This document shows, one piece after another, positions 1 through 64,000 of a stretch of 64,000 bases of DNA; the first letter of the stretch is position 1; every line of letters starts with the position of its first letter. Under the pieces are notes generated by a model that had not been told where the DNA came from, did no database searches, and saw only the letters and a program-made list of their open reading frames with translations. The position numbers and the translations under genes were made by a program. Source of the DNA: Christensenella sp. UBA3217 (lineage in GTDB: Bacteria > Bacillota > Clostridia > Christensenellales > CAG-1252); assembly GCA_002363545.1 (NCBI GenBank), contig DEWF01000005.1, positions 44,294 to 108,293 on the forward strand. Direction: 5' to 3'.

Positions 1-3000
1 ACGATTCGCAACCTGAATGTGGTGGTGGAGAGCGGAACCTATGGTTCTGTGAATACCGACCGCACTGCGGTGCTTGCGTCTTATGCAGAAGGTAGGATCG
101 AAAACGTGGAGATCACGGTGAAAGAGGGTGCTACCATCCTTGGCAAGACGGCGGCGGTGGTGGCGGCAACCTTCTTTGGTGAGATGGAGAACGTCAACCT
201 TACCCTTGCCGGTATAGTGAGGGCGGCAAACAAAGGAAACGTTGCCATCGCAGGCGGCTTTACGGGCGCAAACGACGGCACTGTGAAGAGCGTAGAAGCG
301 ACCCTTGCGGATAGCGCGGAGATCACGGTTTCCGAAGCGGCCACCGCTTATGTGGGCGTGATCGCGGGCGAAAACTATAAAGCGATCTCCTGCGTGACGG
401 TGTATTACGAAGGCAAACTTGCCGCCGCCGCTACCATGACGGGTTATGCCGGTGTGGTGACCGCACTTAACCTCGGCTACGTGGAAAACGCTTACGTGGA
501 GATCACGGACGGCGTGTTCGGTGAGTGTATTTCGGGCGGTTTGGTCGGTAATAACGTAAACGTGATCACCACTTCTCTTGTGAAGATAGCAGGTACTTTT
601 ACCGGTACGGACGGTGCGATCGGTTATACCAAGGCAAACGACCCCGAAAAGGTTTATAACGTGTGGGTGTATTCCGACAAGGTGGCCAATCTTTCCTCGG
701 CAAACTGCGTGAACGGCATTACCTTTGAAGAAGGTTTGATTCTCTCTTGCCCCGATGCGGCGGCTGTCAGAGCGGGCAAGATCGAATTTGCGAACGACGT
801 TTCGGCATTGAAGACGGGAATGCGCCTCTTTGCAAACGTTAAGAACGGCGAATTTGAGGCGGGAAGCGGCGCCGCTATGGATCATATCGTGTATACCGAT
901 ACTGCTTTTGCCTTTGTATCTTATACGATGGATTCCGAAACGGTGATCCCCGCCAAAGTGGCAAATTATAAAATGTGCCTCGTCACCAGAAACGAGATCG
1001 CAAGCGGCAGTGAATTATACGCCTTTGCACTTGCCATGCAAAGCGGCATTGCCTTTGACGCTTGCACCTTTACCTTGGAAGCGGACTTTACTCTCCCCGA
1101 AAGAGTGTTCCCGACGATAGACCTTGGTGCGAACGTTGTTTTGAACGGTAAACATCACGTGGTGACGGTTGGAAACGCAACCCTCGGTGCAGGACTCTTC
1201 GGCAGGAATGAAGGTGAGATCGATAATATCGGCATGCGCCTTACCAAGACGGGGGCAGCTTCCCTTGTGGCGGAGAATAACGGCAGCCTTAGGAATGCCG
1301 TGGTGTATCTTGAAAAAGAGGTTTCTTTAACGGGAGGCAAGTATTTCGTTGCGGATGGCAGCGGTTCTATTGCCAACCTGTGGCTGGTGGTCAGAGATGC
1401 CGTGGCACCTCAGGAGAACGCGGCGTATAAGACCATTAGGATCAACGGCATTGGCGCGCTCGTGCAGGGCGGCGCGAATGGCGGCATGACCTTTACCGCG
1501 GAGAATACCGAAGAGGGCATGATCTTTATAGGCTATACGGATGGTGAGGCACTCACCTATACCGATGCGCTCTTTAATACCGCGGATAAGGCAAAGGCTC
1601 TCTACACGGCAGAATTTATTTCCACCGTTTTGGATAGCGACTATAAGTTGCAGGTACTCAGTGACGTGGCTTCCCTTGGCTTTACGGGTGCCAACGTCAC
1701 CTTTACCCTCGGAGCGGATCTTACTGCAAACAACGCCCTCTTTACTGCGCCTTTCGTGGGCAAGGTTGTGGGCAACGGACATGCCGTAAGAGCCACCGCG
1801 GCCGTGGTAGGTAGTTTGTTTGGAAAGTTTGCGGGTGAGATGACGAACGTGGTTTTGGATCTTACCGCACTTGCCTCTTCCGACGTGACTCTCTTTGCAA
1901 ACGATAACGGTATTACCCTTATGAACGTTGTGATCAAAGAAGGCAGAAGCGCCTTGGCAATGGGTGCGGCGGTGCAAGCGACTAACGTTTGGATCGAGAG
2001 CGAGAACGAGGCTCTTTACGATAAGTTCCTTTTGCCGGGTGAGGATGCGGCGCTTTATGCGAGCTTCTCCTTGCTTTATAGAAACGGCGGCGCGAGTTAT
2101 ACCTTCTCTTCTGCCATAACCGTTACGGCGGCGGATACCGATGAGCAGGTGTTTGCGGGTTACTTTGAGCAAAAGAATGCGGTGCTTGGCGTTATTGGCA
2201 AGAACAAGAGCCTTGCGCTTCCGGTTTCTGCGGGCAAGATCTATATGCTCAACTATATCAACAGAGTGCTCTCCTCTTCGGATGATCTCTTCCGTTTGAG
2301 CACGGCGGTAAGCGGCGGCTTTGACTTTGATGGCGTCACCTTCACGGTGGCGGACGGCGGCTTTACCGTGGATAGAGAGATCAAGACCATCGGCAGTGAA
2401 AGCGCACCCTTCAAGGGAAGCATTTGCGGAAACGATAAAGCCAGCACCGAATCGGATACGCTTTCGGTCATCACCTTTGCGAATTATACTTCGGAAGATC
2501 ACTTTACGGTGTATCCCTTCTTGGATCGCCTGTACGGTGAACTTTGCAATTTGTTCTTCCGCTATGATGAAGAAGCGGTGTTTGCCGGCACTCCCACGCT
2601 GGTGAACCGTAATACAGGCGCCATGCGTTCGGTGGTTGTCGCTTCCGAAGCTGCCGACCTCTTTGAGGGCGGCGCGGGCTTGACCTTAATGAACGAAGGC
2701 GATATGGAAAACTGCTGGTTTGTTACCGGTGGCACCGAAAAGGGTGTTGCGGAAGGCAGTTTGGTGGGCGTGAACGAAATGCGTTTGGATTCTTCCATCT
2801 TTGACCTGATGGATCTTTCCTTTAACGGAAGTCGTTTGAGCTTTGCGCTCTCACCCATGGTCGGTTATTACGTGTGCTTGTATAACTATCAAGGTGAAGT
2901 GGTGTTCCCGGGTAATTACAATTATGCTTCGGGCATGTACGTATCGCCCGCCACGGCGTCGGGTGTAAAACTTGCGGTAAAGAGCAGCAACGTGATCACG

Positions 3001-6000
3001 AACCAAGATGAACTCATTTATCTCGGATACCTTACCTCGGGAGAAAACTTCCAGGCGGGTAGCGTGATCACCCTCGGAGCAGACCTTGTGATAGACAGGG
3101 CAATGAACACCGTGATAGCGGACGGCATGATCTTTGATCTGAACGGGCATAGCATCCGCTTGAACGCGCCCACGGGCTCGAATGCGGTACTCTTTGGCAA
3201 GAACTCGACGGCCGGCAGCATCAAGAACGGCTCCGTTTATCTCCGCAAAGGTTATTACGGTTTGGCGGCGGCGGGAACGAACCTGCAAAACGTTGCGCTC
3301 TTCTTGGAAGACGCCGCGATCACGCTGCCCGAATACGTGCTTGTGGATAACAGCGTGACGGTGGTGACTGCCTATCGCGCATATGCCGACTTCACGGATG
3401 ATTCTTATTTGGTTTCGGAAGAGGGCATGTATTACTTCATGTACGCTCCCAAGCAGGCAGCTTTCTCGGCTGTCTTTGACGAGCAAAAAGCAATGTCCTT
3501 CGAGGGCAAAGAGAATGACCTTTACTATTACAGCAAAATCGTGGAAGTGAGCCCGCAAGAACAAGAAGCGTTGTTTGCGCCCAAGGTCATTGCCACCGCG
3601 CAAGATTACGAAGCCTTTGTGAAGGCAACGAACAATCAAGATGATCACTTTGCTTTCGTTACGGATAGTACCGGCGAGCATTTGCCCGTGGTCATTACTC
3701 TTGCAGCGGACGTGACGCTGGACGGTATTCAGCATACAGCCGTGCATTTTGAAGGTACTTTGTTGGCGGGTGGTCACACCGTCACCATCCAAAACGCCGC
3801 TTTCTCGGATACCTATTTGGATCTTGGTGAAAACGGATCGGCAAGCGATCTGGCTCTTGCCTTGGTCAATTGTGTGATCTCGAACGATGCGGATCTTATT
3901 GCGCTCTCTGCGTCTTCCCGCATTGCGCTCGTGGTTTACCGCGATGCGCTTGATCTGCCCGTTGTGGAAACGGATGCTTGCGTGGCGAACGTGTACGGAG
4001 AAGAGGGCAGAATCCAAGTGATCTTCGGCGATAAGATCCTGTTCCGCGCACAAGAAACGCAGTCCTTTGCCTTGCGTTATTGGAAAGATGCAGACGGCGT
4101 TGAGATCAACAAAGAAAACGGAAAAGTGAAAGATCGCTATGACGGCGAACAAGCGGTATCCGTTTACTTTGAACGTTGCTACCGCGTAAAGGTGGTTTAT
4201 TCCATCACCGATACCGATGGCGCCGATCGTACTGAAGAGATCCAAAAGAACCATGCGGATAACCTTCCCACCTTTACGGGAACGGGCGTTTACTTCGTTT
4301 CCGATGCTCCGGCTATCTCGGTTGTTGTTGCGAATATCGGAGAGAGTTTCTTCCTGCGCGAAGTGGGGGGGGACGATCACGCCACCGTCACCGTTTCCGA
4401 TGCGGATGCTTGGGTGTTTAACGTGGCTTACACGAGCGCGCAGTACGAAATTACCCTCACGGCAAAACTTACCTATTTGGAAATGAGCTGGAAGAAGACT
4501 ACCTATAACGCAAGCAAGCAGAGCATTGGCGATCTGGACGAGTTTAAAACGGATCTGATCGCGGCGGGATACACGGCGGATAAGTACGATATCGAATTCT
4601 ATCCCACACCGCTTGGCGATACTCCCGCGCTTGTGGAGGGCATGCCTTATCATGCGGGCAGTTATCTCATTACCTTTACCGTCACCACCAAGGGCAAAGG
4701 GGACAGGGTCCTTTGCTATGCTTACTGCGGTTTGGAGATCCAAAAGGCGCTTCTTACCTTTGAAAGCATTGAGATCGAGGATAAGGTGTATGACGGCACG
4801 GACGTGGCAAACTTGAAAGCAGGAAGTTTGCGCATCAGCGGCTTCTGCGGCGAAGAATACGGCGCAGAGGATGCTCGCAACGAAAGCAGATACGTTTCCT
4901 TGCAAGGTCTTACCTTCCGTTTTGCCAATGCGGATGCCGAGCAGGGCAAAGCCGTTTACGTGGCGGGTAAAGGCATGCTTGCTTATGATCCCACCTTTGA
5001 TGCGGACGGTAGCAAGCGCTACGTGTATTTGAACTATCGCTTTGATGACGCTTCGGTTTCTTCCGTGGAGAACGGAAAGATCACCGCAAACATCAAACTT
5101 GCCACCCTCAGGTTGGAAGTGGCGTCCAAAGAAGTGGAGTATTTGCAACAGTTTAACGAGCAGGACGAGATCGATACCGACGTCACCGGCATTTTGCCGT
5201 CGAGCGTCAGCGGTCTTGTGACGGCGGACGAGCAGGCTTACGCCGCGCTTGCGCCCACCTTGCTTTCCAGAGAAAAGGCGGACGTGTATGACGCAGGCTA
5301 TTATCGCATCATCGTGAAGAACAACTTGGAGCTCAAAAACTACAACGTGATCTTGACGGGTGAGGAAGCTTACTATATCGTAAAGCCCTCTCTTGTGAAA
5401 GTTGTGTTTGCAACTGACGATACGATGGTGTACGGTGATAATGATCATTCTCCCCAATACGGCGTGTTTAAGGGTACGGACGAGAGCGGCACCTATAAGG
5501 GTATGCACGCGGGTGATGAACTCTACTTTACCCAAGTTGTGTATAATGGCGGCGAGGAGATGATCCCGAGCGAAAATAGATATTCCTTCACCTGCCTGTT
5601 CTCGGCTGAGAATAAGAACTACACTGTTAAGGCGGATAGTTATAAAATCGTGAATGGCGTAAGCCTTCCCGTGTTGCAAGGCAATGAAACGCTTACCGTG
5701 ACCAAAAAGCCCGTTCAGGCGGAAGGTGACGATAGACGCAACAATAAGAGCGTTGGCAAGAAGAAGGAAAGCATTTATGCTTCGCTGAGCGCAGGCTACT
5801 CCTTTGCCAAGGCGGACCACAAACTCGTTGCCACCAGAGCGCAAGGTGAAAGGGTTGGCGATTATTTGCTCACCTTTGCGGTTGTGGATGCAAGCGGTGC
5901 CGACGTGACTGCGCGCTACACCATTCAAACGGCGCGTGATTACTACTATCATATCGATCCCGTCACCTTGATCATCAAGCCCACCAGAACTTCGGTGATC

Positions 6001-7560
6001 TACGGCAATTCCATCAGCGCCATCAATTACACCTTTGCGGTGGAAGGAGGCGGTATCTCCAACAGCGAGCTTTATTACGCGATCTACGGTACCGAGAAAT
6101 CTTCCGTGACCCTTGCGGACCTTGGCATCACCGCCGTGGTGGGATACAGCCAAGATACCGTGTTGGATGTGGGTGAGTACGGCGCCAACCTTGAATGGGG
6201 ATTCACCGATCCCGATTCCGCTTTGAACGCCAATATCCAAAACGTGTTGATGAGCGGCGGACAAAATAAGATCATCGTGCAACAGCGTTACGTGACCATC
6301 ACCATCTCGCAAAAGAAAGTGAACAACAGGGATTACAAGACGTACGACGGCAAGAAGATCACCAATCTTTCCACCTATATGACTTACGAGGTGAACTCCG
6401 GCGATATCATCAGAAAGGATAGAGATAATCTTTCGGTGGTGCTGGATGAGTATATCTTGATGGGTGACGGCGTATCCGTCGGTATTTATCCGGTGGATGG
6501 TAAGTTCCACCTGCATGCCAAGGATGGAAGCAATGCGGCGGATAACTACTTTATCAAAGTGGTACAAGGCACGCTTACCATTGAAACGTATGCCGTTAGA
6601 GTGAATGCGCGCGTGGGTTACTTTGATGAGGAAGGAAACTTTACCCCCGCCACCATCACGCGCACGGACGGAGAAGAGGAAGATACCATCTATTACGGTG
6701 ATTCCCGCGCGGTGCTTTGCTTTACCTTGGGAACGCCGGCGGCGGCAAGCATGCTGAACGTGCCCACGAACGGCACGGATAAGGAGATATCCGATCGCAT
6801 TGAGTCTGCGTTGAAGATCTCCTATTACCGCTTGAACACCCTCACTTCCTTTACCAATAACGGCTCCAACGCCGCAACGAACACCGGCCTAAGCTCGGCA
6901 AACACCAATTACAAGGTGACCTTTGATAACATATCCATCTCGGTTGCTCGCGTGCATTTGACATTAAAGATCAATTCGCCCAAGAAGGTGATCGGTGAGC
7001 CTGATCCCGAGATCACGTACACCATCATCGCAAGGGATCCGGATGATAACAACAAAGAGATCAAAGATTATAACGAGATCTCCAAGGGTACCTTCACTGT
7101 GGTGATCACCGCAGAGAGAACGGGTGGCGAATCGCTTGGTAGTTATACTTATACCGACGTGGCAATAGACCTCGTTAACGCTGTGAACGGTCAGTCCCTG
7201 TTTGACGAGAATTCCGAAACGGGCAAAGATTTTGCCGAGAATATCGAGTTAAAGAAGCCCGCCAAGTTGGCACTTGAAATTGAAGAAGAGTCCTTCCTCA
7301 AATCCACCCTCGGCAAGTGGCTGGTGTACGGCGGATCGGTGGCGGTATTTGCTGCGCTGGTCATCGTTATGATGGTGGTAGTGCCCAAAAAACGCGCCAA
7401 AAAACTTGCCAAGAAGGCGGCGGAACAGGACGCAAAAAAAGCCAAAGAAGAGCAGGAAAATAAAGAGCAGGGCGAAGAGGTAAAAGAGGATGCCGGCGAA
7501 GAGCCCGCTTCCGAACAGCATGCGGCGGAGCAAGAGTCCGAACCCAAGAAGGAAGAATAA
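1..7560 (+). CDS. Giant repeat-rich cell-surface protein (GLUG-like G-G-[LF]-x-G repeats); 5' end outside window; C-terminal TM anchor with K/E-rich tail
   Basis: The frame is open from base 1. The listed ORF 19..7560 begins at an internal GTG, and bases 1-18 read TIRNLN in frame. Recurrent motifs include ISGGLVGNN, AIAGGFTGANDG and VGVIAGENY, plus modules of the form F-x-G-x-[VL]-x-G-x-G-H-x-V. The C-terminus has a hydrophobic helix WLVYGGSVAVFAALVIVMMVVV followed by PKKRAKKLAKKAAEQDAKKAKEE. No LPXTG motif. Confidence 0.85.
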   Translation, partial: TIRNLNVVVESGTYGSVNTDRTAVLASYAEGRIENVEITVKEGATILGKTAAVVAATFFGEMENVNLTLAGIVRAANKGNVAIAGGFTGANDGTVKSVEATLADSAEITVSEAATAYVGVIAGENYKAISCVTVYYEGKLAAAATMTGYAGVVTALNLGYVENAYVEITDGVFGECISGGLVGNNVNVITTSLVKIAGTFTGTDGAIGYTKANDPEKVYNVWVYSDKVANLSSANCVNGITFEEGLILSCPDAAAVRAGKIEFANDVSALKTGMRLFANVKNGEFEAGSGAAMDHIVYTDTAFAFVSYTMDSETVIPAKVANYKMCLVTRNEIASGSELYAFALAMQSGIAFDACTFTLEADFTLPERVFPTIDLGANVVLNGKHHVVTVGNATLGAGLFGRNEGEIDNIGMRLTKTGAASLVAENNGSLRNAVVYLEKEVSLTGGKYFVADGSGSIANLWLVVRDAVAPQENAAYKTIRINGIGALVQGGANGGMTFTAENTEEGMIFIGYTDGEALTYTDALFNTADKAKALYTAEFISTVLDSDYKLQVLSDVASLGFTGANVTFTLGADLTANNALFTAPFVGKVVGNGHAVRATAAVVGSLFGKFAGEMTNVVLDLTALASSDVTLFANDNGITLMNVVIKEGRSALAMGAAVQATNVWIESENEALYDKFLLPGEDAALYASFSLLYRNGGASYTFSSAITVTAADTDEQVFAGYFEQKNAVLGVIGKNKSLALPVSAGKIYMLNYINRVLSSSDDLFRLSTAVSGGFDFDGVTFTVADGGFTVDREIKTIGSESAPFKGSICGNDKASTESDTLSVITFANYTSEDHFTVYPFLDRLYGELCNLFFRYDEEAVFAGTPTLVNRNTGAMRSVVVASEAADLFEGGAGLTLMNEGDMENCWFVTGGTEKGVAEGSLVGVNEMRLDSSIFDLMDLSFNGSRLSFALSPMVGYYVCLYNYQGEVVFPGNYNYASGMYVSPATASGVKLAVKSSNVITNQDELIYLGYLTSGENFQAGSVITLGADLVIDRAMNTVIADGMIFDLNGHSIRLNAPTGSNAVLFGKNSTAGSIKNGSVYLRKGYYGLAAAGTNLQNVALFLEDAAITLPEYVLVDNSVTVVTAYRAYADFTDDSYLVSEEGMYYFMYAPKQAAFSAVFDEQKAMSFEGKENDLYYYSKIVEVSPQEQEALFAPKVIATAQDYEAFVKATNNQDDHFAFVTDSTGEHLPVVITLAADVTLDGIQHTAVHFEGTLLAGGHTVTIQNAAFSDTYLDLGENGSASDLALALVNCVISNDADLIALSASSRIALVVYRDALDLPVVETDACVANVYGEEGRIQVIFGDKILFRAQETQSFALRYWKDADGVEINKENGKVKDRYDGEQAVSVYFERCYRVKVVYSITDTDGADRTEEIQKNHADNLPTFTGTGVYFVSDAPAISVVVANIGESFFLREVGGDDHATVTVSDADAWVFNVAYTSAQYEITLTAKLTYLEMSWKKTTYNASKQSIGDLDEFKTDLIAAGYTADKYDIEFYPTPLGDTPALVEGMPYHAGSYLITFTVTTKGKGDRVLCYAYCGLEIQKALLTFESIEIEDKVYDGTDVANLKAGSLRISGFCGEEYGAEDARNESRYVSLQGLTFRFANADAEQGKAVYVAGKGMLAYDPTFDADGSKRYVYLNYRFDDASVSSVENGKITANIKLATLRLEVASKEVEYLQQFNEQDEIDTDVTGILPSSVSGLVTADEQAYAALAPTLLSREKADVYDAGYYRIIVKNNLELKNYNVILTGEEAYYIVKPSLVKVVFATDDTMVYGDNDHSPQYGVFKGTDESGTYKGMHAGDELYFTQVVYNGGEEMIPSENRYSFTCLFSAENKNYTVKADSYKIVNGVSLPVLQGNETLTVTKKPVQAEGDDRRNNKSVGKKKESIYASLSAGYSFAKADHKLVATRAQGERVGDYLLTFAVVDASGADVTARYTIQTARDYYYHIDPVTLIIKPTRTSVIYGNSISAINYTFAVEGGGISNSELYYAIYGTEKSSVTLADLGITAVVGYSQDTVLDVGEYGANLEWGFTDPDSALNANIQNVLMSGGQNKIIVQQRYVTITISQKKVNNRDYKTYDGKKITNLSTYMTYEVNSGDIIRKDRDNLSVVLDEYILMGDGVSVGIYPVDGKFHLHAKDGSNAADNYFIKVVQGTLTIETYAVRVNARVGYFDEEGNFTPATITRTDGEEEDTIYYGDSRAVLCFTLGTPAAASMLNVPTNGTDKEISDRIESALKISYYRLNTLTSFTNNGSNAATNTGLSSANTNYKVTFDNISISVARVHLTLKINSPKKVIGEPDPEITYTIIARDPDDNNKEIKDYNEISKGTFTVVITAERTGGESLGSYTYTDVAIDLVNAVNGQSLFDENSETGKDFAENIELKKPAKLALEIEEESFLKSTLGKWLVYGGSVAVFAALVIVMMVVVPKKRAKKLAKKAAEQDAKKAKEEQENKEQGEEVKEDAGEEPASEQHAAEQESEPKKEE

Positions 7561-7646
7561 AAAGTGAGCCGCTTCTCCCGTAAAGGGGGGAGCGGCCATC
7601 AATGGGAAAAATCTTTGGACAAAGGGCAAATTCATGCCGCTCCAAG

Positions 7647-7675
7647 TTGACTTCCCGAAAGAATAGCAATACAAT
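7647..7675 (+). promoter_or_regulatory. Sigma-A type promoter for the 7717 gene
   Basis: TTGACT (7647-7652), 17-nt spacer, TACAAT (7670-7675). An AGGAG RBS lies before the ATG at 7717. Confidence 0.5.
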
Positions 7676-7716
7676 AAGAAGATTCCATTTCAGAATAGCA
7701 TTTTTAGGAGAATACA

Positions 7717-8472
7717 ATGGCAAAACCTTTTAAGATCAAAACACAAGATATCGCAGTTGCAGGTATATTCCTTTCTTTCATTTTGGTGTTTATGTTGGTG
7801 CCATTTAACACCTTTGGAGTCAACATGGCGTTCATTCCTTTGATCGCCGTTTGTTTGGCTGCCACCGTGAAAGGCTTTTGGATGGGGCTTGCCATGGGTA
7901 TTGCCTTTGGCGTGGCGTCGCTGGTCGGTTCCTACATCCACCCCGATCTGACCGCGCCCATGTTCCACAACCCCGTGGTTTCCGTTCTCCCGCGCGTGTT
8001 TATTCCCATCACGGTGCATTTCTCCTTCAAGTTTGTAAAGTGGTTGCTCCGCAATAAGAGGGACGACTTATCTACCGGCGCGGCATCCGTTGTGTCCACG
8101 GTGATCGGCGTTTGCACTAACACCTTATTGGTGCTTGCCACTTGGGCTATCTTCTATTTCGGTCGCACCTTTACTTTTGAGGGGAACAGCTTGACCATCA
8201 CGGGCGCTTTCCTTGTATCTGTCATTAGCTCGAATTTTATTGCGGAACTTATCATTTGCGCAGTGATTACACCCGTGATCTGCACGGCGGTGCGTATTGC
8301 GCTCGGTATTGATAGAAAGGGCGCGCCCATTGCGGAGCACGCTTCGGCGGCAACTCCTCTTGAAGAAGTGACCGCTTTGCCGCAAGAGCAAGAAGACGAG
8401 GGCGGTTCTTTTGAAAAGGAGCAGTGTGCCGACGTTGAAAAAACGTCGGAAGATACCGAAGAAAAGCAATAA
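7717..8472 (+). CDS. Polytopic membrane protein, ECF-transporter S-component-like, with acidic C-terminal tail
   Basis: About 6 hydrophobic helices. The N-terminus (KTQDIAVAGIFLSFILVFMLVP...IPLIAVCLAATVKGFWMGLAMGIAFG) resembles ECF substrate-capture subunits. Substrate unknown. Confidence 0.5.
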   Translation: MAKPFKIKTQDIAVAGIFLSFILVFMLVPFNTFGVNMAFIPLIAVCLAATVKGFWMGLAMGIAFGVASLVGSYIHPDLTAPMFHNPVVSVLPRVFIPITVHFSFKFVKWLLRNKRDDLSTGAASVVSTVIGVCTNTLLVLATWAIFYFGRTFTFEGNSLTITGAFLVSVISSNFIAELIICAVITPVICTAVRIALGIDRKGAPIAEHASAATPLEEVTALPQEQEDEGGSFEKEQCADVEKTSEDTEEKQ

Positions 8473-8667
8473 AAAATCACCGCTCATGAAAGAATAAAAC
8501 ATTTGTTTTTCAAAATACTTGCATTTTTAATTGGATAGTGATATGCTATAAAAGCCTAATTATAATGGGGCGGTATTTTCTGCATATCTTTATGGGATAA
8601 GAAGGGGATATTGACTTATTTATAATAAATAATAAGAAAAAGAGAGAAACTTCTCATCGGAGGACGA

Positions 8668-9660
8668 ATGAAAGCACGTTATCTGGAAATAGAAAAGCTG
8701 TTCCTGTCCAAATACGCCATGCCTTCATGCGAGACTCGCGGGCGTGAGATCCCCGTGGAGCCTTGTCCTCTTCGCACGGAATTTCAGCGTGACCGTGACC
8801 GCATCATTCACAGCAAGGCCTTCCGCAGGCTCAAACACAAAACGCAGGTGTTTATTTCTCCCGAAGGGGATCACTATCGCACGCGTTTGACTCACACTCT
8901 GGAAGTAACGCAGATCGCGCGGACCATTGCCACCGGTCTTTGTTTGAATGCCGACCTTACCGAGGCCATTGCCTTGGGGCATGACGTAGGGCACACTCCC
9001 TTCGGGCATGCGGGGGAGGAAGTTTTCAGCCGTCTTCTCGGCAAACCCTTCCGTCATAACGAACAGAGCCGCCGCGTGGTGGAAGTGTTGGAAAACGACG
9101 GGAAAGGTTTGAACCTTACTTGGGAAGTACGCGATGGGATAGAAAACCACAAGTTATCTTTGCATCCCGCCACGTTGGAGGGAAAGGTGGTAAGTTATTC
9201 CGACCGCATTGCGTATATCAATCACGATATTGACGACGCGGTGATGGCAGGCGTGATCACCGAGGATATGATCCCCAAGGATTGCGTGGAAGTGCTTGGC
9301 GCCACCAAGAGCGCTCGCGTGAATACCCTTGTGCTGGATATGGTGAATTTCAGTTATGACAAACCGCAAGTGGCGCTTTCTCGTGACGTGCAATATGCGC
9401 TGGATAAACTGTATGCCTTTATGAACGAAAAGGTGTATGCTTATCACTCCGCAAAAGGGGAGGAAACCAAGGCAAAGAAGCTCTTGGAAACCTTGTATTT
9501 CTATTATTTGGAGCATTTTGAAGAGGTGCCGGACCCCTATCACAGAATGTCCGCCGAGTGCGGCAGGGAAAGATCGGTGTGCGACTATCTTGCCAGCATG
9601 ACCGACCGCTATGCCGTGTCCACATATGAAAAACTGTTTATTCCCAATGATTGGAGATAG
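8668..9660 (+). CDS. dgt: dGTP triphosphohydrolase-like HD-domain protein
   Basis: RDRDRIIHSKAFRRLKHKTQVF, HYRTRLTHTLEV, LGHDVGHTPFGHAGE. GGAGGA RBS. Conserved position upstream of dnaG. Confidence 0.9.
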   Translation: MKARYLEIEKLFLSKYAMPSCETRGREIPVEPCPLRTEFQRDRDRIIHSKAFRRLKHKTQVFISPEGDHYRTRLTHTLEVTQIARTIATGLCLNADLTEAIALGHDVGHTPFGHAGEEVFSRLLGKPFRHNEQSRRVVEVLENDGKGLNLTWEVRDGIENHKLSLHPATLEGKVVSYSDRIAYINHDIDDAVMAGVITEDMIPKDCVEVLGATKSARVNTLVLDMVNFSYDKPQVALSRDVQYALDKLYAFMNEKVYAYHSAKGEETKAKKLLETLYFYYLEHFEEVPDPYHRMSAECGRERSVCDYLASMTDRYAVSTYEKLFIPNDWR

Positions 9661-9662
9661 TC

Positions 9663-11423
9663 ATGCAGATCAAGGGAATGGACGGCAATTTTATTGAAGA
9701 ATTAAAGGGAAGATGCGATATCGTAGACGTCGTGTCTTCTTACGTGCCCACCCTTAACAAAAAGGGGAGCAAGTATTGGGGGAATTGTCCTTTCCATCAT
9801 GAAAAGACCCCTTCCTTTACCGTGGACCGTGAGCAAGGTTTTTATAAATGCTTCGGTTGCGGCAAGGGGGGTGACGTGATCTCCTTTGTGATGGACGCGG
9901 AAGGCGTCACCTTTTACGAGGCGGTAAAACTGCTTGCGGATAGGGCACACTTGGAAATGCCCAAAACCCTTCGTTCGGATAACGGGGAATTCCGCGAGGT
10001 AAAGGAGCGGCTTACCTCTCTCCTTCGGGACGCGGCTCGTATCTACCACGCGAACTTGGAAAGGCCGGAAGCAGCCGCTGCCAGGGAGTATATAAACAAA
10101 AGAGGCATCACGCCTTCTTCTGTGCGCAAGTTCGGCTTGGGGTATTCCGTGGGATACACCGAGATCATTCAAAACCTGAAAGCGCTGGGCTATAAGCGTG
10201 AGGAGATGCTGAAAGCGGGCGTGATACAGGAAAGGGAAGGCAAGTTCTTTGACGCCATGGCAAACAGGTTGGTGTTCCCCATCATAGATGCCTTCGGAAA
10301 GGTCATTGCCTTTGGGGGCAGAGTGCTCGGAAAGACAGACTTTGCCAAGTATAAAAACACCGATAACACCGCCGTGTTCGTAAAAAATAAAAACTTATAC
10401 GGCTTGAATTACATTAAGAAACTGCGCTTAAAGACCAAGGTGACGGACCTTATTATGGTGGAAGGGTATATGGATACCCTTGCGCTGGTGCAGGCAGGCG
10501 TGGAAAACGTGGTGGCAAGCATGGGCACTTCTCTTACCGAGGAGCAGGCAAAACTTGCGGCGCGTTACGTGGAAGATATCTATATTTGCTACGACGGGGA
10601 TTCCGCGGGGCAAAACGCCACACTGCGCGGGTTGGATATCTTGAAACGCCACGGCTTGAAAGTGCGCGTGATCTCCCTTCCGAACGGGGAAGACCCGGAT
10701 GAGATCATCAAGCGCGCGGGTGTTGAGGAGTTTTTGAAATATAAGAACGCCGCGGTGGAATTAACGGAGTATAAGTTGCTCCGTTTGAAAGAAGGACATG
10801 ATTTTAACACCCCTTTCGGGCGCGCTTCTTACGCCAAGGAAGCCGCCAAAATCATTGCCGAGTTAGCAAGTGAAGTGGAGCGCGAGATCTATTTGGATTA
10901 CGTGGCAAAACTGACGGGCATCAACAAGGCGGTGGTCAAGTCCGAGGTAAGTGCGATCAGCGCCGGCAAGCAGGATGCGGACGTGATCGTTACGGCGGGC
11001 GTACAAGCCATTGAAGCGAACGTGCAAGCGGCAAGATTTATATTGAACCGCTGCGTGATGGGGTTGGAAAAGTGGGAAGATCATGCCGATCTTATGCCTA
11101 CCGAGTCCCTAAGGAAGGTGGCGGATTACTTGAATGAATGCCAATTTTCCGGCAAGGTGCCGGACGTTGGCACACTCTATCATATCACAAGCGAGGAGGA
11201 AGCGGATCAAATCATCAATTTCGATACGGAACGGTACCAAGGTTCGGAAGAAGCCGCATATAAAGATTGCCTGACCCTTTTGCAAAAGGAATATGCAAAG
11301 AGCAAAATAGCGGAACTCAATGACAGATATAAAACTTGTACCACCGACGAAGAGAGAAATGAGATCATGCGGAAAATCGCGGATACGGAAGCTGAATACA
11401 GGAGGCAATATGGACGCAAATAA
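9663..11423 (+). CDS. dnaG: DNA primase
   Basis: Zinc finger [11 protein letters not shown]...[15 protein letters not shown] motifs EGYMD and YDGDSAG. The ATG at 9663, preceded by GGAGA, is preferred over the TTG at 9651. Confidence 0.93.
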
Positions 11424-12489
11424 CGTAGAAAAGAAAGAAGCGCTGCAAGCCGTTATCGAGAAGATCGTGGAGACCTTTAAGAGCAAAGGCACCGTTCCCG
11501 AAGAGGATCTGGTGGTGCGTTTGCAAAAGTTGGATATCAACAGTGACGATATCGAGTACGCTTACGGCGAGATCGAAAAGGCGGGCATTGTGATCACCGC
11601 GTCACCTGCGGAAGAAGCCAGCAAGCCCGATGCGATCAACAAGATGCTCTCCGACGTTAGCGTGGATGACGCCGTGAAACTCTATTTGCGCGATATCGGC
11701 AGATACTCTTTGCTCTCCGCCGAAGAAGAGTTGGAACTTGCCAAATTGACGGCGGAAGGGGATGAGAATGCCAAGAAGAAACTTGCGGAAGCAAACCTTC
11801 GTTTGGTGGTGAATATCGCCAAAAAATACATTTCCCGCGGCATGTCCTTTTTGGACTTGATCCAAGAAGGAAACCAAGGCTTGCTCAAAGCGGTGGAAAA
11901 GTTTGATTATACCAAGGGCTTTAAGTTCAGTACTTATGCCACCTGGTGGATCCGTCAAGCCATCACCCGTGCGATAGCGGATCAGGCGCGTACCATTCGC
12001 TTGCCCGTGCACATGGTGGAAACCATCAATAAAACTTCGCGTACCATTCGCATGTTGACCCAGCAACTCGGACGTGATCCCACCGAAGAGGAGATCGCTA
12101 CGGAGCTTGGCATCACGGTGGAAAAGGTGAGGGAGATACAGCGCACCGCGCAAGATCCCGTTTCTTTGGAGACCCCGATCGGTGAAGAGGAAGACAGCCA
12201 CCTTGGTGACTTTATTGAGGATACCACTGCCGCTCATCCGGATGAGATCGCGGAGCAGGGCATGGTGAAGGAGCAACTGATGCAGGTGCTTTCCACCTTG
12301 ACCCCGCGTGAGGAAAAGGTCATTCGCATGCGTTACGGTTTGGATGATAACCGTCAGCGCACCTTGGAAGAGGTGGGACAAGCATTCGGCGTGACCAGAG
12401 AGCGTATCAGACAGATCGAAGCGAAGGCGCTCAGAAAACTGCGTCATCCCAAGAGAAAGGATAAACTTCGCGGGTTCTTGGACAAGTGA
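11410..12489 (+). CDS. sigA: Primary RNA polymerase sigma factor (sigma-70/SigA)
   Basis: Region 2 motif [13 protein letters not shown]; region 4.2 motif [20 protein letters not shown]. The ATG at 11410 follows AGGAGG and overlaps the end of dnaG. The listed 11320 start lies inside dnaG. Confidence 0.93.
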
Positions 12490-13127
12490 GGATCCGACTG
12501 GGAGAAAGACTGAATACCGTGCTCTCTTTGATCGAGGGCGGAAGAGTGTGCGACGTTGGCACCGATCACGGGAAACTGCCCGTTGCCGCTTTGCTTTCGG
12601 GCAGGGTTTCCGAAGCGATAGCCATTGATATCAGCGCTAAGAGCTTGGCAAAAGCACGCTTGCTTGCAGAGCAAGAGGGAGTGCCCCTTCGCTGTTTGCA
12701 AGGGGATGGACTCACTCCGCTTTCGGAAAAGCAAACCGACACGGTTGTGATTGCCGGAATGGGGGGCGCGGAAACGGTAAAGATCTTATCCGAAGCCCCT
12801 TGTACCTTCTCCAAATATATTTTCGTTCCGCACAAGAACGCGCCGCTGGTGAGAAAGTATTTGAAAGATAATAACACGCGCATCACGCACGATATTGCGG
12901 TAAAAGAGGACAAACACTTTTACTTTGTGATAGAAGCGGATCCCTCTCTGTCGTGGCAGGAGAAAAGCCTGTACTTTGGGGAAGAGGGGGTGGCGTTTGA
13001 GGAGTATCGCGCTTGGCGGCTCCAAAAGATAGAGCACTTGCTCTCACTCAAAGAAGATCCTTCGCTTAGGGAGGAAAAGGAGGAACTATCTCATGCCCAC
13101 CCTGCAACAGATCGAGCAGAGTCTTAA
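12486..13127 (+). CDS. trmK: tRNA (adenine22-N1)-methyltransferase TrmK family
   Basis: [13 protein letters not shown]...[11 protein letters not shown]...LQGDGL. GTGA start/stop overlap with sigA. Firmicutes synteny sigA-trmK-nif3. Confidence 0.8.
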
Positions 13128-13848
13128 TTTGGCATACCCCTTTTCTGACGCTTGTTCTTACGATAACGTCGGGTTGCTCGTAGGCAAGAAAGATAAAGAG
13201 GTAAAAAGAGTGCTTATTGCTTTGGACGTGACCCATGCGGTCATTGAAGAGGCTGCAGCGCTCGGTGCGGACCTGATCCTTTCGCACCACCCGGTGATCT
13301 TTCATGAGATCAAGAGCGTGACCGATAAAGATTATACGGGCAGTTTGTTGCTCTCTTTGGCGCAAAAAGACATTGCCGTGATATCCCTGCATACCAACTT
13401 TGATAAGGGTGAAAACGGGAATAACGATCAACTTGCTCTGTGTTTGGGTGCAAAAGAGTATCAAAAGATAGAGGACGGCTTTGCCACCCTCTTTGACCTT
13501 GAAAAGGAAATGGACATAGCCGCCTTTGCCCTTCAGGTAAAAAGCGCGTTGGGAGATAAGGTGGTGCGCACCATCGGTGAGGGGAAAGTGAAAAAAGTAA
13601 TAGCCGCTTGCGGTGCGGGGATCGGGGAAGAGTTGATCCTTTTGGCAAAAGAGCAAAATGCCGTGATCGTCACGGCGGATATCAAACACAATTACGCGGT
13701 GATGGCTCGTGACCTTGGCGTAAAGGTGGTGGAAACCACCCATTACGCAGGGGAATGGGGCTTTACCGAGAGAATGAAAAAAATATTGGCGGAACGCTTT
13801 TCTTTGGAAACGTTTATCAGCCAACATAATATCAATCCTTACGGCTAA
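13093..13848 (+). CDS. Nif3-like dinuclear metal centre protein (YqfO family)
   Basis: DNVGLLVG...VLIALDVT...GADLILSHHPVIF...ISLHTNFD...TTHYAGEW. Confidence 0.85.
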   Translation: MPTLQQIEQSLNLAYPFSDACSYDNVGLLVGKKDKEVKRVLIALDVTHAVIEEAAALGADLILSHHPVIFHEIKSVTDKDYTGSLLLSLAQKDIAVISLHTNFDKGENGNNDQLALCLGAKEYQKIEDGFATLFDLEKEMDIAAFALQVKSALGDKVVRTIGEGKVKKVIAACGAGIGEELILLAKEQNAVIVTADIKHNYAVMARDLGVKVVETTHYAGEWGFTERMKKILAERFSLETFISQHNINPYG

Positions 13849-13870
13849 CTCGTAAGGGAAGGAGCAGGAA

Positions 13871-14572
13871 ATGGAATTATCCGCAATGCTGGAATACCAG
13901 AAACTTGACAAAGAGATGATGGCGCTTGAAAACGAATTGATGCAAAGCCCCATCGCGCGCGAATATGCCACGAGCAAACACGCGCTTGCCGTTGCGCAGG
14001 ATCAGGTCATCAAACAGAACCGTGACGCAGGGGATATGGTCAAGCAGATGGAAGGTTTGATCGCCGAATACGACGCCTTGGAAAAGGAACTCAAAGAAGC
14101 GGAAAGCGCCGTGCCCGACGTTGCGGACGTGAACGGTGCGGATTTCTTTATTCGCAACGTGCAAAAGTTGATCTCGCAACTCAAAAACCTTGCTTCCGAG
14201 ATCGGCAAGATGAGCGCCAAGATCGTGGAGCTTAACCAAAACCACGCGGCAACAATGGCGGCTGGTAAGGAAGCGAAAAAGAAGTTCACGCAATGCAAGG
14301 AGCCTTATGACGTGGAAAAAGAAAAGTATCGTCCCGCGGCGGCCGCATTGCAACAAAAGATAGCGGCGGCGGAAAAGAACTGTTCGGAAGACTTTTTAAA
14401 CGTTTACAAGCGCTTGCGTAAGATGAAAAAATTCCCCGTCATCGTGCCGCTTGCCAACGGGCGCAGTTGCGGCGGGTGCTATATGGAACTTGCGTGGGAC
14501 ACGTTGGTGACCTTGGATTCCAAACCCTTTATCGAGTGTCCGAGTTGCGGCAGAATACTTTACAAGGATTAA
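13871..14572 (+). CDS. Coiled-coil protein with C-terminal C4 zinc ribbon (COG1579-like)
   Basis: Long heptad-like N-region. C-terminal CGGCYMEL...CPSCGRILY. Usual neighbour of nif3. Confidence 0.75.
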   Translation: MELSAMLEYQKLDKEMMALENELMQSPIAREYATSKHALAVAQDQVIKQNRDAGDMVKQMEGLIAEYDALEKELKEAESAVPDVADVNGADFFIRNVQKLISQLKNLASEIGKMSAKIVELNQNHAATMAAGKEAKKKFTQCKEPYDVEKEKYRPAAAALQQKIAAAEKNCSEDFLNVYKRLRKMKKFPVIVPLANGRSCGGCYMELAWDTLVTLDSKPFIECPSCGRILYKD

Positions 14573-14588
14573 ACGAGGTGAATGACGT

Positions 14589-16271
14589 ATGATGAATTAT
14601 CTTTTGGCAAAAAAGGGAGAGAGAGTCGGTGATATTATCGCATTCGTATTGTACTTTCTGATAGTCATCGGGATCGGTGTTTATTTCTTTTTGAGAGGCT
14701 TGAAAGATAAAGCGCAATCGGGCGAGAAGGGCTTTTTCCTTGGCGGCAGAAAGATGAACGGATTGATCTCCGCCCTTAGCGCCGGTGCTTCCGATATGAG
14801 CGCGTGGGTGCTCATGGGCCTTCCCGGTTCCATTTACCTTTACGGTATCGGTCAGGTGTGGATCTCCATCGGTCTTTTGATCGGCACGGTGTGCGCTTGG
14901 ATCTTTGTGGCGCCCAAACTTCGCCGCTACTCCATTTTGGCGAATGACAGCATTACCATTCCGCAGTATCTTACCAACCGCTTTAAGAGCAAGAGCAAGG
15001 TATTGCAAATTGCTTCGGCTATCATTTTCGTAGTGGTGTACTGCGTTTACGGCGCTTCCTCCATCAAAGCGTGCGGCACACTCTTTAATACCCTCTTTGG
15101 TATGAACGAGCGCATTGCCATGACCATAAGCACCTTGATCATCATTTCGTACTTGTTCCTCGGCGGCTTTAACGCGGTGTGCTGGACGGACTTTTTGCAA
15201 GGCATGATCATGCTTCTTGCTTTGATGCTTACCCCCATCGTGGCGGTGGCTGTTATGCACGTGCCCACGACGGGAACGGGTACTCCCGCGCACTTCTATA
15301 ATTTGCTTTCTTCCGGAAAGCTGAATTGGGCAAGCATTGCCACCATCCTTACCGGTCTTGGCTGGGGGCTCGGATATTTCGGCATGCCGCATATCATCGT
15401 GAGATATATGTCCATCAAGTCGGAAAAGGAAATGAAAAAATCCAAGATCATCGGCAGCACCTGGACTTTCTTGATCCTTTTGTTGGCCACCGTTGTGGCT
15501 TTGGTCGGCAGAAAGTATCTCGGCAACGCCTTGAATAAGGATACGGCTTCCACCGTCTTTATTAGGCTGGCAAGAGGATCCTTCCCCATCTTCATAGGAG
15601 GTTTGATCATCACGGCTATCCTTGCCGCTTCCATGAGCACGGCGGATTCGCAGCTTTTGGCGTCCTCTTCCGCCTTTGCTTCCGACGTGTACAAGACCAG
15701 CATTCGCAAGCAAGCGAGTGATAGGGAAGTGATGTGGGTCGGTAGGATCGTGGTGGTTGTGGCGTCTTTGATCGCCTTCATGATCGCCATGCTCGGCGTG
15801 GGAGATGATCCCATCGTGCCTGCGTTCAGCACCATTATGACATTGGTTTCCGCGGCATGGGCGGCATTTGGTGCGGCGTTCGGTCCCGTTATTTTGCTCT
15901 CCTTGTATAATCGCAGAGTGAATTACAAGGGTGCCACCGCGGGTATCATCACCGGTTTTGTGGTGGATATCCTTTGGATGATCCTCTTTAACCTTGATTA
16001 TTACGATATGACGAGTTTGGTTTATAACACCGGCTTGTATGAGATCATTCCCGGGTTTGTTGCGGGTCTTGTGACCATGCTTGTTGTGAGCTATCTGACG
16101 GATAAACCTTCCGAGGAAGTCACTTCCCTTTATGATAAAGTGCGCGCGGCTAAGAGCGTGGAAGTGGATGAGGACGGCGTGGCTCTCGTGGACGGCGTTC
16201 CTTTTGAAAGAGAAGAGATCGCCGTGGCAGAGGAAGTTGTGGCAGACGCAGATGCCGAGTCCGAAGAATAA
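14589..16271 (+). CDS. putP: Sodium:solute symporter family, proline symporter-like
   Basis: About 13 TM helices. FFLGGRKMNG, GLPGSIYLYG and FGMPHIIVRYMS motifs of SSF/PutP. Acidic C-terminal tail. Confidence 0.8.
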   Translation: MMNYLLAKKGERVGDIIAFVLYFLIVIGIGVYFFLRGLKDKAQSGEKGFFLGGRKMNGLISALSAGASDMSAWVLMGLPGSIYLYGIGQVWISIGLLIGTVCAWIFVAPKLRRYSILANDSITIPQYLTNRFKSKSKVLQIASAIIFVVVYCVYGASSIKACGTLFNTLFGMNERIAMTISTLIIISYLFLGGFNAVCWTDFLQGMIMLLALMLTPIVAVAVMHVPTTGTGTPAHFYNLLSSGKLNWASIATILTGLGWGLGYFGMPHIIVRYMSIKSEKEMKKSKIIGSTWTFLILLLATVVALVGRKYLGNALNKDTASTVFIRLARGSFPIFIGGLIITAILAASMSTADSQLLASSSAFASDVYKTSIRKQASDREVMWVGRIVVVVASLIAFMIAMLGVGDDPIVPAFSTIMTLVSAAWAAFGAAFGPVILLSLYNRRVNYKGATAGIITGFVVDILWMILFNLDYYDMTSLVYNTGLYEIIPGFVAGLVTMLVVSYLTDKPSEEVTSLYDKVRAAKSVEVDEDGVALVDGVPFEREEIAVAEEVVADADAESEE

Positions 16272-16295
16272 AACAATCGGTTCGTTGTCATAAAT

Positions 16296-16330
16296 AAAAA
16301 TCCACCGACTTGTTCGGTGGATTTTTTTGT
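16296..16330. terminator. Bidirectional intrinsic terminator between putP and the convergent phosphoesterase gene
   Basis: ATCCACCGA-cttgt-TCGGTGGAT hairpin flanked by an A-run and a T-run. Confidence 0.75.
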
Positions 16331-16376
16331 TTTGAATTGTACTTTTTTAACTCCTTTTAGAGGAGTGGCATTTTGA

Positions 16377-17585
16377 TCAATCGGTAAAGAGAATGGCGTC
16401 AAGGGCGCCGCTTGTTTTGTAAGCGCGGTAATCGTATGAGCCGTTCGGGTAAAGAGAAAGAATATTGTATCCTTCCGCATCGGCCACGCGTTCGGTCACG
16501 GTGGTTAGGCGGATATAGGTAAGATAAATATCGTCATGGGTATTATATACGGTAAGATCGTTCACGTGGTCGTGTCCGAAAAACACCGCTTTTGCGCCGT
16601 TTGCCACCAGGGCGGAGTAAAGAGTGCCGTCGGTGTAGGGCGGACAGTGGATCTTATCGCGCAGGGTGCCGTCAATTAAGGTCCAACCATCTGCGGTGGC
16701 TTGATCGGTAAAGTGCCAAGTGACTTCTTTGCCGTAATCGATCTCACCCGTGATCTCAATTGCCGCTGCAAGCTCCTGCAAGGGCTTGTGTATCACGCAC
16801 ATGTGGGTGAGGGTGCCGCCGTTTTTCTCTTTCATTGCCGCATAGGTTTCTTGGTACCAATCTACCTGCGCTTGGGAGATGGCGGTATCCGCTTTTTTGT
16901 TCACGCCCCATTTTTTGTATTCCTTTTCTTCCATGAGTTTGCTACCGTTATCCAGGAAGAAGAAAGAGTCTGTGATCAATCCGTCCGCGCCGAGAACGGA
17001 AAGCACGTAATTGCCGTAGCCGTCCACCGTTCTGCCGTCCGCGGTCTTTTTGGTATCCGATTCCATTAGGCAACGGGGGGACTTACTCCAACACTTTACC
17101 ACGTCTTCTCGGGAAGTCATCAAAAAGTCACGATCTCCCTCGTGGTTTCCCAAAACGGGTGCCCAATACACCCCAAGGCGGTCCATCAAATAACGGAACT
17201 GCAATACGCGCACGCTGTCGTTCAGTCCGTTCAAAGTATCACCGCCCAAGATGATCAGATCGGGTTTTTCCGAATAGACCCATTTTACAAAACGTTCAAT
17301 GGTTTCACGGGTGGAAGATTGCAACTCGCAAAGGTGCACGTCGGTCAAAAACAAAATGCGAAAAGGTTCGCTGCTGATCGCGCCGTTCTTGATCTTGGCA
17401 AGAGCGGGGGAGCCGCTGTTGTTCAGCGGGTGATCGGCGGCAAGCAACTGCACGTCGTTCGGCAGGGGAGAAATGGAAGAAAGGTCGTAATCAAAGGGAA
17501 CCTGATAGAATACGATGCCGCAGGCGATCACGATAACGGTCGCCACGGAAAGCAAAATAACAGCGATTTTCTTTGCTTTGGACAT
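16377..17585 (-). CDS. Membrane-anchored calcineurin-like metallophosphoesterase
   Basis: N-terminal TM helix. ILFLTDVHL, GGDTLNG, GNHEGD and FFGHDHVND metal-ligand motifs. Confidence 0.85.
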   Translation of the reverse strand: MSKAKKIAVILLSVATVIVIACGIVFYQVPFDYDLSSISPLPNDVQLLAADHPLNNSGSPALAKIKNGAISSEPFRILFLTDVHLCELQSSTRETIERFVKWVYSEKPDLIILGGDTLNGLNDSVRVLQFRYLMDRLGVYWAPVLGNHEGDRDFLMTSREDVVKCWSKSPRCLMESDTKKTADGRTVDGYGNYVLSVLGADGLITDSFFFLDNGSKLMEEKEYKKWGVNKKADTAISQAQVDWYQETYAAMKEKNGGTLTHMCVIHKPLQELAAAIEITGEIDYGKEVTWHFTDQATADGWTLIDGTLRDKIHCPPYTDGTLYSALVANGAKAVFFGHDHVNDLTVYNTHDDIYLTYIRLTTVTERVADAEGYNILSLYPNGSYDYRAYKTSGALDAILFTD

Positions 17586-17685
17586 AGGATCCTCCCAAGC
17601 GGAATTATTATATCATTTATAAGCGCCTTTTTCAAGGTAGCGCGCGCCGTCTTCCTCGGGTGGAAAAAGGGCGCAATGTGCGGCG

Positions 17686-18531
17686 TTAATCGGAAAGCCT
17701 TTTTATAAGGTAAGGGATAGCTTGCTCGAATTTTACGCCGTAAGCGTGTTCCTCTCTGTCGGGCAGGGTGGCGCGTATGGCGCGAACGGTAAAGTCCACC
17801 GCAAGAGCCGCCGCCTCTCTCAGAGAGAATCCGCGGAGTAGGGCACCCGTAAATACCGAAGCGTAAACGTCCCCCGTGCCGTGAAAGGATCCTTCGATAC
17901 GATCCTCAAAATAGTAATGCACACGATCGGTGTTTCGCTCATAGATCGCCACACCGAGTTTGGCTTTATCAAAAGATACTCCCGTCAGCACCACGTTTCC
18001 GCCCGAAAGCGCGGATAAGCGCCTGACAAGACTTTCCGTTTGCGCTTCCGTGTACTCTGCGCCAAGATAGGGTTCGTTCAAAAGATATGCCGCCTCGGTC
18101 AGGTTGGGCAGTATCACGTCCGCTCCCTTCAAAAAGGCAGCCATTTCCGAAGCAAAGGCTTTGTCAAAACCGGCGTACAGTTTGCCGTTATCGCCCATCA
18201 CGGGGTCCACCACAAAAAGCGCGCCCTCCTTTCGGGTTGTATTTACAATGTTTTTAATGTAATTCAGTTGCTGTTTGCTGCCGATATAACCGGTGTAAAA
18301 GGCGTCAAAGGCAATGCCTTGCTTTTGCCAATGCGCGCCGATGGCGGGAAGATCCTCCGTCAGGTCGCGGAAGGTGTATCCCGTGAACCCGCCCGTGTGT
18401 GTGGAAAGCACCGCGGAAGGAATGATCGCCGTTTCAATTCCCATTGCCGAAAGAATGGGAAGGGCAACGGTGATCGAACATTGTCCGAAGCAGGATATAT
18501 CTTGAATGGTAAGGATCCTGGTGGTGCTCAT
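17686..18531 (-). CDS. pdxK: Pyridoxal/pyridoxamine kinase
   Basis: ILTIQDISCFGQCSITVALPILSAMG, TGYIGS, VVDPVMGD, HGTGDVYASV (ribokinase-fold PdxK/PdxY pattern). Confidence 0.8.
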   Translation of the reverse strand: MSTTRILTIQDISCFGQCSITVALPILSAMGIETAIIPSAVLSTHTGGFTGYTFRDLTEDLPAIGAHWQKQGIAFDAFYTGYIGSKQQLNYIKNIVNTTRKEGALFVVDPVMGDNGKLYAGFDKAFASEMAAFLKGADVILPNLTEAAYLLNEPYLGAEYTEAQTESLVRRLSALSGGNVVLTGVSFDKAKLGVAIYERNTDRVHYYFEDRIEGSFHGTGDVYASVFTGALLRGFSLREAAALAVDFTVRAIRATLPDREEHAYGVKFEQAIPYLIKRLSD

Positions 18532-18537
18532 GCTTTC

Positions 18538-21447
18538 TCAGTCCGCCTCTTGTAAAACGGCTTCCTCGGCAAGCGCTTCCGCGCTGTTAAGGTAATAGCC
18601 CGAGCCAACGGCTTGCACGTTCAAAGCTGCTTCTTGCAAGGGCAGGGTAAGAGTAAGGTCGGTGGTGTAGATCACGTACTCCCCGTAACGCACCAAATAC
18701 ACCGAAGCGTTTTGTACCTTTTCCCAAGAAACCGTAATGCTATCCGCCGTCTTGGTGTAAGTGGCAATAGGCGCGTCAAGGGGGAGATAGGTCACGTAAG
18801 AGGTCATTGCGGGACTGCTTGCGGAGAAATAACGGTTGTTGCTGGTGGCGCTCACTTCAATGATATGCACCCCTCCTGCCGTGATTCTGTCCGTAATGTC
18901 GGTATCACCGCTTTCCGCCGTGAAAGATACGCCGTCCACCTTGCAAGCATACGAGGTGGCATACGTGACGGCGGGGATATGAAGGTAAACGACATCTCCA
19001 TCCTTGTTCACCGAGATCTGCGGGCTATCCAGCTTGGCGGAGAACTCAAAGGTGTATTTCTTTTCTCTGCTGTCCAAAAAACGAGGATCGCCGGGCGCGG
19101 TCGCTTTGACGGCAATGGTTTGCTTTCCGGGAGATAATTTATCCGCATTCAGCACGATCACCGTTGCTTTGTTATCGTGCGCAACCGCCACCGAGCCCAT
19201 CTCTACACCATTCAAAGAGTAGGAGAAGTGGGTGGCGTCCACCACCTCGGAGATATAGCAACGGAACTCGTTCCCTTCTTGCAGTACCGTGATCTTGTCG
19301 GGCGAGGCAAGGTGCCTCACGTAATAATAGTGAGAAAGGTCATTCAAAAGGCGCACTTGGCTCACCGATACCCCTTCGTACACGTAAAAGTCCGTGGCGC
19401 TGTCGGCGGACCCGATCAAGCAGGAGGCGCTACCCGAAGATAAATAAACTTCTTTACCGCCATTGATCTCATTGGCCTTTCCGTTATAAGTTAAAACCGA
19501 GCTGTTGCTAAGGGCAATGACGCCATCGTTATTGCCGCGTATGGCAACGGAGGGGGATTGCAGGGCAAGGTAAGAAGTATCTCCGTAAAAGTTTCCTTTG
19601 ATGGTAACGGAAGAAGCGGAGATCTCCGCGGTATTCACGCAAAAGTCCGCATATACTTTAAGGTGTCCGCTGCCTATGGCGGAGAAGGAACTCGCCACGA
19701 TCTTTCCGCCTTTCACGTATTTCCCTCTTTTCTTGTATCCCATGGATACGTTTTTCTCCAAGGGAAGGGAAATATCCCCTTGCACCGTTAAGGTGTATTC
19801 GTTCAGGTCAATATCCACCGAGCGGGGCAGGATCAGATCGGAAGAAAGGTTCACGTTATCTTTGAGCACGATGGTCTTAATATGCTTTTTCCCGATCGCT
19901 TCGCGCAGTTCGGATTCGGAATCCACAAAAGCAATATCGTAGGTGGCAATAAAGTGCCCCGCCACCAAGCCGCCCACCAAAAGCACCACCGCAATGGCAA
20001 TGATGAAAAAGCGAATATGCTTTTTGAAGAAGCGGGCGAATTTTCCCTTTTTCTTGCTTTTCTTTTCTTCCGCTTCCGGCTTTTCATCCTTTTCCTCTGT
20101 GAGAGCGTTTTCATCGGACGAATCGCTTTGTTCGGCGTTTTCGGAATGATCTTCCCCTTGGGCGTTCAGCGTGATCTCTTCACCGCTGTCCGGCATGGTC
20201 ACGAGAGAGGGAGAGATGCCTTTTTCACCGGTACCCTCGGAGGAGAGCAAACGGTCTATCAAATGAAAGCCTTCTTCCAAAAACACGCCCGTGCTTTTAG
20301 CGCTTTCCTCATCGTAAGAGGCGGGGCCGTCGTTTTGCGGGGCGTCGCTCCTGTAAATCAAATAAGGAACGGGGTCGGAAGTGTGCGTGCGCACGGCAAG
20401 CGGGGTGGGGTGATCGGGACAAACGAGAACGTGATAGGGCTCGCCGCACTCTTTGAGGTAGGCAAGCACGGGGCCCACGATGTCGGAATCGATTTTTTCA
20501 ATGGAAGTGATCTTATCGCTCAAACTGCCTTGGTGGCCGGATTCATCGGGCGCTTCCACGTGAATATACACGTAATCCACGCGTCCGAGTGCGTCTATTG
20601 CCGCGCGGCCTTTCGCCGCAAAATCGGTATGCACGTTGCCCGTGGCACCCGGCACTTCGATAACTTCCATGCCTGCACCCTTGCCAATGCCTTTCAAAAG
20701 GTCCACCGCGCTGATCACGGCGCCTTTGATGCCGTTTTTCTCCTCAAAATCAGGAAGATTGGGCTTGGTACCTTCCCCCCAAAACCAAACGGAATTGGCG
20801 GGATTTTTGCCTTCCGCAACACGCTTTACGTTTACGGGATGATCTTTCAAAAGATCATAAGAGCGCATTTGCAAATCCAAAAACAGCTCTCCGAGCAATC
20901 CTGAGGGCAGGTGACGCTTGATGCCTTTTCCCGTGATGTCGTGCGGGGGAGTAAGGTCGGAGCCGGTCTTGGCGTCGTGCACGATCAAACAATGGCGATA
21001 ACTGATGCCGGGGTGGAAAGAAACCCTGTCGTTTCCCAAGTGTTCCTGCACGTACTCAATGAGTTCGCGCGCTTCCTCGGAAGAGATCTCTCCCGCGCTG
21101 TAATCGATCATGCGCTTATCCGCATAGCGTTCTTCTTCGGATGAAAGCGTTACCAAATTGCAACGTACCGCAATGTCGGTATCGGAAAGCGTGAGCCCCA
21201 TGCTGAGCGCTTCCAAGGGCGAACGGCCGGAATAACATGTGCGGGGATCGTATCCCATCACCGAAAGATTAGCGGTATCACTGCCCGGCTTCATGCCTTC
21301 CGGCACCGTCCGCACGAGCCCCACTTCGCTAAGAGGAGCAAGCGAATCGATATTCGCTTTTTCAGCCACCATCAAAGGGGTTTTTCCGTCTAATTCTTTA
21401 ACAGGCGTATCCGCCATGCCATCGCCTAAAAATACCACGTATTTCAT
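18538..21447 (-). CDS. Fusion protein: complete cofactor-independent phosphoglycerate mutase-like (ApgM/COG3635) domain + acidic linker + TM helix + ~470-aa extracellular beta-rich/Fn3-like region
   Basis: N-terminus MKYVVFLGDGMADTP...GSDTANLSVMGYDP...HVEAPDESGH...VCPDHPTP. Then KKSKKKGKFARFFKKH followed by FFIIAIAVVLLVGGLVAGHFIA. C-terminal modules such as DSITVSWEKVQNASVYLVRYGEY. Single uninterrupted frame. Confidence 0.8.
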   Translation of the reverse strand: MKYVVFLGDGMADTPVKELDGKTPLMVAEKANIDSLAPLSEVGLVRTVPEGMKPGSDTANLSVMGYDPRTCYSGRSPLEALSMGLTLSDTDIAVRCNLVTLSSEEERYADKRMIDYSAGEISSEEARELIEYVQEHLGNDRVSFHPGISYRHCLIVHDAKTGSDLTPPHDITGKGIKRHLPSGLLGELFLDLQMRSYDLLKDHPVNVKRVAEGKNPANSVWFWGEGTKPNLPDFEEKNGIKGAVISAVDLLKGIGKGAGMEVIEVPGATGNVHTDFAAKGRAAIDALGRVDYVYIHVEAPDESGHQGSLSDKITSIEKIDSDIVGPVLAYLKECGEPYHVLVCPDHPTPLAVRTHTSDPVPYLIYRSDAPQNDGPASYDEESAKSTGVFLEEGFHLIDRLLSSEGTGEKGISPSLVTMPDSGEEITLNAQGEDHSENAEQSDSSDENALTEEKDEKPEAEEKKSKKKGKFARFFKKHIRFFIIAIAVVLLVGGLVAGHFIATYDIAFVDSESELREAIGKKHIKTIVLKDNVNLSSDLILPRSVDIDLNEYTLTVQGDISLPLEKNVSMGYKKRGKYVKGGKIVASSFSAIGSGHLKVYADFCVNTAEISASSVTIKGNFYGDTSYLALQSPSVAIRGNNDGVIALSNSSVLTYNGKANEINGGKEVYLSSGSASCLIGSADSATDFYVYEGVSVSQVRLLNDLSHYYYVRHLASPDKITVLQEGNEFRCYISEVVDATHFSYSLNGVEMGSVAVAHDNKATVIVLNADKLSPGKQTIAVKATAPGDPRFLDSREKKYTFEFSAKLDSPQISVNKDGDVVYLHIPAVTYATSYACKVDGVSFTAESGDTDITDRITAGGVHIIEVSATSNNRYFSASSPAMTSYVTYLPLDAPIATYTKTADSITVSWEKVQNASVYLVRYGEYVIYTTDLTLTLPLQEAALNVQAVGSGYYLNSAEALAEEAVLQEAD

Positions 21448-21512
21448 AGTTTCACCTCGCCCATATTATAATGCGCACGCGCGATCCTGTCAACGAAATC
21501 CACTTTGCTCTA

Positions 21513-21541
21513 TTGACTGTCCATTTATTTTTCTATATAAT
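21513..21541 (+). promoter_or_regulatory. Consensus promoter immediately upstream of the lipoprotein ATG (possible leaderless mRNA)
   Basis: TTGACT (21513-21518), 17 nt, TATAAT (21536-21541). The ATG at 21548 lies only 6 nt downstream, and no SD is present. Confidence 0.55.
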
Positions 21542-21547
21542 AGAAAT

Positions 21548-22861
21548 ATGATGAAAAAGTTGCTTACCGTGTGTCTTATTTTGTGTTTGGCGGCTGCCGT
21601 TTGCCTTTTCGTTGCGTGCGAGGAGGAAGGCCCCGTTTCGATCGAAGTGATCACCTATCCCGATACTCTTTACGTGCAACAAGGCGGTGAGATCGACCTT
21701 ACGGGCGGCGTGGTTGCTGTGGTGTATTCCGATGGGCACAGGAAAGAAGTTCCCATGCAGGACTTGGAAAAACTCAATTTAAAAAAGGACGTGCTCGGTA
21801 CCCAAACCTTGGTGCTTGTTTACCGTGAAGGAGGAAAGCGTTTTAGTGCAAGTTTTGACATGACGGTGGTGTTGCCCAAAGCATCCGCTCTTGCTTTACA
21901 AACGGATGGGGTAAAAACTACCTATTTGGACGGGGAATCTTTTGATAGAAAGAACCTGGTAGTGACGGCGTCTTATGTGACGGGTATTACCGCAACCGTG
22001 CAAACCTATGATATTTCTCCTTCCGTTTTGCACGTAGGGGCCACGCAGGTGACCATTTCGCACGGCGGCGCTTCGGCAACCATTCCCGTCACCGTGTCTT
22101 ACAAGGCGCCCGCATCCGCCGATATCTTATCTTTGCCAAGCAAAACCGCTTACTTTGTGGGGGAGGCCGTTGATAGGAGCGGTATGCGAGTAAAGGTGAC
22201 CTATAACGATGGAGCGCAAGGAGAGTTTGACGAACAGAGTATTCGCCTTACGCGCGCCGACGGTGGGAATTTTTATTATCCCTTGGATAAAACGGACACG
22301 CAGGTCATAGCCGTTATCTCTACCGATTTCGGAGAGGCAACCGCGGAGTTTTCCATTACGGTGACCGAGGTGGTGCCCGTTTCGGCAACCCTTGCCGATA
22401 TGGATCCCCTTTGCTTCTTTGTGGGACAATCATTTGCTTTTTCGGATGAGGGGCCCATTATAACCATCTCCTATAACTATGGGGATGGGGTGGATCTTTA
22501 CGCTTCGGACGATGCTTTCTCCTTTGCCGAGCAAACGCTCACGGAAGGGCAAGAAAGTGTGACGCTATGGCTCACGGATCATCCAAGTATCACGGTGGAG
22601 ATCCCCGTTTCGGTGGTGCAACCCGAACTCATCGGCATCGTAGTAAGGATCCCGCCGCAAAAACTTTTCTATAATGACGGCGAGGAGATCGCTCTTGACG
22701 GTTTGGTGCTGGCACTTCAAATGTCCGATGGCAACGAAACCACTCTTGCGTACAGCGCGGAGAGCGGTATCACCGTTTCCCCCGAAAGGGTGCCCGCAGG
22801 TCCGCAAAGCGTCATCACGGTCACGTACGAAGGTTTTACCGATACGTTCAAGATCAATTGA
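21548..22861 (+). CDS. Lipoprotein with tandem bacterial Ig-like repeats
   Basis: Signal/lipobox MMKKLLTVCLILCLAAAVCLFVAC. Repeats of about 80 aa contain V-x-Y-x-D-G (VVYSDGHRKEV, VTYNDGAQGEF, LQMSDGNETTL). The listed 21239 start lies upstream of the promoter and inside the antisense gene. Confidence 0.8.
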   Translation: MMKKLLTVCLILCLAAAVCLFVACEEEGPVSIEVITYPDTLYVQQGGEIDLTGGVVAVVYSDGHRKEVPMQDLEKLNLKKDVLGTQTLVLVYREGGKRFSASFDMTVVLPKASALALQTDGVKTTYLDGESFDRKNLVVTASYVTGITATVQTYDISPSVLHVGATQVTISHGGASATIPVTVSYKAPASADILSLPSKTAYFVGEAVDRSGMRVKVTYNDGAQGEFDEQSIRLTRADGGNFYYPLDKTDTQVIAVISTDFGEATAEFSITVTEVVPVSATLADMDPLCFFVGQSFAFSDEGPIITISYNYGDGVDLYASDDAFSFAEQTLTEGQESVTLWLTDHPSITVEIPVSVVQPELIGIVVRIPPQKLFYNDGEEIALDGLVLALQMSDGNETTLAYSAESGITVSPERVPAGPQSVITVTYEGFTDTFKIN

Positions 22862-22885
22862 TAAGAAGCATTCCCGCTAAGCGGA

Positions 22886-22915
22886 TTGACAGTTTAACGG
22901 GAAAAGAAGTATACT
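22886..22915 (+). promoter_or_regulatory. Promoter of the riboswitch-CaCA transcript
   Basis: TTGACA (22886-22891), 18 nt, TATACT (22910-22915). Confidence 0.55.
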
Positions 22916-22916
22916 G

Positions 22917-23040
22917 TTTAAGTCAAGGGGAGTAGCGGGCACCATTGGTGCGGAAAAGCCAACAGCACTGCCGTAAAAGGCTGGCTAACCTTAAACTGCG
23001 AGACTGAGGCGAAAGAATAATTTCTCCGAGGTCTTTTTTT
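22917..23040 (+). promoter_or_regulatory. Candidate yybP-ykoY (Mn2+) riboswitch with terminator expression platform
   Basis: The hallmark GGGGAGUAGC lies near the 5' end (22927-22936), and ..GCGAGAC.. lies near the 3' end. Internal hairpin GCACC-auu-GGUGC. This is followed by GAGACUGAGG...CCGAGGUCU + U7, whose 5' arm overlaps the 3' strand of the aptamer. Confidence 0.5.
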
Positions 23041-23070
23041 AATTGTTTCGGAGAGAAGGAAGGAATACAC

Positions 23071-24162
23071 ATGATCACTTCTATGATTGCGGCCAAAGGA
23101 TCGGCGGGCGAGATCGTCCTTGCGCTTGTTCTTTTGTTTATCGGCATAGCCCTCATTGTGAAAGGGGGCGACTTTTTCGTGGACGCCGCCTCTTGGATAG
23201 CGGAAGTATCCGGCTTGCCCCCTCTTTTGATTGGTGCAACCATCGTGTCGGTGGCAACCACTCTTCCCGAACTCATCGTGTCTATCATTGCCACGGCGGG
23301 CGGCAGCGTGGATATTGCGGTGGGAAACGCGGTTGGCAGCGTTGTGGCAAACCTCGGACTCATTATGGCGATCTCCCTTCTGTTCATGCCAAGCAAGGTG
23401 AACCGCAAGGATTATCTTTTCAAGTCGGCGGTTTTGGTTTTCTCGGTGATCAACCTTTTGCTCATCGGCTTCTTTGGCGGCATGAAGGATGGAAACCATA
23501 TTTTGAACGTTGGGCTGGGTATTTTGGTTTTGGAACTGTTTTTCCTCTTCCTCGGAGAGAACGTTTACAGCGCATTAAAGTTGGGCAAAAAGCCCATGGC
23601 AAACGGCTTGACCGAGGATAGCAACGGAGCAAACACCGATATGGCTCCCTCGGAAGAGGTCCCCGCCACCGAAGCGGAAGAAACTCCCGTTAAAAAGGAT
23701 AAAAAGACCATTTTGATCAACATTTTAAAATTCATTGGCGGTGCGGGCGGCATTGTCGGCGGCGCCTTCCTGCTTGTGAATAACGGTGAAAAACTTGCCA
23801 AAGTGGCGGGTGTTCCCGAAGGCATCATTGCCATCACCCTTGTGGCGATCGGCACCTCTCTCCCCGAGCTCGTCACCACCATCTCCGCCATCGTAAAGAA
23901 AAAGTCCTCCATTTCGGTGGGCAATATCATAGGCGCGAATATTTTGGATATGACCTTGATTTTGCCGGTTTGTGCCATGGTTTCGGGCGGCGCGCTCATT
24001 ATGCCCAGACAATCCGTCTTGCTGGATCTGCCTTTCTGCTTGGGCCTTTCCCTCATTGCGGTAGTTCCCATGCTGATCACCAAGCGTTTCCGCAGGTGGC
24101 AGGGCGTGGCTCTTGCCGTTGCTTACGCGGCGTACATCACCCTCCGCGTGCTCTTTACTTGA
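23071..24162 (+). CDS. CaCA-family cation/Ca2+ exchanger (YrbG-like)
   Basis: Two alpha-repeats: GATIVSVATTLPELIVSI and AIGTSLPELVTTISA. About 10 TM helices with a central hydrophilic loop. Confidence 0.85.
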   Translation: MITSMIAAKGSAGEIVLALVLLFIGIALIVKGGDFFVDAASWIAEVSGLPPLLIGATIVSVATTLPELIVSIIATAGGSVDIAVGNAVGSVVANLGLIMAISLLFMPSKVNRKDYLFKSAVLVFSVINLLLIGFFGGMKDGNHILNVGLGILVLELFFLFLGENVYSALKLGKKPMANGLTEDSNGANTDMAPSEEVPATEAEETPVKKDKKTILINILKFIGGAGGIVGGAFLLVNNGEKLAKVAGVPEGIIAITLVAIGTSLPELVTTISAIVKKKSSISVGNIIGANILDMTLILPVCAMVSGGALIMPRQSVLLDLPFCLGLSLIAVVPMLITKRFRRWQGVALAVAYAAYITLRVLFT

Positions 24163-24325
24163 TGCGAGTATTGTAAACGAGGCGTACTTTTAAGGTAAAA
24201 AACATTTAACAGAAAAAGGGTTTGGGCGTTTCCCTGACCTTTTTTTGTCATTTGCCACACGAATAATGGGGTAACGGTTTTTGCCACAAAAAGATCGTTG
24301 GAGAGTGAGATGAGGGGGATCTTCC

Positions 24326-25069
24326 TTGCTTTCTTTTGGGAAATGGGATATACTTATGGGGATGAAAAGGAAACTTCCCAAACTGTTATCGCTCTTTTTG
24401 AGCTTTTTGAAAATAGGGGCCTTTACTTTTGGCGGCGGGTATGCGATGATCGCTCTTTTGGAGAACGAATTTGTTTCGCGCAAAAAGTGGATGGAAAAGG
24501 ACGAATTTTTGGATATGCTCGGGGTGGCGGAATCTACCCCCGGTCCCATTGCGGTGAATACCGCCACCTATATTGGCTACAAAGTGGCAGGTGTGCTCGG
24601 CGCCGCTCTTGCCACGCTGGCAGTTTGTTTGCCTGCCTTTACCATCATTTTTGTTATCTCGCTTTTCTTTGATAAATTCCTTTCCCTCAAATACGTGGGC
24701 TACGCTTTCCGCGGCATACAGGTTGCGGTGGTGTATTTGATCGCTTCTGCGGGGATAAAGGTGTTCAAGGGGCTTAAAAAGAATGCTTTAAGCATGATTT
24801 TGTGTGCGCTCGTGCTGGCGTGCTTTATCACGCTTTCCTTGTTTGCCGTATCCTTCTCTTCGATATTTTATATTTTGATTTGCGGCATGATGGGGCTTTC
24901 CGCGTATTTCTTTGGCGTGATGCGCGCTCGAAAGAGGGCTCAAAAGCAGGAAATTTCCGCATCGGAAAATAAGACCCCGTGCGATGGGGCAACGTCCGAC
25001 AGCGCGGAAGATCACAATGAACAGGAACCTTCTTCGGAAAAAGAAGGACAAGGGAGGGATGAGCAATGA
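24326..25069 (+). CDS. Chromate transporter (CHR) family half-size protein, with polar C-terminal tail
   Basis: FLKIGAFTFGGGYAMIALLENEFV...GVAESTPGPIAVN. TTG start with a GAGGGGG RBS; starts at 24356 or 24362 are possible. Confidence 0.8.
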   Translation: MLSFGKWDILMGMKRKLPKLLSLFLSFLKIGAFTFGGGYAMIALLENEFVSRKKWMEKDEFLDMLGVAESTPGPIAVNTATYIGYKVAGVLGAALATLAVCLPAFTIIFVISLFFDKFLSLKYVGYAFRGIQVAVVYLIASAGIKVFKGLKKNALSMILCALVLACFITLSLFAVSFSSIFYILICGMMGLSAYFFGVMRARKRAQKQEISASENKTPCDGATSDSAEDHNEQEPSSEKEGQGRDEQ

Positions 25070-25641
25070 TGTATTTGCGTTTGTTCCTAACCTTTTTGAA
25101 GATAGGCGTGGTGTCCTTCGGCGGCGGCTACGGTATGATCTCGGTCATTCGTGACACCGTGCTTTCGCAGGGGATGCTTACCGAAGAGGAATTGATGAAT
25201 TTTATAGGAGTGGCGGAATCTACCCCCGGGCCCATTGCCATCAATATGGCAACCTTTATCGGCTCGGCAAAAGGTGGCTTCCTTGGCGCGTTGCTTGCCA
25301 CGTTGGGCGTTGTGTTGCCCGCCTTTATCATCATTTTGATCATCGCGGCAGTTTTGAAAAACCTGTTAAAATATAAGCCCGTACAAGGCTTTCTCGGCGG
25401 GGTAAGACCCGCAGTTGCGGCGCTGATACTTGCTACCGCCCTCCTCCTGGGGCTTCGCGTTTTCTTCGGGCTTGGCAGCGTGCGTTCCGCTTTTTCTTTC
25501 CAATACAAAGGCTTGATCATTCTTGCGGCGCTTATTGCCGTGGGGCTTGGGAGCAAATATCTTTTGAAGCGAAAGGCTTCGCCCATCGTAATGATCGTGT
25601 TTTCCGCTTGCTTGGGTATGCTTTTTTACGGCGTGTTTTGA
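25066..25641 (+). CDS. Chromate transporter (CHR) family half-size protein, partner of the preceding gene
   Basis: FLKIGVVSFGGGYGMISVIRD...GVAESTPGPIAINMA. ATGA overlap with the upstream gene. Confidence 0.85.
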   Translation: MMYLRLFLTFLKIGVVSFGGGYGMISVIRDTVLSQGMLTEEELMNFIGVAESTPGPIAINMATFIGSAKGGFLGALLATLGVVLPAFIIILIIAAVLKNLLKYKPVQGFLGGVRPAVAALILATALLLGLRVFFGLGSVRSAFSFQYKGLIILAALIAVGLGSKYLLKRKASPIVMIVFSACLGMLFYGVF

Positions 25642-25707
25642 TTTTTGCGCGAGTTTATCGCTTAGGAAAGGTTTTTAAAAAAATATTTGCGTTTTGACCT
25701 CGATCTC

Positions 25708-25762
25708 TTGACAGATCGGGGTTCTTTGTCATATACTGCAAATAGTTGAATAAATATTCAAC
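25708..25762 (+). promoter_or_regulatory. Promoter plus ArsR/SmtB-type operator of the metal-efflux operon
   Basis: TTGACA (25708-25713), 18 nt, TATACT (25732-25737). Perfect inverted repeat GTTGAATA-AA-TATTCAAC (25745-25762) resembles TGAA-N-TTCA 12-2-12 CzrA/CadC operators. Confidence 0.55.
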
Positions 25763-25786
25763 CGTTCAATCGTTGGAGGTGGCGAA

Positions 25787-26149
25787 ATGAAAGTGGAAAA
25801 AGATATGTGTGAAGCGGATATCGTGCACGAAAGCGTGGTGGAACGCGTAAAGACCGCCATGCCGAATGAGGATATACTGGCGGACGTGGCGGATCTCTTT
25901 AAGGTGTTCGGTGACAGCACCAGAACGCGCATCCTTTCCGCGTTATTTGAGGCGGAGCTGTGCGTTTGCGATATTGCCTCTCTTCTCAACATGACCAAAT
26001 CCGCGGTATCGCACCAACTGCGCATTTTGCGCCAAACCAAGATCGTAAAAAACCGCAAGCAAGGGAAAGAGGTGTATTATTCGCTGGATGACGAGCACAT
26101 CTCTCGCATTTATAAAATGGCTCTCGAACACTTGTGCGAGGAAAAATAG
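25787..26149 (+). CDS. ArsR/SmtB-family metal-sensing repressor
   Basis: FKVFGDSTRTRILSAL...ELCVCDIASLLNMTKSAVSHQLRILR...EVYYSLDDEHI. Confidence 0.88.
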   Translation: MKVEKDMCEADIVHESVVERVKTAMPNEDILADVADLFKVFGDSTRTRILSALFEAELCVCDIASLLNMTKSAVSHQLRILRQTKIVKNRKQGKEVYYSLDDEHISRIYKMALEHLCEEK

Positions 26150-26158
26150 GAGGGGCGT

Positions 26159-26386
26159 ATGAAAAAAACGTATAAATTGACCGATCTGTGTTGTGCAAAC
26201 TGTGCCGCCGAAATCGAGCGCGGCATTGCCAAGATAAAAGGCGTCACCCTTTGCAACGTGAACTTCGTTATGCAAAAACTCACCTTTGAAACGGCAGAAG
26301 GGGGCGACGATGAAGCGGTGATCAAAAAGGTAAAGAAGATCATCCGTAGGGTGGAACCGGACTGCGATATGGTGGAGATCGGATAA
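26159..26386 (+). CDS. Small heavy-metal-associated (HMA) domain protein
   Basis: LTDLCCANCAAEIERGI metal-binding loop in a 75-aa ferredoxin-like protein directly upstream of the ATPase. Confidence 0.75.
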   Translation: MKKTYKLTDLCCANCAAEIERGIAKIKGVTLCNVNFVMQKLTFETAEGGDDEAVIKKVKKIIRRVEPDCDMVEIG

Positions 26387-28279
26387 ATGTCCCGCAATCG
26401 CAAGGCGCTCATTCGAATTTTGGCGGCGCTTTTGATCTTTCTGCCCGCTTTGATCCTGTTTCGTTTCTCACCTCTGAAAACGGTGGGGGAAGTTGCGGAA
26501 GGTTGGCAGGTGAAAGATCCCCGTTTTTACGCGGCGTTTTGCCCCTTTTTGATCGCCTATTTGATCGTTGGCTACGACGTGATCATAAAAGCGGTGCGAA
26601 ATCTCTTTTCGGGTAGGCTTTTGGATGAAAACTTTTTAATGGTAGTTGCCACCTTTGGCGCCATTGCGCTTTTGGATCTTCCCGAGGCGTGCGGCGTGAT
26701 GTTGTTCTATCAGGTCGGAGAACTGTTCCAGCGCTATGCGGTGGGTAAGTCCCGCCGTTCTATTGCCGCGCTAATGGATATTCGCCCCGATTCGGCGCGT
26801 GTGCTCGTGAACGGGGAAGAAAGAGTGTTGATGCCCGAAGAAGTGACGGAAGGGGATATTCTGCTTGTTCGCGCAGGAGAAAGAGTGCCTGTGGACGCAG
26901 TGCTTACCGAAGGGGAAGTGACGGTGGATCTTTCCTCGTTGACGGGGGAGTCGCTCCCAAAAGTTTTGACTGCCGGAGAAGAAGTGCTGAGCGGCGCGGT
27001 TGACCTATCGGGTGAGGTGAGGCTTCGCGCAGTAAGAAAATACAAGGAATCCACGGTGGCGCGCATTTTGGACCTTGTGGAAAACGCTTCGGCAAGAAAG
27101 GCAAAGGCGGAAAACTTTATTACCAAATTCGCGCGCTTTTACACCCCCATCGTGGTGGGTGCGGCGCTTTTGATCGGGGTGTTGCCCCCGCTCTTTATCG
27201 GGCATTGGGGAGAGTGGCTGAAAAAGGCGCTTACCTTCCTTGTGGTGTCCTGTCCGTGTGCGCTTGTGATCTCGGTGCCGCTCTCCTTCTTTGGTGGGAT
27301 AGGCGGCGCTTCCAAAAAAGGTATTTTGATCAAGGGAGGAAGCGCGCTGGAACGGCTTGCAAGCGCGGATACCTTCCTATTTGATAAAACGGGCACCATT
27401 ACCAAAGGACGCTTTGAGGTGGTGGAAGTGTATCCCGCAGAGCGTGCCAAGGAGATCCTTGCCGCGGCGGCAATTGCCGAAGGCTCTTCCAATCATCCCA
27501 TTGCCAAGTCCGTTATGGCGTATGCTCCCACGGTGGATCGCGATGGGTTTACCGTGCAGGAGATGGCGGGGCGCGGCATAAAGGCTGTGAAAGGTGAAGA
27601 CGTTATCCTTGTGGGTAATGAAAAACTATTTGCCGAGGAGTGTTTGCCAATCGAAAAACGCGAAAATGCGGGAACGCTTCTGTACGTGGCAAGAAAAGGG
27701 GAGTTCCTTGGTGTTATCACGGTATCCGACGTGCCAAAGGAAAACGCCGCGGAAGTGATCTCTTGCTTGCGGGAAGAGGGGTGCCGCTCCGTAATGCTTA
27801 CCGGGGATCGTTTTGATGCCGCTAAAGAAGTGGCAAAGCAGGTGGGTGTGGATGATTTTGCCGCCGATCTGTTGCCGCAACAAAAGGTGGAATGGTTGGA
27901 ACGCATCTTGTCGGAAAGAAAAGGGGAGAAGGGCGTTTGTTTTATCGGTGACGGCATTAACGATGCACCGGTGCTTGCTATGGCGGACGTTGGTATTGCA
28001 ATGGGGGGTATCGGCAGTGATGCTGCAATAGAGGCAGCGGATGTGGTTTTAATGAAGGATGACCTTGCCTCTATCCCACGGGCAAAGAAAATTGCCGGGA
28101 AAACCATGCGGATTGTGCGGGAAAACATTGCGTTTGCGCTCGGCATAAAGGCTGCGGTGCTTTTGTTAACGGCGCTTGGTCTGATGGGGTCTTACGCCAT
28201 GTGGCTTGCCGTTTTTGCAGACGTTGGCGTGGCTGTTATCGCTATTTTGAATGCCATGCGCACGCTTGGATCGCGCTGA
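26387..28279 (+). CDS. P1B-type heavy-metal translocating ATPase (Cd/Zn/Co-type)
   Basis: SCPCALVISVP (CPC), FDKTGTITKG, MLTGD, GDGINDAPVLA. Confidence 0.92.
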   Translation: MSRNRKALIRILAALLIFLPALILFRFSPLKTVGEVAEGWQVKDPRFYAAFCPFLIAYLIVGYDVIIKAVRNLFSGRLLDENFLMVVATFGAIALLDLPEACGVMLFYQVGELFQRYAVGKSRRSIAALMDIRPDSARVLVNGEERVLMPEEVTEGDILLVRAGERVPVDAVLTEGEVTVDLSSLTGESLPKVLTAGEEVLSGAVDLSGEVRLRAVRKYKESTVARILDLVENASARKAKAENFITKFARFYTPIVVGAALLIGVLPPLFIGHWGEWLKKALTFLVVSCPCALVISVPLSFFGGIGGASKKGILIKGGSALERLASADTFLFDKTGTITKGRFEVVEVYPAERAKEILAAAAIAEGSSNHPIAKSVMAYAPTVDRDGFTVQEMAGRGIKAVKGEDVILVGNEKLFAEECLPIEKRENAGTLLYVARKGEFLGVITVSDVPKENAAEVISCLREEGCRSVMLTGDRFDAAKEVAKQVGVDDFAADLLPQQKVEWLERILSERKGEKGVCFIGDGINDAPVLAMADVGIAMGGIGSDAAIEAADVVLMKDDLASIPRAKKIAGKTMRIVRENIAFALGIKAAVLLLTALGLMGSYAMWLAVFADVGVAVIAILNAMRTLGSR

Positions 28280-28395
28280 TGGAGCGAATAAAAAAACGAG
28301 TAAATATATTACACTAATGCAATATTGCACAAGTTCAAAAATCATTGCTTCCTTGTGTAAATTCAGTTCGGTTTTTATAGGATGAAAAGAGTATA

Positions 28396-28422
28396 ATGAA
28401 AAAAAGACTGACTTTGTCAGTC
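28396..28422 (-). terminator. Intrinsic terminator of the SGNH gene (overlaps its stop codon)
   Basis: GACTGAC-aaa-GTCAGTC followed by a T-run on the minus strand. Confidence 0.6.
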
Positions 28423-30117
28423 CTCTTTTATAATAGTGCCTTCCAGCACAACGTTCACCACGTCTATCGTCATACGTACCGTCTTTTCTCCCTTATCGTT
28501 TTGCGACAGGGTATAGCGAACGTAAGACTCATTTTGTCCAATGCCGTTGTTCACGTAAATCACCGTTAGGCGTTCACCCGTTAAAGGGTTTTCCATGTTT
28601 TCAAGTCGGTAGTGCCCGGTAAAGCGTACCGCCACGGTATCTCCCACCACGTCGGGGTCGGATATGATGAGTTTTTTGTGTTCCGCAAAATAAGCGAGCA
28701 TGGATACCACGCAAGGCTTATTAAAATCAATGGCTTGTATTTCTATTCCGTAATAGTCTTTGAGGCCTTTTACCAGTCCTTGCAGATCGGTTTCTTTTGT
28801 GCCGGGCGCAATGTTGTTCACGTATGGCAAAACTTCTTTGAGCTGAACGTAATCGTCCACGTCTATTCCTCCTTCTTCACTGATCATAGATCGAATGGCG
28901 CCACGGGCAAGGGAATTCAGCACAAGGCTCAGTTCATACGTGCCGTCCGCATGAAAGGCAATATAACTTTTATTTTTGTTTAGCGCGCCCAAGATCTTGC
29001 TGTCTTGCAGGGTGGCTTCGGTAATAGAAAACTTTAAGTTTTCCGAAAAGGTTTTTCCTTGCTTTACGGGCATTTCTGTATAGCGGGGAACTGCTCCCAT
29101 GGTACCCGAAAAGTATGCTTCCGAAACGTCTTGGAAGGTTTGGGCGGAGAGGATGTTTGCTTTCACCGTTTCTTTGGATTCAAGGGTGAAGAACAGACGC
29201 TCCAACTGCTCCGTTTTGCATTGTTTGTAGTTATCAAGAGCATGGGGAGAAGAAAAGCCGAGTTCGGTCAGTTTCTCCTGTATCTTAGCGGCAATGATCG
29301 CGTGACCTTCGTTTAAGGGGTGTATCCCATCCCCACAAAACAGGGTGTTCCAACGCTCAAAATCGGTTTGGTAAACCTCTTCAAAAGCGGAGTAAACGTC
29401 CAAGAGCTCAAAGGGCTTAATCGTGTTCCCTTTTTCGTCCGTGACGGTGTTTTCCTTTTGATAATTTATTAACACGCTGTTGATCTCACGCACCAAAAGC
29501 CCCATCAGATCGTGGTATCCCTCGGCGGTTATGCCGTTTTGTGCCAAATAGTAGCGTGCGTAATCGGAAATGAGCGGGCTGTCGGGCCCTGCGGGATTAT
29601 ACAGCGTTTGCATGATGATGGTGGCGTTTGGGTTCAAAGTGCGAATATAGGAAAGCGCCTCGTGCAAATTTTGCTTGGCACTTGCTTGTTTTGCGCGAAT
29701 ACGATCGTAAATGCCTTGGGAAAGTTCTATCAGCATATAAGTGCGGTTGGTAAACAAAAAGTCGTTTCCGATGATGGAAATGTGTATCACGTCCGCACTT
29801 GAGATCAAAGATCTCACCATATTGAGTCCATCGTCCTCACGTTTCACGTAAGTGGCAAGATCGGCGGTGGTATAACCCGAAACGGCACGGTTATGATAGT
29901 CAAACTCATTGCTGTTGCCTATGATGCCGTAATACCCGTACGCTTCCCGCTCGGTAAGAGGGGCGGGGCCTGCAACCGCTTCCGCGATCGAATCTCCCAA
30001 AAAGAGCATGCTCGTTTTGTGTTCCGCTTTTTGCTTTTCTTCCGAACAAGCAAAAGAAAGCGCGGTGATCAGCGCGAGAAGAAAGAGTATAAGCAGGGTG
30101 GAAAGGGTGCGTTTCAT
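28417..30117 (-). CDS. SGNH/GDSL-family hydrolase lipoprotein with large C-terminal domain
   Basis: Signal/lipobox MKRTLSTLLILFLLALITALSFAC. Block I FLGDSIAE; block V GDGIHPLNEGH. AAGGAG RBS before the ATG at 30117. Confidence 0.85.
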   Translation of the reverse strand: MKRTLSTLLILFLLALITALSFACSEEKQKAEHKTSMLFLGDSIAEAVAGPAPLTEREAYGYYGIIGNSNEFDYHNRAVSGYTTADLATYVKREDDGLNMVRSLISSADVIHISIIGNDFLFTNRTYMLIELSQGIYDRIRAKQASAKQNLHEALSYIRTLNPNATIIMQTLYNPAGPDSPLISDYARYYLAQNGITAEGYHDLMGLLVREINSVLINYQKENTVTDEKGNTIKPFELLDVYSAFEEVYQTDFERWNTLFCGDGIHPLNEGHAIIAAKIQEKLTELGFSSPHALDNYKQCKTEQLERLFFTLESKETVKANILSAQTFQDVSEAYFSGTMGAVPRYTEMPVKQGKTFSENLKFSITEATLQDSKILGALNKNKSYIAFHADGTYELSLVLNSLARGAIRSMISEEGGIDVDDYVQLKEVLPYVNNIAPGTKETDLQGLVKGLKDYYGIEIQAIDFNKPCVVSMLAYFAEHKKLIISDPDVVGDTVAVRFTGHYRLENMENPLTGERLTVIYVNNGIGQNESYVRYTLSQNDKGEKTVRMTIDVVNVVLEGTIIKED

Positions 30118-30207
30118 ATAGGCTCCTTTGGCGTTAACCGCCTGCAATTATAAAGGATAACGATGGGAAAAGCAACGAATGCACCCCCTTTACCTTCTAT
30201 AAAAACC

Positions 30208-30236
30208 TTGACTTTCCCTTTCGGCAGCGATACAAT
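30208..30236 (+). promoter_or_regulatory. Promoter of the glycosidase operon
   Basis: TTGACT, 17 nt, TACAAT. It lies inside the listed 30163 ORF extension, which argues for the 30307 start. Confidence 0.5.
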
Positions 30237-30306
30237 AAAACGCAGAACGAAGGGTCTTCCCTTGAAAGGGAAGGGGCACTTCGCCAAAAAAGGGCAATGT
30301 CGAAAA

Positions 30307-31902
30307 ATGAAGAAAGAGTTTTCCGATTGTTATGATTTAGTGGTTTATCAAATCTATCCTCGCAGTTTTTGCGATGCTAACGGAGATGGCGTCGGAGATC
30401 TTCTCGGTATTCTTTCCAAACTTGATTATATCAAAGAGCTTGGGGCAAATGCGATTTGGCTGTGTCCCATTTTCAAAAGCCCGCAATGTGATAACGGGTA
30501 CGATATTTCCGATTACAAAGACATAGATTCCCTTTACGGCACCATGCAGGATTTTGATGCCTTGCTTGCCGCCGCCCATCAGAAAGGCATTAAGGTGATC
30601 ATGGATTTTGTGGCGAACCACACTTCTTCCGAGCACGAATGGTTCAAAAGGGCGCGCTCTTCCAAAGAGGATCCTTATCACGATTATTACTATTGGGCGG
30701 ATAAACCGCTTACCGATTGGAAAGCGGAATTCGGCGGCAGCGTGTGGGAATATAACAGCGCCACCAACGAGTATTATTTGCACTCCTTTGCGGTGGGTCA
30801 ACCCGACGTGAATTGGAATAACCCCAAGGTGCGCGAGGAGTATAAAGCCATAGTGGACTTTTGGGTGGAAAAGGGTGTGGACGGCTTCCGATGCGACGTG
30901 CTGGACCATATCTCCAAAGATTTTGAAAAGGGTCTTCGCCGCAACGGTCCCCATCTTCACGAATACATTCGTGAGGTGTTTGGAAGAGAGCATCTTACCA
31001 ACCTTTATACGGTGGGTGAGGCGGAAACCACGGAAGAGAGTATTCTTGCCACTTGCGGGCAGGATAGAAAAGAGCTCAAAAGCGTGTTCCAGTTCACGCA
31101 TTTGACCGTGGGAAGGCAAGGCCGATATACCCCCGTGCCCCATTGCATGGATCAAGTGAAGGATATTTTAAAAGATTGGGAAACCTTTACCGTTAAGCAC
31201 GATCTTTTGTACGTGCTGTTGACCGATAATCACGATCGTCCTTGGTTTAATTCCCGCACCGGAAACGACGGAGCTTTGCGCTATGAAAGCGCCACGAATA
31301 CCGCCGCCATGGTCTTTCTTTTGAAAGGGATCCCCTTCTTGTATCAGGGGCAGGAGATCGGGTGCGCAAATTCGTATTTTTCAGATCTTTCCGCTTTTAA
31401 CGACGTGGAGTGCTTGGGCTATTACCAAGAGATGAAAGGGCAAAAATCCGAGAAAGAATTGTTAAAAGAGATCAACTTCGGAAGCCGTGACAATACCCGC
31501 AGACCCTTTGCTTGGGACGGCACGGAAAAGCATGGGTTCACCAGCGCGAAAGCCCCTTGGCTCCCCTATGCCACGAGAAGCGGTGAGATCAATCTCGCGG
31601 ACGATATTGCGCGCGAAAAGTCGGTGTGGCGCTTTTACAAAGCGGTTTTGACCCTTCGCCGCGAGCACGCCGCCATCCGTCACGGAGATCTTACCTTTTT
31701 GTTGCCCGATAGAAAAAATTGCTTTGCGTATTTGCGCGAAGACGAAAAAGAAAAAATCGCGGTCGTTTGCAACTTTGAAAAAGGGCAACGCTTAGAGGGC
31801 TTACCCGAAGGCAAACTGCTCTTATCCAACAGCGATCGCACGCAGGGCGCAAACGGGGATTATGCACCATACGAATGCGCCGTTTACCTTATCACGAAAT
31901 AA
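30307..31902 (+). CDS. GH13 alpha-glucosidase / oligo-1,6-glucosidase-like
   Basis: VVYQIYPRSF, GVGDLLGI..KLDYIKELGANAIWLCPIF, DFVANHTS, GVDGFRCDV, GEAETT, DNHD. Confidence 0.88.
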   Translation: MKKEFSDCYDLVVYQIYPRSFCDANGDGVGDLLGILSKLDYIKELGANAIWLCPIFKSPQCDNGYDISDYKDIDSLYGTMQDFDALLAAAHQKGIKVIMDFVANHTSSEHEWFKRARSSKEDPYHDYYYWADKPLTDWKAEFGGSVWEYNSATNEYYLHSFAVGQPDVNWNNPKVREEYKAIVDFWVEKGVDGFRCDVLDHISKDFEKGLRRNGPHLHEYIREVFGREHLTNLYTVGEAETTEESILATCGQDRKELKSVFQFTHLTVGRQGRYTPVPHCMDQVKDILKDWETFTVKHDLLYVLLTDNHDRPWFNSRTGNDGALRYESATNTAAMVFLLKGIPFLYQGQEIGCANSYFSDLSAFNDVECLGYYQEMKGQKSEKELLKEINFGSRDNTRRPFAWDGTEKHGFTSAKAPWLPYATRSGEINLADDIAREKSVWRFYKAVLTLRREHAAIRHGDLTFLLPDRKNCFAYLREDEKEKIAVVCNFEKGQRLEGLPEGKLLLSNSDRTQGANGDYAPYECAVYLITK

Positions 31903-31915
31903 AACGGAGAGTATT

Positions 31916-34900
31916 ATGTTGTACGAAAAAAGCAAAACCGATCATTTGACAGACGCTCTTTTTAAAGAGCCCACTTGTGAGTATCGCGGAGCACCGTTTT
32001 GGTCTTGGAATGACGAACTTGAAGAGGAAGAATGCGTCAGACAGGCTCACATCTTCCGCGATATGGGCTTCGGCGGCTACCATATGCACCCTCGTTCGGG
32101 TTTGGCAACTCCTTACCTTGGCGATAAATTCAACTCTTGCGTGCGTGCCTGCGTTGAGGACGCCAAGGCGAATGGCATGCTTGCTTGGCTGTACGATGAG
32201 GACCGTTATCCCTCGGGTTTTGCGGGCGGCGCTGTCACAAAGGACGGACGTTTCCGCAGGCGCGGCTTGCTCTTTACCTCCAAAAAGAGAAAGGAGGACG
32301 CCGTCTTTTCGGAGGGCAGACAATGTGGCGGCAAAAAACTGCTTGCCACGTATGCCGTTAAACTTTGCCTTGGCAAATGCTTTGGATACAAGCGGCTTGC
32401 CGCGGGAGAAAAGGGCTTCGGCAAGCGGTTTTACGCTTATCTCGTCGTTGACGAGCCCACCGATCAATTCAACCAAGCGGGGTATGTGGACGCGCTTTGC
32501 AAGGATGCTTTGACCGCCTTTGCGGATTATACCTTCGGCACCTATCAAAAGAACGTGGGAGCGGAATTCGGCAAGACCATTCCCGCCATCTTTACCGATG
32601 AACCGCAAATGAAGTTCTATTCCATGTTCAAACATGCCATCTGTCCGAAAGAGGCGATGATCCCCTGGACGGACGATTTTGCCATGAGCTACCAAAAGGT
32701 GTTCGGCAGTGATATTTTGGATCGTTTGCCCGAACTGTTCTTTGAAATGAACCGCCCCTCGGTCAAGCGCACAAGATACCTATATCATACCCATCGCACC
32801 GAGCGTTTTGCGGAGGCTTTTTCGGATAACCTGGGTACCCGCGCCGCCGCCTTGGGCTTGGCGCTTACCGGTCACCTGATGGAAGAACCCACCCTCGGAT
32901 CGCAAAGCAGAGCGGTGGGAGAAACCATGCGTCATTATAAAGAATTTGGACTGCCCGGCATTGATATGCTGTGCGGCAGGCACGAATATACCACCGCCAA
33001 GCAAACCGAGTCCGTTGTGCGTCAACAGGGCAAAGAGGGTATGCTTTGCGAATTGTACGGGGTGTCCCGTTGGGTGGTGGAATTCGGCAAATTCAAAGAG
33101 GAAGGAGATTGGCTTGCCTGCCTTGGCGTGACGGCAAGGGTCCCGCACCTTTCTTTTTACAGCATGCGCGGTGAAGCAAAACGCGATTATCCCCCTTCCA
33201 TCTTCTATCAATCCCCTTGGTATTTGAAGTTCAAGATGATCGAAGATCATTTTGCAAGATTGAATACCGCGTTAACGCGCGGAAAGGCCGTGAATGACGT
33301 GGCGGTCATTCATCCGATCGAGAGTTATTTCCTTACCTTCGGCGGTGAAAAAAGCAACAAGAAGATGCGCGCTCGCCAAGAAGCCCGTTTTCAGGATCTT
33401 GCCAATTGGCTGCTGTTCTCGGGGTGTGATTTCGATTATATTTCCGAATCGCTTTTGCCTTCGCAAGTCACAGAAGATGCGCTTGCGGTGGGGCAGTGCC
33501 GTTATAAAAAGATCTTTGTGCCCGCTCTTACCACCATGCGCCGCACCACGTTGGACTACCTGGTCCGCTTCCGTAAGGCGGGGGGTGAAGTGGTGTTCCT
33601 CGGTGGCGTGCCCTCAATGATCGAGGGTGTTGCTTCGGATGACGTTATTGCCTTTGCCAAAACCTGCAAGACCCTTGCCTTTGAAAAGCAAGAAGTGCTT
33701 GGTGAGATAGAGGATCATCGAGTTGTGACCCTTACTTCCGAGTGCAAGCCCGAAAAGTACCTTACCACCCTTCGTGAAGATAACGACGGAAAATGGCTTT
33801 TCGTTTGCTCGCCGCGCGTGGGCTTCCCCTATCCGCATTCCGTTCCCGTCACCAACGAACAAGAGGTGGTGAAAGACCGCGTGCGCATCGGACTCAAAGG
33901 CAATTGGAAAGTGACCGAATACGATACCATGACGGGGGAGATCCGTCCGCTTCCCTGCAAGGAGGAGAACGGCGTCACTTATGTGACGAAGGTACTTTAC
34001 AACAACGACAGTTTGCTCTTGCATTATCAAGAAGGAGCATCTGAGGAATGCGGTAGTGAAAAAGAGAATAAAGTGCTTCGCACTTTGCCGTTAGATTCGG
34101 AAGCCATGCGTTATACGCTGGACGAGCCCAACGTGCTGCTTTTGGATAAAGCCAAATGGAGCGTGGACGGCCGCTATCATGCGCGTACCGACTTGGATCG
34201 CATTACCAGAAAAGCAAGAAAGGCTTTGGGACTTTCGCGCTATCGTACGGATCTGCAACCTTGGCTGCGCGAAGCGGAAGGGGAAAAATCTTCCTTGAGT
34301 TTGCTCTATTCGTTTGATAGCGAAGTGACACTTCCCGCGCATTTTGCCTGCGAGTATAAGGAGTTTACCCTTACGGTGAACGGGGAAAAGATCACGGCGC
34401 CTTCGGATGGCTTTTACGTGGATGCCGCGTTTCGCACCTATCCCATTCAAGTGAAGGAAGGGCAGAACCGTATTGAGCTTACCATTCCGATGGGAAAATA
34501 CGATTGCTGTGAAAACTGTTATTTGCTCGGTGCGTTTGGCGTAAAGGCCTCTGCGCGCAAGGCGTCCCTTTTGCCTCTTCCCGAAACCATCACCTTTGGT
34601 GATATCCGCAAACAACTCTTCCCCTTTTACAGCGGAAAGCTTATCTACCACACCACCTTTGAAGGGGTGGACGGCAAGGCGGAGATCACGGCAAAATACG
34701 CTTCCGCGCTGCTCACAATGTGGGTGAACGGCAGTGAAAAGGACGTGTTATTCGCACCGTATTCGGCACTTTTGCCCATCAAGAAGGGTAGCAACACCCT
34801 TGCGATCACGGCGTATATCTCGCGTGAAAACGCATTCGGTGCGGTACACATTCGCAGAAAGTACAAGCGTTCCGACAGCCCGAGTTGGTTCCACAAATTG

Positions 34901-34984
34901 GGTTTGCCTTGGCGGGTGCGCGCTTACGTCCTGGACCAAGCGGGCATCCTCGAACCTCCCGTTGTGAAAGTGGTGGAAGAATAA
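31916..34984 (+). CDS. Large putative glycoside hydrolase, family not assignable by eye
   Basis: 1022 aa. N-terminus YRGAPFWSWNDEL..GFGGYHMHPRSGL..WLYDEDRYPSG is typical of uncharacterised TIM-barrel glycosidases. Co-oriented 13 nt after the GH13 gene, with a GGAGAG RBS. Confidence 0.55.
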   Translation: MLYEKSKTDHLTDALFKEPTCEYRGAPFWSWNDELEEEECVRQAHIFRDMGFGGYHMHPRSGLATPYLGDKFNSCVRACVEDAKANGMLAWLYDEDRYPSGFAGGAVTKDGRFRRRGLLFTSKKRKEDAVFSEGRQCGGKKLLATYAVKLCLGKCFGYKRLAAGEKGFGKRFYAYLVVDEPTDQFNQAGYVDALCKDALTAFADYTFGTYQKNVGAEFGKTIPAIFTDEPQMKFYSMFKHAICPKEAMIPWTDDFAMSYQKVFGSDILDRLPELFFEMNRPSVKRTRYLYHTHRTERFAEAFSDNLGTRAAALGLALTGHLMEEPTLGSQSRAVGETMRHYKEFGLPGIDMLCGRHEYTTAKQTESVVRQQGKEGMLCELYGVSRWVVEFGKFKEEGDWLACLGVTARVPHLSFYSMRGEAKRDYPPSIFYQSPWYLKFKMIEDHFARLNTALTRGKAVNDVAVIHPIESYFLTFGGEKSNKKMRARQEARFQDLANWLLFSGCDFDYISESLLPSQVTEDALAVGQCRYKKIFVPALTTMRRTTLDYLVRFRKAGGEVVFLGGVPSMIEGVASDDVIAFAKTCKTLAFEKQEVLGEIEDHRVVTLTSECKPEKYLTTLREDNDGKWLFVCSPRVGFPYPHSVPVTNEQEVVKDRVRIGLKGNWKVTEYDTMTGEIRPLPCKEENGVTYVTKVLYNNDSLLLHYQEGASEECGSEKENKVLRTLPLDSEAMRYTLDEPNVLLLDKAKWSVDGRYHARTDLDRITRKARKALGLSRYRTDLQPWLREAEGEKSSLSLLYSFDSEVTLPAHFACEYKEFTLTVNGEKITAPSDGFYVDAAFRTYPIQVKEGQNRIELTIPMGKYDCCENCYLLGAFGVKASARKASLLPLPETITFGDIRKQLFPFYSGKLIYHTTFEGVDGKAEITAKYASALLTMWVNGSEKDVLFAPYSALLPIKKGSNTLAITAYISRENAFGAVHIRRKYKRSDSPSWFHKLGLPWRVRAYVLDQAGILEPPVVKVVEE

Positions 34985-35049
34985 CCCCTTTGGGGTTATA
35001 GAAAAGGCGTCCGCTTTTTAGAAGAAGCCTTTTGCATAAGGAGCAATAT

Positions 35050-35256
35050 ATGACGAGAGTGGAATACGTTAAGAATTTTGCGGGGCAGATACTTGCCATT
35101 TACGAGATAGCGGATAACGGGGATATCACCGTGCGTGATTTTTCCTCTCGTTTGATCCTCGGCTATTATCGTGCGGCAAGAAACGTGACTACTGACCTTG
35201 CCGGGCGCACCCTTTACAAGGGGAACATGGTGGGCATGCTCGTAAAAGCCAAGTGA
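35050..35256 (+). CDS. Small hypothetical protein (68 aa)
   Basis: AAGGAG lies 8 nt before the ATG at 35050. Internal duplication-like pattern (FAGQILAIYE..NGDITVRDF / SSRLILGYY...TTDLAGR). Confidence 0.45.
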   Translation: MTRVEYVKNFAGQILAIYEIADNGDITVRDFSSRLILGYYRAARNVTTDLAGRTLYKGNMVGMLVKAK

Positions 35257-35292
35257 TCGCGCCTTGTGTTCAAAGCAAAAAAGGAGAAAAAG

Positions 35293-35817
35293 ATGGATCT
35301 GATTGAAAGTTTTTCCGTTGACCATACCGCCATTGTCCCTGGCATTTTCGTTAGCCGTAAGGATCAAGTGGGAGATGGCGTTGTGACCACTTACGATATT
35401 CGCCTCAAACGCCCAAACCGCGAGCCGGTGGTGGACGTGGCAGCCATGCACTCGCTTGAACACGTGATAGCCACCTATTTAAGGAACGATCCCGCATGGA
35501 AGGATCAGATCGTCTATTGGGGCCCCATGGGGTGCCTGACGGGTTTTTATTTGATCATGAAAGGGGAGCGCGCTCCCGAACAGATCTATGACTTGGTGCT
35601 TTCCGCTTTCCGCCAAGTTGCCGAAGTGACGGAAGTGCCCGGCGCAACCGCCGTGAATTGCGGGCATTATCAGATGCATAATCTTGCCATGGCAAAGTGG
35701 TACGCCGCGGAGTTTGCCAGCTATTTGGAAGAGCACGCTAATGATCCCGCCATCTTCGTGTATCCCAAATCCAAACGCCTCATTACGGATAAAGGCGAGC
35801 ATTTTTACGATTCCTAA
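35293..35817 (+). CDS. luxS: S-ribosylhomocysteine lyase
   Basis: SFSVDHT, metal ligands HSLEH, GPMGCLTGFY. The ATG at 35293 (MDLIESF) is preferred. Confidence 0.9.
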   Translation: MDLIESFSVDHTAIVPGIFVSRKDQVGDGVVTTYDIRLKRPNREPVVDVAAMHSLEHVIATYLRNDPAWKDQIVYWGPMGCLTGFYLIMKGERAPEQIYDLVLSAFRQVAEVTEVPGATAVNCGHYQMHNLAMAKWYAAEFASYLEEHANDPAIFVYPKSKRLITDKGEHFYDS

Positions 35818-35859
35818 CGTGAAGCGATAAGGGAAGCTCCGCGACCAAAACTATAACAA

Positions 35860-35913
35860 AAAACGAACCTCGACTTTGGGGTCACCCCAGTTAGCCTTGG
35901 GGTTCGTTTTATT
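35860..35913. terminator. Hairpin terminator shared by luxS and, in the ancestral arrangement, tRNA-Ser
   Basis: AAAACGAACC...GGTTCGTTTT outer stem with an inner GGGGT-c-ACCCC stem. A-run on one side and T-run on the other. Confidence 0.65.
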
Positions 35914-35919
35914 TCCTAA

Positions 35920-35933
35920 TGGCGGAGAGATAG
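35920..35933. repeat. Left island junction: 14-bp direct repeat identical to the tRNA-Ser 3' end
   Basis: TGGCGGAGAGATAG is identical to 57131-57144. Confidence 0.8.
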
Positions 35934-36172
35934 TAACCAAAATTGATTTTTTTTTGCGGCTCGCGCTTTTCTGTTGAGAAAATTGCAACTTTTTACAATA
36001 ATTCTCAATACTCCTCGGGTGTCCTTTAAGCATGTCAATCATATTTGAATTACGAAATTTGTGTAAAGTTACACATTTTTCGGAATTTTCTAAATCTGTT
36101 TTTCTTAAAAGTTTTGCTGTCCGCTTTTTCGTACATCGAATATGTTATTTTCAAATAAAGGAGACGAAGTAG

Positions 36173-37444
36173 ATGAACGAGTTTGACAGAATCGCAGGCT
36201 ATGAATCAATCAAGAGCGAAATCGAAGAGATTTGTGCCTTGTTTAAAGCCGAAAAGACGTATCGGCAGAAAGGGATCAAAATCCCTAAGGGTATCCTCTT
36301 ATACGGTGCCCCGGGGATCGGGAAAACACTTTTCGCGGAGTGCTTTGCAAAGGAAAGCGGATACCCCTTTTTGCTTTGCAGAAAAGACGGCGATCAAAGT
36401 GATTTTATCGGGCGGATCGTCGAGTTCTTCGATAAGGCGGAGAAACAAGCTCCTGCGGTTTTGATCTTGGATGATCTTGATAAATATGCAACTGGGGATG
36501 ACAGAGAGAAGAATGCCGAAGAGTACGTTGTCGTGCAAACTTGCATCGACAAAAGCAGAGAGAAGGGCGTTTTCGTTTTCGCGACGGCGAACGATACGCA
36601 TTCCTTGCCAGATTCCTTGTTCCGTGCGGGACGCTTTGATCACGTTTTTGAGGTTCGCGCTCCCGAACGTGTGGACGTCGAAAAGATACTCGCCCATTAT
36701 CTTGACGGGAAGAAGGGAGCTGACGTAGACATTTTTGCTTTTTCGAAATTGCTTTGCGGAAAAAACTGTGCGGAGATCGAGCAGATTACAAACGACGCGG
36801 CGATCCGTGCTTTTCAGCGTGGGGGCGAGGAGATAAACAAAGAGGACATGATCCGCGCTTCCGTGCGCAGTATTTATCGATCTCCCAGGACGATTGTCGA
36901 TGACGTCAGAGAAGGGACTTCATACGACGAAAGAGTTGCTTATCATGAAGCCGGGCACGTGGTAGTCGCCGAGATACTTGAACCGAGCAGCGTAACGATG
37001 GTGAGCTTGGGAAATTACGAAGGATTGATCCGAGGGTTTACCGCTCGATATTATCAATCGGAGTATTGGAAAAACGCCGATCTAATAGAGAAGGATCTCA
37101 GCATTCTTCTTGCCGGAAAGTGTGCGATAGAACTTACTTACGGAACGGCGGATCCGCTTTGCGAATCCGATCTGCAAGCGGCGAGCGATGTCGCGCGGTC
37201 TTTTGTCTCGGTCTTTGCCGCAAAGGGTTTTCAGTCATACAATTCGGGATATGCGAGTTCAAGTATTCAAAGAATGATCGCGGAACGTGAAACGAACGGG
37301 GTGATGGAAGTCGCTTATGAAAGGGCAAAAAAGATCATCGCAGAGAACCGTGACTTTCTCGAAGCGATAGCAAAACAATTGATAGATAAAAAACTTCTTT
37401 TGGAAGAAGACGTCCAAAGGATAAAGATAGGTCAAGGAGGATAG
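36173..37444 (+). CDS. Soluble (TM-less) FtsH-like AAA+ ATPase fused to M41 zinc metalloprotease
   Basis: Walker A GAPGIGKT, Walker B VLILDDLDK, second region of homology ATANDTHSLPDSLFRAGRFD, HEXXH motif YHEAGHVV, LLAGKCAIELTYG. No hydrophobic N-terminal helices. Confidence 0.85.
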   Translation: MNEFDRIAGYESIKSEIEEICALFKAEKTYRQKGIKIPKGILLYGAPGIGKTLFAECFAKESGYPFLLCRKDGDQSDFIGRIVEFFDKAEKQAPAVLILDDLDKYATGDDREKNAEEYVVVQTCIDKSREKGVFVFATANDTHSLPDSLFRAGRFDHVFEVRAPERVDVEKILAHYLDGKKGADVDIFAFSKLLCGKNCAEIEQITNDAAIRAFQRGGEEINKEDMIRASVRSIYRSPRTIVDDVREGTSYDERVAYHEAGHVVVAEILEPSSVTMVSLGNYEGLIRGFTARYYQSEYWKNADLIEKDLSILLAGKCAIELTYGTADPLCESDLQAASDVARSFVSVFAAKGFQSYNSGYASSSIQRMIAERETNGVMEVAYERAKKIIAENRDFLEAIAKQLIDKKLLLEEDVQRIKIGQGG

Positions 37445-37445
37445 A

Positions 37446-37766
37446 ATGAAAAGAACTTGTATGAACGTAGTATTTACCGATCCGATAAAAGCGCTTAAAG
37501 AAACGTTGTCGCGGAGTGGTGCGAAGGACATTGATCTGCGACGTCTCTATGGGTATAACGTCGAAGTGCGATACAATGTCGCTATGCCCGATCCCAAAAG
37601 AGAGATTGCCGAAGTGTTCACCAAAATGGGCGCAAAGAATGTGCGAATCGGCGAATCGCATGATGGCGCTTGTTTTGAAATGGAAATACCCGAAATCGTG
37701 GACGAAAGAACGTTTAAGAGAAATGCGGAAGAAGTATTCCGTCGCGTAGGTTATCGGGTGCGATAA
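37446..37766 (+). CDS. Hypothetical 106-aa protein coupled to the AAA-protease gene
   Basis: AAGGAGG RBS lies inside the end of the upstream gene, with 1 nt between stop and start. No recognisable motif. Confidence 0.6.
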   Translation: MKRTCMNVVFTDPIKALKETLSRSGAKDIDLRRLYGYNVEVRYNVAMPDPKREIAEVFTKMGAKNVRIGESHDGACFEMEIPEIVDERTFKRNAEEVFRRVGYRVR

Positions 37767-37787
37767 AATATGCCCCGAGAAAGAGTC

Positions 37788-37816
37788 TTGAATGAGATCG
37801 TTAACGGTGCTATAAT
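37788..37816 (+). promoter_or_regulatory. Internal promoter for the WYL regulator / GIY-YIG unit
   Basis: TTGAAT (37788-37793), 17 nt, TATAAT (37811-37816), followed by GGAAAGGAG and a GTG at 37887. Confidence 0.5.
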
Positions 37817-37886
37817 GAAGACACGATCACCCTCTTTTTTCGCGTATCGAGCCAAGCGACTTGCGAGAAGGGGAAAGGAGCGCGCT

Positions 37887-38861
37887 GTGCCTTCGCCGAA
37901 CAATAAAAAACTATCGATTCTTTACGTTTTGGATATCCTGAAAACGTACAGTGACGAGGAGCATCTTTTGACGCACGCACAAATCGCGGAAAAGATATGT
38001 GCTCAATGGGGAATGGAATGCGAACGAAAGTCCATTGCCGCGAACGTCGACGCTTTAATCGATTTCGGCTACGATATCGTGAAGACGAGAAACGGATGCT
38101 ATCTTGCGGATCGGGAGTTTGAATCAAGCGAAATCAGCTTTCTTGCGGATGCCGTTTTTTCTTCTCCTAGCATCGACGGGAAACAAGCGAAACGCCTTGC
38201 CGAAAAGTTAACGGCATTTGAAAGTGTTTATAAAAGGAGAGATTATTCGTATCTGTATAAAGCCGATTCTTTGACCCGCACGAAAAACAAAGAAATCTTT
38301 CTTTCAATCGAGTTGATCGAAGAGGCGATCAAACAAGATAAGAAGGTTTCCTTTCGGCACGCAAACGAAGATTATAGGGGAACGCAAGGGAGAACAAGCG
38401 TCAGCCCATACTTCCTTATAAACAAACAGGGAAAATATTATCTCGTTTGTCTTTACGATGGCGAGAAGGAACTTTTCAATGTACGCCTTGATCGGATCAA
38501 GGATGTGAAAATCGCCGAAGAAAAGCGGATTCCCCTCCGCGTGATTAAAGGCTGCGAAAAGGGACTTGATATCGCGCGATATGCGAATGAAAACGTCTAT
38601 CTTCTGTCTTCGCGCAGTGTGAAAGCGAAACTTCGGCTTTTACAGCCCGAGTCACGACAATACGTTGAAGAGTGGTTCGGCAACGCGCGCTTTTTCGAGG
38701 AGAACGGGCACACCTATGCCGATCTCACGGCAAACGAACGCGCCCTCATCTATTGGTGCTTGCAGTACGGAGAAGAAGCAATCCTCGTATCCCCGCCGGA
38801 AACAAAAGCGGAGATCATTCGCTTGTTGGATCAAATAAAAAATGAATACAAAGGAGAATAA
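37887..38861 (+). CDS. HTH + WYL domain transcriptional regulator
   Basis: N-terminal wHTH KLSILYVLDILKTYSDEEHLLTHAQIAEKI. WYL core KYYLVCLYDGEKELFNVRLDRIKDVKI. The GTG at 37887 with a strong RBS is preferred; the listed ORF allows 37770 or 37815. Confidence 0.8.
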   Translation: MPSPNNKKLSILYVLDILKTYSDEEHLLTHAQIAEKICAQWGMECERKSIAANVDALIDFGYDIVKTRNGCYLADREFESSEISFLADAVFSSPSIDGKQAKRLAEKLTAFESVYKRRDYSYLYKADSLTRTKNKEIFLSIELIEEAIKQDKKVSFRHANEDYRGTQGRTSVSPYFLINKQGKYYLVCLYDGEKELFNVRLDRIKDVKIAEEKRIPLRVIKGCEKGLDIARYANENVYLLSSRSVKAKLRLLQPESRQYVEEWFGNARFFEENGHTYADLTANERALIYWCLQYGEEAILVSPPETKAEIIRLLDQIKNEYKGE

Positions 38862-38862
38862 T

Positions 38863-39888
38863 ATGGAAAAAGTTTTGAGTTTCGAAAAACTGTTTAAACT
38901 TGATGATTCTATGAAGAAGAAAGTTAAACTTGTTTTTCACACGCGAAATGATGATGAATATGCAGATGACGATCATGATGCGTGGGCTCTATTGCAGTCG
39001 GATATTGTGAAGGAGCAACAAAATGTTGCTATTTCGGATAATCAAAAACAAGATCGTTGGGCGGATATGAATTGGTCCTGTATAAGTAAAGACCTCCCGA
39101 TTCAACATCTAATCGTGTTTGCACAGTACCTTGATTATGGAAATAACTATTATGTTTTCGGCGGGTACTATGTTTATGATCGCACAAAGGAAGAGAAAAA
39201 ACTTGAGCGAAATCGGGACTACGATGAATATCGTGGGCGTTTAATAGTCAAGCGTAATGGAAATTTTGGACAAGGGTATTCGTTCTACTACGATACTGTA
39301 AAAAATAAAAAAACAGAAAACGGAGAAGATAGTTTACAAGTATATGCTTTACTCCCTTTTGATTCGGGGGTGGGTGCTTTCGTTGGATATGATAAGGTAT
39401 ATTTAACGCACAAGCAATTGGCGAAAATATTTGAATCGAAGGATGGCGCCGCAGACTGGAAAAAGGCTCTTTCAAAAGTGAAAGCGGTTTACTGCATAAC
39501 TGACACATCAAATGGAGAATTGTATATTGGCTCTGCTAACAGTAGAAATGAAGCACATTCAGAAAAAACGATTTCAGCGAATTCAAGTGCTTGCAAAGGG
39601 CTATGGGGAAGATGGCAGTATTATGCTGATCAAAACGATTTAACGGGTGGGAACAAATACTTTAATGACATTGTAAGTGGTAAAATCTCCGAAATAACAG
39701 TAAAGAAATCAAACGGAGAATTTGAAATAATTGAAATAAAGGATGGGAAAGAGCACATAAAGAACTATTTCACATATGCGATTTTGGAAATATTTGATAT
39801 TCGCACCGCGGATAGTGTTGTTCTTGCAAGAGAAGAGTATTGGAAAAAAGTATTTCAATCAAGAAAGTTTGGAATGAATCGGAACTGA
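38863..39888 (+). CDS. GIY-YIG nuclease-domain protein with ~200-aa unknown N-terminal domain
   Basis: AVYCITDTSNGELYIGSA (GIY..YIG), GLWGRWQYY (Arg), FTYAILEIF (Glu), EEYWKKVF. AAGGAG RBS; start lies 1 nt after the WYL stop. The sequence becomes more AT-rich here by eye. Confidence 0.75.
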   Translation: MEKVLSFEKLFKLDDSMKKKVKLVFHTRNDDEYADDDHDAWALLQSDIVKEQQNVAISDNQKQDRWADMNWSCISKDLPIQHLIVFAQYLDYGNNYYVFGGYYVYDRTKEEKKLERNRDYDEYRGRLIVKRNGNFGQGYSFYYDTVKNKKTENGEDSLQVYALLPFDSGVGAFVGYDKVYLTHKQLAKIFESKDGAADWKKALSKVKAVYCITDTSNGELYIGSANSRNEAHSEKTISANSSACKGLWGRWQYYADQNDLTGGNKYFNDIVSGKISEITVKKSNGEFEIIEIKDGKEHIKNYFTYAILEIFDIRTADSVVLAREEYWKKVFQSRKFGMNRN

Positions 39889-39919
39889 TGTGATTCCCCT
39901 ATAATCAATCGCAGTAAAT

Positions 39920-39957
39920 AAAACGAGCCTCGACTTAGCGTCGGGGTTCGTTTTATT
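39920..39957. repeat. Second copy of the host-flank terminator hairpin
   Basis: AAAACGAGCCTCGACTT (16/17 identical to 35860-35876) and GGGGTTCGTTTTATT (15/15 identical to 35899-35913). Confidence 0.7.
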
Positions 39958-39959
39958 GT

Positions 39960-40432
39960 AAAACGAAAACCACGCGATAGTCGCGTGGTTCAAAAGAGGT
40001 TAACCGATGAACAGAACGACCTCCTATTGTATAATGGTTTTGTGACCTGCCAGTTACAAAAGAAATACAATAGGAGGTTATTTATGAAAAGAGAGATATC
40101 TGCAGATAGTTTAGCACACACGAAGTGGGATTGCAAATACCAGGGGGAACTTGAAATTCGCATACCGAAACAGGGAATTTTGGTGCAAGGGGTATTACGT
40201 TGATACAGTAGGGAAGAACACGAAAGCGATAAAGGAATACATAGCACACCAACTGGAACAAGATAAGCAAAGTGACCAGTTAAGTATGTTTGATCCAAGG
40301 GACCCGTTGACGGGTAGCAAGTAACAGATGCATGACTGGCAGGTCAATACAAAAACGCATTTATGCGTAGCCAGTAAAGGATAGGGCTATGCCCGAAAAT
40401 GTAAAGCCCCCCGATTTTCGGGGGGATCTTTA
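39960..40432 (+). mobile_element. IS200/IS605-family remnant (terminal hairpins retained, transposase internally deleted)
   Basis: Left-end hairpins ACCACGCGA-tag-TCGCGTGGT and CCTCCTATTGTAT...ATACAATAGGAGG, the latter sequestering the RBS. Right-end hairpin CCCCCCGA-ttt-TCGGGGGG. Confidence 0.65.
40084..40323 (+). pseudogene. tnpA: IS200-type Y1 transposase (tnpA) pseudogene, internal deletion plus frameshift
   Basis: N-terminal MKREISADSLAHTKWDCKY is joined out of frame to the C-terminal GNLKFAYRNREFWCKGYYVDTVGKNTKAIKEYIAHQLEQD. The catalytic HUH/Tyr core is missing. Confidence 0.75.
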
Positions 40433-40435
40433 CTC

Positions 40436-40446
40436 CCTAATGGCGG
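40436..40446. repeat. Partial third copy of the junction (flank + first 6 nt of att core)
   Basis: CCTAATGGCGG is identical to 35915-35925. Confidence 0.5.
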
Positions 40447-40515
40447 CGTAACTGAATGTCAGTTTGAACTTTTTATTTTTAACCAAAGAATCGCTTTGTG
40501 CATAACGATTCAGCA

Positions 40516-41727
40516 TTAATTCAGTTTTAGATTCGTAAGTAATTCAACAAATCCCTTGTAATTATGGTGGAGATTTGTTGTTCCTATACTCTCCAATCGG
40601 TTATACTCCCTGATGGATGGGATTAACGCTGAAGGTGTTTTTATTCCGATATACCTTAACGCTTCGTTCATAATTAGATGGTTTAAGTAAATCGTTTCTT
40701 CGGCAGATATTTTTTGTATCTCGTATTCAAATAAATCGTCTTTATCTTTATATAACAGGATATCTGCTTCGGTTTTTATTTTGTCCATATTAACGTAAGT
40801 GTTTTTGGGTAAAGAGAAATGTTTCGTTAGAAACGGAGAGCAAATGGTGTCTTTATATTGATCTCGAATGGTTTTATTTGTGAAGTAATATTTCCATACC
40901 GGAGAAACAGACAAAATAGCAATATTTGACGAGATCGGGAACAGAATGTAATTATCAAAGTAACTTTTATCATTCTCTATTTCTCGTTTTGCTATTTCAT
41001 CAAAATTGTCTTTGCCAAAAAGAATCTTGCCAATTTCCTTTGCTTGGCGTATGTAACTTTCCTGTTCGCTTTTAGGAATTTTGACGGGAATTCGTTCGGT
41101 TGCATATCCTAGATCGTTAACGCAAAACTCGTTATCAGTATGTAAAAACATAAGAAAAGATGTATTGATTTCAATTGCGTGTTTTTTAATACCAACCATA
41201 TCCGAGGTAAGTAACGAGTCAAACGTGTTGTCGAGGATATAAAGCATTTCTCGTTTCCAAAAGTCTTCGCGACTTTCTCCCTCGTTGATATTAAATTGAC
41301 TTAATTCGAGCGCATTTTGCGGGACGTTCATGTAAGATCTTCGATTGTTTGGCGTTCTATATAGTTGTAAAAGAATATACTTTTTAATCGTTTCTAATTC
41401 ATAGCGTTTAAACGCATAATTGTTTTCCGAAACACATTTTGCCACTATTTTAGACATGGGCTGTTCAATCTTGATTGAAAATTTATGTTCAAGTTCCTTT
41501 ATGTCTTCTGATGAGGGAACGTCATATAGTTTGTTTTCTTGAAATGCCGACGACGTATCGAGATAAGCCGCATTAAAATTAATAAGATCCAAAACGCATA
41601 TTTTATAACACTTATTAGACGTTGGAATTGCAAAACGATTTAGTAATGCCTTTTGGATATAATGGTTTTTATCATAAGATGACATTGTAAGTTGCTCCTG
41701 CTTCTTTTGCAATAAGTATATATTCAT
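40516..41727 (-). CDS. DUF4238-like protein
   Basis: N-terminal KNHYIQKALLNRF resembles the H-[HY]-[VI]-P-Q-x-[YL]-L-x-x-F signature. Also ELEHKFSIKIEQ and LLQLYRTPNNRR blocks. An ATG at 41685 (MSSYDK) is an alternative start. Confidence 0.5.
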   Translation of the reverse strand: MNIYLLQKKQEQLTMSSYDKNHYIQKALLNRFAIPTSNKCYKICVLDLINFNAAYLDTSSAFQENKLYDVPSSEDIKELEHKFSIKIEQPMSKIVAKCVSENNYAFKRYELETIKKYILLQLYRTPNNRRSYMNVPQNALELSQFNINEGESREDFWKREMLYILDNTFDSLLTSDMVGIKKHAIEINTSFLMFLHTDNEFCVNDLGYATERIPVKIPKSEQESYIRQAKEIGKILFGKDNFDEIAKREIENDKSYFDNYILFPISSNIAILSVSPVWKYYFTNKTIRDQYKDTICSPFLTKHFSLPKNTYVNMDKIKTEADILLYKDKDDLFEYEIQKISAEETIYLNHLIMNEALRYIGIKTPSALIPSIREYNRLESIGTTNLHHNYKGFVELLTNLKLN

Positions 41728-41796
41728 TTTGACGCTATGTAAATAGTCGACGTTGCGAATACTTTTCGATTTTCTTATTTTGTTTGGGTTTAGACC

Positions 41797-41825
41797 TTGC
41801 GTTTTAAAGGAGATAATGTTATAAT
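41797..41825 (+). promoter_or_regulatory. Promoter of the ATPase/RM/Abi/helicase array
   Basis: TTGCGT, 17 nt, TATAAT. Small palindrome GGTAA-tg-TTACC at 41836-41847. AGGAG RBS before 41871. Confidence 0.5.
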
Positions 41826-41870
41826 GTAGAAAACTGGTAATGTTACCGAAAATTTTAATTAGGAGTCGTT

Positions 41871-43160
41871 ATGACAATAAAGCGAGATTTATATCTTGAC
41901 AAATTAAAGAATCATATGCATAACGGAATGATCAAGATCATTACCGGAATGCGCAGGTGCGGGAAAAGCGTTCTTTTATTCAATTTGTTTTATAACTATC
42001 TGATTGAGTCGGGCGTGAAAGAAGATCATATTATCGCCGTCAATCTCGAAGACGTCGGCAATCATGAGTTTAGAGACCCGCAAAAACTATACGATCATAT
42101 TTGTTCGCAAATCAAGACGAACGAGCAGTATTACGTTTTTCTTGATGAAGTTCAATACGCTATTTCCAAAGGCGATGCGCAAAGCGACGAACCGTTACCG
42201 CTTTATGGCGTTTTGAACGGCTTATTACACAAGATGAACGTGGACGTATACGTGACGGGAAGTAATTCTCGATTCCTTTCATCCGATATAAGAACGGAGT
42301 TTCGAGGTAGGGGAGATGAAATACACGTTCAACCGCTCTCTTTTGCGGAGTTTATGTCGGTTTACGATGGAGACAAATACGACGGCTTGCGCGACTATAT
42401 GGCTTACGGCGGCTTACCGCAGATTGCTTTTATGAAAACGCACGAGCAGAAGGCGGCGTATTTGACAAACCTGTTTGACGAGACTTATATAAAAGATGTC
42501 GTGGACAGGTACGGTATCCGGCGGAATGCGGCGGAGTTTGGCGAATTGGTGGATATCCTTTCGTCTGCCATCGGTTCCCTTAGCAATCCTACGAAACTCA
42601 GCAACACGTTCAAAAGCGTCAAAAACAAAACGGTCGCACAGCTTACGATAGCAAGGTATATTTCGTATCTCGAAGACTCTTTTTTGATCGACGAAGCCGT
42701 TCAATACGACGTAAAAGGAAAGAAGTATATTAACAGTCCGAAAAAATACTACTTTACGGATCTGGGACTTCGTAACGCAAGACTCAATTTCCGTCAACTT
42801 GAAGAAACCCATTCTATGGAAAACGTTATTTATAACGAGTTGAAATTGCGCGGGTATTCCGTAGATGTCGGCGTGATCGAAAAACGCGAAAAGAGCGAAG
42901 ACGGCAAAAGCCTGCGCAAGCGTTACGAAATTGATTTTGTTGCCAATCAAGGCTATAAGCGCTACTATATCCAGTCTGCACTCGCTATGCCAACCTTGGA
43001 AAAGGAGCAGCAAGAACAGCGCTCTTTGATGGGCGTCAACGACTCTTTCAAAAAGATCATCATTGTAGGCGGTTCGACTATGACGCATTATAATGAAAGC
43101 GGTATTTTGATCATGGGAATCCATGATTTCTTGTTGAAGAAAGACAGTTTGGATTTTTAA
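41871..43160 (+). CDS. AAA_14 + DUF4143-type ATPase (COG1373-like)
   Basis: Walker A GMRRCGKS, Walker B YVFLDEVQY, VYVTGSNSRFL, GRGDEIHVQPLSFAEF. Confidence 0.8.
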   Translation: MTIKRDLYLDKLKNHMHNGMIKIITGMRRCGKSVLLFNLFYNYLIESGVKEDHIIAVNLEDVGNHEFRDPQKLYDHICSQIKTNEQYYVFLDEVQYAISKGDAQSDEPLPLYGVLNGLLHKMNVDVYVTGSNSRFLSSDIRTEFRGRGDEIHVQPLSFAEFMSVYDGDKYDGLRDYMAYGGLPQIAFMKTHEQKAAYLTNLFDETYIKDVVDRYGIRRNAAEFGELVDILSSAIGSLSNPTKLSNTFKSVKNKTVAQLTIARYISYLEDSFLIDEAVQYDVKGKKYINSPKKYYFTDLGLRNARLNFRQLEETHSMENVIYNELKLRGYSVDVGVIEKREKSEDGKSLRKRYEIDFVANQGYKRYYIQSALAMPTLEKEQQEQRSLMGVNDSFKKIIIVGGSTMTHYNESGILIMGIHDFLLKKDSLDF

Positions 43161-43191
43161 TATTTGTATTTGTCGGAGCGAGGTTATTTCA

Positions 43192-45735
43192 ATGTCAGCT
43201 AAAGAAGCAAAAGCAAGAATAAAAATAAATAAAATGCTGGAATCGGCAGGTTGGCGTTTCTTCGATAGTGAAGAAGGTCCAGCTAACATTCAGGTGGAAG
43301 CCAACGTCAAAATTTCCCAAAAGCAATTTGATGATTTTGGCGAAAACTTTGAGAAAACTAGAAACGGCTTTATCGATTTTCTCCTTCTTGACGATAAGGG
43401 GAAACCGTTCATCGTATTAGAAGCGAAGTCGGAAGAAAAAGATCCTCTTGTCGGGAAAGAACAAGCCCGCGCATATGCTAAAAGCAACTGCGTGAAATAT
43501 GTGATTTTATCAAACGGAAATATCCATTATTTTTGGAATATTTACAAAGGAAATCCGCAGATCATTTTATCTTTTCCTTCATATGAGAGTGTTCAGGAGA
43601 GCAAAGCGTTAAATTCCGATCCTGCCAGGATTTATAATGAGGAAGTAAATTCTGATTATATTTCAGTTGTCAAGGAGCCGCGATATGCGGAAGCGCCGGA
43701 ATATCAGAATCAGGAAACAAGAGCGCAGTTTTTAAGGGATCGCGGACTGAGAATGATGCGCCAATATCAAGTGAATGCGATCAAGGCACTTCAAAAATCC
43801 GTTAAAGAAGGAAATCAACGATTCTTGTTTGAAATGGCGACCGGCACGGGCAAAACCCTAACTGCCGCGGCGGTCATTCGACTATTCCTTCGTAGCGGCA
43901 ACGCAAATAGAGTTTTGTTTTTGGTGGATCGTATCGAGCTTGAAAATCAAGCTAAGAAGAACTTCATCAATTACTTAAAGCCTGATTATCAAACGGTTGT
44001 TTTCAAAGAACACACCGACGATTGGCGTAAGGCGGATATTGTTGTTTCTACAGTGCAAACGCTTGCGTTTAACAATAAGTATAAAAGCGTGTTCAAACCG
44101 ACGGATTTTTCGTTGATAATTGCTGATGAAAGTCACCGTTCCATCAGTGGAAACAGTCGAGCAGTGTTTGAATACTTTATCGGTTACAAACTCGGTTTGA
44201 CGGCGACTCCAAAAGACTATTTGAAAAACGTGGACGCGGATGACCTTTCGTCAAGCGATCCCCGAGCATGGGAGCGCAGGCAACTTTTGGATACATATCG
44301 CACCTTCGGTTGCGAAAGCGGAGAACCGACATTCAGGTATTCGTTGATCGACGGTGTTAACGATCCGGACGGACCGTTCTTGGTCAATCCCACGATTGTG
44401 GATGCGCGTACCGATATAACGACGCAACTTCTTGCAGACGAAGGCTATGCCGTACTGCAGAAAGAAGACGAAGAAGATGAAGATGCGGAAGAAACTTTCT
44501 TTGCTCGCGACTTTGAAAGAAAATTCTTTTCGGACGAAACTAACAAGATGTTTGTAAAAACGTTTATGGATAATGCGCTTCGCGATCCTATTTCCGGAGA
44601 GATCGGCAAGGGCATCGTTTTCTGCGTCAGCAGAAAGCACGCCGCGAAAATTACACAACTTTTGAATGTTTACGCAGACAAAATGTTTCCTGGAAAGTAC
44701 TGTTCTGATTTTGCCATGCAGATAACATCAGACGTACAAAACGCGCAGGAATACACGATCAGTTTCCAAAACAACAATTTGAGCGGAACGAGCGGATTCC
44801 TTGAAGGATATAAATCTTCCAAGACGCGTATTTGCGTGACCGTAGGAATGATGACGACTGGGTATGACTGCGAAGATTTGTTAAATATCGGTTTGTTCCG
44901 TCCGATATTCTCTCCAACTGACTTTATTCAGATCAAAGGGCGCGGTACGCGCACGTTTACCTTCAATTACAAAACGCGGCAGAACGGAGAATGGCATGAG
45001 GAAAAAGTTGCCAAAAGCACTTTCAAACTCTTCGATTTCTTCGGAAATTGTGAGTTTTTTGAAGATAAATTCAATTACGATGAGATTATAAAACTCCCAC
45101 GGATAGCTGCAAAAACCGGAAATGACGGCGGTGAAGGAAGAGCCGTATCTATCGACACGTTTGAAAGCTTTGCGCCCGATCCGCTCAAATCGATCAAGGA
45201 AACGCAAGTCGGTTTGCAAGGGATGAAAATCGATCGAATGTTCTTTGAAAAATTCGAAGAGGTCGTCAAGAAGGACGAAACCGCCAAGGCTTCTTTCGAG
45301 GCGGGCGATTATGCGGGGACGCAACGCTATATCGAAGATAAATATATCGATAAACCGACGGAGTTCTTTACTTGGGAAAAACTCCGTAGGGCATCAGGCG
45401 TCGATCGCAGAGTAACCGTCAGAGAAATATTGGATAAAGTTTTCGGCTTGATTTCAAAGTTCAAAAGTAAGAAAGAACTGGTGGGCGATGAGTTCGACGG
45501 CTATTTGTTGACCTGCGGCGTGCCTGCCGGAGACTTTTATGAGGTCAGACATTTCTTCGAAACCTATTTGACGGATAAAGAAGTCCGTCGAGCGATCGAA
45601 GATAAGAAGTTCCAACTGCTCGGCACCCAAATCCCGAGTTATACGATGGCGGATCTGAGACGTCTCGGCAAAAAGAATATGCAAAGTGTTATCGGATATG
45701 TAAACGATAACGTAAATTTATCTAAATTCATGTGA
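43192..45735 (+). CDS. hsdR: Type I restriction enzyme R subunit-like (COG4096-type): PD-(D/E)xK nuclease + SF2 translocase
   Basis: HSDR_N-like AKARIKINKMLESAGW. Nuclease motif IDFLLLDD..FIVLEAKS. Motif I MATGTGKT, motif II IIADESHRS, motif VI IKGRGTR. Confidence 0.8.
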   Translation: MSAKEAKARIKINKMLESAGWRFFDSEEGPANIQVEANVKISQKQFDDFGENFEKTRNGFIDFLLLDDKGKPFIVLEAKSEEKDPLVGKEQARAYAKSNCVKYVILSNGNIHYFWNIYKGNPQIILSFPSYESVQESKALNSDPARIYNEEVNSDYISVVKEPRYAEAPEYQNQETRAQFLRDRGLRMMRQYQVNAIKALQKSVKEGNQRFLFEMATGTGKTLTAAAVIRLFLRSGNANRVLFLVDRIELENQAKKNFINYLKPDYQTVVFKEHTDDWRKADIVVSTVQTLAFNNKYKSVFKPTDFSLIIADESHRSISGNSRAVFEYFIGYKLGLTATPKDYLKNVDADDLSSSDPRAWERRQLLDTYRTFGCESGEPTFRYSLIDGVNDPDGPFLVNPTIVDARTDITTQLLADEGYAVLQKEDEEDEDAEETFFARDFERKFFSDETNKMFVKTFMDNALRDPISGEIGKGIVFCVSRKHAAKITQLLNVYADKMFPGKYCSDFAMQITSDVQNAQEYTISFQNNNLSGTSGFLEGYKSSKTRICVTVGMMTTGYDCEDLLNIGLFRPIFSPTDFIQIKGRGTRTFTFNYKTRQNGEWHEEKVAKSTFKLFDFFGNCEFFEDKFNYDEIIKLPRIAAKTGNDGGEGRAVSIDTFESFAPDPLKSIKETQVGLQGMKIDRMFFEKFEEVVKKDETAKASFEAGDYAGTQRYIEDKYIDKPTEFFTWEKLRRASGVDRRVTVREILDKVFGLISKFKSKKELVGDEFDGYLLTCGVPAGDFYEVRHFFETYLTDKEVRRAIEDKKFQLLGTQIPSYTMADLRRLGKKNMQSVIGYVNDNVNLSKFM

Positions 45736-45744
45736 GGAAAGTGT

Positions 45745-48219
45745 ATGCTGAACTTTGATGTCAAAAGAAAAATAAATACGTTGCGTGATATATTGGTGGG
45801 CAAAGTCCCCGATCCGAAGGCGCAGGTCGAACAGATCACCATAGCCTTGATCTATAAGTTTATGGACGATATGGATCTTCAAGGGAAAGACTTTGGAGCG
45901 GAAAGAGTGTTTTTCAAAGGTGATTTTGAAAAGTATGCTTTTTCTCAAATCATGCTTGCGGAGCATAGCGCGCAAGAACGTCTAAATCTGTATGCGGAAG
46001 GAATGGACAAAATGACAACCAATCCCGATCTTCCTCAACTTTTCCGCGACATTTTGCGCAATACCTATATCCCCTATCGCGATCCTGAAACGTTGAACCG
46101 CTTTTTGAAAGAAATCAATGAGTTTTCTTATGAAGACAGCGAAGAACTCGGCAATGCGTTTGAGTATTTGCTCTCTATTATGGGCAGTCAAGGCGACGCA
46201 GGCCAATTCCGTACCCCTCGCCATATCATCGATATGATGGTGGAGATTGTTGCGCCGACGAAGAACGAAACCATTCTCGACCCCGCTTGCGGAACCGCAG
46301 GATTCTTAATCAGCGCATACAACTATATCAAGAAGAGCAATCTTGACGAGAAAAACAACTCCAAACTATCGGCGGACGATAAAAACCGTATGACGGAGAA
46401 TTTTGCCGGATACGATATTTCGCCCGATATGGTCAGGCTTTCCCGCGTGAATATGTATTTGCACGGTTTTACCAAGCCAAACATCAGCGAATACGACACG
46501 TTGACCAGTTTGGATAGGTGGGATGATAACTACGATGTGGTTTTGGCAAATCCGCCGTTTATGACGCCGAAGGGCGGCATCGTTCCGCACAATCGTTACC
46601 GCGTTTCCGCCAAGCGAGCGGAAGTGCTGTTCGTGGATTATATTGCCGAGCACTTGAATCCCGCGGGCAGGGCGGCGATCATTGTCCCGGAGGGTATTGT
46701 TTTTCAATCGCAAACGGCATATAAAGAATTACGTAAATTCCTTGTTGAAGACGGTTATTTGTATGGCGTTATTTCTCTCCCTGCCGGTGTGTTCAATCCG
46801 TATAGCGGCGTTAAAACGAGCGTTCTTTTGCTCGACCGTGCTTTGGCGAGAAAAACGGATAGTATCCTTTTTGTAAAACTGAATAACGACGGCTTCGATC
46901 TCGGCGCGCAACGTCGTGAGATCAAGGGAAGCGAGATCCCCGACGTTATCAATATTTTCAAAGATTATCAAAAGGGAATTGAAGTTGACGGCAGACAAAA
47001 CGTAGTTCTTGCAAAGAAAAGTGATATAACTAAGCAGGACTATATTCTTGTTGGGGATAGATATCAACTTGCAGATGTTTATCAATCGAAATGGCCTACT
47101 GTAAAACTCAGCGAACTCAGTGAAATAATAACAAAAGGGACAACGCCAACGACACTAGGTTTTAATTATACAGATGGCGGAATTCGATTTATAAAAATAG
47201 AGAATATCTCTTTAAATAATGAATTGCTGAATAACGAATATGCGTTCATATCTGAAGAATGCAATAAAGCATTATATAGGAGTGTATTGCGAGAAGATGA
47301 CATCCTTTTTTCTATTGCAGGAGCATTAGGACGATGTGCAATAGTCAAAAAAGAATACTTGCCTGCCAATACCAACCAAGCCCTCGCAATAATAAGGCTA
47401 AAGGATAAAAGAGTGGTAAAATATGTTAAGATGATTTTATCGTCTTCCGCAATTAAAGATCAGATTACTTCCCTAAAAACTGGTGTCGCACAGTATAATT
47501 TGTCGTTAAAACAAATCGGAGATATTACAATACCTCTTCCGCCTTTATCCGTGCAGGAAGAAATTGTCGCCGAGATAGAATCGTATCAAAAAATTATCGA
47601 CGGTGCCCGTCAAGTTGTAGAAAACTATAAGCCGACTATCAAGATTGATCCGACGTGGAAGATCGTTCCGCTTGGTCAAGTATGCGTTACATCGTCTGGT
47701 GGTACTCCCAAAAGCACAAATCGTGAGTATTATGAAAATGGCACTATCAATTGGTTGAAAAGTGGTGAGGTTGCTAATGGGTACATTTATTCTACTGAAC
47801 AAAAGATAACAGAGAAAGCGTTAGAGGAATCTTCTGCAAAAGTTTTTCCCGCAGAAACAGTTGTAATAGCGATGTATGGCGCAACAGCGGGGCAAGTTGG
47901 CATCTTAAAAATTGCCAGTGCCACAAACCAAGCGGTTTGTGGAATACTGCCGAATAAAGTTTTTGAATCCGAATTTCTATATTTATACATGTTATCAAAA
48001 CACGATTATTTTATCAAACAGTCAACAGGTGGAGCTCAACCAAACATTTCTCAAATGCTGATAAGAAAAACCGGAGTGCCGTTAGTTGATTTGGAAGAAC
48101 AAAAGAAAGTAGTCGCACGAATTCATCTCGAAATGAATATTGTTGAGCAAAATAAAAACTTAATTAAAATCTTTGAGCAAAAGATCAAAGAAAAAATCTC
48201 TGAGGTTTGGGGAGAGTAA
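45745..48219 (+). CDS. hsdM: Fused type I methyltransferase-specificity polypeptide (HsdM N-half, two-TRD HsdS C-half)
   Basis: GQFRTPRHI, motif I LDPACGTAGFL, motif IV VLANPPF. Two TRD starts follow (WPTVKLSELSEIITKGTTP and WKIVPLGQVCVTSSGGTPK), each followed by a conserved helical spacer. Confidence 0.8.
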   Translation: MLNFDVKRKINTLRDILVGKVPDPKAQVEQITIALIYKFMDDMDLQGKDFGAERVFFKGDFEKYAFSQIMLAEHSAQERLNLYAEGMDKMTTNPDLPQLFRDILRNTYIPYRDPETLNRFLKEINEFSYEDSEELGNAFEYLLSIMGSQGDAGQFRTPRHIIDMMVEIVAPTKNETILDPACGTAGFLISAYNYIKKSNLDEKNNSKLSADDKNRMTENFAGYDISPDMVRLSRVNMYLHGFTKPNISEYDTLTSLDRWDDNYDVVLANPPFMTPKGGIVPHNRYRVSAKRAEVLFVDYIAEHLNPAGRAAIIVPEGIVFQSQTAYKELRKFLVEDGYLYGVISLPAGVFNPYSGVKTSVLLLDRALARKTDSILFVKLNNDGFDLGAQRREIKGSEIPDVINIFKDYQKGIEVDGRQNVVLAKKSDITKQDYILVGDRYQLADVYQSKWPTVKLSELSEIITKGTTPTTLGFNYTDGGIRFIKIENISLNNELLNNEYAFISEECNKALYRSVLREDDILFSIAGALGRCAIVKKEYLPANTNQALAIIRLKDKRVVKYVKMILSSSAIKDQITSLKTGVAQYNLSLKQIGDITIPLPPLSVQEEIVAEIESYQKIIDGARQVVENYKPTIKIDPTWKIVPLGQVCVTSSGGTPKSTNREYYENGTINWLKSGEVANGYIYSTEQKITEKALEESSAKVFPAETVVIAMYGATAGQVGILKIASATNQAVCGILPNKVFESEFLYLYMLSKHDYFIKQSTGGAQPNISQMLIRKTGVPLVDLEEQKKVVARIHLEMNIVEQNKNLIKIFEQKIKEKISEVWGE

Positions 48220-48221
48220 GT

Positions 48222-49226
48222 ATGAATAGCGCACGAATAAAAGAATGCACAGAATTGTCATCGGAAATCCTAAAAAACTTTGAGTTGTCTGAAGTTCCTG
48301 TTAGCAATATTATTTTGAAAAGCTTGCGTCTTTGTAGGTTACTTGGCGATGAAGACGGAATTTTGCTTTTTACCTATGAGTCTTCCGGCTATCCCAGTGG
48401 AGCAAATGGTATGTCTGCGGATTCTTGGAGAATAGCCAAAATGGCAGGGAGGAGATATTTTTCAAAAGAAAAGGATAAAAATGGCAAAGAGAAAAATGTT
48501 GAGTACGCAAAAACTCAATTAATAGCAGAACTTGAAGAATTTATTGAATCGCAAAAAATAAGTTTGTCGTCTTCTAATGATCCAAACGTATCTATTTCAT
48601 CTGCAAATCCAAGTCAATTTGTTCATACCCCGCAAGGGAACGCTAGTGTAAGAAGGTCTATCGTATTATCTATTACAGAATCGCAAAAATGGCTTCAAAA
48701 GATTAAAGGATGTTTATATAATTACATCTTGCAAATATACAATAAACTTTCTTATGGAAATATTATAGAAGATACATTCACAAAATCGCGATTGATGACA
48801 AACGATAAATTGGCAACTATGTGCCCTCAAGCAATTAATAAATTTGTTTCAGTATATGAAAACATGGATTCTGATAATTCTGAGGACTGGGCAAATGCAG
48901 TGCATTCTTGCCGCCGTATTTTGGTTGATTTGGCAGACTCACTATATCCGCCACAAGACGAGCCTATCGTTGTTGAAGGGAAAAAGATAAAAATTGGGAA
49001 AGATCAATATATTAATCGACTAATGCAGTTTATATCTGAGAAATCTTCAAGTAAAACATATAAGGATATTGTAGGCTCGGATTTGTCATTCATTGGCAAT
49101 AGACTTGATGCGATAAATGATGCAGTTTGTAAAGGGACACATTCGAATTTAACGAAAGATGAAGCGTCGAGATATATCCTGCATACTTATTTGTTAATTA
49201 GCGATATTATCGCATTGATAGAGTAA
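48222..49226 (+). CDS. AbiTii-like N-terminal domain protein (334 aa)
   Basis: VSNIILKSLRLCRLLGDEDGILLFTYESSGYP resembles the AbiTii N-domain pattern (LRK..lA..L......W...ELnGY). C-terminal helical module ends KGTHSNLTKDEASRYILHTYLLISDI. The ATG lies 2 nt after the hsdMS stop. Confidence 0.5.
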   Translation: MNSARIKECTELSSEILKNFELSEVPVSNIILKSLRLCRLLGDEDGILLFTYESSGYPSGANGMSADSWRIAKMAGRRYFSKEKDKNGKEKNVEYAKTQLIAELEEFIESQKISLSSSNDPNVSISSANPSQFVHTPQGNASVRRSIVLSITESQKWLQKIKGCLYNYILQIYNKLSYGNIIEDTFTKSRLMTNDKLATMCPQAINKFVSVYENMDSDNSEDWANAVHSCRRILVDLADSLYPPQDEPIVVEGKKIKIGKDQYINRLMQFISEKSSSKTYKDIVGSDLSFIGNRLDAINDAVCKGTHSNLTKDEASRYILHTYLLISDIIALIE

Positions 49227-49238
49227 AGAGGCATACTT

Positions 49239-50372
49239 ATGAAAAGTGATGGACATACCACTATAAATGCGAAAGCGGAAGAGCCTCTGGATTTTTCGGT
49301 TGCACTCGATAAAATTCTTGAGTACTTACCTCAAGAGTATTCGGATAAAACAGAAAAGCAATATATTGATGCTCTTATCCTTGCGACTCGTACTAGTTAT
49401 GAAAATGGGCTATATCAATTTGCATATATCCAGTACCATATGCTTTTTATGACTGCCGTGTATTATGCTCTTTTGCAAATTTCTTTCGTGCATAAAAAAG
49501 AACTTGAAAAAGGGCTATATTATTTATTAAAAGATAGGTATTCGGAGTTTTGGAAGGAAAGTAACACAAAAAAAGGGGAACTCTATTTCGGCAGTTTTGC
49601 CATAATAAACGAAAGCGACGTTTTTATGTTGCTTCGAGTGGTAGGATTAGAGAACGATTTTTTGGGTGAATTGAAGGATTTGGTTAAGCAACGAAATAAT
49701 TATGCTCACGCAAATGGGCAACTCTTGCTGACATCCGATGATCTATTTCTTGATGCCATAAGTAACTATAATGAAAAAGCAGAAAAAGTAATAAATTTTT
49801 TAAAAACAGATTTAATTGCTTTTTACAAGAAAAGTATAGGTGAAAAAGACTTCTACGATCCTGAAATACGTGCTTGTTCAGATGCGGACGAACAAATGGA
49901 ACAAGAGTTTATTAAAAAGTATTCTCTTTCTCAAACAGAATTAAACTGGTTGCGAAAAATTCAATTGTCTGAGTTTGATGATATGAATGGTGCAGAAGAG
50001 ATAAAGACACTTCATTGTGCATTGATTCATTATTATATCGAATTGACACGAGACGATTATATACCGATTGCAGATACTTATATTCAAAATAAATACCATG
50101 AAAATGCGGTGGGTTTTATAGAAAATGAGATGGGTATTAGCGCCTATGAATGCGGCAAATATGGGGCTGAATTCCCGTTGTATGAATGCCCTGAATGTGG
50201 AGAAGAGCAACTCGTTTTTGACCAAGAAAACGGTAAATATCATTGTTTTGCATGTGATGAAGATTTTACTACTGAAGATTTAGCGCGTTGTGACCGTTGT
50301 GGGTGTTTGATGAAACGAGATGACGATTGGCAGCTTTGTGGAAATTGCACAGAAGAGATAAAGAGAGATTAA
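49239..50372 (+). CDS. HEPN-like protein with C-terminal double zinc ribbon
   Basis: LVKQRNNYAHANG fits the HEPN R-x4-H (RN..AH) RNase motif. C-terminus has CPECGEE..HCFACDED and CDRCGC..LCGNC. Confidence 0.55.
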   Translation: MKSDGHTTINAKAEEPLDFSVALDKILEYLPQEYSDKTEKQYIDALILATRTSYENGLYQFAYIQYHMLFMTAVYYALLQISFVHKKELEKGLYYLLKDRYSEFWKESNTKKGELYFGSFAIINESDVFMLLRVVGLENDFLGELKDLVKQRNNYAHANGQLLLTSDDLFLDAISNYNEKAEKVINFLKTDLIAFYKKSIGEKDFYDPEIRACSDADEQMEQEFIKKYSLSQTELNWLRKIQLSEFDDMNGAEEIKTLHCALIHYYIELTRDDYIPIADTYIQNKYHENAVGFIENEMGISAYECGKYGAEFPLYECPECGEEQLVFDQENGKYHCFACDEDFTTEDLARCDRCGCLMKRDDDWQLCGNCTEEIKRD

Positions 50373-50386
50373 GAGTGGATATACAA

Positions 50387-53122
50387 ATGAACGAGTTTGA
50401 TCAAAACATTATTACCGTAAGCGACAATATCTGCAAAAATATTGCATCCATCCCTGATGGAGAGCGTGGTTTTGTATCGCAAAACATATTAAGCAATTTG
50501 CGAAATCTTGTTGAAGCTGTAGACCAGCGCATTTTTAGTGATATAGAACCTATTGAATTAAATTGCTATAACGATATCGAAAAAGCGATAAAATATGTTG
50601 CATCTCGTGGGAATTTGAGATTTTTAAGCAAGTTTCATGATTTTTTGCAGGCTTCAGTTTCGCATTATACACCGGATGAGGATAGTTCTATACGGTTGAT
50701 GTTGAAGTATTATGAATGGTTGCTCAAGATTCGTGATTACTGCAAGACGGTTTTCTCTTTAGATATTTTGGGCAACTTAGAGGACTACCCATTACAACAA
50801 GACGAATCGTTAAAAGAGTATTATGACAAAATTGCTTGTAAGTTGGAAACCGCAAGATACTATAATAGCCAGCCTAATAACAGATTTTATATTGAAAAAA
50901 ACAAGCCGTTTTTTGTTGACGGGAAAACATATTATCAATTAACGGTAACACCTGCCGATGATTTTTCGAGCAAATTTGATAGGATAATTGTTTTTTCTGA
51001 TCGTGATATCCCTTCATATTACGCCATCAAACTTGATTTTATAGACAGTTCTATCGACATTATCGATAGAGTAATGCCTATAAAAATCGTTAATAATTAT
51101 ACCGTTGCAATTCGCCCTGTTGAATTTGAAGATATAGCGTCGATTTTAGGCGTAAATAAAGTCAATGTCGGCACAAAAGAAAACAGGTTTATGATGGATT
51201 ATTTGACCAAGACTGGTGCGAATCTTACTGAGATTATCAATTATGAACAAAAATATTATGATCAACTTAAAAATGAACTAATTAGCAGATGCGAGTCAAA
51301 TAATTTTTTCATAATGCTTGATAAATGCAGAGCTTTATCGAAAAATAAAAGTTCAGGGCACAATATAATTCGTTATTTGCTATTGCGCTTGCGACACGGT
51401 GTTATGAAGGCACAAATTCAATCAACTGAAAACAATTGGTTATCTAATTTGTGCTTATTAAATGAGAGTATTCCTTTTGATAAAATGCCTTTTGACGCAT
51501 CTCTTCATAATCACAATCCATCTCTATTTGATATTTTTTCAAGCATAAATATTAAAGGGCACGAAGAGGAACTGCTTTCAAGGAAAGTGCGCACCAATAC
51601 CGAACAAAAAGTTCAATTATTTACACCAATAGAAGATGTAAAAAAATATGGTGATGTAGAGGAATTGGCAAATAGGTTTAACTCACGTCTTATCCCCAAG
51701 CACAAACCCGTTAGAAGTTTGATAATCGAACACGGACAAATCCATATAAAAGGTTATGTGGATGACACTATTTGGATAATTAATAATCTTATTAGCAGAC
51801 AAGAGAGCGGATTAGCCGGGTACAAAAATTCGATGATATCTTGGGTAAATACAAATCCTGCGGTAGATTCGGAAGAAAAAAAGAAGATTTTACCTAATAT
51901 TTTTGATAGTTCCAATTTAGCGTTGATTTATGGCGCAGCAGGAACCGGCAAAACAACACTAATTAAACATTTGGCAGATTACTTTTCAAATGAAAGTAAA
52001 CTGTTCTTGGCGAATACAAATCCAGCGAAGGAACATCTTCGCAGAGAAATAAAAACAAAAAATAGCGAATTCAGTACCATAGCAGGAAGCAAACAGTATT
52101 TGAAATACTCTTATGATGTAGTTTTTATTGACGAATGTAGTACTGTGGACAATTTATCAATGAAAAAACTGTTACAGCAATTATCATGTAAATTATTAGT
52201 GCTTGTAGGAGATGTGTTTCAGATACAATCCATATCATTTGGTAATTGGTTTGGTCTTGCTCGTTATTTCTTGCCTAAAAGCATAATTTTTGAGCTGACT
52301 ACACCTTACAGGGGGCAACAAAATAATAATCTTATTGGTTTATGGAATCGCGTACGAGAACTTGATCCGCAAATTGCAGAATATATCTATAGAAACAAAT
52401 ATTCTGCAACTTTAGATGATGGGACTATTTTTGCAAACGATTTAACTGATAGAATTATTTTATGCTTGAATTACGACGGCTTATATGGAATTAATAATAT
52501 AAATCGATTTTTACAAAACGATAATCCTAATCCTCCAATCACATGGGACTCATGGATATACAAAGTCAATGATCCGGTTTTATTTAATGAACATAATCGC
52601 TTTTATCCCACTCTTTACAATAATTTAAAAGGTTGGATTCGTGATATCAAAAAGGATGATTATTCTATAACTTTTACTGTGGAAATAGATATGCCGATCA
52701 ATGGATTCGGAGCGTCTGAAGCAGGTTTTGAGTTGTTGGAGTGTGATGTGTCTGGGCATTCAATTATTAGGTTTACCGTGGGCAAATATGTTGATGACGA
52801 TAGTAGAGAAAGAAAACAAGAACAAGTGGTTCCTTTTCAAGTTGCTTATGCAGTATCAATACATAAAGCACAAGGACTTGAATACGATTCCGTGAAAATC
52901 GTTGTAACAAATGAGATAGAAGAGTTAATCTCTCACAATATTTTTTATACGGCAATTACTCGCGCAAAGAGAAAACTGAAAATATATTGGCAACCTGAAA
53001 CGCAACAGAAAATATTGTCTACCATAGAACCAATTTCCAACAAAAAAGATGCCTATATTATTGAAGCGAAATATGGGTTGAAGATATTGAATATGGTAAA
53101 ACAAGTAAAAAGGACGATTTAA
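50387..53122 (+). CDS. RecD/Dda-like SF1 helicase with ~530-aa uncharacterised N-terminal region
   Basis: Walker A YGAAGTGKTT, Walker B VVFIDECS, LVLVGDVFQ, AVSIHKAQGLEYDSV, FYTAITRAKRKLKIY. The ATG at 50387 follows the upstream stop by 14 nt. Confidence 0.8.
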   Translation: MNEFDQNIITVSDNICKNIASIPDGERGFVSQNILSNLRNLVEAVDQRIFSDIEPIELNCYNDIEKAIKYVASRGNLRFLSKFHDFLQASVSHYTPDEDSSIRLMLKYYEWLLKIRDYCKTVFSLDILGNLEDYPLQQDESLKEYYDKIACKLETARYYNSQPNNRFYIEKNKPFFVDGKTYYQLTVTPADDFSSKFDRIIVFSDRDIPSYYAIKLDFIDSSIDIIDRVMPIKIVNNYTVAIRPVEFEDIASILGVNKVNVGTKENRFMMDYLTKTGANLTEIINYEQKYYDQLKNELISRCESNNFFIMLDKCRALSKNKSSGHNIIRYLLLRLRHGVMKAQIQSTENNWLSNLCLLNESIPFDKMPFDASLHNHNPSLFDIFSSINIKGHEEELLSRKVRTNTEQKVQLFTPIEDVKKYGDVEELANRFNSRLIPKHKPVRSLIIEHGQIHIKGYVDDTIWIINNLISRQESGLAGYKNSMISWVNTNPAVDSEEKKKILPNIFDSSNLALIYGAAGTGKTTLIKHLADYFSNESKLFLANTNPAKEHLRREIKTKNSEFSTIAGSKQYLKYSYDVVFIDECSTVDNLSMKKLLQQLSCKLLVLVGDVFQIQSISFGNWFGLARYFLPKSIIFELTTPYRGQQNNNLIGLWNRVRELDPQIAEYIYRNKYSATLDDGTIFANDLTDRIILCLNYDGLYGINNINRFLQNDNPNPPITWDSWIYKVNDPVLFNEHNRFYPTLYNNLKGWIRDIKKDDYSITFTVEIDMPINGFGASEAGFELLECDVSGHSIIRFTVGKYVDDDSRERKQEQVVPFQVAYAVSIHKAQGLEYDSVKIVVTNEIEELISHNIFYTAITRAKRKLKIYWQPETQQKILSTIEPISNKKDAYIIEAKYGLKILNMVKQVKRTI

Positions 53123-54168
53123 TGACAGCGCAAATGAATAAAACACAAAAATATTATATTGCATATATGGATATCTTGGGATATAAGGAGTATTTGAAAA
53201 ATAATCCTGACAAAGCTCAAGAGTATTTGAATACAATTCTTGATGCTGTTGAAAGAGCAAAAATAAGTGTGTCAAATTTTGAGAGTAAAACTATGCCCAT
53301 GTATCAAATGGATGGCGGACTTCGGTTAAAGATTTTTTCGGACAATATTTTGCTTTGTATGCCGGTTGGTAATGGTAAAGATGAAATTCGCCGTGCCATT
53401 GTTTTCTTGATTGCAGTGGCTTCTATTCAAAGAGGAATGGTATTGCAACATGGCTTGATTACACGTGGCGGTATTATTTTTGGTGAACTTTTTATAAATG
53501 AAGATATAGTTTTTGGGCAAGGACTAATCGACGCGGTTTCTTTGGAGGCTAAAGCAGAATATCCGTGTATAATAGTATCTGATGAGTTGCCTAAAAAGTT
53601 ACATAGCCTGTTGAGTGATGTAACAGAACAATACAACAAAATAAGAACCCTTATCCAAAATCAAGAACAACACGTCGATTTTAGTTCTGAAGAAAAGAAG
53701 TATTTGGATGATAATTTGGTAAATGTTGCCAAACAGGTTTATTATTATCGCTCTTTGCAAGAATTGATGTTACATTTTGATAAAGAACCAATTTTTCTTA
53801 ATTATTTATTTGACTTATCGTTTACCAATCTTTTTGGAATTGTGTTTGAAAACTATGTTGCTCAAATTGCAAAAAATGAACCCAAAAAGTTTAAAGATTT
53901 GATCGGGACAAACGAAGATTATGCCTCTATATTATTAGCACATAAAGACATTGTAATAAACAAAGCGGTGACGTATTGCCATTATTGTGATATTGATAAG
54001 TCGAATGCTTTGTTAATAGCGGCAAGGGAGAAAGTAATTCGCAAATACATTTGGATGCTTAGGTTCCATATACATATGTGTGAGCGACTAAATTTTAAGC
54101 AAGGCATGTTTGCGTTTCGATTTGGTTGCGATCTAGATGTGTTGCGTCAAATTGTTGAAATTATATAG
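53122..54168 (+). CDS. Nucleotide-cyclase/GGDEF-like palm-domain protein with unknown helical C-domain
   Basis: Ordered motifs YIAYMDILGY, LKIFSDNILL, TRGGIIFGE and FGQGLIDAVSLEAKA resemble class III cyclase metal-Asp and R-x-G..G..N.A.R.E blocks. The start overlaps the helicase stop (TAATG). Confidence 0.5.
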   Translation: MTAQMNKTQKYYIAYMDILGYKEYLKNNPDKAQEYLNTILDAVERAKISVSNFESKTMPMYQMDGGLRLKIFSDNILLCMPVGNGKDEIRRAIVFLIAVASIQRGMVLQHGLITRGGIIFGELFINEDIVFGQGLIDAVSLEAKAEYPCIIVSDELPKKLHSLLSDVTEQYNKIRTLIQNQEQHVDFSSEEKKYLDDNLVNVAKQVYYYRSLQELMLHFDKEPIFLNYLFDLSFTNLFGIVFENYVAQIAKNEPKKFKDLIGTNEDYASILLAHKDIVINKAVTYCHYCDIDKSNALLIAAREKVIRKYIWMLRFHIHMCERLNFKQGMFAFRFGCDLDVLRQIVEII

Positions 54169-54174
54169 TATTAA

Positions 54175-54191
54175 AATCGGGTTTCCCGATT
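54175..54191 (+). terminator. Weak hairpin terminator ending the array
   Basis: AATCGGG-ttt-CCCGATT, followed only by a short T-poor tail. Confidence 0.35.
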
Positions 54192-54340
54192 GTTCGGCGA
54201 GCCGAAGGCGCCGCCATACGAAAAAGCGGATTTTGGCTATTTCCTTATCCTGCTATAGAAAAAAGCCGGATAGCCAAGGAAATAGCTAAAAAATTTTTCA
54301 AAAAAGTGGTAAGGTGTTTGCTACAACGAACACCTTAACC

Positions 54341-54369
54341 TTTACAAAGGCATTTGAAAGTGATATAAT
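54341..54369 (+). promoter_or_regulatory. Promoter of a non-coding transcript
   Basis: TTTACA (54341-54346), 17 nt, TATAAT (54364-54369). No ORF follows. Confidence 0.5.
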
Positions 54370-54373
54370 ATAG

Positions 54374-54601
54374 CTACAAACTGAATACGGGTGACAGGTA
54401 AAATACCATTGTTTGCCGCGAACGTTCGTTAAGCGATTATACTTGGCAGAAGCCGTATTGACTTAAACCGCATAAAAACCCAACAGCGGGCGGAGAGAAC
54501 AGTACGAAACCGCGAACCACGAGACTTCGGGCGAACAGATAGACCTTATTTTTGCGTTGCAGAAACGCGCGTAAGGTTTTGTCTGTTCGCCCTTTGTTTT
54601 T
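54374..54601 (+). ncRNA. Candidate ~230-nt structured RNA of unknown function
   Basis: Bounded by the promoter above and a long terminator hairpin. Internal pairings include AATACGG/CCGTATT and the palindrome CGAACGTTCG. No coding potential in any + frame. Confidence 0.4.
54529..54601 (+). terminator. Long-stem intrinsic terminator
   Basis: GGGCGAACAGA..CCTTA..GCG / CGC..TAAGG..TCTGTTCGCCC, followed by TTTGTTTTT. Confidence 0.7.
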
Positions 54602-54785
54602 AACGGGCATTCGGTTTGAATACAACCACAAGGAGGAATGTGTATGAATGCAAGAGATCGACCACACATCTGACAACCACGAGCGGAAGAAAGTCATTGA
54701 AAGTATTGGGAATCCGTTCCAAAATGGAAGCAGGTAAAGGATTTTCCCAAAATCAATGATTTTCGTTAATCCGACTCGTGGACAA

Positions 54786-54808
54786 GTGGGAAACCCACCT
54801 TTCTTTTT
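54786..54808 (+). terminator. Short hairpin + T-run
   Basis: GTGGG-aaa-CCCAC followed by CTTTCTTTTT. Confidence 0.35.
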
Positions 54809-54844
54809 CGGCAAGTAATTGCCACAAGATGACAGGCCCATATC

Positions 54845-54939
54845 TCTCCGCGCGGAGAAATATTCGTCGTATATATACGAGAAAGAGCTTGACATGCCCT
54901 CGTTAATGGAGTAGAATATAAACAGTCGTATCAATACGA
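54845..54939 (+). promoter_or_regulatory. Promoter of the recombinase module flanked by paired operators
   Basis: TTGACA (54889-54894), 17 nt, TAGAAT (54912-54917). 14-bp palindromes TCGTATATATACGA (54867-54880) and TCGTATCAATACGA (54926-54939), plus TCTCCGCGCGGAGA (54845-54858). Confidence 0.6.
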
Positions 54940-54969
54940 TTAGGATATTTACCTAAGGAGATGAAAAAG

Positions 54970-55266
54970 ATGACGAAACCGAGAGCGGAAAAAGATAAGA
55001 GATATGAGGATAGACACAAGGAAGAACGGAAAGCCAAGTGTATGGTTTGGGGAACGAGCGTTGATCGCAAAGAAGCGGAAAAGATAAACGCATTTCTCGA
55101 AGAGTATGGTTACACGAAAGTCCAATTGATCCGGGCGGGCTATAAAGCATTGATGGACGAAGCCGCTGAACATGATTTAGGATTAGCGAAGATAATGGAT
55201 AAGTACGATGACTTTTTCAGCGGAGAACTTGAAAAGTTTGAGAAACAGAAAAAGGAAGACAAATAA
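54970..55266 (+). CDS. Small basic/acidic protein of the recombinase module (possible regulator or directionality factor)
   Basis: 98 aa. AAGGAG lies 9 nt upstream of the ATG at 54970. Lys/Arg-rich N-terminus and a helical C-terminus. No confident family. Confidence 0.5.
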   Translation: MTKPRAEKDKRYEDRHKEERKAKCMVWGTSVDRKEAEKINAFLEEYGYTKVQLIRAGYKALMDEAAEHDLGLAKIMDKYDDFFSGELEKFEKQKKEDK

Positions 55267-55610
55267 CCTCTTCGGGAGCGAAGAACAGACACTTGACCTA
55301 CGTAGGGAAAAGGATTACGCGAAAGGAGCATTGGCGTAATGGACTCCCTTTAATTTCTTGTGAGAGTGAGGGCAAAAAAATACACCGGATACCCTCACCG
55401 TCCAAAAGGAATGAATAATAAAACACCAAGTAAAGAACGTTGTCACCGTGGATTTAACAAGCGGTGCAAGCAGTAAAACCCCTTGCGACCTGTCGCAAGA
55501 ACAAATCAACAAAAGCGCAAACATATTGGCAAACGTATTGATAGACTTTGTTAAGAACGGCGGAAGCCTTAAAGATCTTACGCCACAACACGTATTCGGG
55601 AGGAAAGGCA

Positions 55611-57152
55611 ATGAATAGAGCGGTCATCTATGCAAGATTCAGTTCTCACAGTCAAACGGAACAGTCCATCGAAGGACAACTTCGCGAGTGCTATGAATAT
55701 GCCAAACGGCAAAACATCGTGATCGTGGGCGAATATATAGACAGAGCCTTGACGGGAACGATGGACAAGCGTCCCAACTTCTTAAAGATGATCGAAGACA
55801 GCAAGAAAAAGACCTTCGACTTCGTTCTCGTCTATCAGTTGGATCGCTTCGCTCGTAACCGATATGACAGCGCAAACTACAAAGCAAAACTCAAAAAGAA
55901 CGGCGTGCGTGTTCTTTCCGCCAAGGAGAATATCAGCAACGACGCAAGCGGTATCCTGATTGAGGGCGTACTGGAAAGTATGGCGGAGTACTACTCCGCC
56001 GAGCTTTCCCAAAAGGTAAAACGCGGTATTAGAGAAAGCTTGACTAAAGGATATTTCATCGGTGGGTACGGACTGTTCGGCTATGACGTCATGGACAAAA
56101 GATGGGTCGTAAACTCTTTTGAAGCGGACGTCGTTCGGGACGTGTTCAATCGTTACAAGAACGGTGAAAAGTTGAACGACATAATCAATAGACTCAATCG
56201 TGATGGTATTAAAACGAAAGCGGGTTCGGCTTTCAATATGAACAGTGTTGCCCGCATGATCCGCAACGAGAAGTATATCGGTCTTGTCCGTTCTAACGGC
56301 AATGTCTATACCAACGTTGTTCCCGCCATCGTGGACGAAAGTCTATTCCGAGAGTGTAACGAAATGATGGACGAACACAAGCACAAACAGCGTGAGTGTA
56401 AAGCGGAGAAGCCGTATATATTGAGCGGTAAACTGTTCTGCGGCTACTGTGGCAGCATGATGACGGCGGAAGCCGGCACAAGCAAAACGGGGAAAGTTCA
56501 CCACTATTACAAGTGCTTCAATCGCAAGAAGAATCCGTCCGCCTGTGGCAAGAAAAGTTACAAGCAAAAGGACTTAGAAGATCTCGTTTTCGACACGACG
56601 GTGGACTATATCTTAAAGCCGAAGGTCATCGACCAAATCGCGCAGATCGTGGTGGAACGCTTCAATGCGGAGATAACCAAATCTGCGAACATTGCCAATC
56701 TCGAAAACGAGCTAAAATCTAAAGAAAAAGCGATAAACGGCTTGCTCACCGCAATGGAACAAGGCGTCGTCACGAAAACGACCAAAGACAGAATGCTCGC
56801 ATTGGAAGCGCAAAAGGAAGAGTTGGAAAGCAAGATCGCATTGGAAAAGGCAAGGCAAATCGAGCCGTTATCTTACGAAACGGTACGCGCTTTCCTGACC
56901 TATTTCGCACGGAAAAAGTACGAAAGCGACGAAGTCAAAAACGAATTCTTTAATTCGTTCATCAATCGTGTTATTCTGTACGACGATAGAGTGCTTATCT
57001 TCTACAACACCGATCCGAACAGTCCGACGACCATCGACACAGCCGAAAACAAAACCATTTGCGATCAATTCAACCAAAACAACGCAAAAGAAAACTCGCT
57101 TGAACCTTCGGGGTTCAAACGAGTTTCACTTGGCGGAGAGATAGGGATTTGA
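55611..57152 (+). CDS. Large serine recombinase (integrase)
   Basis: Resolvase domain AVIYARFSSHSQ (catalytic Ser), VLVYQLDRFARN. Recombinase domain. Zinc ribbon CGYCGSMM...HHYYKC. Coiled-coil C-terminus. GGGAGGAAAGG RBS before 55611. Confidence 0.9.
   Translation: MNRAVIYARFSSHSQTEQSIEGQLRECYEYAKRQNIVIVGEYIDRALTGTMDKRPNFLKMIEDSKKKTFDFVLVYQLDRFARNRYDSANYKAKLKKNGVRVLSAKENISNDASGILIEGVLESMAEYYSAELSQKVKRGIRESLTKGYFIGGYGLFGYDVMDKRWVVNSFEADVVRDVFNRYKNGEKLNDIINRLNRDGIKTKAGSAFNMNSVARMIRNEKYIGLVRSNGNVYTNVVPAIVDESLFRECNEMMDEHKHKQRECKAEKPYILSGKLFCGYCGSMMTAEAGTSKTGKVHHYYKCFNRKKNPSACGKKSYKQKDLEDLVFDTTVDYILKPKVIDQIAQIVVERFNAEITKSANIANLENELKSKEKAINGLLTAMEQGVVTKTTKDRMLALEAQKEELESKIALEKARQIEPLSYETVRAFLTYFARKKYESDEVKNEFFNSFINRVILYDDRVLIFYNTDPNSPTTIDTAENKTICDQFNQNNAKENSLEPSGFKRVSLGGEIGI
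57131..57144. repeat. Right island junction: 14-bp direct repeat (last 14 nt of tRNA-Ser)
   Basis: TGGCGGAGAGATAG is identical to 35920-35933. Confidence 0.8.
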
Positions 57153-57220
57153 ACCCTAGGTACCGGTGAAGGTACGCATGATTTCGAATCATGTGCATTC
57201 GACCTCTCTGCCATCTCTCC
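57131..57220 (-). tRNA. tRNA-Ser (anticodon CGA), CCA encoded
   Basis: Reverse complement GGAGAGATGGCAGAGAGGTCGAATGCACATGATTCGAAATCATGCGTACCTTCACCGGTACCTAGGGTTCAAATCCCTATCTCTCCGCCA. It has a 7-bp acceptor stem, anticodon stem CATGA/TCATG with loop TTCGAAA, a long variable arm GTACC/GGTAC, and a T-arm TAGGG-TTCAAAT-CCCTA. Confidence 0.92.
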
Positions 57221-57232
57221 GTGACATATAAA

Positions 57233-57261
57233 AATATACTACATATTTTGCCTTTTTGCAA
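57233..57261 (-). promoter_or_regulatory. Promoter of tRNA-Ser
   Basis: Minus strand TTGCAA, 17 nt, TATATT, ending about 12 nt upstream of the tRNA 5' end. Confidence 0.5.
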
Positions 57262-57315
57262 GCGGATTTTTGGGGTATGAGGTAAAACCTTTTTTGCAAA
57301 AGAGCAGGGGGTTGT

Positions 57316-57342
57316 GGGAAAAGCAAAAGACAGCGCTTTTGC
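57316..57342 (-). terminator. Terminator of the PNPOx-like gene
   Basis: Minus strand GCAAAAG-cgctgt-CTTTTGC followed by TTTT. Confidence 0.5.
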
Positions 57343-57363
57343 AGTTGGGGAAAAGGGAAAGTC

Positions 57364-57846
57364 TTACTTTTCCCGCACCTTCTTGCCCTGAATGTCCTCA
57401 ACGTGCAAGGCGAGGAGTAGGGTGGCGGGAGCATACTTTTGTATCTCTTCCTCTATGTAGTTTTCGTCCTTGGTAAATTTATAACAAAGGCGGCGGGTGA
57501 TCTTGCGTATTTCCTCTTGATCGGTGATCTTCTCGATCCTGCCGAACACGATCACACTTTTGAACGTAAGCCACCATTCACCCTCCATTCGTTCCCCATC
57601 GTTCATGGCGGTAAAGCACACTTTATCCGAGCGCGCAATACAATCCGCCTTATAGCCGATCTTTCCGCCGTGGAAAAAGACGGTATTGCTCTCCCGATCA
57701 TAAAAGTGGTTGATGGGTTGGGCGTAGGGGTAGCCGTCATCACCGTTGAATGCGAGCACACCGCGAAGAGTGCTTTCGAGCAACGAATAGCATTCATTGC
57801 TCGAAAGCGCCTGCTTGAATCTGGTGAGTTTTCTGAAATTACCCAT
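57364..57846 (-). CDS. Pyridoxamine 5'-phosphate oxidase-family flavoprotein (Nim-like)
   Basis: LRGVLAFNGDDGYPYAQPINHFYD...VFFHGGKIGYK...KSVIVFGR. The ATG at 57846 (MGNFRK) is preferred over 57897. Confidence 0.75.
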   Translation of the reverse strand: MGNFRKLTRFKQALSSNECYSLLESTLRGVLAFNGDDGYPYAQPINHFYDRESNTVFFHGGKIGYKADCIARSDKVCFTAMNDGERMEGEWWLTFKSVIVFGRIEKITDQEEIRKITRRLCYKFTKDENYIEEEIQKYAPATLLLALHVEDIQGKKVREK

Positions 57847-57911
57847 ACGATCGCATCCTTTGTTTTTAGGGACTCTTAGGGACTTTTTAAGGGGCATTGA
57901 CCGCGTTTTTC

Positions 57912-58418
57912 TCAGCGGTCTTCCTCTTGCAGCTTGTCGTAATAGTTATCCAGCGCGATCACGAACGCCACGAAGAAAGCGGCTTTTTCGGTAAGATCGG
58001 TCTCCAAATAGAAGGAATCCTTTACAAGATTGAAGTTTCTGCGAACGTGCGCAACGGGCACGCCGTTTTCCAAAATATCGTAGTGTCTGCCGATGAGGTC
58101 ACCGTCTATCGTGTAATTCAGGTTGAGTCCCGGTGCGGGGATAATATCAAAGTTTTGACGCAGGGAGAAGAACTTACGCTTTTTGAATGTCAAAATGATT
58201 TCTCCCTTTTCATTCATCAAATACACCTTTGGCAAAAGGATGTTGAAGAATCTGTTTCTGATGTTGAAAAGCGGTGTGCGATCAAGGGCGCGAACGGTCT
58301 TAAATTTGGTAAAGGTAAACACGCGTCCCGATACGATAAATACGTCGTTGCCCGCTTCATCGCGCACCGTGCTGGACCCGCCGAAAGAAACGATCTTGTT
58401 TTTGATGGTGTATCTCAT
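57912..58418 (-). CDS. LURP-one-related / YxjI (tubby C-terminal-like) family protein
   Basis: MRYTIKNKIVSFGGSSTVRDEAGNDVFIVSGRVFTF...F.IRNRFF.. repeat pattern. 168 aa. Confidence 0.65.
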   Translation of the reverse strand: MRYTIKNKIVSFGGSSTVRDEAGNDVFIVSGRVFTFTKFKTVRALDRTPLFNIRNRFFNILLPKVYLMNEKGEIILTFKKRKFFSLRQNFDIIPAPGLNLNYTIDGDLIGRHYDILENGVPVAHVRRNFNLVKDSFYLETDLTEKAAFFVAFVIALDNYYDKLQEEDR

Positions 58419-58485
58419 AAGATACCTCCTTGATTTGTTTTCAAGGATAGTTTATCGCATATCACCTAAAAAATCAACGGTCTTT

Positions 58486-58905
58486 TCACTCTTCGGCGTT
58501 TTCTTGTGCGTCCGCATCCGCTTTGGTGCGTTGCAGGGTGCCGATCGGGTGCTTGGGCGGGGCATACACGGAAAAAACTTTCAAGGGTATTCGCCCGTCA
58601 TTATACACGTTGTGATAGGTTCCTGCCGGCACGAGAATGCCATCTCCCATTTCGGCGTCCCCCACATATTCGAGATCGCTCGCCTCACTGCCCATAAACA
58701 CCGCCGCCGAGCCTTGTTCCACCACCAAAAGTTGGTCAAGATCAAGGTGGATCTCTTTGCCCACCTCACCGCCTACGGGGATTGCCATAACGGTGATCTG
58801 CAAGTGCTCTCCCGTCCACAATTCTCGTCTGAAATAGTCGTTGTACAGCGTGGCTTTTCTAAGGTTCACCACGCCTCCTCTTCCCGATAAACGAACTTTG
58901 TCCAT
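58486..58905 (-). CDS. Cupin-domain protein
   Basis: GGEVGKEIHLDLDQLLVVEQG...ILVPAGTYHNVYN (G-x5-H-x-H.. / P-x-G-x2-H-x3-N pattern). Confidence 0.75.
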   Translation of the reverse strand: MDKVRLSGRGGVVNLRKATLYNDYFRRELWTGEHLQITVMAIPVGGEVGKEIHLDLDQLLVVEQGSAAVFMGSEASDLEYVGDAEMGDGILVPAGTYHNVYNDGRIPLKVFSVYAPPKHPIGTLQRTKADADAQENAEE

Positions 58906-59007
58906 ATGTCCTCCTTTTTTTGTATTTTATGCGAATAAATCCAAAAAGTTTTCCCAAAACCCCCGCTTTTCTCGCGCGGAAGAAAAATTAAATTATTATT
59001 AATTCCC

Positions 59008-59036
59008 TTGTATTCGCTTATGTGCTATGTTAAAAT
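59008..59036 (+). promoter_or_regulatory. Promoter abutting the start of the second giant surface-protein gene (possible leaderless mRNA)
   Basis: TTGTAT, 17 nt, TAAAAT (59031-59036). The ATG at 59044 is 7 nt downstream, with no SD. Confidence 0.4.
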
Positions 59037-59043
59037 GCAAAGT

Positions 59044-62000
59044 ATGAGAAAGCCTTTCGGAAAACGTATTATAACTTTGATGGTACTGTCGCTTTTGGCG
59101 ATTTGTTTGCTTTTTGTGGGATGCGGACAGGATGGGCCTTCCATTCCCGTGCCTACCAACATTGCCATCGATACGGAAACAGGCGTGCTGAGTTGGGACG
59201 AGGTGGACGGTGCTTTCGAGTACACGGTAAAGATCGATGAGGAAGAGTTTGTTTGTTTGGAACCCTCTTTTGAGCTTCCCATTTACGATTATTTGGATCA
59301 CATGGTCACCGTTTGCGTCACCACGCGTGACGGAAAGGGCGCCTATGCTTCCGCCGTGCTCTATCACAGGCAGGAAAAGACAAATTTGTTGCCCCAACTT
59401 GCGGTTCCCCGTAATATCAAAATGACTTCCTATCGATTGATGTGGGATCCCGTGGCGAACAATAACGGTTATAAAATCTTCTTTAACGGCAAGACCTTTA
59501 CCGCCGCAAAAAACGCAACTTATTACGATTTGGATCTTTCCAAAACGACCAACGGGTCCTATCAAGTGAAAATGCAAACCGTCGGCGACGGCATTACCTA
59601 TGCGTCAAGCAACATCAGCGCTTCTTACGATCTGAGAGTCACCGATCACAACGGTCCCATCAGGAATTTGCCCAAGACCGAGTTAACTTTCAACCCCGAG
59701 GATAAGACCCTCGAATGGGTGAACCTTTATTCCGCGTCCACGGTGGCGTATGAAATCTATATAAACGGTTCTTCGAGCGCCGTGGCGGTGATGGATGCGG
59801 ACGAAACGCTTACCAAAATGAATTATTTCCCCGTTTTGAACGGCACGAGCCGCGTCACTTACACTTTGCGCCTTGTGAGCAAAACCGGATTATACTCTCC
59901 TTCCGACCCTTCTGACGGTATCACCTTCCCCATTGCGGACGCGGCGCCCGCAGGGCTCGTTGCGGCGGCGGATGAAGAGAAGGACGGCTATTATCTCTCT
60001 TGGACGGAGAGCGCCTTTACGGATGGATACGTGGTGGAGATAGACGGGGCGCCGTATGAGCCCGTCACCGATTCCTGTTTGCGCATTCCCTCTTCTCTGG
60101 CGGCGGGCGTGCACTTTGCAAGAGTGAAAACCTATGGGAATAGCAGTTATTATGCCGATTCCTTTTATTCCGCATCCCTTTCTTTCCGCATGGACGCAAG
60201 CGGTCGTCTCGTTTTAACGGAGAGTGGCGCGGAATATCCCACGGTGGATCAAACCACGGATGGCATCGTTGTCACCGTGATGCAAAACCCCGATGCGGAC
60301 TATTATCGCTATACTTTTAAGGGCAAGAGCGGCACTTTTATTACGCAGGCGGAAGAGAATACCCTCAGGGTGACCCCAAGCACACTGAACGGCAGAGCGG
60401 CCACCGCTTCGGAGCTCTCTGCCATTGAGGCGCTGCTAAGTGATCTTGCCACCGGTATAGTGGTATCCGTATCGGCGGAGCATACGTCTGCGCTTTATCC
60501 TGCCGGTCTTTCTTCGGAAGAGGTGTTTATCTGCACCGATACCTCGGTGGTTTATACGGGGGCGCCCGTTAACTTCCGCTATACGGCGCAAGGCTTTGCT
60601 TGGGAAAGAATAGAGGGCATAGACAATTATGAGTTGGATCTGGACGGTGTGATCACCACGGTGGAGTCCAATGCAAGCATTCCCGCCATAGAGGAAGGCA
60701 CACATACCGCGCGCATTCGCGTGAAAGGACAAAACACCCTTTGGTCCAGAACCATCTTCTTCTCCGTGCCCGAAGTATTGGATCCGCCAACCGACTTGGA
60801 CGTATCTTCGAGCATCCTTTCCTTTAAGGGCAGCGAACATGCCGTGGGCTATCTTTTGTACGTGGAGGGAATGGCGGAGCCTATTTCCATCCGTTTGAAC
60901 GAGCAAAGGCTGGATCTGTCCTCGTATATTGATCAGGACAGAGAGTATCTTCTGAAGATGGTGGCGTTGGGGGATCAAATCAGTTATGCCGATTCCGGCT
61001 TTTCCGCCGAGTATCTTTACGTGAAGACAGACGCCGCATACGGCACGGAGAGCAAACCTTTTGAGCCTGCATCCGCCGCCGAATTGTGGAGCGTGATGCG
61101 GAACAATCCCACCGCACATATCTTGCTTACTGCCGCAGGGGATTATGATTTTTCCGATTTTGACTTTTCCCTTACCGAGCCCTTTACTTTCCGAGGCGTT
61201 CTGCGCGGTAATAGCCGCACCTTAACGGGAGCGACGCCCAACGGACCTCTTTTTGCGGCTCTGTCCGAGGCAACGATAAGGGATCTGACGGTGGAGATCA
61301 CGGTGGCGGGAGATTCTTTGTATCAAGAAGGATTGTTTACCCATCGCGCCGAAAAAACCAAGATCGAAAACTGTGTTTTCGTTTTAAAGGGAGAATTGAA
61401 TCTTTCCGGGGAAGTTTCGCTGGGCCTCATCTTTTTTGAGGCGGAAGATTGCCTTTTAACTGACGTGACGGTTCGATGTGACGATTTGCAAATACGCAAT
61501 GAACGGGGCGCCGTGCTGTGCGGCGTGGCGTATCGCTATGACGGCGGTGAGATCAAAAGATTGCATTTCCAAGGCGGCCTTTTGCTTGCAACCACCACCT
61601 TGCGCTTTGTTGGCGTGGCCGTGGAAGGTGAACTTTTGGTAAACGGACTCACTTCCGCTCTCAACTGTGACTTGCAGGGCTCCGAGCGCACTTCTTATTA
61701 CGGGGTAACGCTCAGGGGAGAATTGACCGCAAGTGCTCTTTCTCCCGATTTTGATGCAACCATCAAAGCACCCATCGTGGAGTATTACGGCGTTTCACCG
61801 AGCGGGGCAAGCCTTTCGGATTGTGAGCTCAAAGGAAAGGTGACGGTCAGTGAGGCCGTAAACGTTACGATGTACGGCGTGGGTGAAAGCATGCTGAATG
61901 CAAACAGGGTCACGGTAAAGACCAAAATGAAAGCAAATACGAGTGAAAGCCTGCGCGCCGCCGGTATTGTAAACGAACTGACGCAAAGCGTGCTCGCGCA

Positions 62001-64000
62001 AGCGCTGGCGGAAGACCTTTCCGATGAGGCGCTTAGTCAGCTTTTGGTGTTTGCGGGTAGCATAGAATCGCAGGCGGCGGAAACCACCGCGGCAAGCGTG
62101 CTAAGCGCAAGCGGGAACCTTGTGCTTTCTTCTTCCGGTCTTATCTCGGTCAAAGGGGGAACGGCTTTGTTGGCAGGCGGCGTGCTATACGCAGAAAACC
62201 TGCGTTTATTTGCACAAAGCAGTGAGATCGCGCTGGAAAACGTTAGTTTCTCGCGTGTGGGCGGCGCGGTATTCAGCGCACAAGGACAGGTGCACGTGCA
62301 GGGATCTGTCACCGTTTCGGCACAAGACTGCGGTGAAGTGTATTATGGCGGCGTTATTGCCCGCGGAGATGCCGACTTAACGATCGATGGTTATCTCGTT
62401 TCGGGTTCGATCGAAAGCGAACGCGCTTCCGTTGCGGGCGTTGGTTACGATACCGCAAACGTAACTTTGCAAAAAACCGATCTTACTGTGTCACTTGCCT
62501 TGACGGCGCAAACGCTGGAAGCCGCAGGTGCCGTGATCAAAGCAACATCCTTAACGCTTGGGGAGCAAACGCAACAACTAAACGCTTCTATCCGCGCAAC
62601 GGGAGAGGGCAGTGTGGCAGGCTTTGGCTTGACCCTCACGAGCCTTGCTCTCAACGATATAACGCTTACGGGCAAACTTTCCCTTTGCGGCACGGGTAGC
62701 GTGTACGGCGTGTCGGAAGAAGCGGGCGCCGCCGAAAACCTTTGCGTAAAAAGTGATTTGAAAGCGGAAGGGGACGTGACGGTGTGCGGCTTGTTTGGCA
62801 CGGTCAAGAGCGCGACGAACCTCTCTTTAAAGGATAACGAGATAGAACTGCTTACCGATAACGGCATCTTTTACGGTATTGCCAAGAGGGTAATTGACGG
62901 AAAGATCAAAAGCGCTTCGATCACGGGTGTTTCCTTAACGGCGAGTCCTCTTGCCAAAACGCAAAGTGAATTGGAACTTTACGGACTTTGCGAAAGCATT
63001 GCAACGGTGCAAGACTCCGCCATCTCTTCCTCACAGTTTGAAATAGGGTATTTTGATCTTTTCCGATTCGGCGGTTTGGCAGAAGCCTTTACCTCTTCCG
63101 TATCGGGTTGCTCGCTTTCCTTTGCGTTGATCTCTTCCGCCAAGAGCGCAGAGATAGGCGGCGTGGCTGTGGAAGGAAACGGAAGTATCATAGATACTTC
63201 CATCGGCACGGTGGGTTCTCCTCTTGCATTTACCATTAAGGGAGAAACCGCTTTGGGCGGCGTGCTTGCGCAGAGTGAAAACGTTATTATGTCAAACGGG
63301 GGCGCGTACGTGTCCCTTTCTCTCAACCTTCCCGAGGAAAGCGAAAGCAAATTCGGTGGCTGTTTTGCCGAGGTGTTATACGGCAAATCGGTTTCTCTTT
63401 CAAACTTCCTCTCCAATCTGACCGTTACGCGCACGGGCTCAGGCAGCGCTTTGTTAGGCGGCGTGGCGGCATATTCGCGCGGCGCGTTGATCGGCGGCAA
63501 ATCGATTGTGGATATCACCACCGAGTCTCGCAGTGACGTGGTGGGCGGTGCGGTTGCCGAAATGCAAGGTTGCACCCTTGTGAATTGCAGCGTGACGGGC
63601 ACCATTCGTGCTGAAGGAAGTGCGGGTGGCTTGTTTGGCAATGCCGTGAGCGGTGAAGCGGACGGCGTGATGACGGGCGTGACCATCGTATCCTCTCTGG
63701 GAAGTGTGGGCGGTCTGTTCTCTTCCGCAAGCGAACACTTTTCTCTTTCCAATGCGGCTTCGCTCTCTCGTTTAACGAATAAAGGTTGCGGTCTGTTCTG
63801 TTCCGCAAAGGACGTTTCTTTGAATAACTGTTATTTTGCGGGTTCGGCAAAGGAGTACGCTCTTGCGCAAAGTGCAAGCGATTGCACCGTCACCAACCTG
63901 TTCCTTGACGCAAGCCTGTACGGTTTGACCGATCTTTCCGTGTTGGGGAATGACTGCACTTGCTTGGAAGGGTACGCTCTGCGTTCTTTCGGCTATGGTT
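59044..64000 (+). CDS. Second giant surface lipoprotein (N-terminal Fn3-like repeats, then GLUG-like beta-helical repeats); 3' end outside window; NOT in supplied ORF track
   Basis: By manual translation I found no stop in this frame across 59044-61260 or in the last 100 nt. The rest is inferred from dense antisense shadow ORFs and the absence of competing + ORFs. Signal/lipobox MRKPFGKRIITLMVLSLLAICLLFVGC. Repeats include GVLSWDEVDGAFEYTVKI, YRLMWDPVANNNGYKIFF, LEWVNLYSASTVAYEIYI, YYLSWTESAFTDGYVVEI and GFAWERIEGIDNYELDL. Later motifs FRGVLRGNSRTLTG and GGLFGNAV resemble those of 1..7560. Confidence 0.8.
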   Translation, partial: MRKPFGKRIITLMVLSLLAICLLFVGCGQDGPSIPVPTNIAIDTETGVLSWDEVDGAFEYTVKIDEEEFVCLEPSFELPIYDYLDHMVTVCVTTRDGKGAYASAVLYHRQEKTNLLPQLAVPRNIKMTSYRLMWDPVANNNGYKIFFNGKTFTAAKNATYYDLDLSKTTNGSYQVKMQTVGDGITYASSNISASYDLRVTDHNGPIRNLPKTELTFNPEDKTLEWVNLYSASTVAYEIYINGSSSAVAVMDADETLTKMNYFPVLNGTSRVTYTLRLVSKTGLYSPSDPSDGITFPIADAAPAGLVAAADEEKDGYYLSWTESAFTDGYVVEIDGAPYEPVTDSCLRIPSSLAAGVHFARVKTYGNSSYYADSFYSASLSFRMDASGRLVLTESGAEYPTVDQTTDGIVVTVMQNPDADYYRYTFKGKSGTFITQAEENTLRVTPSTLNGRAATASELSAIEALLSDLATGIVVSVSAEHTSALYPAGLSSEEVFICTDTSVVYTGAPVNFRYTAQGFAWERIEGIDNYELDLDGVITTVESNASIPAIEEGTHTARIRVKGQNTLWSRTIFFSVPEVLDPPTDLDVSSSILSFKGSEHAVGYLLYVEGMAEPISIRLNEQRLDLSSYIDQDREYLLKMVALGDQISYADSGFSAEYLYVKTDAAYGTESKPFEPASAAELWSVMRNNPTAHILLTAAGDYDFSDFDFSLTEPFTFRGVLRGNSRTLTGATPNGPLFAALSEATIRDLTVEITVAGDSLYQEGLFTHRAEKTKIENCVFVLKGELNLSGEVSLGLIFFEAEDCLLTDVTVRCDDLQIRNERGAVLCGVAYRYDGGEIKRLHFQGGLLLATTTLRFVGVAVEGELLVNGLTSALNCDLQGSERTSYYGVTLRGELTASALSPDFDATIKAPIVEYYGVSPSGASLSDCELKGKVTVSEAVNVTMYGVGESMLNANRVTVKTKMKANTSESLRAAGIVNELTQSVLAQALAEDLSDEALSQLLVFAGSIESQAAETTAASVLSASGNLVLSSSGLISVKGGTALLAGGVLYAENLRLFAQSSEIALENVSFSRVGGAVFSAQGQVHVQGSVTVSAQDCGEVYYGGVIARGDADLTIDGYLVSGSIESERASVAGVGYDTANVTLQKTDLTVSLALTAQTLEAAGAVIKATSLTLGEQTQQLNASIRATGEGSVAGFGLTLTSLALNDITLTGKLSLCGTGSVYGVSEEAGAAENLCVKSDLKAEGDVTVCGLFGTVKSATNLSLKDNEIELLTDNGIFYGIAKRVIDGKIKSASITGVSLTASPLAKTQSELELYGLCESIATVQDSAISSSQFEIGYFDLFRFGGLAEAFTSSVSGCSLSFALISSAKSAEIGGVAVEGNGSIIDTSIGTVGSPLAFTIKGETALGGVLAQSENVIMSNGGAYVSLSLNLPEESESKFGGCFAEVLYGKSVSLSNFLSNLTVTRTGSGSALLGGVAAYSRGALIGGKSIVDITTESRSDVVGGAVAEMQGCTLVNCSVTGTIRAEGSAGGLFGNAVSGEADGVMTGVTIVSSLGSVGGLFSSASEHFSLSNAASLSRLTNKGCGLFCSAKDVSLNNCYFAGSAKEYALAQSASDCTVTNLFLDASLYGLTDLSVLGNDCTCLEGYALRSFGYG

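Follow-up and report, generated by a model that had tools for sequence, protein, structure and literature searches.

The window, a 64,000-nucleotide stretch of a contig from Christensenella, one of the gut Clostridia, contains an AT-rich region between luxS (35293–35817) on the left and a PNPOx-family gene (57364–57846, minus strand) on the right. In a sliding profile, GC content was 0.33–0.47 from 36 to 57 kb compared to 0.50–0.53 in the flanks; by segment, it was 0.50 in the left flank, 0.43 for 35934–39957, 0.39 for 40447–57130, and 0.51 in the right flank. The 14-mer TGGCGGAGAGATAG occurs only twice in the window, at 35920–35933 and 57131–57144, and had no matches in 100 shuffled sequences with one mismatch permitted. 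ARAGORN found one tRNA gene in the window, tRNA-Ser(cga) at 57131–57220 on the minus strand, and the right 14-mer comprises its last 14 nt, CCA included. The left copy (site A) is a displaced minus-strand copy of this tRNA 3′ end and forms the outer junction; a one-mismatch variant, TGGCGGAGcGATAG, is present in metagenome contig L003. Between luxS and site A is a hairpin/terminator arm (term0, 35861–35919) that ends in ttcctaa. An earlier note, made from the sequence alone, described the repeat, the low GC content, and a hairpin outside the left 14-mer, all of which we also observed, the hairpin being a compound stem (AAAACGAACC...GGTTCGTTTT, 35861–35912) of which a terminator scan flagged only the inner plus-strand part.

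Genes between the 14-mer copies are mostly of defense type, and domain annotation detected no phage structural genes, conjugation genes, or tyrosine recombinase in the island, in agreement with the content previously proposed. A plus-strand cassette of four genes (36173–39888) encodes an IetA-like AAA+/peptidase M41 protein (36173–37444), a 106-residue ORF (37446–37766), a WYL/WCX protein (37770–38861), and a UzuA-like protein (38842–39888). Beyond it lie a second terminator arm (term1, 39922–39957) and an insertion-sequence remnant (39958–40435, plus strand) with terminal hairpins and a tnpA gene carrying an internal deletion (MKREISADSLAHTKWDCKYQ...). This remnant, which the first reading of the sequence had overlooked, is probably of the IS200/IS605 type judging from the tnpA peptide, and it is repeated in the genome, given that four other assemblies break within its left hairpin. 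The segment from 40516 to 54168 encodes a DUF4238 protein (40516–41727, minus strand), a PDC-S01 AAA_14/DUF4143 protein (41871–43160), HsdR (43192–45735), an HsdM-HsdS fusion (45745–48219), AbiTii (48207–49226), a weak HEPN/Zn-ribbon protein (49239–50372), a PDC-S53 SF1 helicase (50327–53122), and a 348-residue partner protein (53122–54168). An integration module shared with other elements follows (54174–57136, plus strand), containing a 98-residue ORF (54970–55266) with a weak repressor-like PHROG match, a candidate regulator or directionality factor, and the sole intact recombinase between the 14-mer copies, a 513-residue large serine recombinase (LSR; 55611–57152, plus strand, starting MNRAV) at the tRNA-proximal edge, as the earlier note had stated. 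The LSR retains its Resolvase, Recombinase, and Zn_ribbon_recom domains and its active-site motif, with Ser11 in YARFSS aligned to the serine in the matching YCRVST motif. Breaks at about 55000 were seen in other assemblies.

It had been proposed that the LSR mobilizes the whole of 35920–57144 and uses the 14-mer as a target duplication. Multiple observations point instead to an LSR element, E2, that would extend from about 40447 to 57136 (16.7 kb), with its left junction at 40441 rather than 35920. First, a previously overlooked second tRNA-end fragment, cctaaTGGCGG, is present at 40436–40446, and the 10-mer CTAATGGCGG has exact matches at 35916 and 40437 only. Second, five related elements have a common left-end signature, TGGCGG-N16-TTTGAAC-TTTTTAT, which occurs in the window at 40441, and we place the E2 left end at 40441–40446 (TGGCGG, site D, the proposed inner attL core) because the relatives carry the signature there. 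In each of these relatives (L016, L030, L038, L042, and L043), the DNA upstream of the LSR has one, and only one, occurrence of the pattern TGGCGG-N16-(T/A)TTGAAC-TTTT, and the elements delimited in this way span 3.2–10.3 kb. In the window, the E2 element-side arm (P′, 40447–40476, plus strand) comprises a 16-nt spacer, TTTGAAC at 40463–40469, and TTTTTAT. Third, the attL and attR sequences of all six elements have only TGGCGG in common; in the window, the attR core is at 57131–57136, with GG at 57135–57136 as the proposed crossover dinucleotide. Comparison of the window with L016 showed LSRs 93% identical in sequence, identical LSR-side arms, and junctions that diverge directly after TGGCGGAG.

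Fourth, dyad symmetry discriminates between the candidate left junctions. Of 84 TGGCGG sites across the window, site D had the arm (right of 40446) that best matched the LSR-side arm as a dyad, with a score of 16/27 that was in the top 0.1% of all positions, whereas the arm of site A (right of 35925) scored at background. Reconstructed attP sequences for E2 and L043 each had a single best dyad center, between G5 and G6 of the core (11–12 of 22 positions compared to 8 or fewer elsewhere), which puts the center on GG, 4 nt short of the end of the tRNA. The acceptor and T-arm DNA of the tRNA gene would constitute the chromosomal B′ half-site, with TTTGAAC at 57148–57154, 11 nt after the core. The outer motif is 4–5 bp nearer the center on the tRNA side than on both element arms, matching the published geometry of LSR attB and attP sites. 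By these sequence criteria, the E2 junction appears to be an ordinary short serine-integrase core of 6 bp and not a 14-bp duplication, and the suggestion of an unusual combination, in which a serine integrase generates a long duplication of the tyrosine type, falls with the 6-bp core at 40441–40446. Neither the 1-nt offset between the two E2 element arms nor the attP-type spacing of the outer motif in the chromosome-side left arm is neat under the textbook model. The inner sequences of the P′ arms of the window and L016 are unrelated despite the 93% LSR identity; the second LSR of L016 could bind its P′ arm, and the window has no second LSR. In addition, the IS remnant leaves just 6 nt of chromosome-side arm next to the core of the inner attL, which may disable E2 excision via site D.

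At the right end, the attP core is located in the last codons of the LSR gene, whose stop codon (57150–57152) falls 19–21 nt inside the tRNA gene, an overlap that had escaped notice. A 15–16-bp hairpin within the LSR coding region (57091–57127, minus strand) includes the LSR-side outer motif GTTCAAA (57113–57119) and is followed on the minus strand by CTTTTGCGTT. In the terminator scan, a 16-pair hairpin with a T-rich tail began 3 nt past the tRNA end. In 26 homologous junctions, 9 of 15 pairs had changed on both sides, and 83% of hairpin cells were paired compared to 20–48% in slid controls. From this covariation and position, we infer that the hairpin is a terminator supplied by the element for the tRNA.

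Overlap of LSR and tRNA genes extends to relatives. At nearly all genome loci that have downstream sequence and an LSR at least 55% identical to that of the window, the LSR ORF and a minus-strand tRNA gene overlap at their 3′ ends; the tRNA is tRNA-Ser (cga, gga, gct, or tga) or, in one subclade, tRNA-Met. The ORFs of LSRs with 40–50% identity likewise end in Ser, Glu, Lys, Ala, and Val tRNAs, and 70 of the 120 closest protein clusters have the C-terminus GGxxGI(RT..), which is the tRNA T-arm read in reverse. Association of this LSR lineage with tRNA 3′ ends is clade-wide and systematic rather than accidental. Tandem arrays exist in this family: in L042, the attL of the LSR element has the end of another LSR (45% identity) immediately to its left. 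Some relatives (L016 and L198) have two different LSRs per element. What survives of the earlier picture of a serine-recombinase island at a tRNA 3′ end is an LSR next to inserted AT-rich defense DNA and a systematic tRNA link, but not an LSR element that spans 35920–57144. Insertion at tRNA 3′ ends is a habit that textbooks ascribe to tyrosine integrases, and the surprise that remains is a tRNA as the target of a serine recombinase. The E2 LSR is one of a large group of serine recombinases, so far poorly described, whose insertion point is a few bases short of a tRNA gene's end.

The remaining 4.5 kb (E1, 35934–40440), bounded by the 14-mer, is a separate unit without a recombinase. In a related species, homologs of its cassette (49–72% amino-acid identity) adjoin tRNA-Ser(gga), on the chromosome side of that site. 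A species with an 84%-identical luxS has the order luxS, MMPL gene, same cassette, same terminator arm, and tRNA-Ser, without the LSR element, and we count E1 as separate for this reason. The element-side arm of E1 (class A) starts at 35934–35955 (plus strand) with TAACCAAA, ATTGATT at 35942–35948, 16 nt after the TGGCGG of site A, and a T run; arms of this type, TGGCGGAGNGNTAG-TAAY..AAATYGA, also occur in L003, L097, and L191, and the reading frame of the LSR homolog P0097 continues through such an arm. On the right, term1 is split by the IS remnant and resumes beyond it as ccctaa (40435–40440); an unbroken version, ggggttcgttttattccctaaTGGCGG, is present in L181. The chromosome-side arm of the outer junction, term0, is homologous to term1, and a BLAST search matched 35891–35933 to L181 positions 9752–9794.

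The architecture of this locus and its recurrence in relatives make it reasonably probable, in our judgment, that two integrative units lie in tandem in the 21 kb from luxS to tRNA-Ser(CGA), each having inserted at the very 3′ terminus of the tRNA gene: an autonomous LSR element on the inside and a unit without a recombinase on the outside. E2 would have the attP GTTCAAA-N11-TGGCGG-N16-TTTGAAC, the left half of which is formed by the last codons of the recombinase gene, and would recognize as attB the tRNA end TGGCGG-N11-TT(T/C)GAAC, made up of the 3′ trailer together with acceptor and T-arm DNA. The GG of TGGCGG (tRNA positions 71–72) is the likely point of strand exchange, and GCCA is therefore all that the element would need to contribute for the tRNA to be restored. 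Integration would replace the displaced native terminator with the strong hairpin of E2 and would change the LSR C-terminus, which is predicted to give a 532-residue protein from the circle rather than the integrated 513-residue form. The 16.7-kb E2 circle should have the junction GAGTTTCACT-TGGCGG-CGTAACTG, and excision should leave the empty site cassette-ccctaa-TGGCGGAGAGATAGGG. E1 may be broadly the same type of element, but older or non-autonomous, flanked by the 14-nt tRNA fragment and homologous terminator arms and later split by the IS200/IS605-type remnant. Several findings sit uneasily with this two-unit reading, among them the offset and unrelated arms and the IS-cut inner attL described above and the lack of an empty site, circular junction, or insertion polymorphism. 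The class-A arm of site A also occurs joined to an LSR-side arm (L097 and P0097), so the LSR might use site A too, and the 14/14 identity of site A is surprisingly clean for an old scar.

Is the array still mobile? It is possible, though somewhat less likely than not, that the entire region is a fixed, immobile relic in which the LSR gene is kept but moves nothing and the repeats are historical scars. The empty-site and circular-junction searches suggested by the earlier note found no empty site, circular junction, or insertion polymorphism; attP- or attB-type junctions had no matches in JGI metagenomes or IMG/VR; and all contigs with identical luxS, PNPOx, UzuA-like, or DUF4238 proteins showed the same arrangement. 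These results and the disruption of the inner attL arm by the IS remnant are what a relic predicts, but the sampled contigs were mostly from a few sample series, and little diversity underlies the lack of polymorphism. Against a relic, the LSR has an unbroken ORF that retains its three domains and active-site motif, and the 3-kb LSR module has 91% nucleotide identity to that of L016, where the tRNA-Ser, flanks, and cargo differ. The presence of a module with a 93%-identical LSR at a different tRNA-Ser, in a different species, and with other cargo argues for its recent mobility. With no empty site or excised form in the collections searched, present-day mobility is presumptive.

The original model of a single 21.2-kb element (35934–57130), moved whole by the LSR with the 14-mer junction at 35920 as attL, seems unlikely. 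It would treat the TGGCGG junction at 40441 as an internal scar from aberrant excision of an ancestral element with neighboring DNA and predicts a 21-kb circle with the junction GAGTTTCACT-TGGCGGAGAGATAG-TAACC and an outer empty site TTTCCTAA-TGGCGGAGAGATAG-GGATTT. The low-GC DNA is indeed delimited on its outside by a perfect 14-bp direct repeat, T-loop-like ATTGATT stands at the same N16 spacing in the arm to the right of 35933, class-A arms are fused to LSR-side arms in L097 and P0097, the chromosome-side arm at 35861–35919 is intact whereas that at 40436 is broken by the IS remnant, and both parts occur together in all sampled strains. By contrast, pairing the LSR-side arm with site A gives no dyad center, five relatives use the site-D-type arm, and both GC content and module identity split the region. 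Moreover, the related species has the cassette in the same luxS-to-tRNA-Ser neighborhood without the LSR element or left junction, which would be a coincidence if the cassette were LSR cargo. Least probable, and in our view a poor candidate, is production of the outer 14-bp repeat by a different enzyme, such as a tyrosine integrase now lost or acting in trans, whose crossover would lie further into the tRNA, 14 nt or more from its 3′ end, leaving only the inner unit as a serine-recombinase element: a 14-bp identity block that stops at the 3′ terminus of a tRNA is what tyrosine-integrase islands typically show (Islander, PMC4383910), the identity spans 8 nt right of the inferred serine crossover that a GG crossover does not need, and E1 has no recombinase, but the window's island yielded neither a tyrosine recombinase nor a remnant of one, the E1 right arm GTTCGTTTTATTCCCTAA-TGGCGG is very similar to the arm on the recombinase side in a further LSR clade associated with tRNA-Ser (L051 and L042), and the class-A arm retains a T-loop-like motif at LSR spacing.

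Among known systems, the window LSR shares its domain order (Resolvase, Recombinase, zinc ribbon, and C-terminal coiled coil) with phage-type LSRs such as the A118/LI, TP901-1, phiC31, and Bxb1 integrases, and E2 resembles these systems in having att sites of ~50 bp, an imperfect dyad around a 2-bp crossover, a short core, and an outer motif nearer the center in the chromosomal half-site. It differs in its target (the final 6 nt of a tRNA gene, where the others use protein-coding genes or intergenic sites), in placing the left half of attP within the recombinase ORF, and in carrying a replacement terminator for the target gene; the sequences are distant, with best PDB matches to single domains at E-values of ~1e-11 to 1e-13. 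The closest named relative we found is the integrase of Roseburia phage Shimadzu (about 43% identity). According to its authors, the integration site is in the int 3′ end, prophage and free-phage integrases differ in the last ~20 residues, and a second copy inserted in a tRNA is given as a secondary event, not a rule (bioRxiv 10.1101/575076). A C-terminus that differs by state is thus shared with our prediction for the window LSR, but Shimadzu is a complete siphophage and the window's element has no phage genes, and no tRNA-like core was seen near the int 3′ end in the deposited Shimadzu genome. Islander-type islands in tRNA or tmRNA genes, like the island in the window, lie at the tRNA 3′ end, rebuild the gene from element DNA, leave a displaced tRNA fragment at the far end, carry accessory or defense cargo, and can accumulate in tandem; in contrast, the island in the window has no tyrosine recombinase, a 6-bp shared core, and a likely crossover only 4–6 nt short of the tRNA terminus, where Islander-type crossovers lie in the anticodon or T loop. 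The CcrAB serine recombinases of SCCmec direct insertion into the 3′ end of rlmH/orfX, a conserved housekeeping gene that is not inactivated, and tandem or composite arrays include units without a recombinase that are mobilizable in trans. Relatives of the window's element with two LSRs recall this arrangement, but the window's element has an RNA gene as its target in place of a protein-coding one, a single LSR, and no sequence relationship to SCCmec beyond the family level.

The 21-kb island beside the tRNA-Ser gene of the window most likely consists of units stacked in tandem. The inner one (16.7 kb) is then an ordinary serine-integrase element with a short core but an unusual target, namely the final six bases of a tRNA gene. 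The 14-mer TGGCGGAGAGATAG occurred at 35920-35933 and 57131-57144 and nowhere else in the window, and none of 100 shuffles contained a match with one mismatch permitted. ARAGORN placed the sole tRNA gene of the window, a tRNA-Ser(cga), on the minus strand at 57131-57220, and thus the right-hand 14-mer is the final 14 nt of this gene, including the CCA. GC content was 0.50-0.53 in the flanks, which carry luxS (35293-35817) on the left and a PNPOx-family gene (57364-57846, minus strand) on the right, and dropped to 0.33-0.47 within the island. Known anti-phage systems identified by Pfam, PADLOC, and PHROGs clustered between the repeats, including type I restriction-modification (HsdR and an HsdM-HsdS fusion), AbiTii, an UzuA-like protein, an IetA-like AAA+/M41 protein, PDC-S01, and PDC-S53 (a helicase and its partner; E=0), together with WYL/WCX and DUF4238 proteins, a weak HEPN/Zn-ribbon protein, and a large serine recombinase (LSR). 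These scans found no phage structural or conjugation genes between the repeats. Two displaced tRNA 3' fragments accompanied the intact tRNA gene, a hallmark of Islander-type tRNA islands: the 14-nt fragment at 35920 and a second at 40436-40446, with 6 nt of tRNA or 11 nt counting the trailer. Hence the earlier note was right about the 14-mer pair, the tRNA-Ser 3' end, the AT-richness, the defence genes without phage or conjugation functions, and a 513-aa recombinase of the serine rather than the tyrosine type.

HsdM and HsdS were merged in one 824-aa protein (45745-48219) beside HsdR, with an N6_Mtase domain and two Methylase_S stretches. A very large ORF without a recorded Pfam match ran from ~59020 onward (13410-21542 in L004), some 2 kb rightward of the tRNA; gene calls on identical contigs gave it 2746 aa.

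The LSR gene (55611-57152, plus strand) encodes 513 aa starting with MNRAV and runs into the tRNA gene, within which its stop codon (57150-57152) falls. The protein matched the N-terminal Resolvase catalytic domain (PF00239, E=2.4e-29), with a Y-x-R-x-S motif (YARFSS) that aligned with YCRVST of PDB 3g13 in a column invariant in 16 homologs, as well as Recombinase (PF07508, E=8e-19), Zn_ribbon_recom (PF13408, E=5e-14), the A118 integrase C-terminal domain structures 4kis and 6dnw, and the phrog_95 integrase family (E=1e-122). Judged by these matches, it is a bona fide LSR. A 98-aa ORF just 5' of the LSR gene (54970-55266) was kept together with the LSR module in other elements and had a single match, to a weak repressor-like PHROG; it may encode a regulator or a directionality factor.

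Multiple comparisons support a link between this recombinase and tRNA 3' ends. First, over 120 clusters of LSR homologs (59-95% identity) were found by protein search, and 16 aligned homologs conserved the C-terminal tail NSLEPxxFKRVSLGGxxGI, which often extends as GIRTH or GIRTP, the tRNA T-arm (GGGATTCGAACC) translated from the opposite strand. The GGxxGI tail was present in 70 of 120 cluster representatives. Second, a scan of one genome per species gave 80 loci, all in gut Clostridia MAGs, many of them labelled Christensenella, Christensenellaceae, or Catabacter. Where the LSR was at least 55% identical and downstream sequence was available, nearly all loci had a minus-strand tRNA called by ARAGORN, with its 3' end overlapping the terminal ~18 nt of the LSR match. 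Among the targets were tRNA-Ser genes of all four observed anticodons; one subclade had tRNA-Met instead. Third, for LSRs with 40-50% identity, the ORF stopped within a tRNA (Ser, Glu, Lys, Ala, or Val) at 12 loci. As a control, a tRNA on the other strand or 5' of the LSR was found at only 1 locus. The tRNA 3'-end association is therefore a property of the LSR lineage and not an accident of the window, and the pairing first proposed for this single island holds lineage-wide. Two loci had other arrangements: in L031 (~11470-11580), the LSR abutted a tRNA-Met-like sequence that was apparently truncated and was not called by ARAGORN, and in L041 (~11440-11560), the LSR arm and TGGCGG were followed by sequence that was neither a tRNA nor a recognizable P' arm (the left-end element arm of attP).

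Where does the left end of the LSR element lie? A search within 10 kb upstream of related LSRs for tRNA-end repeats of at least 11 nt found almost none, because the true cores are just 6 bp. By motif search, TGGCGG-N16-(T/A)TTGAAC followed by TTTT(T)AT occurred exactly once upstream of the LSR in L016, L030, L038, L042, and L043, giving elements of 10.1, 7.8, 3.2, 9.7, and 10.3 kb, respectively, and a range of 3.2-16.7 kb with the window element included. The window copy of this signature lay at 40441-40476 (TGGCGG CGTAACTGAATGTCAG TTTGAAC TTTTTAT) and not at 35920. TGGCGG was all that the attL and attR of each element had in common, and its GG was common to all attL/attR pairs. Between the window and L016, whose LSRs are 93% identical and whose P arms (the LSR-side arms of attP) are identical, the junctions part directly after TGGCGGAG because the tRNAs differ.

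The symmetry of the sites points to the same left end. Reconstructed attP sites had a single best dyad center, G5|G6 of TGGCGG, with 11 of 22 positions matching in the window and 12 of 22 in L043 versus 8 or fewer at other offsets, and an inner inverted repeat, GGGTG...CACCC, was symmetric about G5|G6 in L030, L038, and L043. We dropped an alternative attB dyad, GGGTTC-N17-TGG|CGG-N17-GAACCC, centered between core positions 3 and 4, both because the attP reconstructions gave the unique G5|G6 center and because its GC crossover would be palindromic. Scored for dyad symmetry with the LSR-side arm, the arm at 40447 matched at 16 of 27 positions, the best of 84 TGGCGG sites and within the top 0.1% of all positions in the window. 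That the LSR instead mobilizes a single 21-kb element, as the earlier note read the 14-mer pair at 35920 and 57131, is unlikely, as the arm at 35926 scored 9 of 27, which is background.

The outer TT(T/C)GAAC motif of the T-loop was located 11 nt past the core on the tRNA side and, on the element arms, 11 nt before and 16 nt past the core, or ~12 nt from the center on the tRNA side versus 16-17 nt on the element arms. In the structural model of serine integrases, attB and attP half-sites are offset by 5 bp, and the spacing here matches that offset. These sites thus look like short dyad att sites with an identical central dinucleotide. Strand exchange at GG would fall at tRNA positions 71-72, and the element would bring only GCCA to rebuild the tRNA. 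The LSR element, E2, most likely spans ~40447-57136 (16.7 kb), as judged from these sequence signatures, and has a conventional short serine-integrase core, TGGCGG, at 40441-40446 (site D). Thus, a serine recombinase at a tRNA 3' end stands from the earlier interpretation, whereas its tyrosine-style 14-bp duplication and its single element, 35920-57144, are not supported. For E2, the predicted circle junction (attP-D) is GAGTTTCACTTGGCGGCGTAACTGAATG and the predicted empty site (attB-D) is CTCCCTAATGGCGGAGAGATAGGGATT; for site A, the outer junction with the 14-mer at 35920-35933, the corresponding sequences are GAGTTTCACTTGGCGGAGAGATAGTAACC (attP-A, 21-kb circle) and TTATTTCCTAATGGCGGAGAGATAGGGATT (attB-A). 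The predicted LSR length is 513 aa when integrated, 532 aa from the E2 circle, and 525 aa from the 21-kb circle. The att-site model of ~50 bp, with a GG crossover and outer TTYGAAC motifs at N11 on the tRNA side and N16 on the element side, is directly testable.

In all close relatives, the DNA directly left of the tRNA end was a long hairpin, which in the window consists of aaactcgcttgaacc-ttcg-gggttcaaacgagttt, then cact, and then TGGCGG. On the tRNA strand, the hairpin begins 3 nt past the CCA and continues with CTTTTGCGTT, and a terminator scanner assigned a 16-pair stem to it. Across 26 junctions, both sides had changed in 9 of 15 hairpin pairs, and 83% of cells in the alignment were paired, versus 20-48% when partner columns were slid. 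The 5' arm (TTTGAAC on the tRNA strand) was nearly invariant while its pairing partner varied, which suggests that this arm may double as a protein recognition motif. We infer that the element's own terminator would replace the native tRNA terminator and that the hairpin sequence probably also serves as the P arm of attP.

The outer unit, E1 (35934-40440, 4.5 kb), has a four-gene cassette, consisting of the AAA+/M41, WYL/WCX, and UzuA-like genes and a 106-aa ORF, and lacks a recombinase. In a species with 84%-identical luxS (L181), the order is luxS, an MMPL gene, the same cassette (49-72% amino-acid identity), and a terminator arm, ggggttcgttttattccctaa, beyond which are a 21-nt tRNA fragment, 181 bp, and an intact tRNA-Ser(gga); this locus has no LSR element. 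In the window, a 478-bp IS200/IS605-like remnant (39958-40435) interrupts the arm ggggttcgttttattccctaa where ttatt meets ccctaa, and beyond it the arm continues into ccctaaTGGCGG, the inner junction. The remnant has a hairpin at each end and an internally deleted tnpA frame, whose peptide (MKREISADSLAHTKWDCKYQ..., then C-terminal ...DPRDPLTGSK) looks TnpA-like on reading, and it is a multicopy genomic repeat, because contigs of four other assemblies end inside its left hairpin. The 10-mer CTAATGGCGG had exact copies at 35916 and 40437 only. E1 is therefore flanked on both sides by homologous copies of an arm plus a tRNA end, the left of which retains 14 nt of tRNA.

The arms of E1 recur elsewhere. 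Its left arm, TAACCAAAATTGATT..., the class-A arm to the right of site A, was also present in the strain variant L003, behind a plain hairpin in L191, joined to an LSR-side arm in L097, and within the protein tail of the LSR homolog P0097. Its right arm resembled the recombinase-side arm of another tRNA-Ser-associated LSR clade (L051 and the upstream LSR of L042). E1 is most likely of the same broad kind as E2, only older or non-autonomous, and the 21 kb a two-unit array. That a tyrosine integrase, since lost, made the outer junction is improbable: among the ORFs of 98 aa or more from 35.9 to 57.2 kb, neither Pfam nor PHROGs identified a tyrosine recombinase (PF00589).

Several other features were observed near these junctions. 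In L181 (9772-10064), just 181 bp lie between the intact tRNA-Ser(gga) and the 21-nt copy of its 3' end, a longer core than those of the LSR elements. This stretch has a hairpin terminator of its own at its end and represents either a very small insert or an island that has been deleted almost entirely. The terminators after luxS (35861-35919) and after the cassette (39922-39957) are homologous copies, with 21 additional nt (tggggtcaccccagttagcct) in the one after luxS, and the luxS-proximal arm is therefore possibly the leftover of an even older insertion. In L191, an IMG/VR contig, two T-arm-like copies (GGGTTCGAATCCCACT) in opposite orientation (9960-10075) lie just upstream of the class-A junction and may be debris of other tRNA-targeted insertions. 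A supposed second LSR downstream of the LSR in L097 was dropped, as the ORF is a lipoprotein-like gene.

Arrays and paired recombinases were also found among relatives. In L042, a second LSR (154-1670; 45% identical to the window LSR) ended directly left of the attL of the LSR element, so that two serine-recombinase elements clearly stand in tandem at a single tRNA-Ser(gct). L016 had two LSRs (1412-2992 and 9938-11593) at opposite ends of the element, each reading outward over a junction, and L198 had two convergent LSR genes (10001-13046) whose 3' ends overlapped by 113 bp at an attP-like junction. The paired LSRs of L016 and L198 were 33-36% identical to each other. These pairs suggest that some members of the family have an att system served by two recombinases. 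Database isoforms P0030, P0034, P0035, P0037, and P0072 ran over the core into the P' arm and not into a tRNA, as expected for attP or tandem arrays.

The 3-kb LSR module (54174-57156) was 91% identical in L016, an uncultured Catabacter MAG (LSR, 93%), at a different tRNA-Ser(cga) with different flanks and cargo (D12 and N4/N6 methyltransferases and the second LSR). Thus, the same integration module exists in other genomes with other cargo, which argues indirectly for mobility. No empty site or presence-absence polymorphism was found, as all contigs with identical luxS, LSR, PNPOx, UzuA-like, or DUF4238 proteins carried the same arrangement; contigs that seemed to stop at junctions actually broke in the IS remnant or the shared LSR module. 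The species with 84%-identical luxS had the cassette and another small insert at tRNA-Ser but no LSR element, which hints indirectly at presence-absence variation. The attP pattern had no match in IMG/VR or JGI metagenomes, the luxS-terminator plus tRNA-end pattern had none in JGI metagenomes, from which the species is seemingly absent, and generic attP and site-D arm patterns had none in IMG/VR. The LSR is predicted to catalyze attP x attB integration, and excision with a directionality factor, and the attL of E2 may be impaired by the IS remnant, which lies 6 nt away from the inner core.

A large gut-Clostridia lineage shares the target preference, the location of attP within the recombinase ORF, and the tRNA terminator carried by the element. 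A broader proposal, which we consider evenly balanced between right and wrong, is that this lineage and its sister clades use the near-universal T-loop/acceptor end of tRNA genes as chromosomal half-site with exchange 4-6 nt from the tRNA 3' end, carry attP in the last LSR codons so that integration rewrites the C-terminus, supply a replacement terminator, stack defence islands in tandem with recombinase-less units that have compatible arms, and switch isoacceptors (Ser, Met, Glu, Ala, Lys, Val) via few inner-arm contacts. If true, tRNA-based island finders would miss an element class in gut Firmicutes, and the lineage would explain part of the defence-island build-up there. Serine integrases are preferred genome-engineering tools, and a half-site in the conserved tRNA T-arm could provide existing landing sites in many bacteria for which genetic tools are missing.

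tRNA genes are classic landing pads of genomic islands, a habit credited to tyrosine integrases; the serine-integrase lineage would do so with another chemistry and at another tRNA position. A 2026 provirus survey reports that tyrosine integrases prefer RNA genes and use longer cores, and according to reviews of streptococcal elements, serine recombinases disrupt dispensable genes. We found no description of a tRNA-targeting serine-integrase clade in the literature, although it may already be listed in a supplement or in large LSR catalogues. The nearest named relative of the window LSR is the integrase of Roseburia phage Shimadzu (~43% identity), near whose int 3' region there is no obvious tRNA-like core. 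The authors of the Shimadzu study described an attachment site inside int that leads to two integrase isoforms, and a second prophage copy in a tRNA; the window LSR likewise would, on paper, differ in length between the integrated and the circular form.

Follow-up and report, generated by a model that had tools for sequence, protein, structure and literature searches.

The textbook case of a membrane-anchored AAA+ protease is FtsH; like YME1 and AFG3L2, it fuses a single classical AAA+ module to an M41 zinc protease. ATPases and proteases are also combined in defence, as in the anti-phage system IetAS, which pairs an AAA+ ATPase with a subtilase. The MoxR-vWA "FtsH ternary" systems of other phyla are predicted conflict systems that have recruited an FtsH-type AAA+ domain; their FtsH-type protein has two AAA domains, the first of them inactive, and always occurs with MoxR and vWA (Kaur et al. 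2020, PMC7159879).

Several described systems join a transcriptional regulator to this kind of setting. The WYL repressors BrxR and CapW, from BREX, CBASS, and defence islands, adjoin diverse exchangeable systems and act at a palindromic promoter operator; no protease partner has been described for them, and the BrxR paper mentions none. More generally, WYL regulators are known beside many defence systems, and we know of no dedicated protein partner described for them. In Caulobacter, the ssDNA-sensing WYL activator DriD, a wHTH-WYL-WCX protein, controls -35-less promoters with a palindrome over the -35 position; the outputs of its regulon include an endonuclease and, to our knowledge, no AAA+ protease. 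Actinobacteria join WYL genes to an AAA+ proteolytic system: the PafBC/Pup-proteasome locus associates WYL regulators with AAA+-driven proteolysis (Mpa/20S/Pup) and with the DNA damage response, and PafBC is not known to us to drive protease genes via a dedicated operator. DriD-regulated promoters place the regulator's site over the -35 position, with constant spacing to the -10 (PMC13004042). Pairs of a repressor and a zinc protease beside variable defence cargo have also been named (PMC12041258). ImmR-ImmA, DdrO-IrrE, and CapH-CapP each place a DNA-binding regulator and a zinc metalloprotease next to variable cargo and respond to DNA damage; their proteases are small, M78-type enzymes that make a single cut in an XRE repressor.

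The window analysed here, a 64,000-nt stretch of a Christensenella sp. UBA3217 contig, carries a gene at 36173 to 37444 (+ strand) for a 423-aa protein that we call FtsHl. It is a cytosolic FtsH-family AAA+/M41 zinc protease that retains only the ATPase ring and M41 chamber, with neither an N-domain nor TM helices. A first-pass annotation, made from the sequence alone, had proposed a complete FtsH-like AAA+/M41 open reading frame (ORF) without TM helices, and both parts of that proposal hold. The motifs GAPGIGKT, LILDDLD, LFRAGRFD, and HEAGH can all be read in the ORF, Pfam AAA (8.7e-20) and Peptidase_M41 (PF01434; 1.1e-17) both match, and over its whole length the protein aligns with residues 30 to 466 of PDB 2dhr, the cytosolic part of FtsH. 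An AlphaFold model (pLDDT 87) has the predicted fold of the FtsH cytosolic region, with FtsH 3kds (TM 0.76), AFG3L2 6nyy (0.80), and YME1 6az0 (0.76) as top Foldseek matches. Since a TAG stop directly precedes the ATG, an N-terminal extension is impossible, and since the highest hydropathy of any 19-aa window is 1.14, the protein has no TM helix. It begins at the AAA domain and has no counterpart of the two TM helices and periplasmic loop that anchor FtsH. The four proteins of the locus (FtsHl, p106, WYL, and UzuA) are nameless in the source collection, and homologues of FtsHl are labelled "AAA family ATPase" at NCBI.

Catalytic residues are unchanged across 32 diverse family members. K51, F78 of the pore loop, D100-D101, N140, R151/R154, H258-E259-H262, and D333 are invariant, so that both the HExxH motif (H258, E259, and H262) and the third, Asp zinc ligand (D333) of M41 peptidases are in place. 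FtsHl thus keeps the Walker A motif, pore-loop aromatic, sensor-1, arginine fingers, HExxH, and third Asp of FtsH, YME1, and AFG3L2. In contrast to those enzymes, it lacks TM helices as well as any periplasmic or N-terminal domain, has lost four residues right after the pore loop, and is encoded on a mobile island behind a WYL-type promoter. In addition, Asp replaces the Walker B Glu (LDDxDK, DD for DE) in 32/32 members, the remaining AAA+ motifs being present and invariant; this replacement may make ATP hydrolysis slower and unfolding weaker. FtsHl scores 180.5 bits against the FtsH equivalog model TIGR01241, whose cut-off is 600, and it is 26 to 31% identical to canonical FtsH compared with 34 to 66% inside its own family.

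The AAA half of FtsHl (residues 11 to 237 only) matches IetA, both in PADLOC (3e-27) and as NCBIfam "IteA_antiphage" NF042959 (2.7e-22). However, the protease is fused to the ATPase and belongs to another class than the IetAS subtilase, and no IetS-like gene was found among the FtsHl neighbours in the window. Nor does a MoxR or vWA gene adjoin FtsHl in the window, and FtsHl has a single AAA domain fused to M41 rather than the double AAA arrangement of the ternary systems. The likeness to ImmR-ImmA, DdrO-IrrE, and CapH-CapP is one of logic only: instead of an M78/ImmA-IrrE-type peptidase with an XRE repressor, the locus encodes an M41 protease, predicted to be ATP-driven and processive, and a WYL-type regulator that would itself be the ligand sensor. 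The module had been flagged as unlike any described system, and PADLOC indeed recognized only its IetA-like half. We found no published description of a TM-less FtsH paired with a WYL regulator in the literature searched, and the WYL-FtsHl pairing appears to be new.

Immediately downstream, p106 (37446 to 37766, + strand; 106 aa) starts 1 nt past the FtsHl TAG (37442 to 37444), with its own Shine-Dalgarno sequence, AAGGAGG, at 37434 to 37440. The translational coupling, the strong ribosome binding site, and the absence of recognizable motifs are as first reported: p106 matched nothing in Pfam, NCBIfam, or PHROGs. p106 is not the conserved partner of the protease: it lies directly 3′ of FtsHl in only 4/61 dereplicated lineages. 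Outside the window it is kept in L005, L180, and L197, at 43 to 69% identity and each time immediately after FtsHl. An exhaustive search of 1.84 billion cluster representatives (E ≤ 0.001) returned 17 relatives, none of them informative, and a word-indexed search returned only 2. The sole long match, P0134, was set aside as spurious because it is a TPR protein. The AlphaFold model of p106 (pLDDT 58) was uninformative: its matches were ferredoxin-like folds, all of them generic or designed. Our reading of p106 is that of a lineage-specific adaptor or modulator.

The conserved partner of FtsHl is the WYL regulator rather than p106. In the window, this regulator (37887 to 38861, + strand) is a 324-aa wHTH-WYL-WCX protein with a GTG start at 37887; an alternative start at 37770 was corrected on the basis of other callers' gene models and homologue N termini. 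The WYL regulator matched Pfam WYL (1.9e-10), WCX (4.8e-6), and PADLOC WYL (6.9e-24). Among solved structures, the WYL family profile matched DriD best (3.5e-7) and PafC/PafBC weakly; that search returned no chain named BrxR or CapW, and a single-sequence search of solved structures returned no matches. A sigma-70-type promoter match (TTGAAT-17-TATAAT with TG; 37788 to 37816, + strand) lies inside the 120-nt gap upstream of the WYL gene, and a window-wide composite search found no WYL-type site with it. Across FtsHl loci, whose genes were called as mechanical ORFs, WYL is the top neighbour family (29/61 lineages, compared with 6/61 for the runner-up). When only the 29 loci with at least 3.5 kb of flank on each side are counted, a WYL gene accompanies FtsHl in 22 to 23, in varied gene orders; the two genes often share an operon or run divergently. 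As at the described WYL loci, a wHTH-WYL-WCX regulator is encoded beside the genes that it would control. Six of the 29 well-flanked loci have no WYL gene within reach, and these are mobile elements bearing integrase, PolC, or ClpP. At the other extreme, L020 is a minimal insertion of WYL and FtsHl (with a 75-aa ORF) between rpoC and efp.

The FtsHl promoter has no recognizable -35 hexamer. That position is occupied by a conserved 18-bp palindrome, TGTCC-GCTTTTTC-GTACA (36118 to 36135, + strand), and exactly 10 nt past it lies a -10 hexamer, TATTTT (36146 to 36151, + strand), preceded by TGT as an extended -10. A palindromic site with no more than one mismatch was present within 120 nt upstream of FtsHl in 20/58 dereplicated loci, compared with 2.3% of random windows, and the composite motif TGTMC-N8-GKACA + N10 + TAnnnT occurred 43 times in 1.15 Mb (19 of these upstream of FtsHl) against 2.4 expected; both statistics are partly circular because the motif was derived from these loci, L262 to L267 alone being independent. 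TAnnnT follows the site by exactly 10 nt in 31/32 family promoters. In the 64-kb window, the composite motif matches once, before FtsHl, even when up to two mismatches are allowed. Two sets of sequences fetched after the motif had been defined show the same layout. L262 to L266, which lack FtsHl and were reached by a reverse scan with a narrow WYL alignment, have the site and -10 before their WYL genes, and plasmid pCY186 of Butyrivibrio proteoclasticus has five copies of the site, one of them preceding FtsHl; the pCY186 units with the site include WP_042258768.1. Variants of the site sort with the WYL clade, not the FtsHl clade. We infer from these patterns that the palindrome at 36118 to 36135 is a binding site for the WYL protein, which gives the controlled promoter a predicted palindromic operator. 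The architecture resembles that of the DriD regulon in its regulator type, in the palindrome over the -35 position, and in the -35-less promoters. In about 19/32 family promoters, a TGn extended -10 could allow firing without an activator.

A different palindrome, TGTGTAA-ag-TTACACA at 36060 to 36075, had been pointed out in the first-pass annotation. It is present, but the conserved control element is TGTCC-N8-GTACA at 36118 to 36135. The window holds 58 palindromes as good as the one at 36060 to 36075, compared with about 20 in mononucleotide shuffles, and in the closest related locus, L180, only its right arm is kept. It also overlaps a minus-strand promoter-like match at 36067 to 36038. 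It was rejected for its frequency and poor conservation, and it is probably not the operator.

Downstream of the WYL gene and coupled to it is a gene for a GIY-YIG-type nuclease (38863 to 39888, + strand; start taken from other callers' gene models and homologue N termini), which PADLOC matched to UzuA of Uzume (5.4e-32); the Uzume match belongs to this neighbour and not to FtsHl. Both neighbours named at the outset, a WYL regulator and a GIY-YIG nuclease, are thus present by Pfam and PADLOC. The nuclease is a swappable defence effector. UzuA is replaced in most FtsHl loci by PDDEXK_4/PDC-S26, GmrSD/HEC-06, Mrr_cat/PDC-S02, or the KAP NTPase (KAP/PDC-S20), and the four-gene block at 36173 to 39888 was found again in only three lineages, the nuclease being exchanged elsewhere. 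The exchange can be seen between L009/L010 and L011/L012, where FtsHl is 100% and WYL 99 to 100% identical, yet one pair has GmrSD as its effector and the other has PDDEXK_4. Diverse exchangeable systems next to a WYL gene are also a feature of BrxR and CapW loci, and an endonuclease output is shared with DriD; unlike the DriD regulon, the locus sits on mobile islands of gut Firmicutes and its effectors are swappable.

At the far end of the island (55548 to 57220), a large serine recombinase (55548 to 57152, + strand; Resolvase, Recombinase, and Zn_ribbon_recom domains) abuts a tRNA-Ser gene (57131 to 57220, - strand), and the same recombinase family lies near FtsHl in L024, L100, and L101. 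Insertion sites of FtsHl are unrelated: after luxS, after rpoC, beside cas9, and on a plasmid. Together with the low identity to FtsH and the missing anchor, they argue against a housekeeping paralogue, and the protease does lie, as first placed, at the edge of a mobile defence island. Species-representative genomes account for at least 5 loci in the best 80 matches, among which canonical FtsH, matching through HEAGH, predominated. The metagenome scan for the family used a query built from the AAA half, and the family numbers more than 535 loci in all. Four members were found in IMG/VR contigs. None was found in 50,697 GenBank phage records, which held only canonical or jumbo-phage FtsH-like proteins at 26 to 28% identity, and a phage origin of FtsHl was rejected on this result. 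In several loci, as well as on pCY186, FtsHl sits amid element-encoded replisome genes (PolC, DnaX, DnaA/Hda, and RNase_T).

On balance, we lean towards FtsHl being the inducible output of a DriD-like WYL circuit on mobile islands, one that degrades one or more cytosolic proteins. If it behaves like DriD, CapW, and PafBC, the WYL protein would bind ssDNA arising from phage or plasmid replication or from DNA damage and, once bound, would turn on the FtsHl promoter, either by activation or through relieved repression. FtsHl and p106 would then be produced. A terminator scan found no + strand terminator-like site between the FtsHl-p106 and WYL-UzuA gene pairs, so read-through might also raise the levels of WYL and UzuA. 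The FtsHl hexamer would degrade its cytosolic substrate(s) and act as a proteolytic output arm that is parallel to, and independent of, the nuclease effector of the island. The standalone WYL-FtsHl pair in L020 fits FtsHl as an output in its own right. It is conceivable, though we hold this only tentatively, that WYL and FtsHl together form a self-sufficient two-gene immune module, in which a DriD-like ssDNA sensor would switch FtsHl on via the operator in the -35 position, and that this module serves as a chassis for swapped nuclease effectors. If so, it would be the first anti-phage system with an inducible, soluble FtsH-type AAA+ protease effector.

Given the replisome genes that adjoin FtsHl in several loci, FtsHl could also have its role outside immunity, in replication or DNA damage. 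FtsHl would then belong to a WYL-controlled regulon of element replisome and repair genes, remodelling or degrading replication or repair proteins, and the defence setting would be secondary. We regard this as unlikely, although it would account for pCY186, where dnaX, FtsHl, and the PolC operon each follow a WYL-type promoter, and for the repeated presence of PolC/DnaE-like, RNase_T, DnaA-like, and DUF2779 genes next to FtsHl; the DriD and PafBC regulons are, moreover, DNA damage regulons. The window and many other loci nevertheless have defence neighbours and no replication genes, and in the window a WYL-type site occurs nowhere but upstream of FtsHl.

FtsHl may instead act on the regulator itself. 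In this rather unlikely scenario, modelled on ImmA/ImmR, IrrE/DdrO, and CapP/CapH, FtsHl would degrade the WYL protein or another repressor and so make the response to a graded ssDNA signal all-or-none, like a switch. FtsHl does keep company with WYL whatever the effector, often in a shared operon or divergently, and pairs of a repressor and a zinc protease beside variable defence cargo are an established theme (PMC12041258). Yet the minimal island of rpoC, WYL-FtsHl, and efp would leave such a circuit without an output, and WYL relatives function without FtsHl in L262 to L266. FtsHl and WYL clades have also reassorted, which one would not expect of an enzyme tightly paired with its substrate, and the WYL proteins lack a long terminal tail of the kind that FtsH usually engages.

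We consider it improbable that FtsHl is a safety or reset protease that clears the co-encoded toxic nucleases after the alarm, much as the Pup-proteasome removes DNA damage proteins after the PafBC response. Such a role would suit the predicted co-induction of FtsHl with the nucleases and the actinobacterial link between WYL genes and an AAA+ proteolytic system, PafBC having matched weakly here. However, the enzyme would have to recognize unrelated effectors (UzuA, GmrSD, PDDEXK_4, Mrr, and KAP), and nuclease-free loci such as L020 exist. The original suggestion, a module of FtsHl and the 106-aa protein that works as a protease-gated toxin or in a toxin-antitoxin-like way, now looks very improbable. 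The two genes are tightly coupled in translation, and they stay together in four lineages at 43 to 69% identity, but p106 is missing from 57/61 lineages, a rarity that speaks against it as the general logic; elsewhere FtsHl is followed by other unrelated small genes or by none, and p106 has no toxin-like or antitoxin-like match. That FtsHl is simply an ordinary housekeeping FtsH paralogue can be dismissed with near certainty: it shares the FtsH fold and motifs, but its 180 bits fall far below the 600-bit equivalog cut-off, its membrane anchor is absent, its 26 to 31% identity to canonical FtsH compares with 34 to 66% within the family, few species representatives are among the matches listed, and the insertion sites are unrelated.

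An inducible proteolytic output under WYL control would differ from the PafBC/Pup-proteasome locus in that a single-chain FtsH-like enzyme takes the place of the unrelated Mpa/20S/Pup machinery. Among the predicted direct targets of one WYL subfamily, the FtsHl protease gene comes up most often. With an operator, a promoter layout, and a regulon all predicted, the hypothesis can be tested directly, and a cultured carrier is available in Butyrivibrio proteoclasticus B316, with its plasmid pCY186. As a natural, abundant, soluble family at the bare catalytic core, FtsHl should also be useful for studies of protease mechanism. If FtsHl is an effector or a component of the switch, regulated bulk proteolysis would join the known immune or DNA damage outputs of gut Firmicutes.

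The ORF at 36173-37444 (+ strand) encodes a 423-aa soluble FtsH-family AAA+/M41 protease (FtsHl) with the motifs GAPGIGKT, LILDDLD, LFRAGRFD, and HEAGH and Pfam matches to AAA (8.7e-20) and Peptidase_M41 (1.1e-17); AAA_lid_3 fell below its cut-off. A TAG lies immediately 5' of the ATG, and the top 19-residue hydropathy window (score 1.14) is the Walker A strand, leaving no space and no suitable sequence for a membrane anchor and bearing out the first-pass annotation of a complete AAA+/M41 protein without transmembrane helices. Residues 4-418 align with the cytosolic part of FtsH in solved structures, and the fold that AlphaFold predicted from 32 family members (mean pLDDT 87) superposes on FtsH, AFG3L2, and YME1 (TM 0.76-0.80). 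The PADLOC match, to IetA, was limited to the AAA half.

By sequence, this family is distinct from housekeeping FtsH. FtsHl scored 180 bits on the FtsH equivalog model (cut-off, 600 bits) and shares 26-31% identity with canonical FtsH, and a protein search returned >100 anchor-less AAA+M41 proteins of ~400-440 aa at 34-66% identity, which NCBI names just "AAA family ATPase"; the few with named sources come from Clostridia or Clostridiales MAGs. Walker A K51, pore-loop F78, sensor-1 N140, arginine fingers R151/R154, H258-E259-x-x-H262, and the third zinc ligand D333 are invariant in 32 diverse members. Classical AAA+ proteins carry a catalytic Glu in Walker B; here the motif (D100-D101) reads LDDxDK in 32/32 members (alignment A1), so that this Glu is always Asp. 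Compared with FtsH, FtsHl also has a 4-residue deletion straight after the pore-loop Phe. Members are plentiful in metagenomes from gut and rumen (at least 535 relatives among the 600 matches listed) and were rare among the matches listed for species-representative genomes (at least five loci). Four IMG/VR contigs carry it, and no member was found in the GenBank phage records searched. Jumbo phages (records H11-H15) encode full-length matches of ~1.26 kb, roughly 420 codons, at 26% identity (for example, Pseudomonas phage PA5oct, MK797984.1, 175625-176881), some annotated "cell division protein"; these are a different family, although they too may lack a membrane anchor.

Neighbors were surveyed by pooling the window with 108 FtsHl-family loci, calling ORFs mechanically, dereplicating the protease at 90% identity to 61 lineages, and clustering genes within ~6.5 kb. 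The commonest neighbor was one subfamily of WYL regulators (29/61 lineages), the next family reaching only 6/61. Flanks of ≥3.5 kb on each side were available for 29 lineages; 22 of these had a strong WYL match and one more a divergent match. Gene order varied (FtsHl-WYL, WYL-FtsHl, divergent, or with 1 to 6 genes between). In the window, the regulator gene (37887-38861, +; 324 aa, start corrected to GTG 37887) and the adjoining nuclease gene (38863-39888, +; start corrected to 38863) were re-delimited from other callers' gene models and homologue N termini; WYL and WCX domains and a PADLOC match to UzuA (5e-32) confirm the regulator and nuclease first noticed beside FtsHl. WYL relatives at 53-55% identity occur without FtsHl in loci L262-L266, of which only L266 has full 8-kb flanks, so the dependence of FtsHl on WYL looks one-sided in this limited sample.

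The palindrome at 36060-36075 pointed out in the first-pass annotation is present but not distinctive, being one of 58 of equal quality in the window (~20 expected in shuffles), and only half of it is kept in the nearest locus; it was rejected as a control element as too common and half conserved. Comparison of upstream regions yielded a different element, TGT[AC]C-N8-G[GT]ACA, present with ≤1 mismatch 54-108 nt 5' of the FtsHl start codon in 20/58 lineages, against 2.3% of 120-nt windows drawn at random from those loci. TAnnnT follows exactly 10 nt 3' of the site in 31/32 promoters, and no -35-like hexamer was seen in the 32 promoters when read by eye. The composite of site, N10, and TAnnnT has 43 copies in 1.15 Mb, both strands counted (2.4 expected from shuffles); 19 copies precede FtsHl (17 assigned by script and 2 reassigned by hand from overlapping spurious ORFs) and ~16 lie 5' of other genes on the same strand in these loci. 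The window holds a single copy, still the only one at ≤2 mismatches, with the site at 36118-36135 and the -10 at 36146-36151.

Because the motif was derived from the loci in which it was counted, independent checks in L262-L266 and on plasmid pCY186 matter most. In L262-L266, which lack FtsHl, TGTGC-AAAAAAAT-GCACA, N10, and TATACT stand 68 nt 5' of the WYL start codon. On pCY186 of the cultured Butyrivibrio proteoclasticus B316 (NC_014390.1), five near-identical promoters (TGTGC-N8-GCACA, N10, TATTAT; positions 2976, 3788, 5350, 6904, and 11065) lie within 15 kb, downstream of a WYL gene of the same family, and precede an unnamed gene, a dnaX unit, another unnamed gene, FtsHl, and a PolC operon, an apparent WYL regulon that would include a plasmid-borne replisome. 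Site variants sort with WYL clades (WYL identity, 57-86% within groups and 32-47% between) and not with FtsHl clades (FtsHl identity, 40.5% and 40.7% within two of the site groups versus 40.6-44.8% between groups). We therefore predict that 36118-36135 is a WYL operator and FtsHl the commonest direct WYL target. FtsHl loci without detectable WYL are integrative or plasmid-like elements carrying integrase, PolC-type polymerase, SpoVK-like and MoxR-like ATPases, ClpP-like protease, and PcfJ. With such replication genes beside FtsHl there and on pCY186, FtsHl might conceivably serve element replication or act in the DNA-damage response, though this is rather unlikely, its neighbors in the window and many other loci being defense genes.

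The best-supported reading is that FtsHl would be an output by proteolysis, inducible through a WYL circuit that resembles DriD and is carried on mobile islands. Against solved structures, the WYL family profile matched DriD best (3.5e-7) and PafC/PafBC weakly. DriD recognizes a pseudo-palindrome that covers the place of the absent -35 and keeps a constant spacing to the -10; when it binds ssDNA, it activates transcription (PMC13004042). FtsHl promoters share this site/-10 layout, and by analogy ssDNA may be the WYL signal. Counting against activation, BrxR and CapW-type WYL proteins are repressors, and about 19/32 promoters might need no activator, since their -10 is of the TGn extended type. 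Since the consensus-like promoter of WYL-UzuA (37788-37816) has no WYL-type site, the predicted regulated unit is FtsHl-p106, p106 being the next ORF; a + strand scan of 37444-37887 found no terminator-like site, so read-through is possible. A feedback protease acting on the WYL regulator would suit the pairing of the two genes but is doubtful, as WYL relatives also occur without FtsHl.

The output proposed for FtsHl would be independent of whichever nuclease the island carries. Genes adjoining WYL, usually immediately downstream, are differing known or candidate defense genes: UzuA (window, L180, L197), PDDEXK_4/PDC-S26 (L005, L011, L013, L019, L214, and others), GmrSD/HEC-06 (L009/L010, L024, L249), Mrr_cat/PDC-S02 (L100, L228), and KAP NTPase/PDC-S20 (L100, L101). 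Between L009/L010 and L011/L012, FtsHl is 100% and WYL 99-100% identical, yet the former carry a GmrSD pair and the latter PDDEXK_4. Between the window and L180, UzuA (9712-10737 in L180) is 93% identical, compared with 67% for FtsHl, 69% for p106, and 74% for WYL, which points to a recent exchange confined to the nuclease cassette. L020 is a minimal insertion, rpoB-rpoC / WYL-FtsHl-75 aa / efp, with no nuclease. Effectors change between loci, whereas FtsHl and WYL stay paired. That FtsHl resets the response by removing the nucleases would suit their proximity, but the standalone island and effector swapping favor an output over an effector-specific helper and make it improbable. Two other gene families recur: an ADP-ribosylglycohydrolase family gene near WYL in five lineages (among them L250, 7028-7840, -; L023; L101; L183), and RNase_T/DEDDh-type exonuclease genes beside FtsHl (L009-L012, just downstream past a 43-aa ORF; L005, between p106 and WYL; L019; L100).

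The 106-aa ORF p106 (37446-37766) does start one base after the FtsHl stop with its own AAGGAGG, as first described. It is not the conserved partner: the family occurs in only 4/61 dereplicated lineages (window, L180, L197, L005), directly 3' of FtsHl in all four, and the dominant neighbor is WYL. Pfam, NCBIfam, and PHROGs gave no match, 17 relatives turned up when 1.84 billion representatives were searched exhaustively, and structure prediction was poor and uninformative (pLDDT 58). p106 is best seen as a lineage-specific add-on, and a toxin-antitoxin-like pair with FtsHl, for all the tight gene spacing, is very improbable.

FtsHl-p106-WYL-UzuA lies next to luxS at the left edge of a ~21-kb defense island (~36000-57220) bounded on the other side by a large serine recombinase (55548-57152) adjoining tRNA-Ser (57131-57220, -); further FtsHl loci also have a recombinase of this family close by. 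After UzuA come two short overlapping ORFs resembling the remnant of a frameshifted IS200-like transposase (39985-40324; second ORF, Y1_Tnp 1.5e-5) and a 403-aa ORF (40516-41727, -) that the precomputed contig annotation calls DUF4238, with which our Pfam scans, giving no match, disagree. PDC-S01 (41871-43160), a type I restriction-modification system with fused M-S subunits (43192-48219), AbiTii (48207-49226), a weak HEPN match (49239-50372), and an SF1 helicase (50327-53122) follow. The window itself begins with a giant 2513-aa ORF (19-7560, +) with no significant Pfam domain.

The published literature searched describes no FtsH that lacks an anchor and is linked to WYL regulators; among conflict systems, the closest are the MoxR-vWA "FtsH ternary" systems, whose architecture differs. 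WYL-controlled island modules and AAA+ proteases are both known kinds, and the coupling of FtsHl to WYL appears to be the new part.

Follow-up and report, generated by a model that had tools for sequence, protein, structure and literature searches.

The seven-gene array described here is probably a restriction-modification (RM) operon into which other defence genes have been inserted, and not a seven-part machine; its conserved core comprises HsdR, HsdM and HsdS fused in one protein, and the HEPN-like double-zinc-ribbon protein g5. The array is carried on an island integrated at a tRNA-Ser gene (Table 1). We propose that it is a composite defence cassette, in which g5, as a putative latent RNase, would be freed once a phage disables restriction, by analogy with PrrC/EcoprrI. 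Separately mobile defence genes would have been inserted around the conserved core: the PDC-S01 ATPase (g1) in front, the AbiTii gene (g4) between hsdMS and g5, and the PDC-S53 helicase (g6) after g5. The last gene, g7, probably works together with an RM system or acts upon one, perhaps through the production of a nucleotide signal. All seven genes are probably read from the candidate promoter before g1, since the inserted genes would have left no space for additional signals, and co-transcription would then be an outcome of cassette assembly and not the sign of a seven-part machine.

Table 1. Features of the array and of its carrier island, in positions of the window.
Feature	Position	Strand	Description	Basis
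Carrier island	35920-57220	.	low-GC island, ~21 kb	tRNA-Ser gene, direct repeats, recombinase
Direct repeats	35920-35933 and 57131-57144		14 nt, TGGCGGAGAGATAG	
Divergent ORF	40516-41727		upstream of g1	
Candidate promoter	41797-41825	+	sigma-70, TTGCGT-17-TATAAT, TG at -15/-14	sequence reading
g1	41871-43160	+	AAA_14/DUF4143 ATPase, PADLOC candidate PDC-S01	Pfam, PADLOC (359 bits)
g2 (hsdR)	43192-45735	+	HsdR-type restriction subunit, EcoAI-like	Pfam, PADLOC, NCBIfam
g3 (hsdMS)	45745-48219	+	fused HsdM-HsdS, 824 aa	Pfam, PADLOC matches
g4	48222-49226	+	AbiTii N-terminal domain, uncharacterised helical C-terminal domain	PADLOC, Pfam
g5	49239-50372	+	HEPN-like, two C-terminal CxxC zinc ribbons	alignment, profiles
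g6	50387-53122	+	911-aa SF1 (RecD/UvrD-like) helicase, PADLOC candidate PDC-S53	PADLOC
g7	53122-54168	+	348 aa, RM-embedded family member	AlphaFold, Foldseek, contexts
Hairpin	54175-54191	+	AATCGGG-TTT-CCCGATT, 7-bp stem	directly 3' of g7 stop codon
Large serine recombinase	55548-57152		within carrier island	
tRNA-Ser gene	57131-57220	-	island integration site	

Packing, composition and transcription signals of the array

Reading of the ORFs in the window (the whole 64,000-nt stretch of DNA that was analysed) gave seven long co-directional ORFs between positions 41871 and 54168 on the + strand, and a purine-rich ribosome-binding site precedes every one of the seven starts. The original prediction had counted eight genes; there are seven, with six junctions, because HsdM-S is encoded by one ORF. 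Its values for the gaps and the 1-nt overlap were matched exactly at all six junctions (+31, +9, +2, +12, +14, and -1 nt). Likewise, profile matches in Pfam, PADLOC, and NCBIfam upheld the domains that it had assigned to g1-g6, and its "cyclase-like" label for g7, for which the HMM libraries gave no match, agrees with the predicted fold.

The spacing of the array is operon-like, though not extraordinary. Gaps of ≤35 nt separate 16 of the 29 co-directional neighbour pairs in the window (median 16); when the six array junctions are left out, the count is 10 of 23, and six such gaps in succession are a ~0.6% event. Repeated insertion into an RM operon can produce dense, same-strand runs of genes in defence islands, and close spacing by itself is therefore weak evidence that genes are functionally coupled. 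Composition breaks within the array: GC3 is 0.47-0.52 from g1 (0.52) as far as the M part of g3, then 0.29-0.32 from the S part of g3 through g7, with a sharp fall from 0.52 to 0.32 inside hsdMS exactly at the M/S junction (~47080). This fall implies a mosaic array.

One transcript for all seven genes is plausible from the layout of the sequence, in which co-directional genes are joined at junctions of ≤31 nt that are too short for a promoter plus a terminator. Only one promoter had been recognised originally. That sequence is present in the 143-nt divergent intergenic region before g1, but it is not the sole candidate, as a consensus scan gave about 25 further matches on the + strand within the array. 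The scan did not return the promoter before g1, because its -35 element matches at only 3 of 6 positions. On both strands together, there were 61 promoter-consensus matches compared to 45.8 ± 6.6 in shuffled sequences. We note separately that many promoter-like sites inside the array weigh against the single-transcript reading.

The hairpin predicted for the end of the array was found there. It lacks a U-tract, its folding energy is unremarkable (z = -1.1), and it is kept exactly in loci L011 and L012/L013, with g7 DNA in L012 just 67% identical; it may act as a weak terminator or mark the boundary of a cassette. A folding-energy check of the array junctions found that no stable structures form there, and a candidate internal terminator in g1 (43109-43128) was ruled out by its unremarkable energy (z = -0.55). 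No RNA family other than the tRNA was found by Rfam in the 36-58 kb region, and the divergent ORF upstream of g1 had no match in Pfam, NCBIfam, or PADLOC.

The restriction core and its association with g5

Type I RM systems methylate the DNA of the host and cut incoming DNA that is unmethylated. The g2 product combines a PD-(D/E)xK N-terminal domain with an SF2 DExH motor; it matches HSDR_N_2, HSDR_N, ResIII, and SWI2_SNF2 in Pfam and REase_I in PADLOC, and its translation contains D..EAK and DESH motifs. Residues 1-445 of g3 are an N6-adenine methyltransferase (N6_Mtase, E = 1e-54) with DPACGTAGF and NPPF motifs, and residues ~446-824 contain two target-recognition domains, with two stretches matching Methylase_S. 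The array thus contains the R subunit (nuclease plus SF2 translocase) and the methyltransferase with two target-recognition domains of a Type I system, but not the separate HsdM and HsdS polypeptides of the R2M2S arrangement, as M and S are one ORF. This fusion is shared by all relatives of the RM system that were examined. The system resembles EcoAI and EcoKI in its HsdR nuclease-motor, in its N6-adenine methyltransferase, in its two target-recognition domains and their conserved spacers, and in the swapping of domains between relatives. It differs from them in the single M-S polypeptide and in the score of g2 against the HsdR equivalog of EcoAI/FtnUII (Type IB), which at 210.8 bits is far below the NCBIfam cut-off of 550; the EcoAI-family alignment covers just the N-terminal 340 residues of g2. 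The nearest RM relative is L012, whose HsdR is 93% identical to g2 and whose M part is ~95% identical to that of g3, with target-recognition domains swapped and the spacer and C-terminus conserved.

HsdR, fused HsdM-HsdS, and g5 co-occur in all eight independent contexts examined. Outside the window, the gene orders are HTH-R-MS-g5'-237aa-g7' (L012), GmrSD-R-MS-239aa-g5'-HamAB (L022), DUF5655-R-MS-g5'-PDC-S51 (L024-29), AAA_14-R-MS-g5'-SIR2 (L030-33), and HTH-R-MS-g5'-HEPN_LA2681 (L114). In L115-118, lysS is followed by a stand-alone three-gene locus, R-MS-g5', and then by a 640-nt gap, and an alphaproteobacterial Paracoccus plasmid carries a helicase, an 858-aa methyltransferase, and a g5-like gene with a 4-nt overlap. 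In every one of these contexts g5 comes after HsdR-HsdMS, and it was found nowhere else. Relatives share DNA homology from the first codon of hsdR to the stop codon of g5, except over g4. Since DNA identity across R-MS-g5 is 66-82%, the seven Clostridia contexts represent one lineage. Relatives on E. coli IncF plasmids, whose HsdR homologue is 55% identical to g2, have Ppl in place of g5, which implies that the wider R+MS family does not always include g5.

The motif R152-N-x3-H157 (an Rx4H motif, R152-N-N-Y-A-H157 in g5) is invariant across 28 aligned g5-family sequences. Profile searches matched 18 of the 28 to HEPN_RiboL-PSP (sub-threshold) and 10 to HEPN_MAE_28990, all below the Pfam gathering score, and on these sub-threshold matches plus the motif we call g5 HEPN-like. 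Foldseek comparison of the AlphaFold model of g5 (pLDDT 84.7) with the PDB gave noise only and no structural match, and in a profile search of PDB sequences the zinc ribbon alone was matched. Searches of g5 against Pfam, PADLOC, and NCBIfam detected no ATPase domain, and no relatives were found in viral contigs scanned with the g5 alignment. At 93-95% identity of R and M, g5 is still 71% identical over its zinc-ribbon end but 24% identical over its N-terminal part, which suggests that g5 is co-inherited with the RM enzyme. The idea that the zinc ribbon is a universal RM-docking module was downgraded, because the Paracoccus homologue (30% identity) keeps the N-terminal domain and has no zinc ribbons. 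By analogy with PrrC, the most likely role of g5 is that of a latent RNase, which the RM complex would bind and keep silent.

Facultative genes and the cyclase-fold family

Judged from the comparative loci, g1, g4, and g6 are facultative; g1 would be a 5' addition, g4 an insert between hsdMS and g5, and g6 a further insert. The suggestion that g1 may be part of the unit did not hold, as DNA homology to every relative begins at the hsdR start codon (43174-43201) and hence leaves g1 outside the conserved block. In its position, relatives carry HTH, GmrSD, DUF5655, or housekeeping genes. The AbiTii match of g4 (E = 3.5e-16) covers the N-terminal 176 aa only, and the helical C-terminal domain is possibly a HEPN domain of the c2405 type. 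AbiTii relatives of g4 with 64-70% identity occur alone, beside CBASS, or among housekeeping genes, and in L022 there is a counterpart for the C-terminal half of g4 only. The g6 helicase, which has a long N-terminal region, matches PDC-S53 with 1148 bits over positions 1-899 of the 900 in the model. Its five full-length relatives (L006-L010; 48-78% identity) have no RM genes, g5, or g7 nearby, and its homologue in L011 has an internal deletion. We also considered g6 and g7 as an obligate pair on account of their 1-nt overlap; this was ruled out by L012, where g7 occurs without the helicase, and by L006-L010, where the helicase occurs without g7. Thus, the linkage that had been proposed beyond hsdR-hsdMS stands for g5 (8/8) and for the g7 family (27/60), and fails for g1, g4, and g6.

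In the AlphaFold model of g7 (pLDDT 90.4), the N-terminal part (~residues 1-160) adopts a class-III nucleotidyl-cyclase fold, and the C-terminal domain is helical and carries conserved His/Cys. The best Foldseek matches of the model are adenylyl and guanylyl cyclases (E = 4e-6, probability 1.0, TM-score ≤0.67 on target), and the matches include the Pycsar uridylate cyclase 8jsz. No match to g7 and its relatives was found in Pfam, NCBIfam, or PADLOC, apart from weak Guanylate_cyc matches in 5 of 42 family members, and viral contigs scanned with the g7 alignment contained no relatives. Among 75 family members, D17, K70, FSDN72-75, R115-G116, and E142 are invariant, and both metal-binding aspartates of cyclases are therefore kept (D17 and D74). 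The transition-state Asn/Arg positions read I/S in g7 in a register set by manual alignment, without residue-level structural superposition.

RM genes adjoin the g7 family in 27 of the 60 metagenomic loci, usually in the order hsdM-X-hsdS, and in 15 of the 26 loci where both flanks are present. HsdM is the co-directional upstream neighbour of g7 relatives in 13 of 37 cases and HsdS the downstream neighbour in 18 of 34; one relative was also found 3' of a Type III Mod-Res pair. Because the family habitually travels with RM genes, g7 probably acts with or on RM systems.

Competing readings and relation to known systems

The original prediction joined the seven genes into one integrated system, in which RM would gate the ATPase, AbiTii, HEPN, helicase, and cyclase-like effectors. 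The uniformly tight junctions and the 1-nt overlap are consistent with such a system, as are the identical seven-gene array found again in several metagenomes and the AAA_14-type ATPases of three subfamilies found ahead of RM operons in the window, L016, and L030. Moreover, HsdM, a g7-like gene, HsdS, and a PDC-S53-like helicase occur together in the distant locus L056 (37-41% identity), which hints that the helicase link is perhaps not purely accidental. However, the metagenome recurrences are not independent, because identical proteins mark them as the same element. L012 lacks g1, g4, and g6, relatives of g4 and g6 occur in unrelated contexts, PADLOC models g1 and g6 as single-gene candidates, and composition breaks sharply within g3. 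We consider the integrated system very unlikely. Of the mechanistic coupling that was envisaged, an RM system with one or more dedicated downstream effectors is supported, and a single coupled unit of seven or eight parts is unsupported by the homologous loci.

Two further readings concern the place of g5. Only hsdR and hsdMS may be functionally linked, with RM operons in defence islands as preferred landing sites for g5, g7, and the other genes, which would all be independent defence genes. This would fit the highly variable slot 3' of R-MS(-g5), which holds known or candidate single-gene defences (Ppl, PDC-S51, PDC-S53, SIR2, and Hachiman), including Ppl at the g5 position on the E. coli plasmids. 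It would also fit the roughly half of g7-family loci that have no adjacent RM gene, and RM-embedded independent systems are documented (PMC11411939). Such hitch-hiking is nevertheless unlikely, given that g5 occurs solely after R-MS, even in the three-gene locus and on the Paracoccus plasmid, that start and stop codons overlap by 4 nt in several loci, and that the zinc-ribbon end of g5 is conserved alongside R and M. Alternatively, g5 could be a structural or regulatory subunit of the R+MS enzyme, such as a zinc-ribbon DNA- or RNA-binding expression controller or an assembly factor, and not a toxin. Its invariable presence, its translational coupling to hsdMS, its two zinc ribbons, and a HEPN assignment with no structural match would all suit a subunit; the invariant R-N-x3-H motif, the Paracoccus homologue that dispenses with the ribbons and not with the N-terminal domain, and the related R+MS pairs that occur without g5 argue against one, and we regard this role as distinctly improbable. 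An RM operon with g5 as part of its core and with inserted defence genes is the reading that we prefer.

The layout is already known as a theme of RM plus an embedded abortive-infection gene, for which PrrC is the model. Restraint of an effector by RM is established for PrrC/EcoprrI and has been extended to HEPN-RM pairs, with RM proposed to act first and a latent RNase to follow (PMC3710099; PMC12707154). Like PrrC, the anticodon nuclease embedded in the Type IC system EcoprrI, g5 would be a HEPN-motif protein, and its gene always accompanies a Type I RM operon, being embedded in and conserved with it in 8 of 8 contexts. Unlike PrrC, it has two zinc ribbons in place of an ABC-ATPase (ABC/Rad50-like) regulatory domain, and its RM partner has fused M and S. 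Anantharaman et al. (2013; PMC3710099) link at least 16 HEPN clades to RM operons, catalogue the MAE_28990 and RiboL-PSP families, and describe AbiTii N-terminal domains fused to C-terminal HEPN domains, which is the architecture of g4; the triad of HsdR, fused HsdMS, and a HEPN/zinc-ribbon protein was not found in the passages of that study that were consulted. Other RM-embedded defences (Ppl, SIR2, and Hachiman beside R-MS; TgvAB-type) are similarly co-directional, minimally spaced, and placed in or after a Type I operon, whereas four distinct add-ons are stacked on one RM core here.

The R-MS-HEPN triad and the RM-linked cyclase-fold family appear to be two undescribed partnerships, as no curated model matched them. 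In the literature on PDC-S53, TrlF, fused HsdMS, and cyclase-in-hsd loci, of which coverage was incomplete so that absence is weak evidence, these associations were not found. It is possible, if doubtful, that both are new RM modules: a three-component HsdR/HsdM-S/HEPN-zinc-ribbon system whose third protein would be a built-in guardian RNase docked on the RM enzyme with the zinc-ribbon tail as adaptor, and a cyclase-fold family, embedded in Type I and Type III RM operons, that would convert RM state into a nucleotide signal and so provide restriction with a second-messenger arm. A triad that worked in the proposed way would add a second RM guardian, of a different structure and common in gut Clostridia. 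If catalytically active, the g7 family would connect nucleotide signalling with classical restriction, a link that is not yet established. The protein resembles Pycsar and other class-III cyclases in its fold and in retaining both metal-binding aspartates; it differs in that the Asn/Arg transition-state pair appears not to be conserved by manual alignment reading and in that its genomic partner is an RM system, with no cyclic-nucleotide-binding effector found nearby in the window or at RM-embedded relatives. The cyclase-fold g7 family is large, with thousands of clusters.

Organization and transcription signals of the array

The array consists of seven long co-directional ORFs (g1 to g7) rather than the eight genes of the original prediction, HsdM-S being one 824-aa ORF (g3). 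The earlier description was otherwise essentially correct, including the junctions of +31, +9, +2, +12, +14, and -1 nt from g1 to g7. A purine-rich ribosome-binding site precedes each of the seven start codons. The six consecutive tight junctions are operon-like, yet unexceptional, as co-directional gaps in the window have a median of 16 nt and are ≤35 nt in 16 of 29 cases. GC at third codon positions is 0.47-0.52 in g1, g2, and the M part of g3 and 0.29-0.32 from the S part of g3 to g7; the array is a compositional mosaic with a sharp break inside g3.

Features of the array, its island, and related loci (window coordinates unless another source is named; R, HsdR; MS, fused HsdM-HsdS; g5' and g7', homologues; PDC, PADLOC candidate single-gene defence systems; L numbers, loci from other genomes or metagenomes)
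Feature	Position	Strand	Description
Left repeat	35920-35933		Copy of 14 nt at tRNA-Ser 3' end
Left cluster	36173-39888		FtsH/IteA-like AAA ATPase-peptidase, 106-aa ORF, WYL-domain protein, UzuA homologue
Strong hairpin	40407-40425		Adjoins degenerate repeat
Degenerate repeat	40436-40454		Third copy
403-aa ORF	40516-41727	-	Low GC, divergent from g1
Candidate promoter	41797-41825		TTGCGT-17-TATAAT with TG
g1	41871-43160	+	AAA_14/DUF4143 ATPase; PDC-S01
g2	43192-45735	+	HsdR-type nuclease-translocase; partial EcoAI-family match below cut-off
g3	45745-48219	+	N6_Mtase fused to two Methylase_S target-recognition domains
g4	48222-49226	+	AbiTii N-terminal domain; C-terminal domain without assignment
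g5	49239-50372	+	Weak HEPN_RiboL-PSP match; zinc ribbons
g6	50387-53122	+	SF1 helicase; full-length PDC-S53 match, 1148 bits
g7	53122-54168	+	No match in Pfam, NCBIfam, or PADLOC
Homology start	43174-43201		hsdR start codon
GC3 break	~47080		Inside g3
g5 zinc-ribbon tail	50114-50372		Compared with L012:9009-9266
3' hairpin	54175-54191		After g7
Candidate ncRNA	54341-54605		Between g7 and recombinase module
tRNA-Ser	57131-57220	-	Overlaps end of large serine recombinase
Deleted helicase	L011:9941-12261		Rumen Clostridia MAG; PDC-S53 type
Distant locus	L056:47-7319		HsdM, g7-like 316-aa gene, HsdS, 432-aa HSDR_N_2/DUF2971 protein, PDC-S53-like helicase
L126	CP003748.1 105793-106608		Bacillus cereus plasmid; g7-family member
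L128	NZ_CP034592.1 8987-16535		E. coli IncF plasmid; HsdR/fused methylase/Ppl-type cluster between finO and repA
L012			HTH-R-MS-g5'-237aa-g7'
L022			GmrSD-R-MS-239aa-g5'-HamA-HamB
L024-29			DUF5655-R-MS-g5'-PDC-S51
L030-33			AAA_14-R-MS-g5'-SIR2
L114			HTH-R-MS-g5'-HEPN_LA2681
L115-118			lysS, then R-MS-g5', then 640-nt gap

The promoter predicted upstream of g1 is present; however, it is not the sole recognizable one, since a consensus scan returned 61 promoter-like sites in 40.4-55.6 kb, compared to 45.8 +/- 6.6 in shuffled sequences, many of them on the + strand within the array. The hairpin predicted 3' of g7 also exists; it lacks a U-tract and its stability is not unusual. It is identical in L011 and L012/13, although the g7 DNA of L012 is merely 67% identical, and this exact conservation fits a functional end or boundary. 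Folding of the array junctions gave no stable fold at any of them. Because junctions of ≤31 nt cannot accommodate both a terminator and a promoter, and because no junction folds stably, read-through from the candidate g1 promoter is plausible; these features do not prove a single mRNA.

A conserved R-MS-g5 core and its facultative partners

Several metagenomes contain this seven-gene array in identical form. As these are copies of one element, the comparison relies on diverged relatives. Among g5 homologues of 35-65% identity, on contigs picked by length alone, HsdR (~845 aa) and the HsdMS fusion precede every one, and the surroundings differ (see the table). The slot after R-MS(-g5) holds Ppl, PDC-S51, PDC-S53, SIR2, Hachiman, or HEPN_LA2681, depending on the relative. 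On E. coli IncF plasmids, R+MS pairs of greater divergence (HsdR 55% identical) have Ppl in place of g5. Fifty-two conjugative E. coli plasmids encode this HsdR homologue and a 677-aa fused methylase, followed by a Ppl-type defence ATPase. On a Paracoccus plasmid (Alphaproteobacteria), genes for a helicase and an 858-aa methylase accompany a g5-like gene, whose 246-aa product is 30% identical to g5 and lacks zinc ribbons.

At the DNA level, homology of the window to all of these g5-bearing loci begins at the hsdR start codon, which implies that the ancestral hsdR promoter is missing. The homology covers hsdR, the M part, the conserved S spacer, and the S C-terminus, and again g5. Compared to L012, HsdR and the M domain are 93-95% identical, the target-recognition domains are swapped, and the downstream cargo is different. 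Moreover, g5 itself is a mosaic: identity to the L012 homologue is 71% over the zinc-ribbon tail (residues 291-377) and only 24% over residues 1-290. Together, these differences show that recombination has exchanged cassettes inside the operon.

The g1 gene lies outside the DNA block homologous between the window and its relatives; AAA_14 ATPases of other subfamilies occur upstream of RM operons in L016 and L030, which hints at a link to RM at the family level only. Relatives of g4 (70% and 64% identity) stand alone, in one case beside a CBASS operon and in the other surrounded by housekeeping genes. None of five full-length g6 relatives (48-78% identity) has g5, g7, or an RM gene in its vicinity, and L011 contains an internally deleted g6-type helicase followed by g7. 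The deletion is in-frame and removes residues ~160-640; the downstream g7 is still 95% identical. One distant, tightly packed locus (L056) does join HsdM, a g7-like gene, and HsdS with a PDC-S53-like helicase (41% identical). The coupled immunity originally proposed for the whole super-operon is partly right: it holds for RM with g5 and, at the family level, for RM with g7, but not for g1, g4, or g6. The best reading of the array is a conserved R-MS-g5 core to which independently mobile defence genes would have been added.

An RM operon with an added defence partner is a known concept. In PrrC/EcoprrI, the known model for RM operons that come with their own HEPN partner, the RNase is silenced by the RM complex until a phage anti-restriction factor frees it (PMC3710099; PMC12707154). 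We propose the same guardian logic for g5, which would be silenced by the RM complex and freed by such a factor, although PrrC has an ATPase domain and g5 does not. The R152-N-x3-H157 motif is invariant in 28 g5 sequences, and sub-threshold matches were obtained to HEPN_RiboL-PSP (18/28) and HEPN_MAE_28990 (10/28). An AlphaFold model of g5 (pLDDT 84.7) gave no structural match, and g5 is therefore labelled "HEPN-like". Neither the R-MS-HEPN/zinc-ribbon triad nor the cyclase-fold family of g7 matched a curated model or was described in the searchable literature.

A cyclase-fold family embedded in RM operons

In an AlphaFold model of g7 built from an alignment of 42 homologues (pLDDT 90.4), the first ~160 residues match PDB structures of class-III adenylyl/guanylyl cyclases (E = 4e-6 and probability 1.0 for the best hit), among them a Pycsar uridylate cyclase. 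Residues D17, K70, F72-S-D-N75, R115-G116, E142, and P148 are invariant in 75 family members; the canonical Asn/Arg transition-state pair lacks conservation, as judged by eye from the alignment. From the invariant aspartates, g7 is predicted to catalyze nucleotidyl transfer or cyclization.

The large g7 family (3387 clusters at 50% identity, E ≤ 1e-10) has a strong affinity of its own for RM operons. In L012, g7' (61% identical) follows R-MS-g5'-237aa with no helicase; other relatives lie immediately 3' of an 835-aa N6 methylase (L014/15) or after a Type III Mod-Res pair (L016-21). A metagenome scan returned 80 loci, in which co-directional upstream neighbours were HsdM-type methylases in 13 of 37 cases and downstream neighbours were HsdS in 18 of 34. 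With iterative profiles, 60 loci could be evaluated, and in 27 of them an RM gene directly adjoins the family member (X); among the 26 loci with both flanks present, 15 have such a neighbour. The usual orders are R-M-X-S and M-X-S-R. Distant members (22-30% identical), annotated as hypothetical proteins, occur on L126 and 34 other plasmids of Bacillus cereus-group and Acinetobacter hosts; at the one plasmid locus inspected, RM genes did not adjoin.

The carrier island

GC content drops from ~51% to 33-45% between ~36 and 57 kb of the window, and the 14 nt at the tRNA-Ser 3' end (TGGCGGAGAGATAG) are repeated at the left. The low GC, tRNA-Ser gene, direct repeats, and serine recombinase imply that the array is cargo of a ~21-kb tRNA-integrated island. 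The degenerate third repeat beside a strong hairpin suggests possibly two islands in tandem. The 403-aa ORF, which had no Pfam, NCBIfam, or PADLOC match, could be a further defence gene of uncharacterised type. A second tight co-directional defence cluster occupies the island's left part (junctions of 1, 3, and -20 nt; UzuA homologue, PADLOC E = 5e-32). A candidate small non-coding RNA matched no Rfam family. Its near-consensus promoter (TTTACA-17-TATAAT with TG) precedes ~230 nt with a folding energy of -72.9 kcal/mol (z = -3.9), and a long-stem terminator and U-run close the element. The core shares ~95% identity with L012, compared to just 67% for the adjoining g7.
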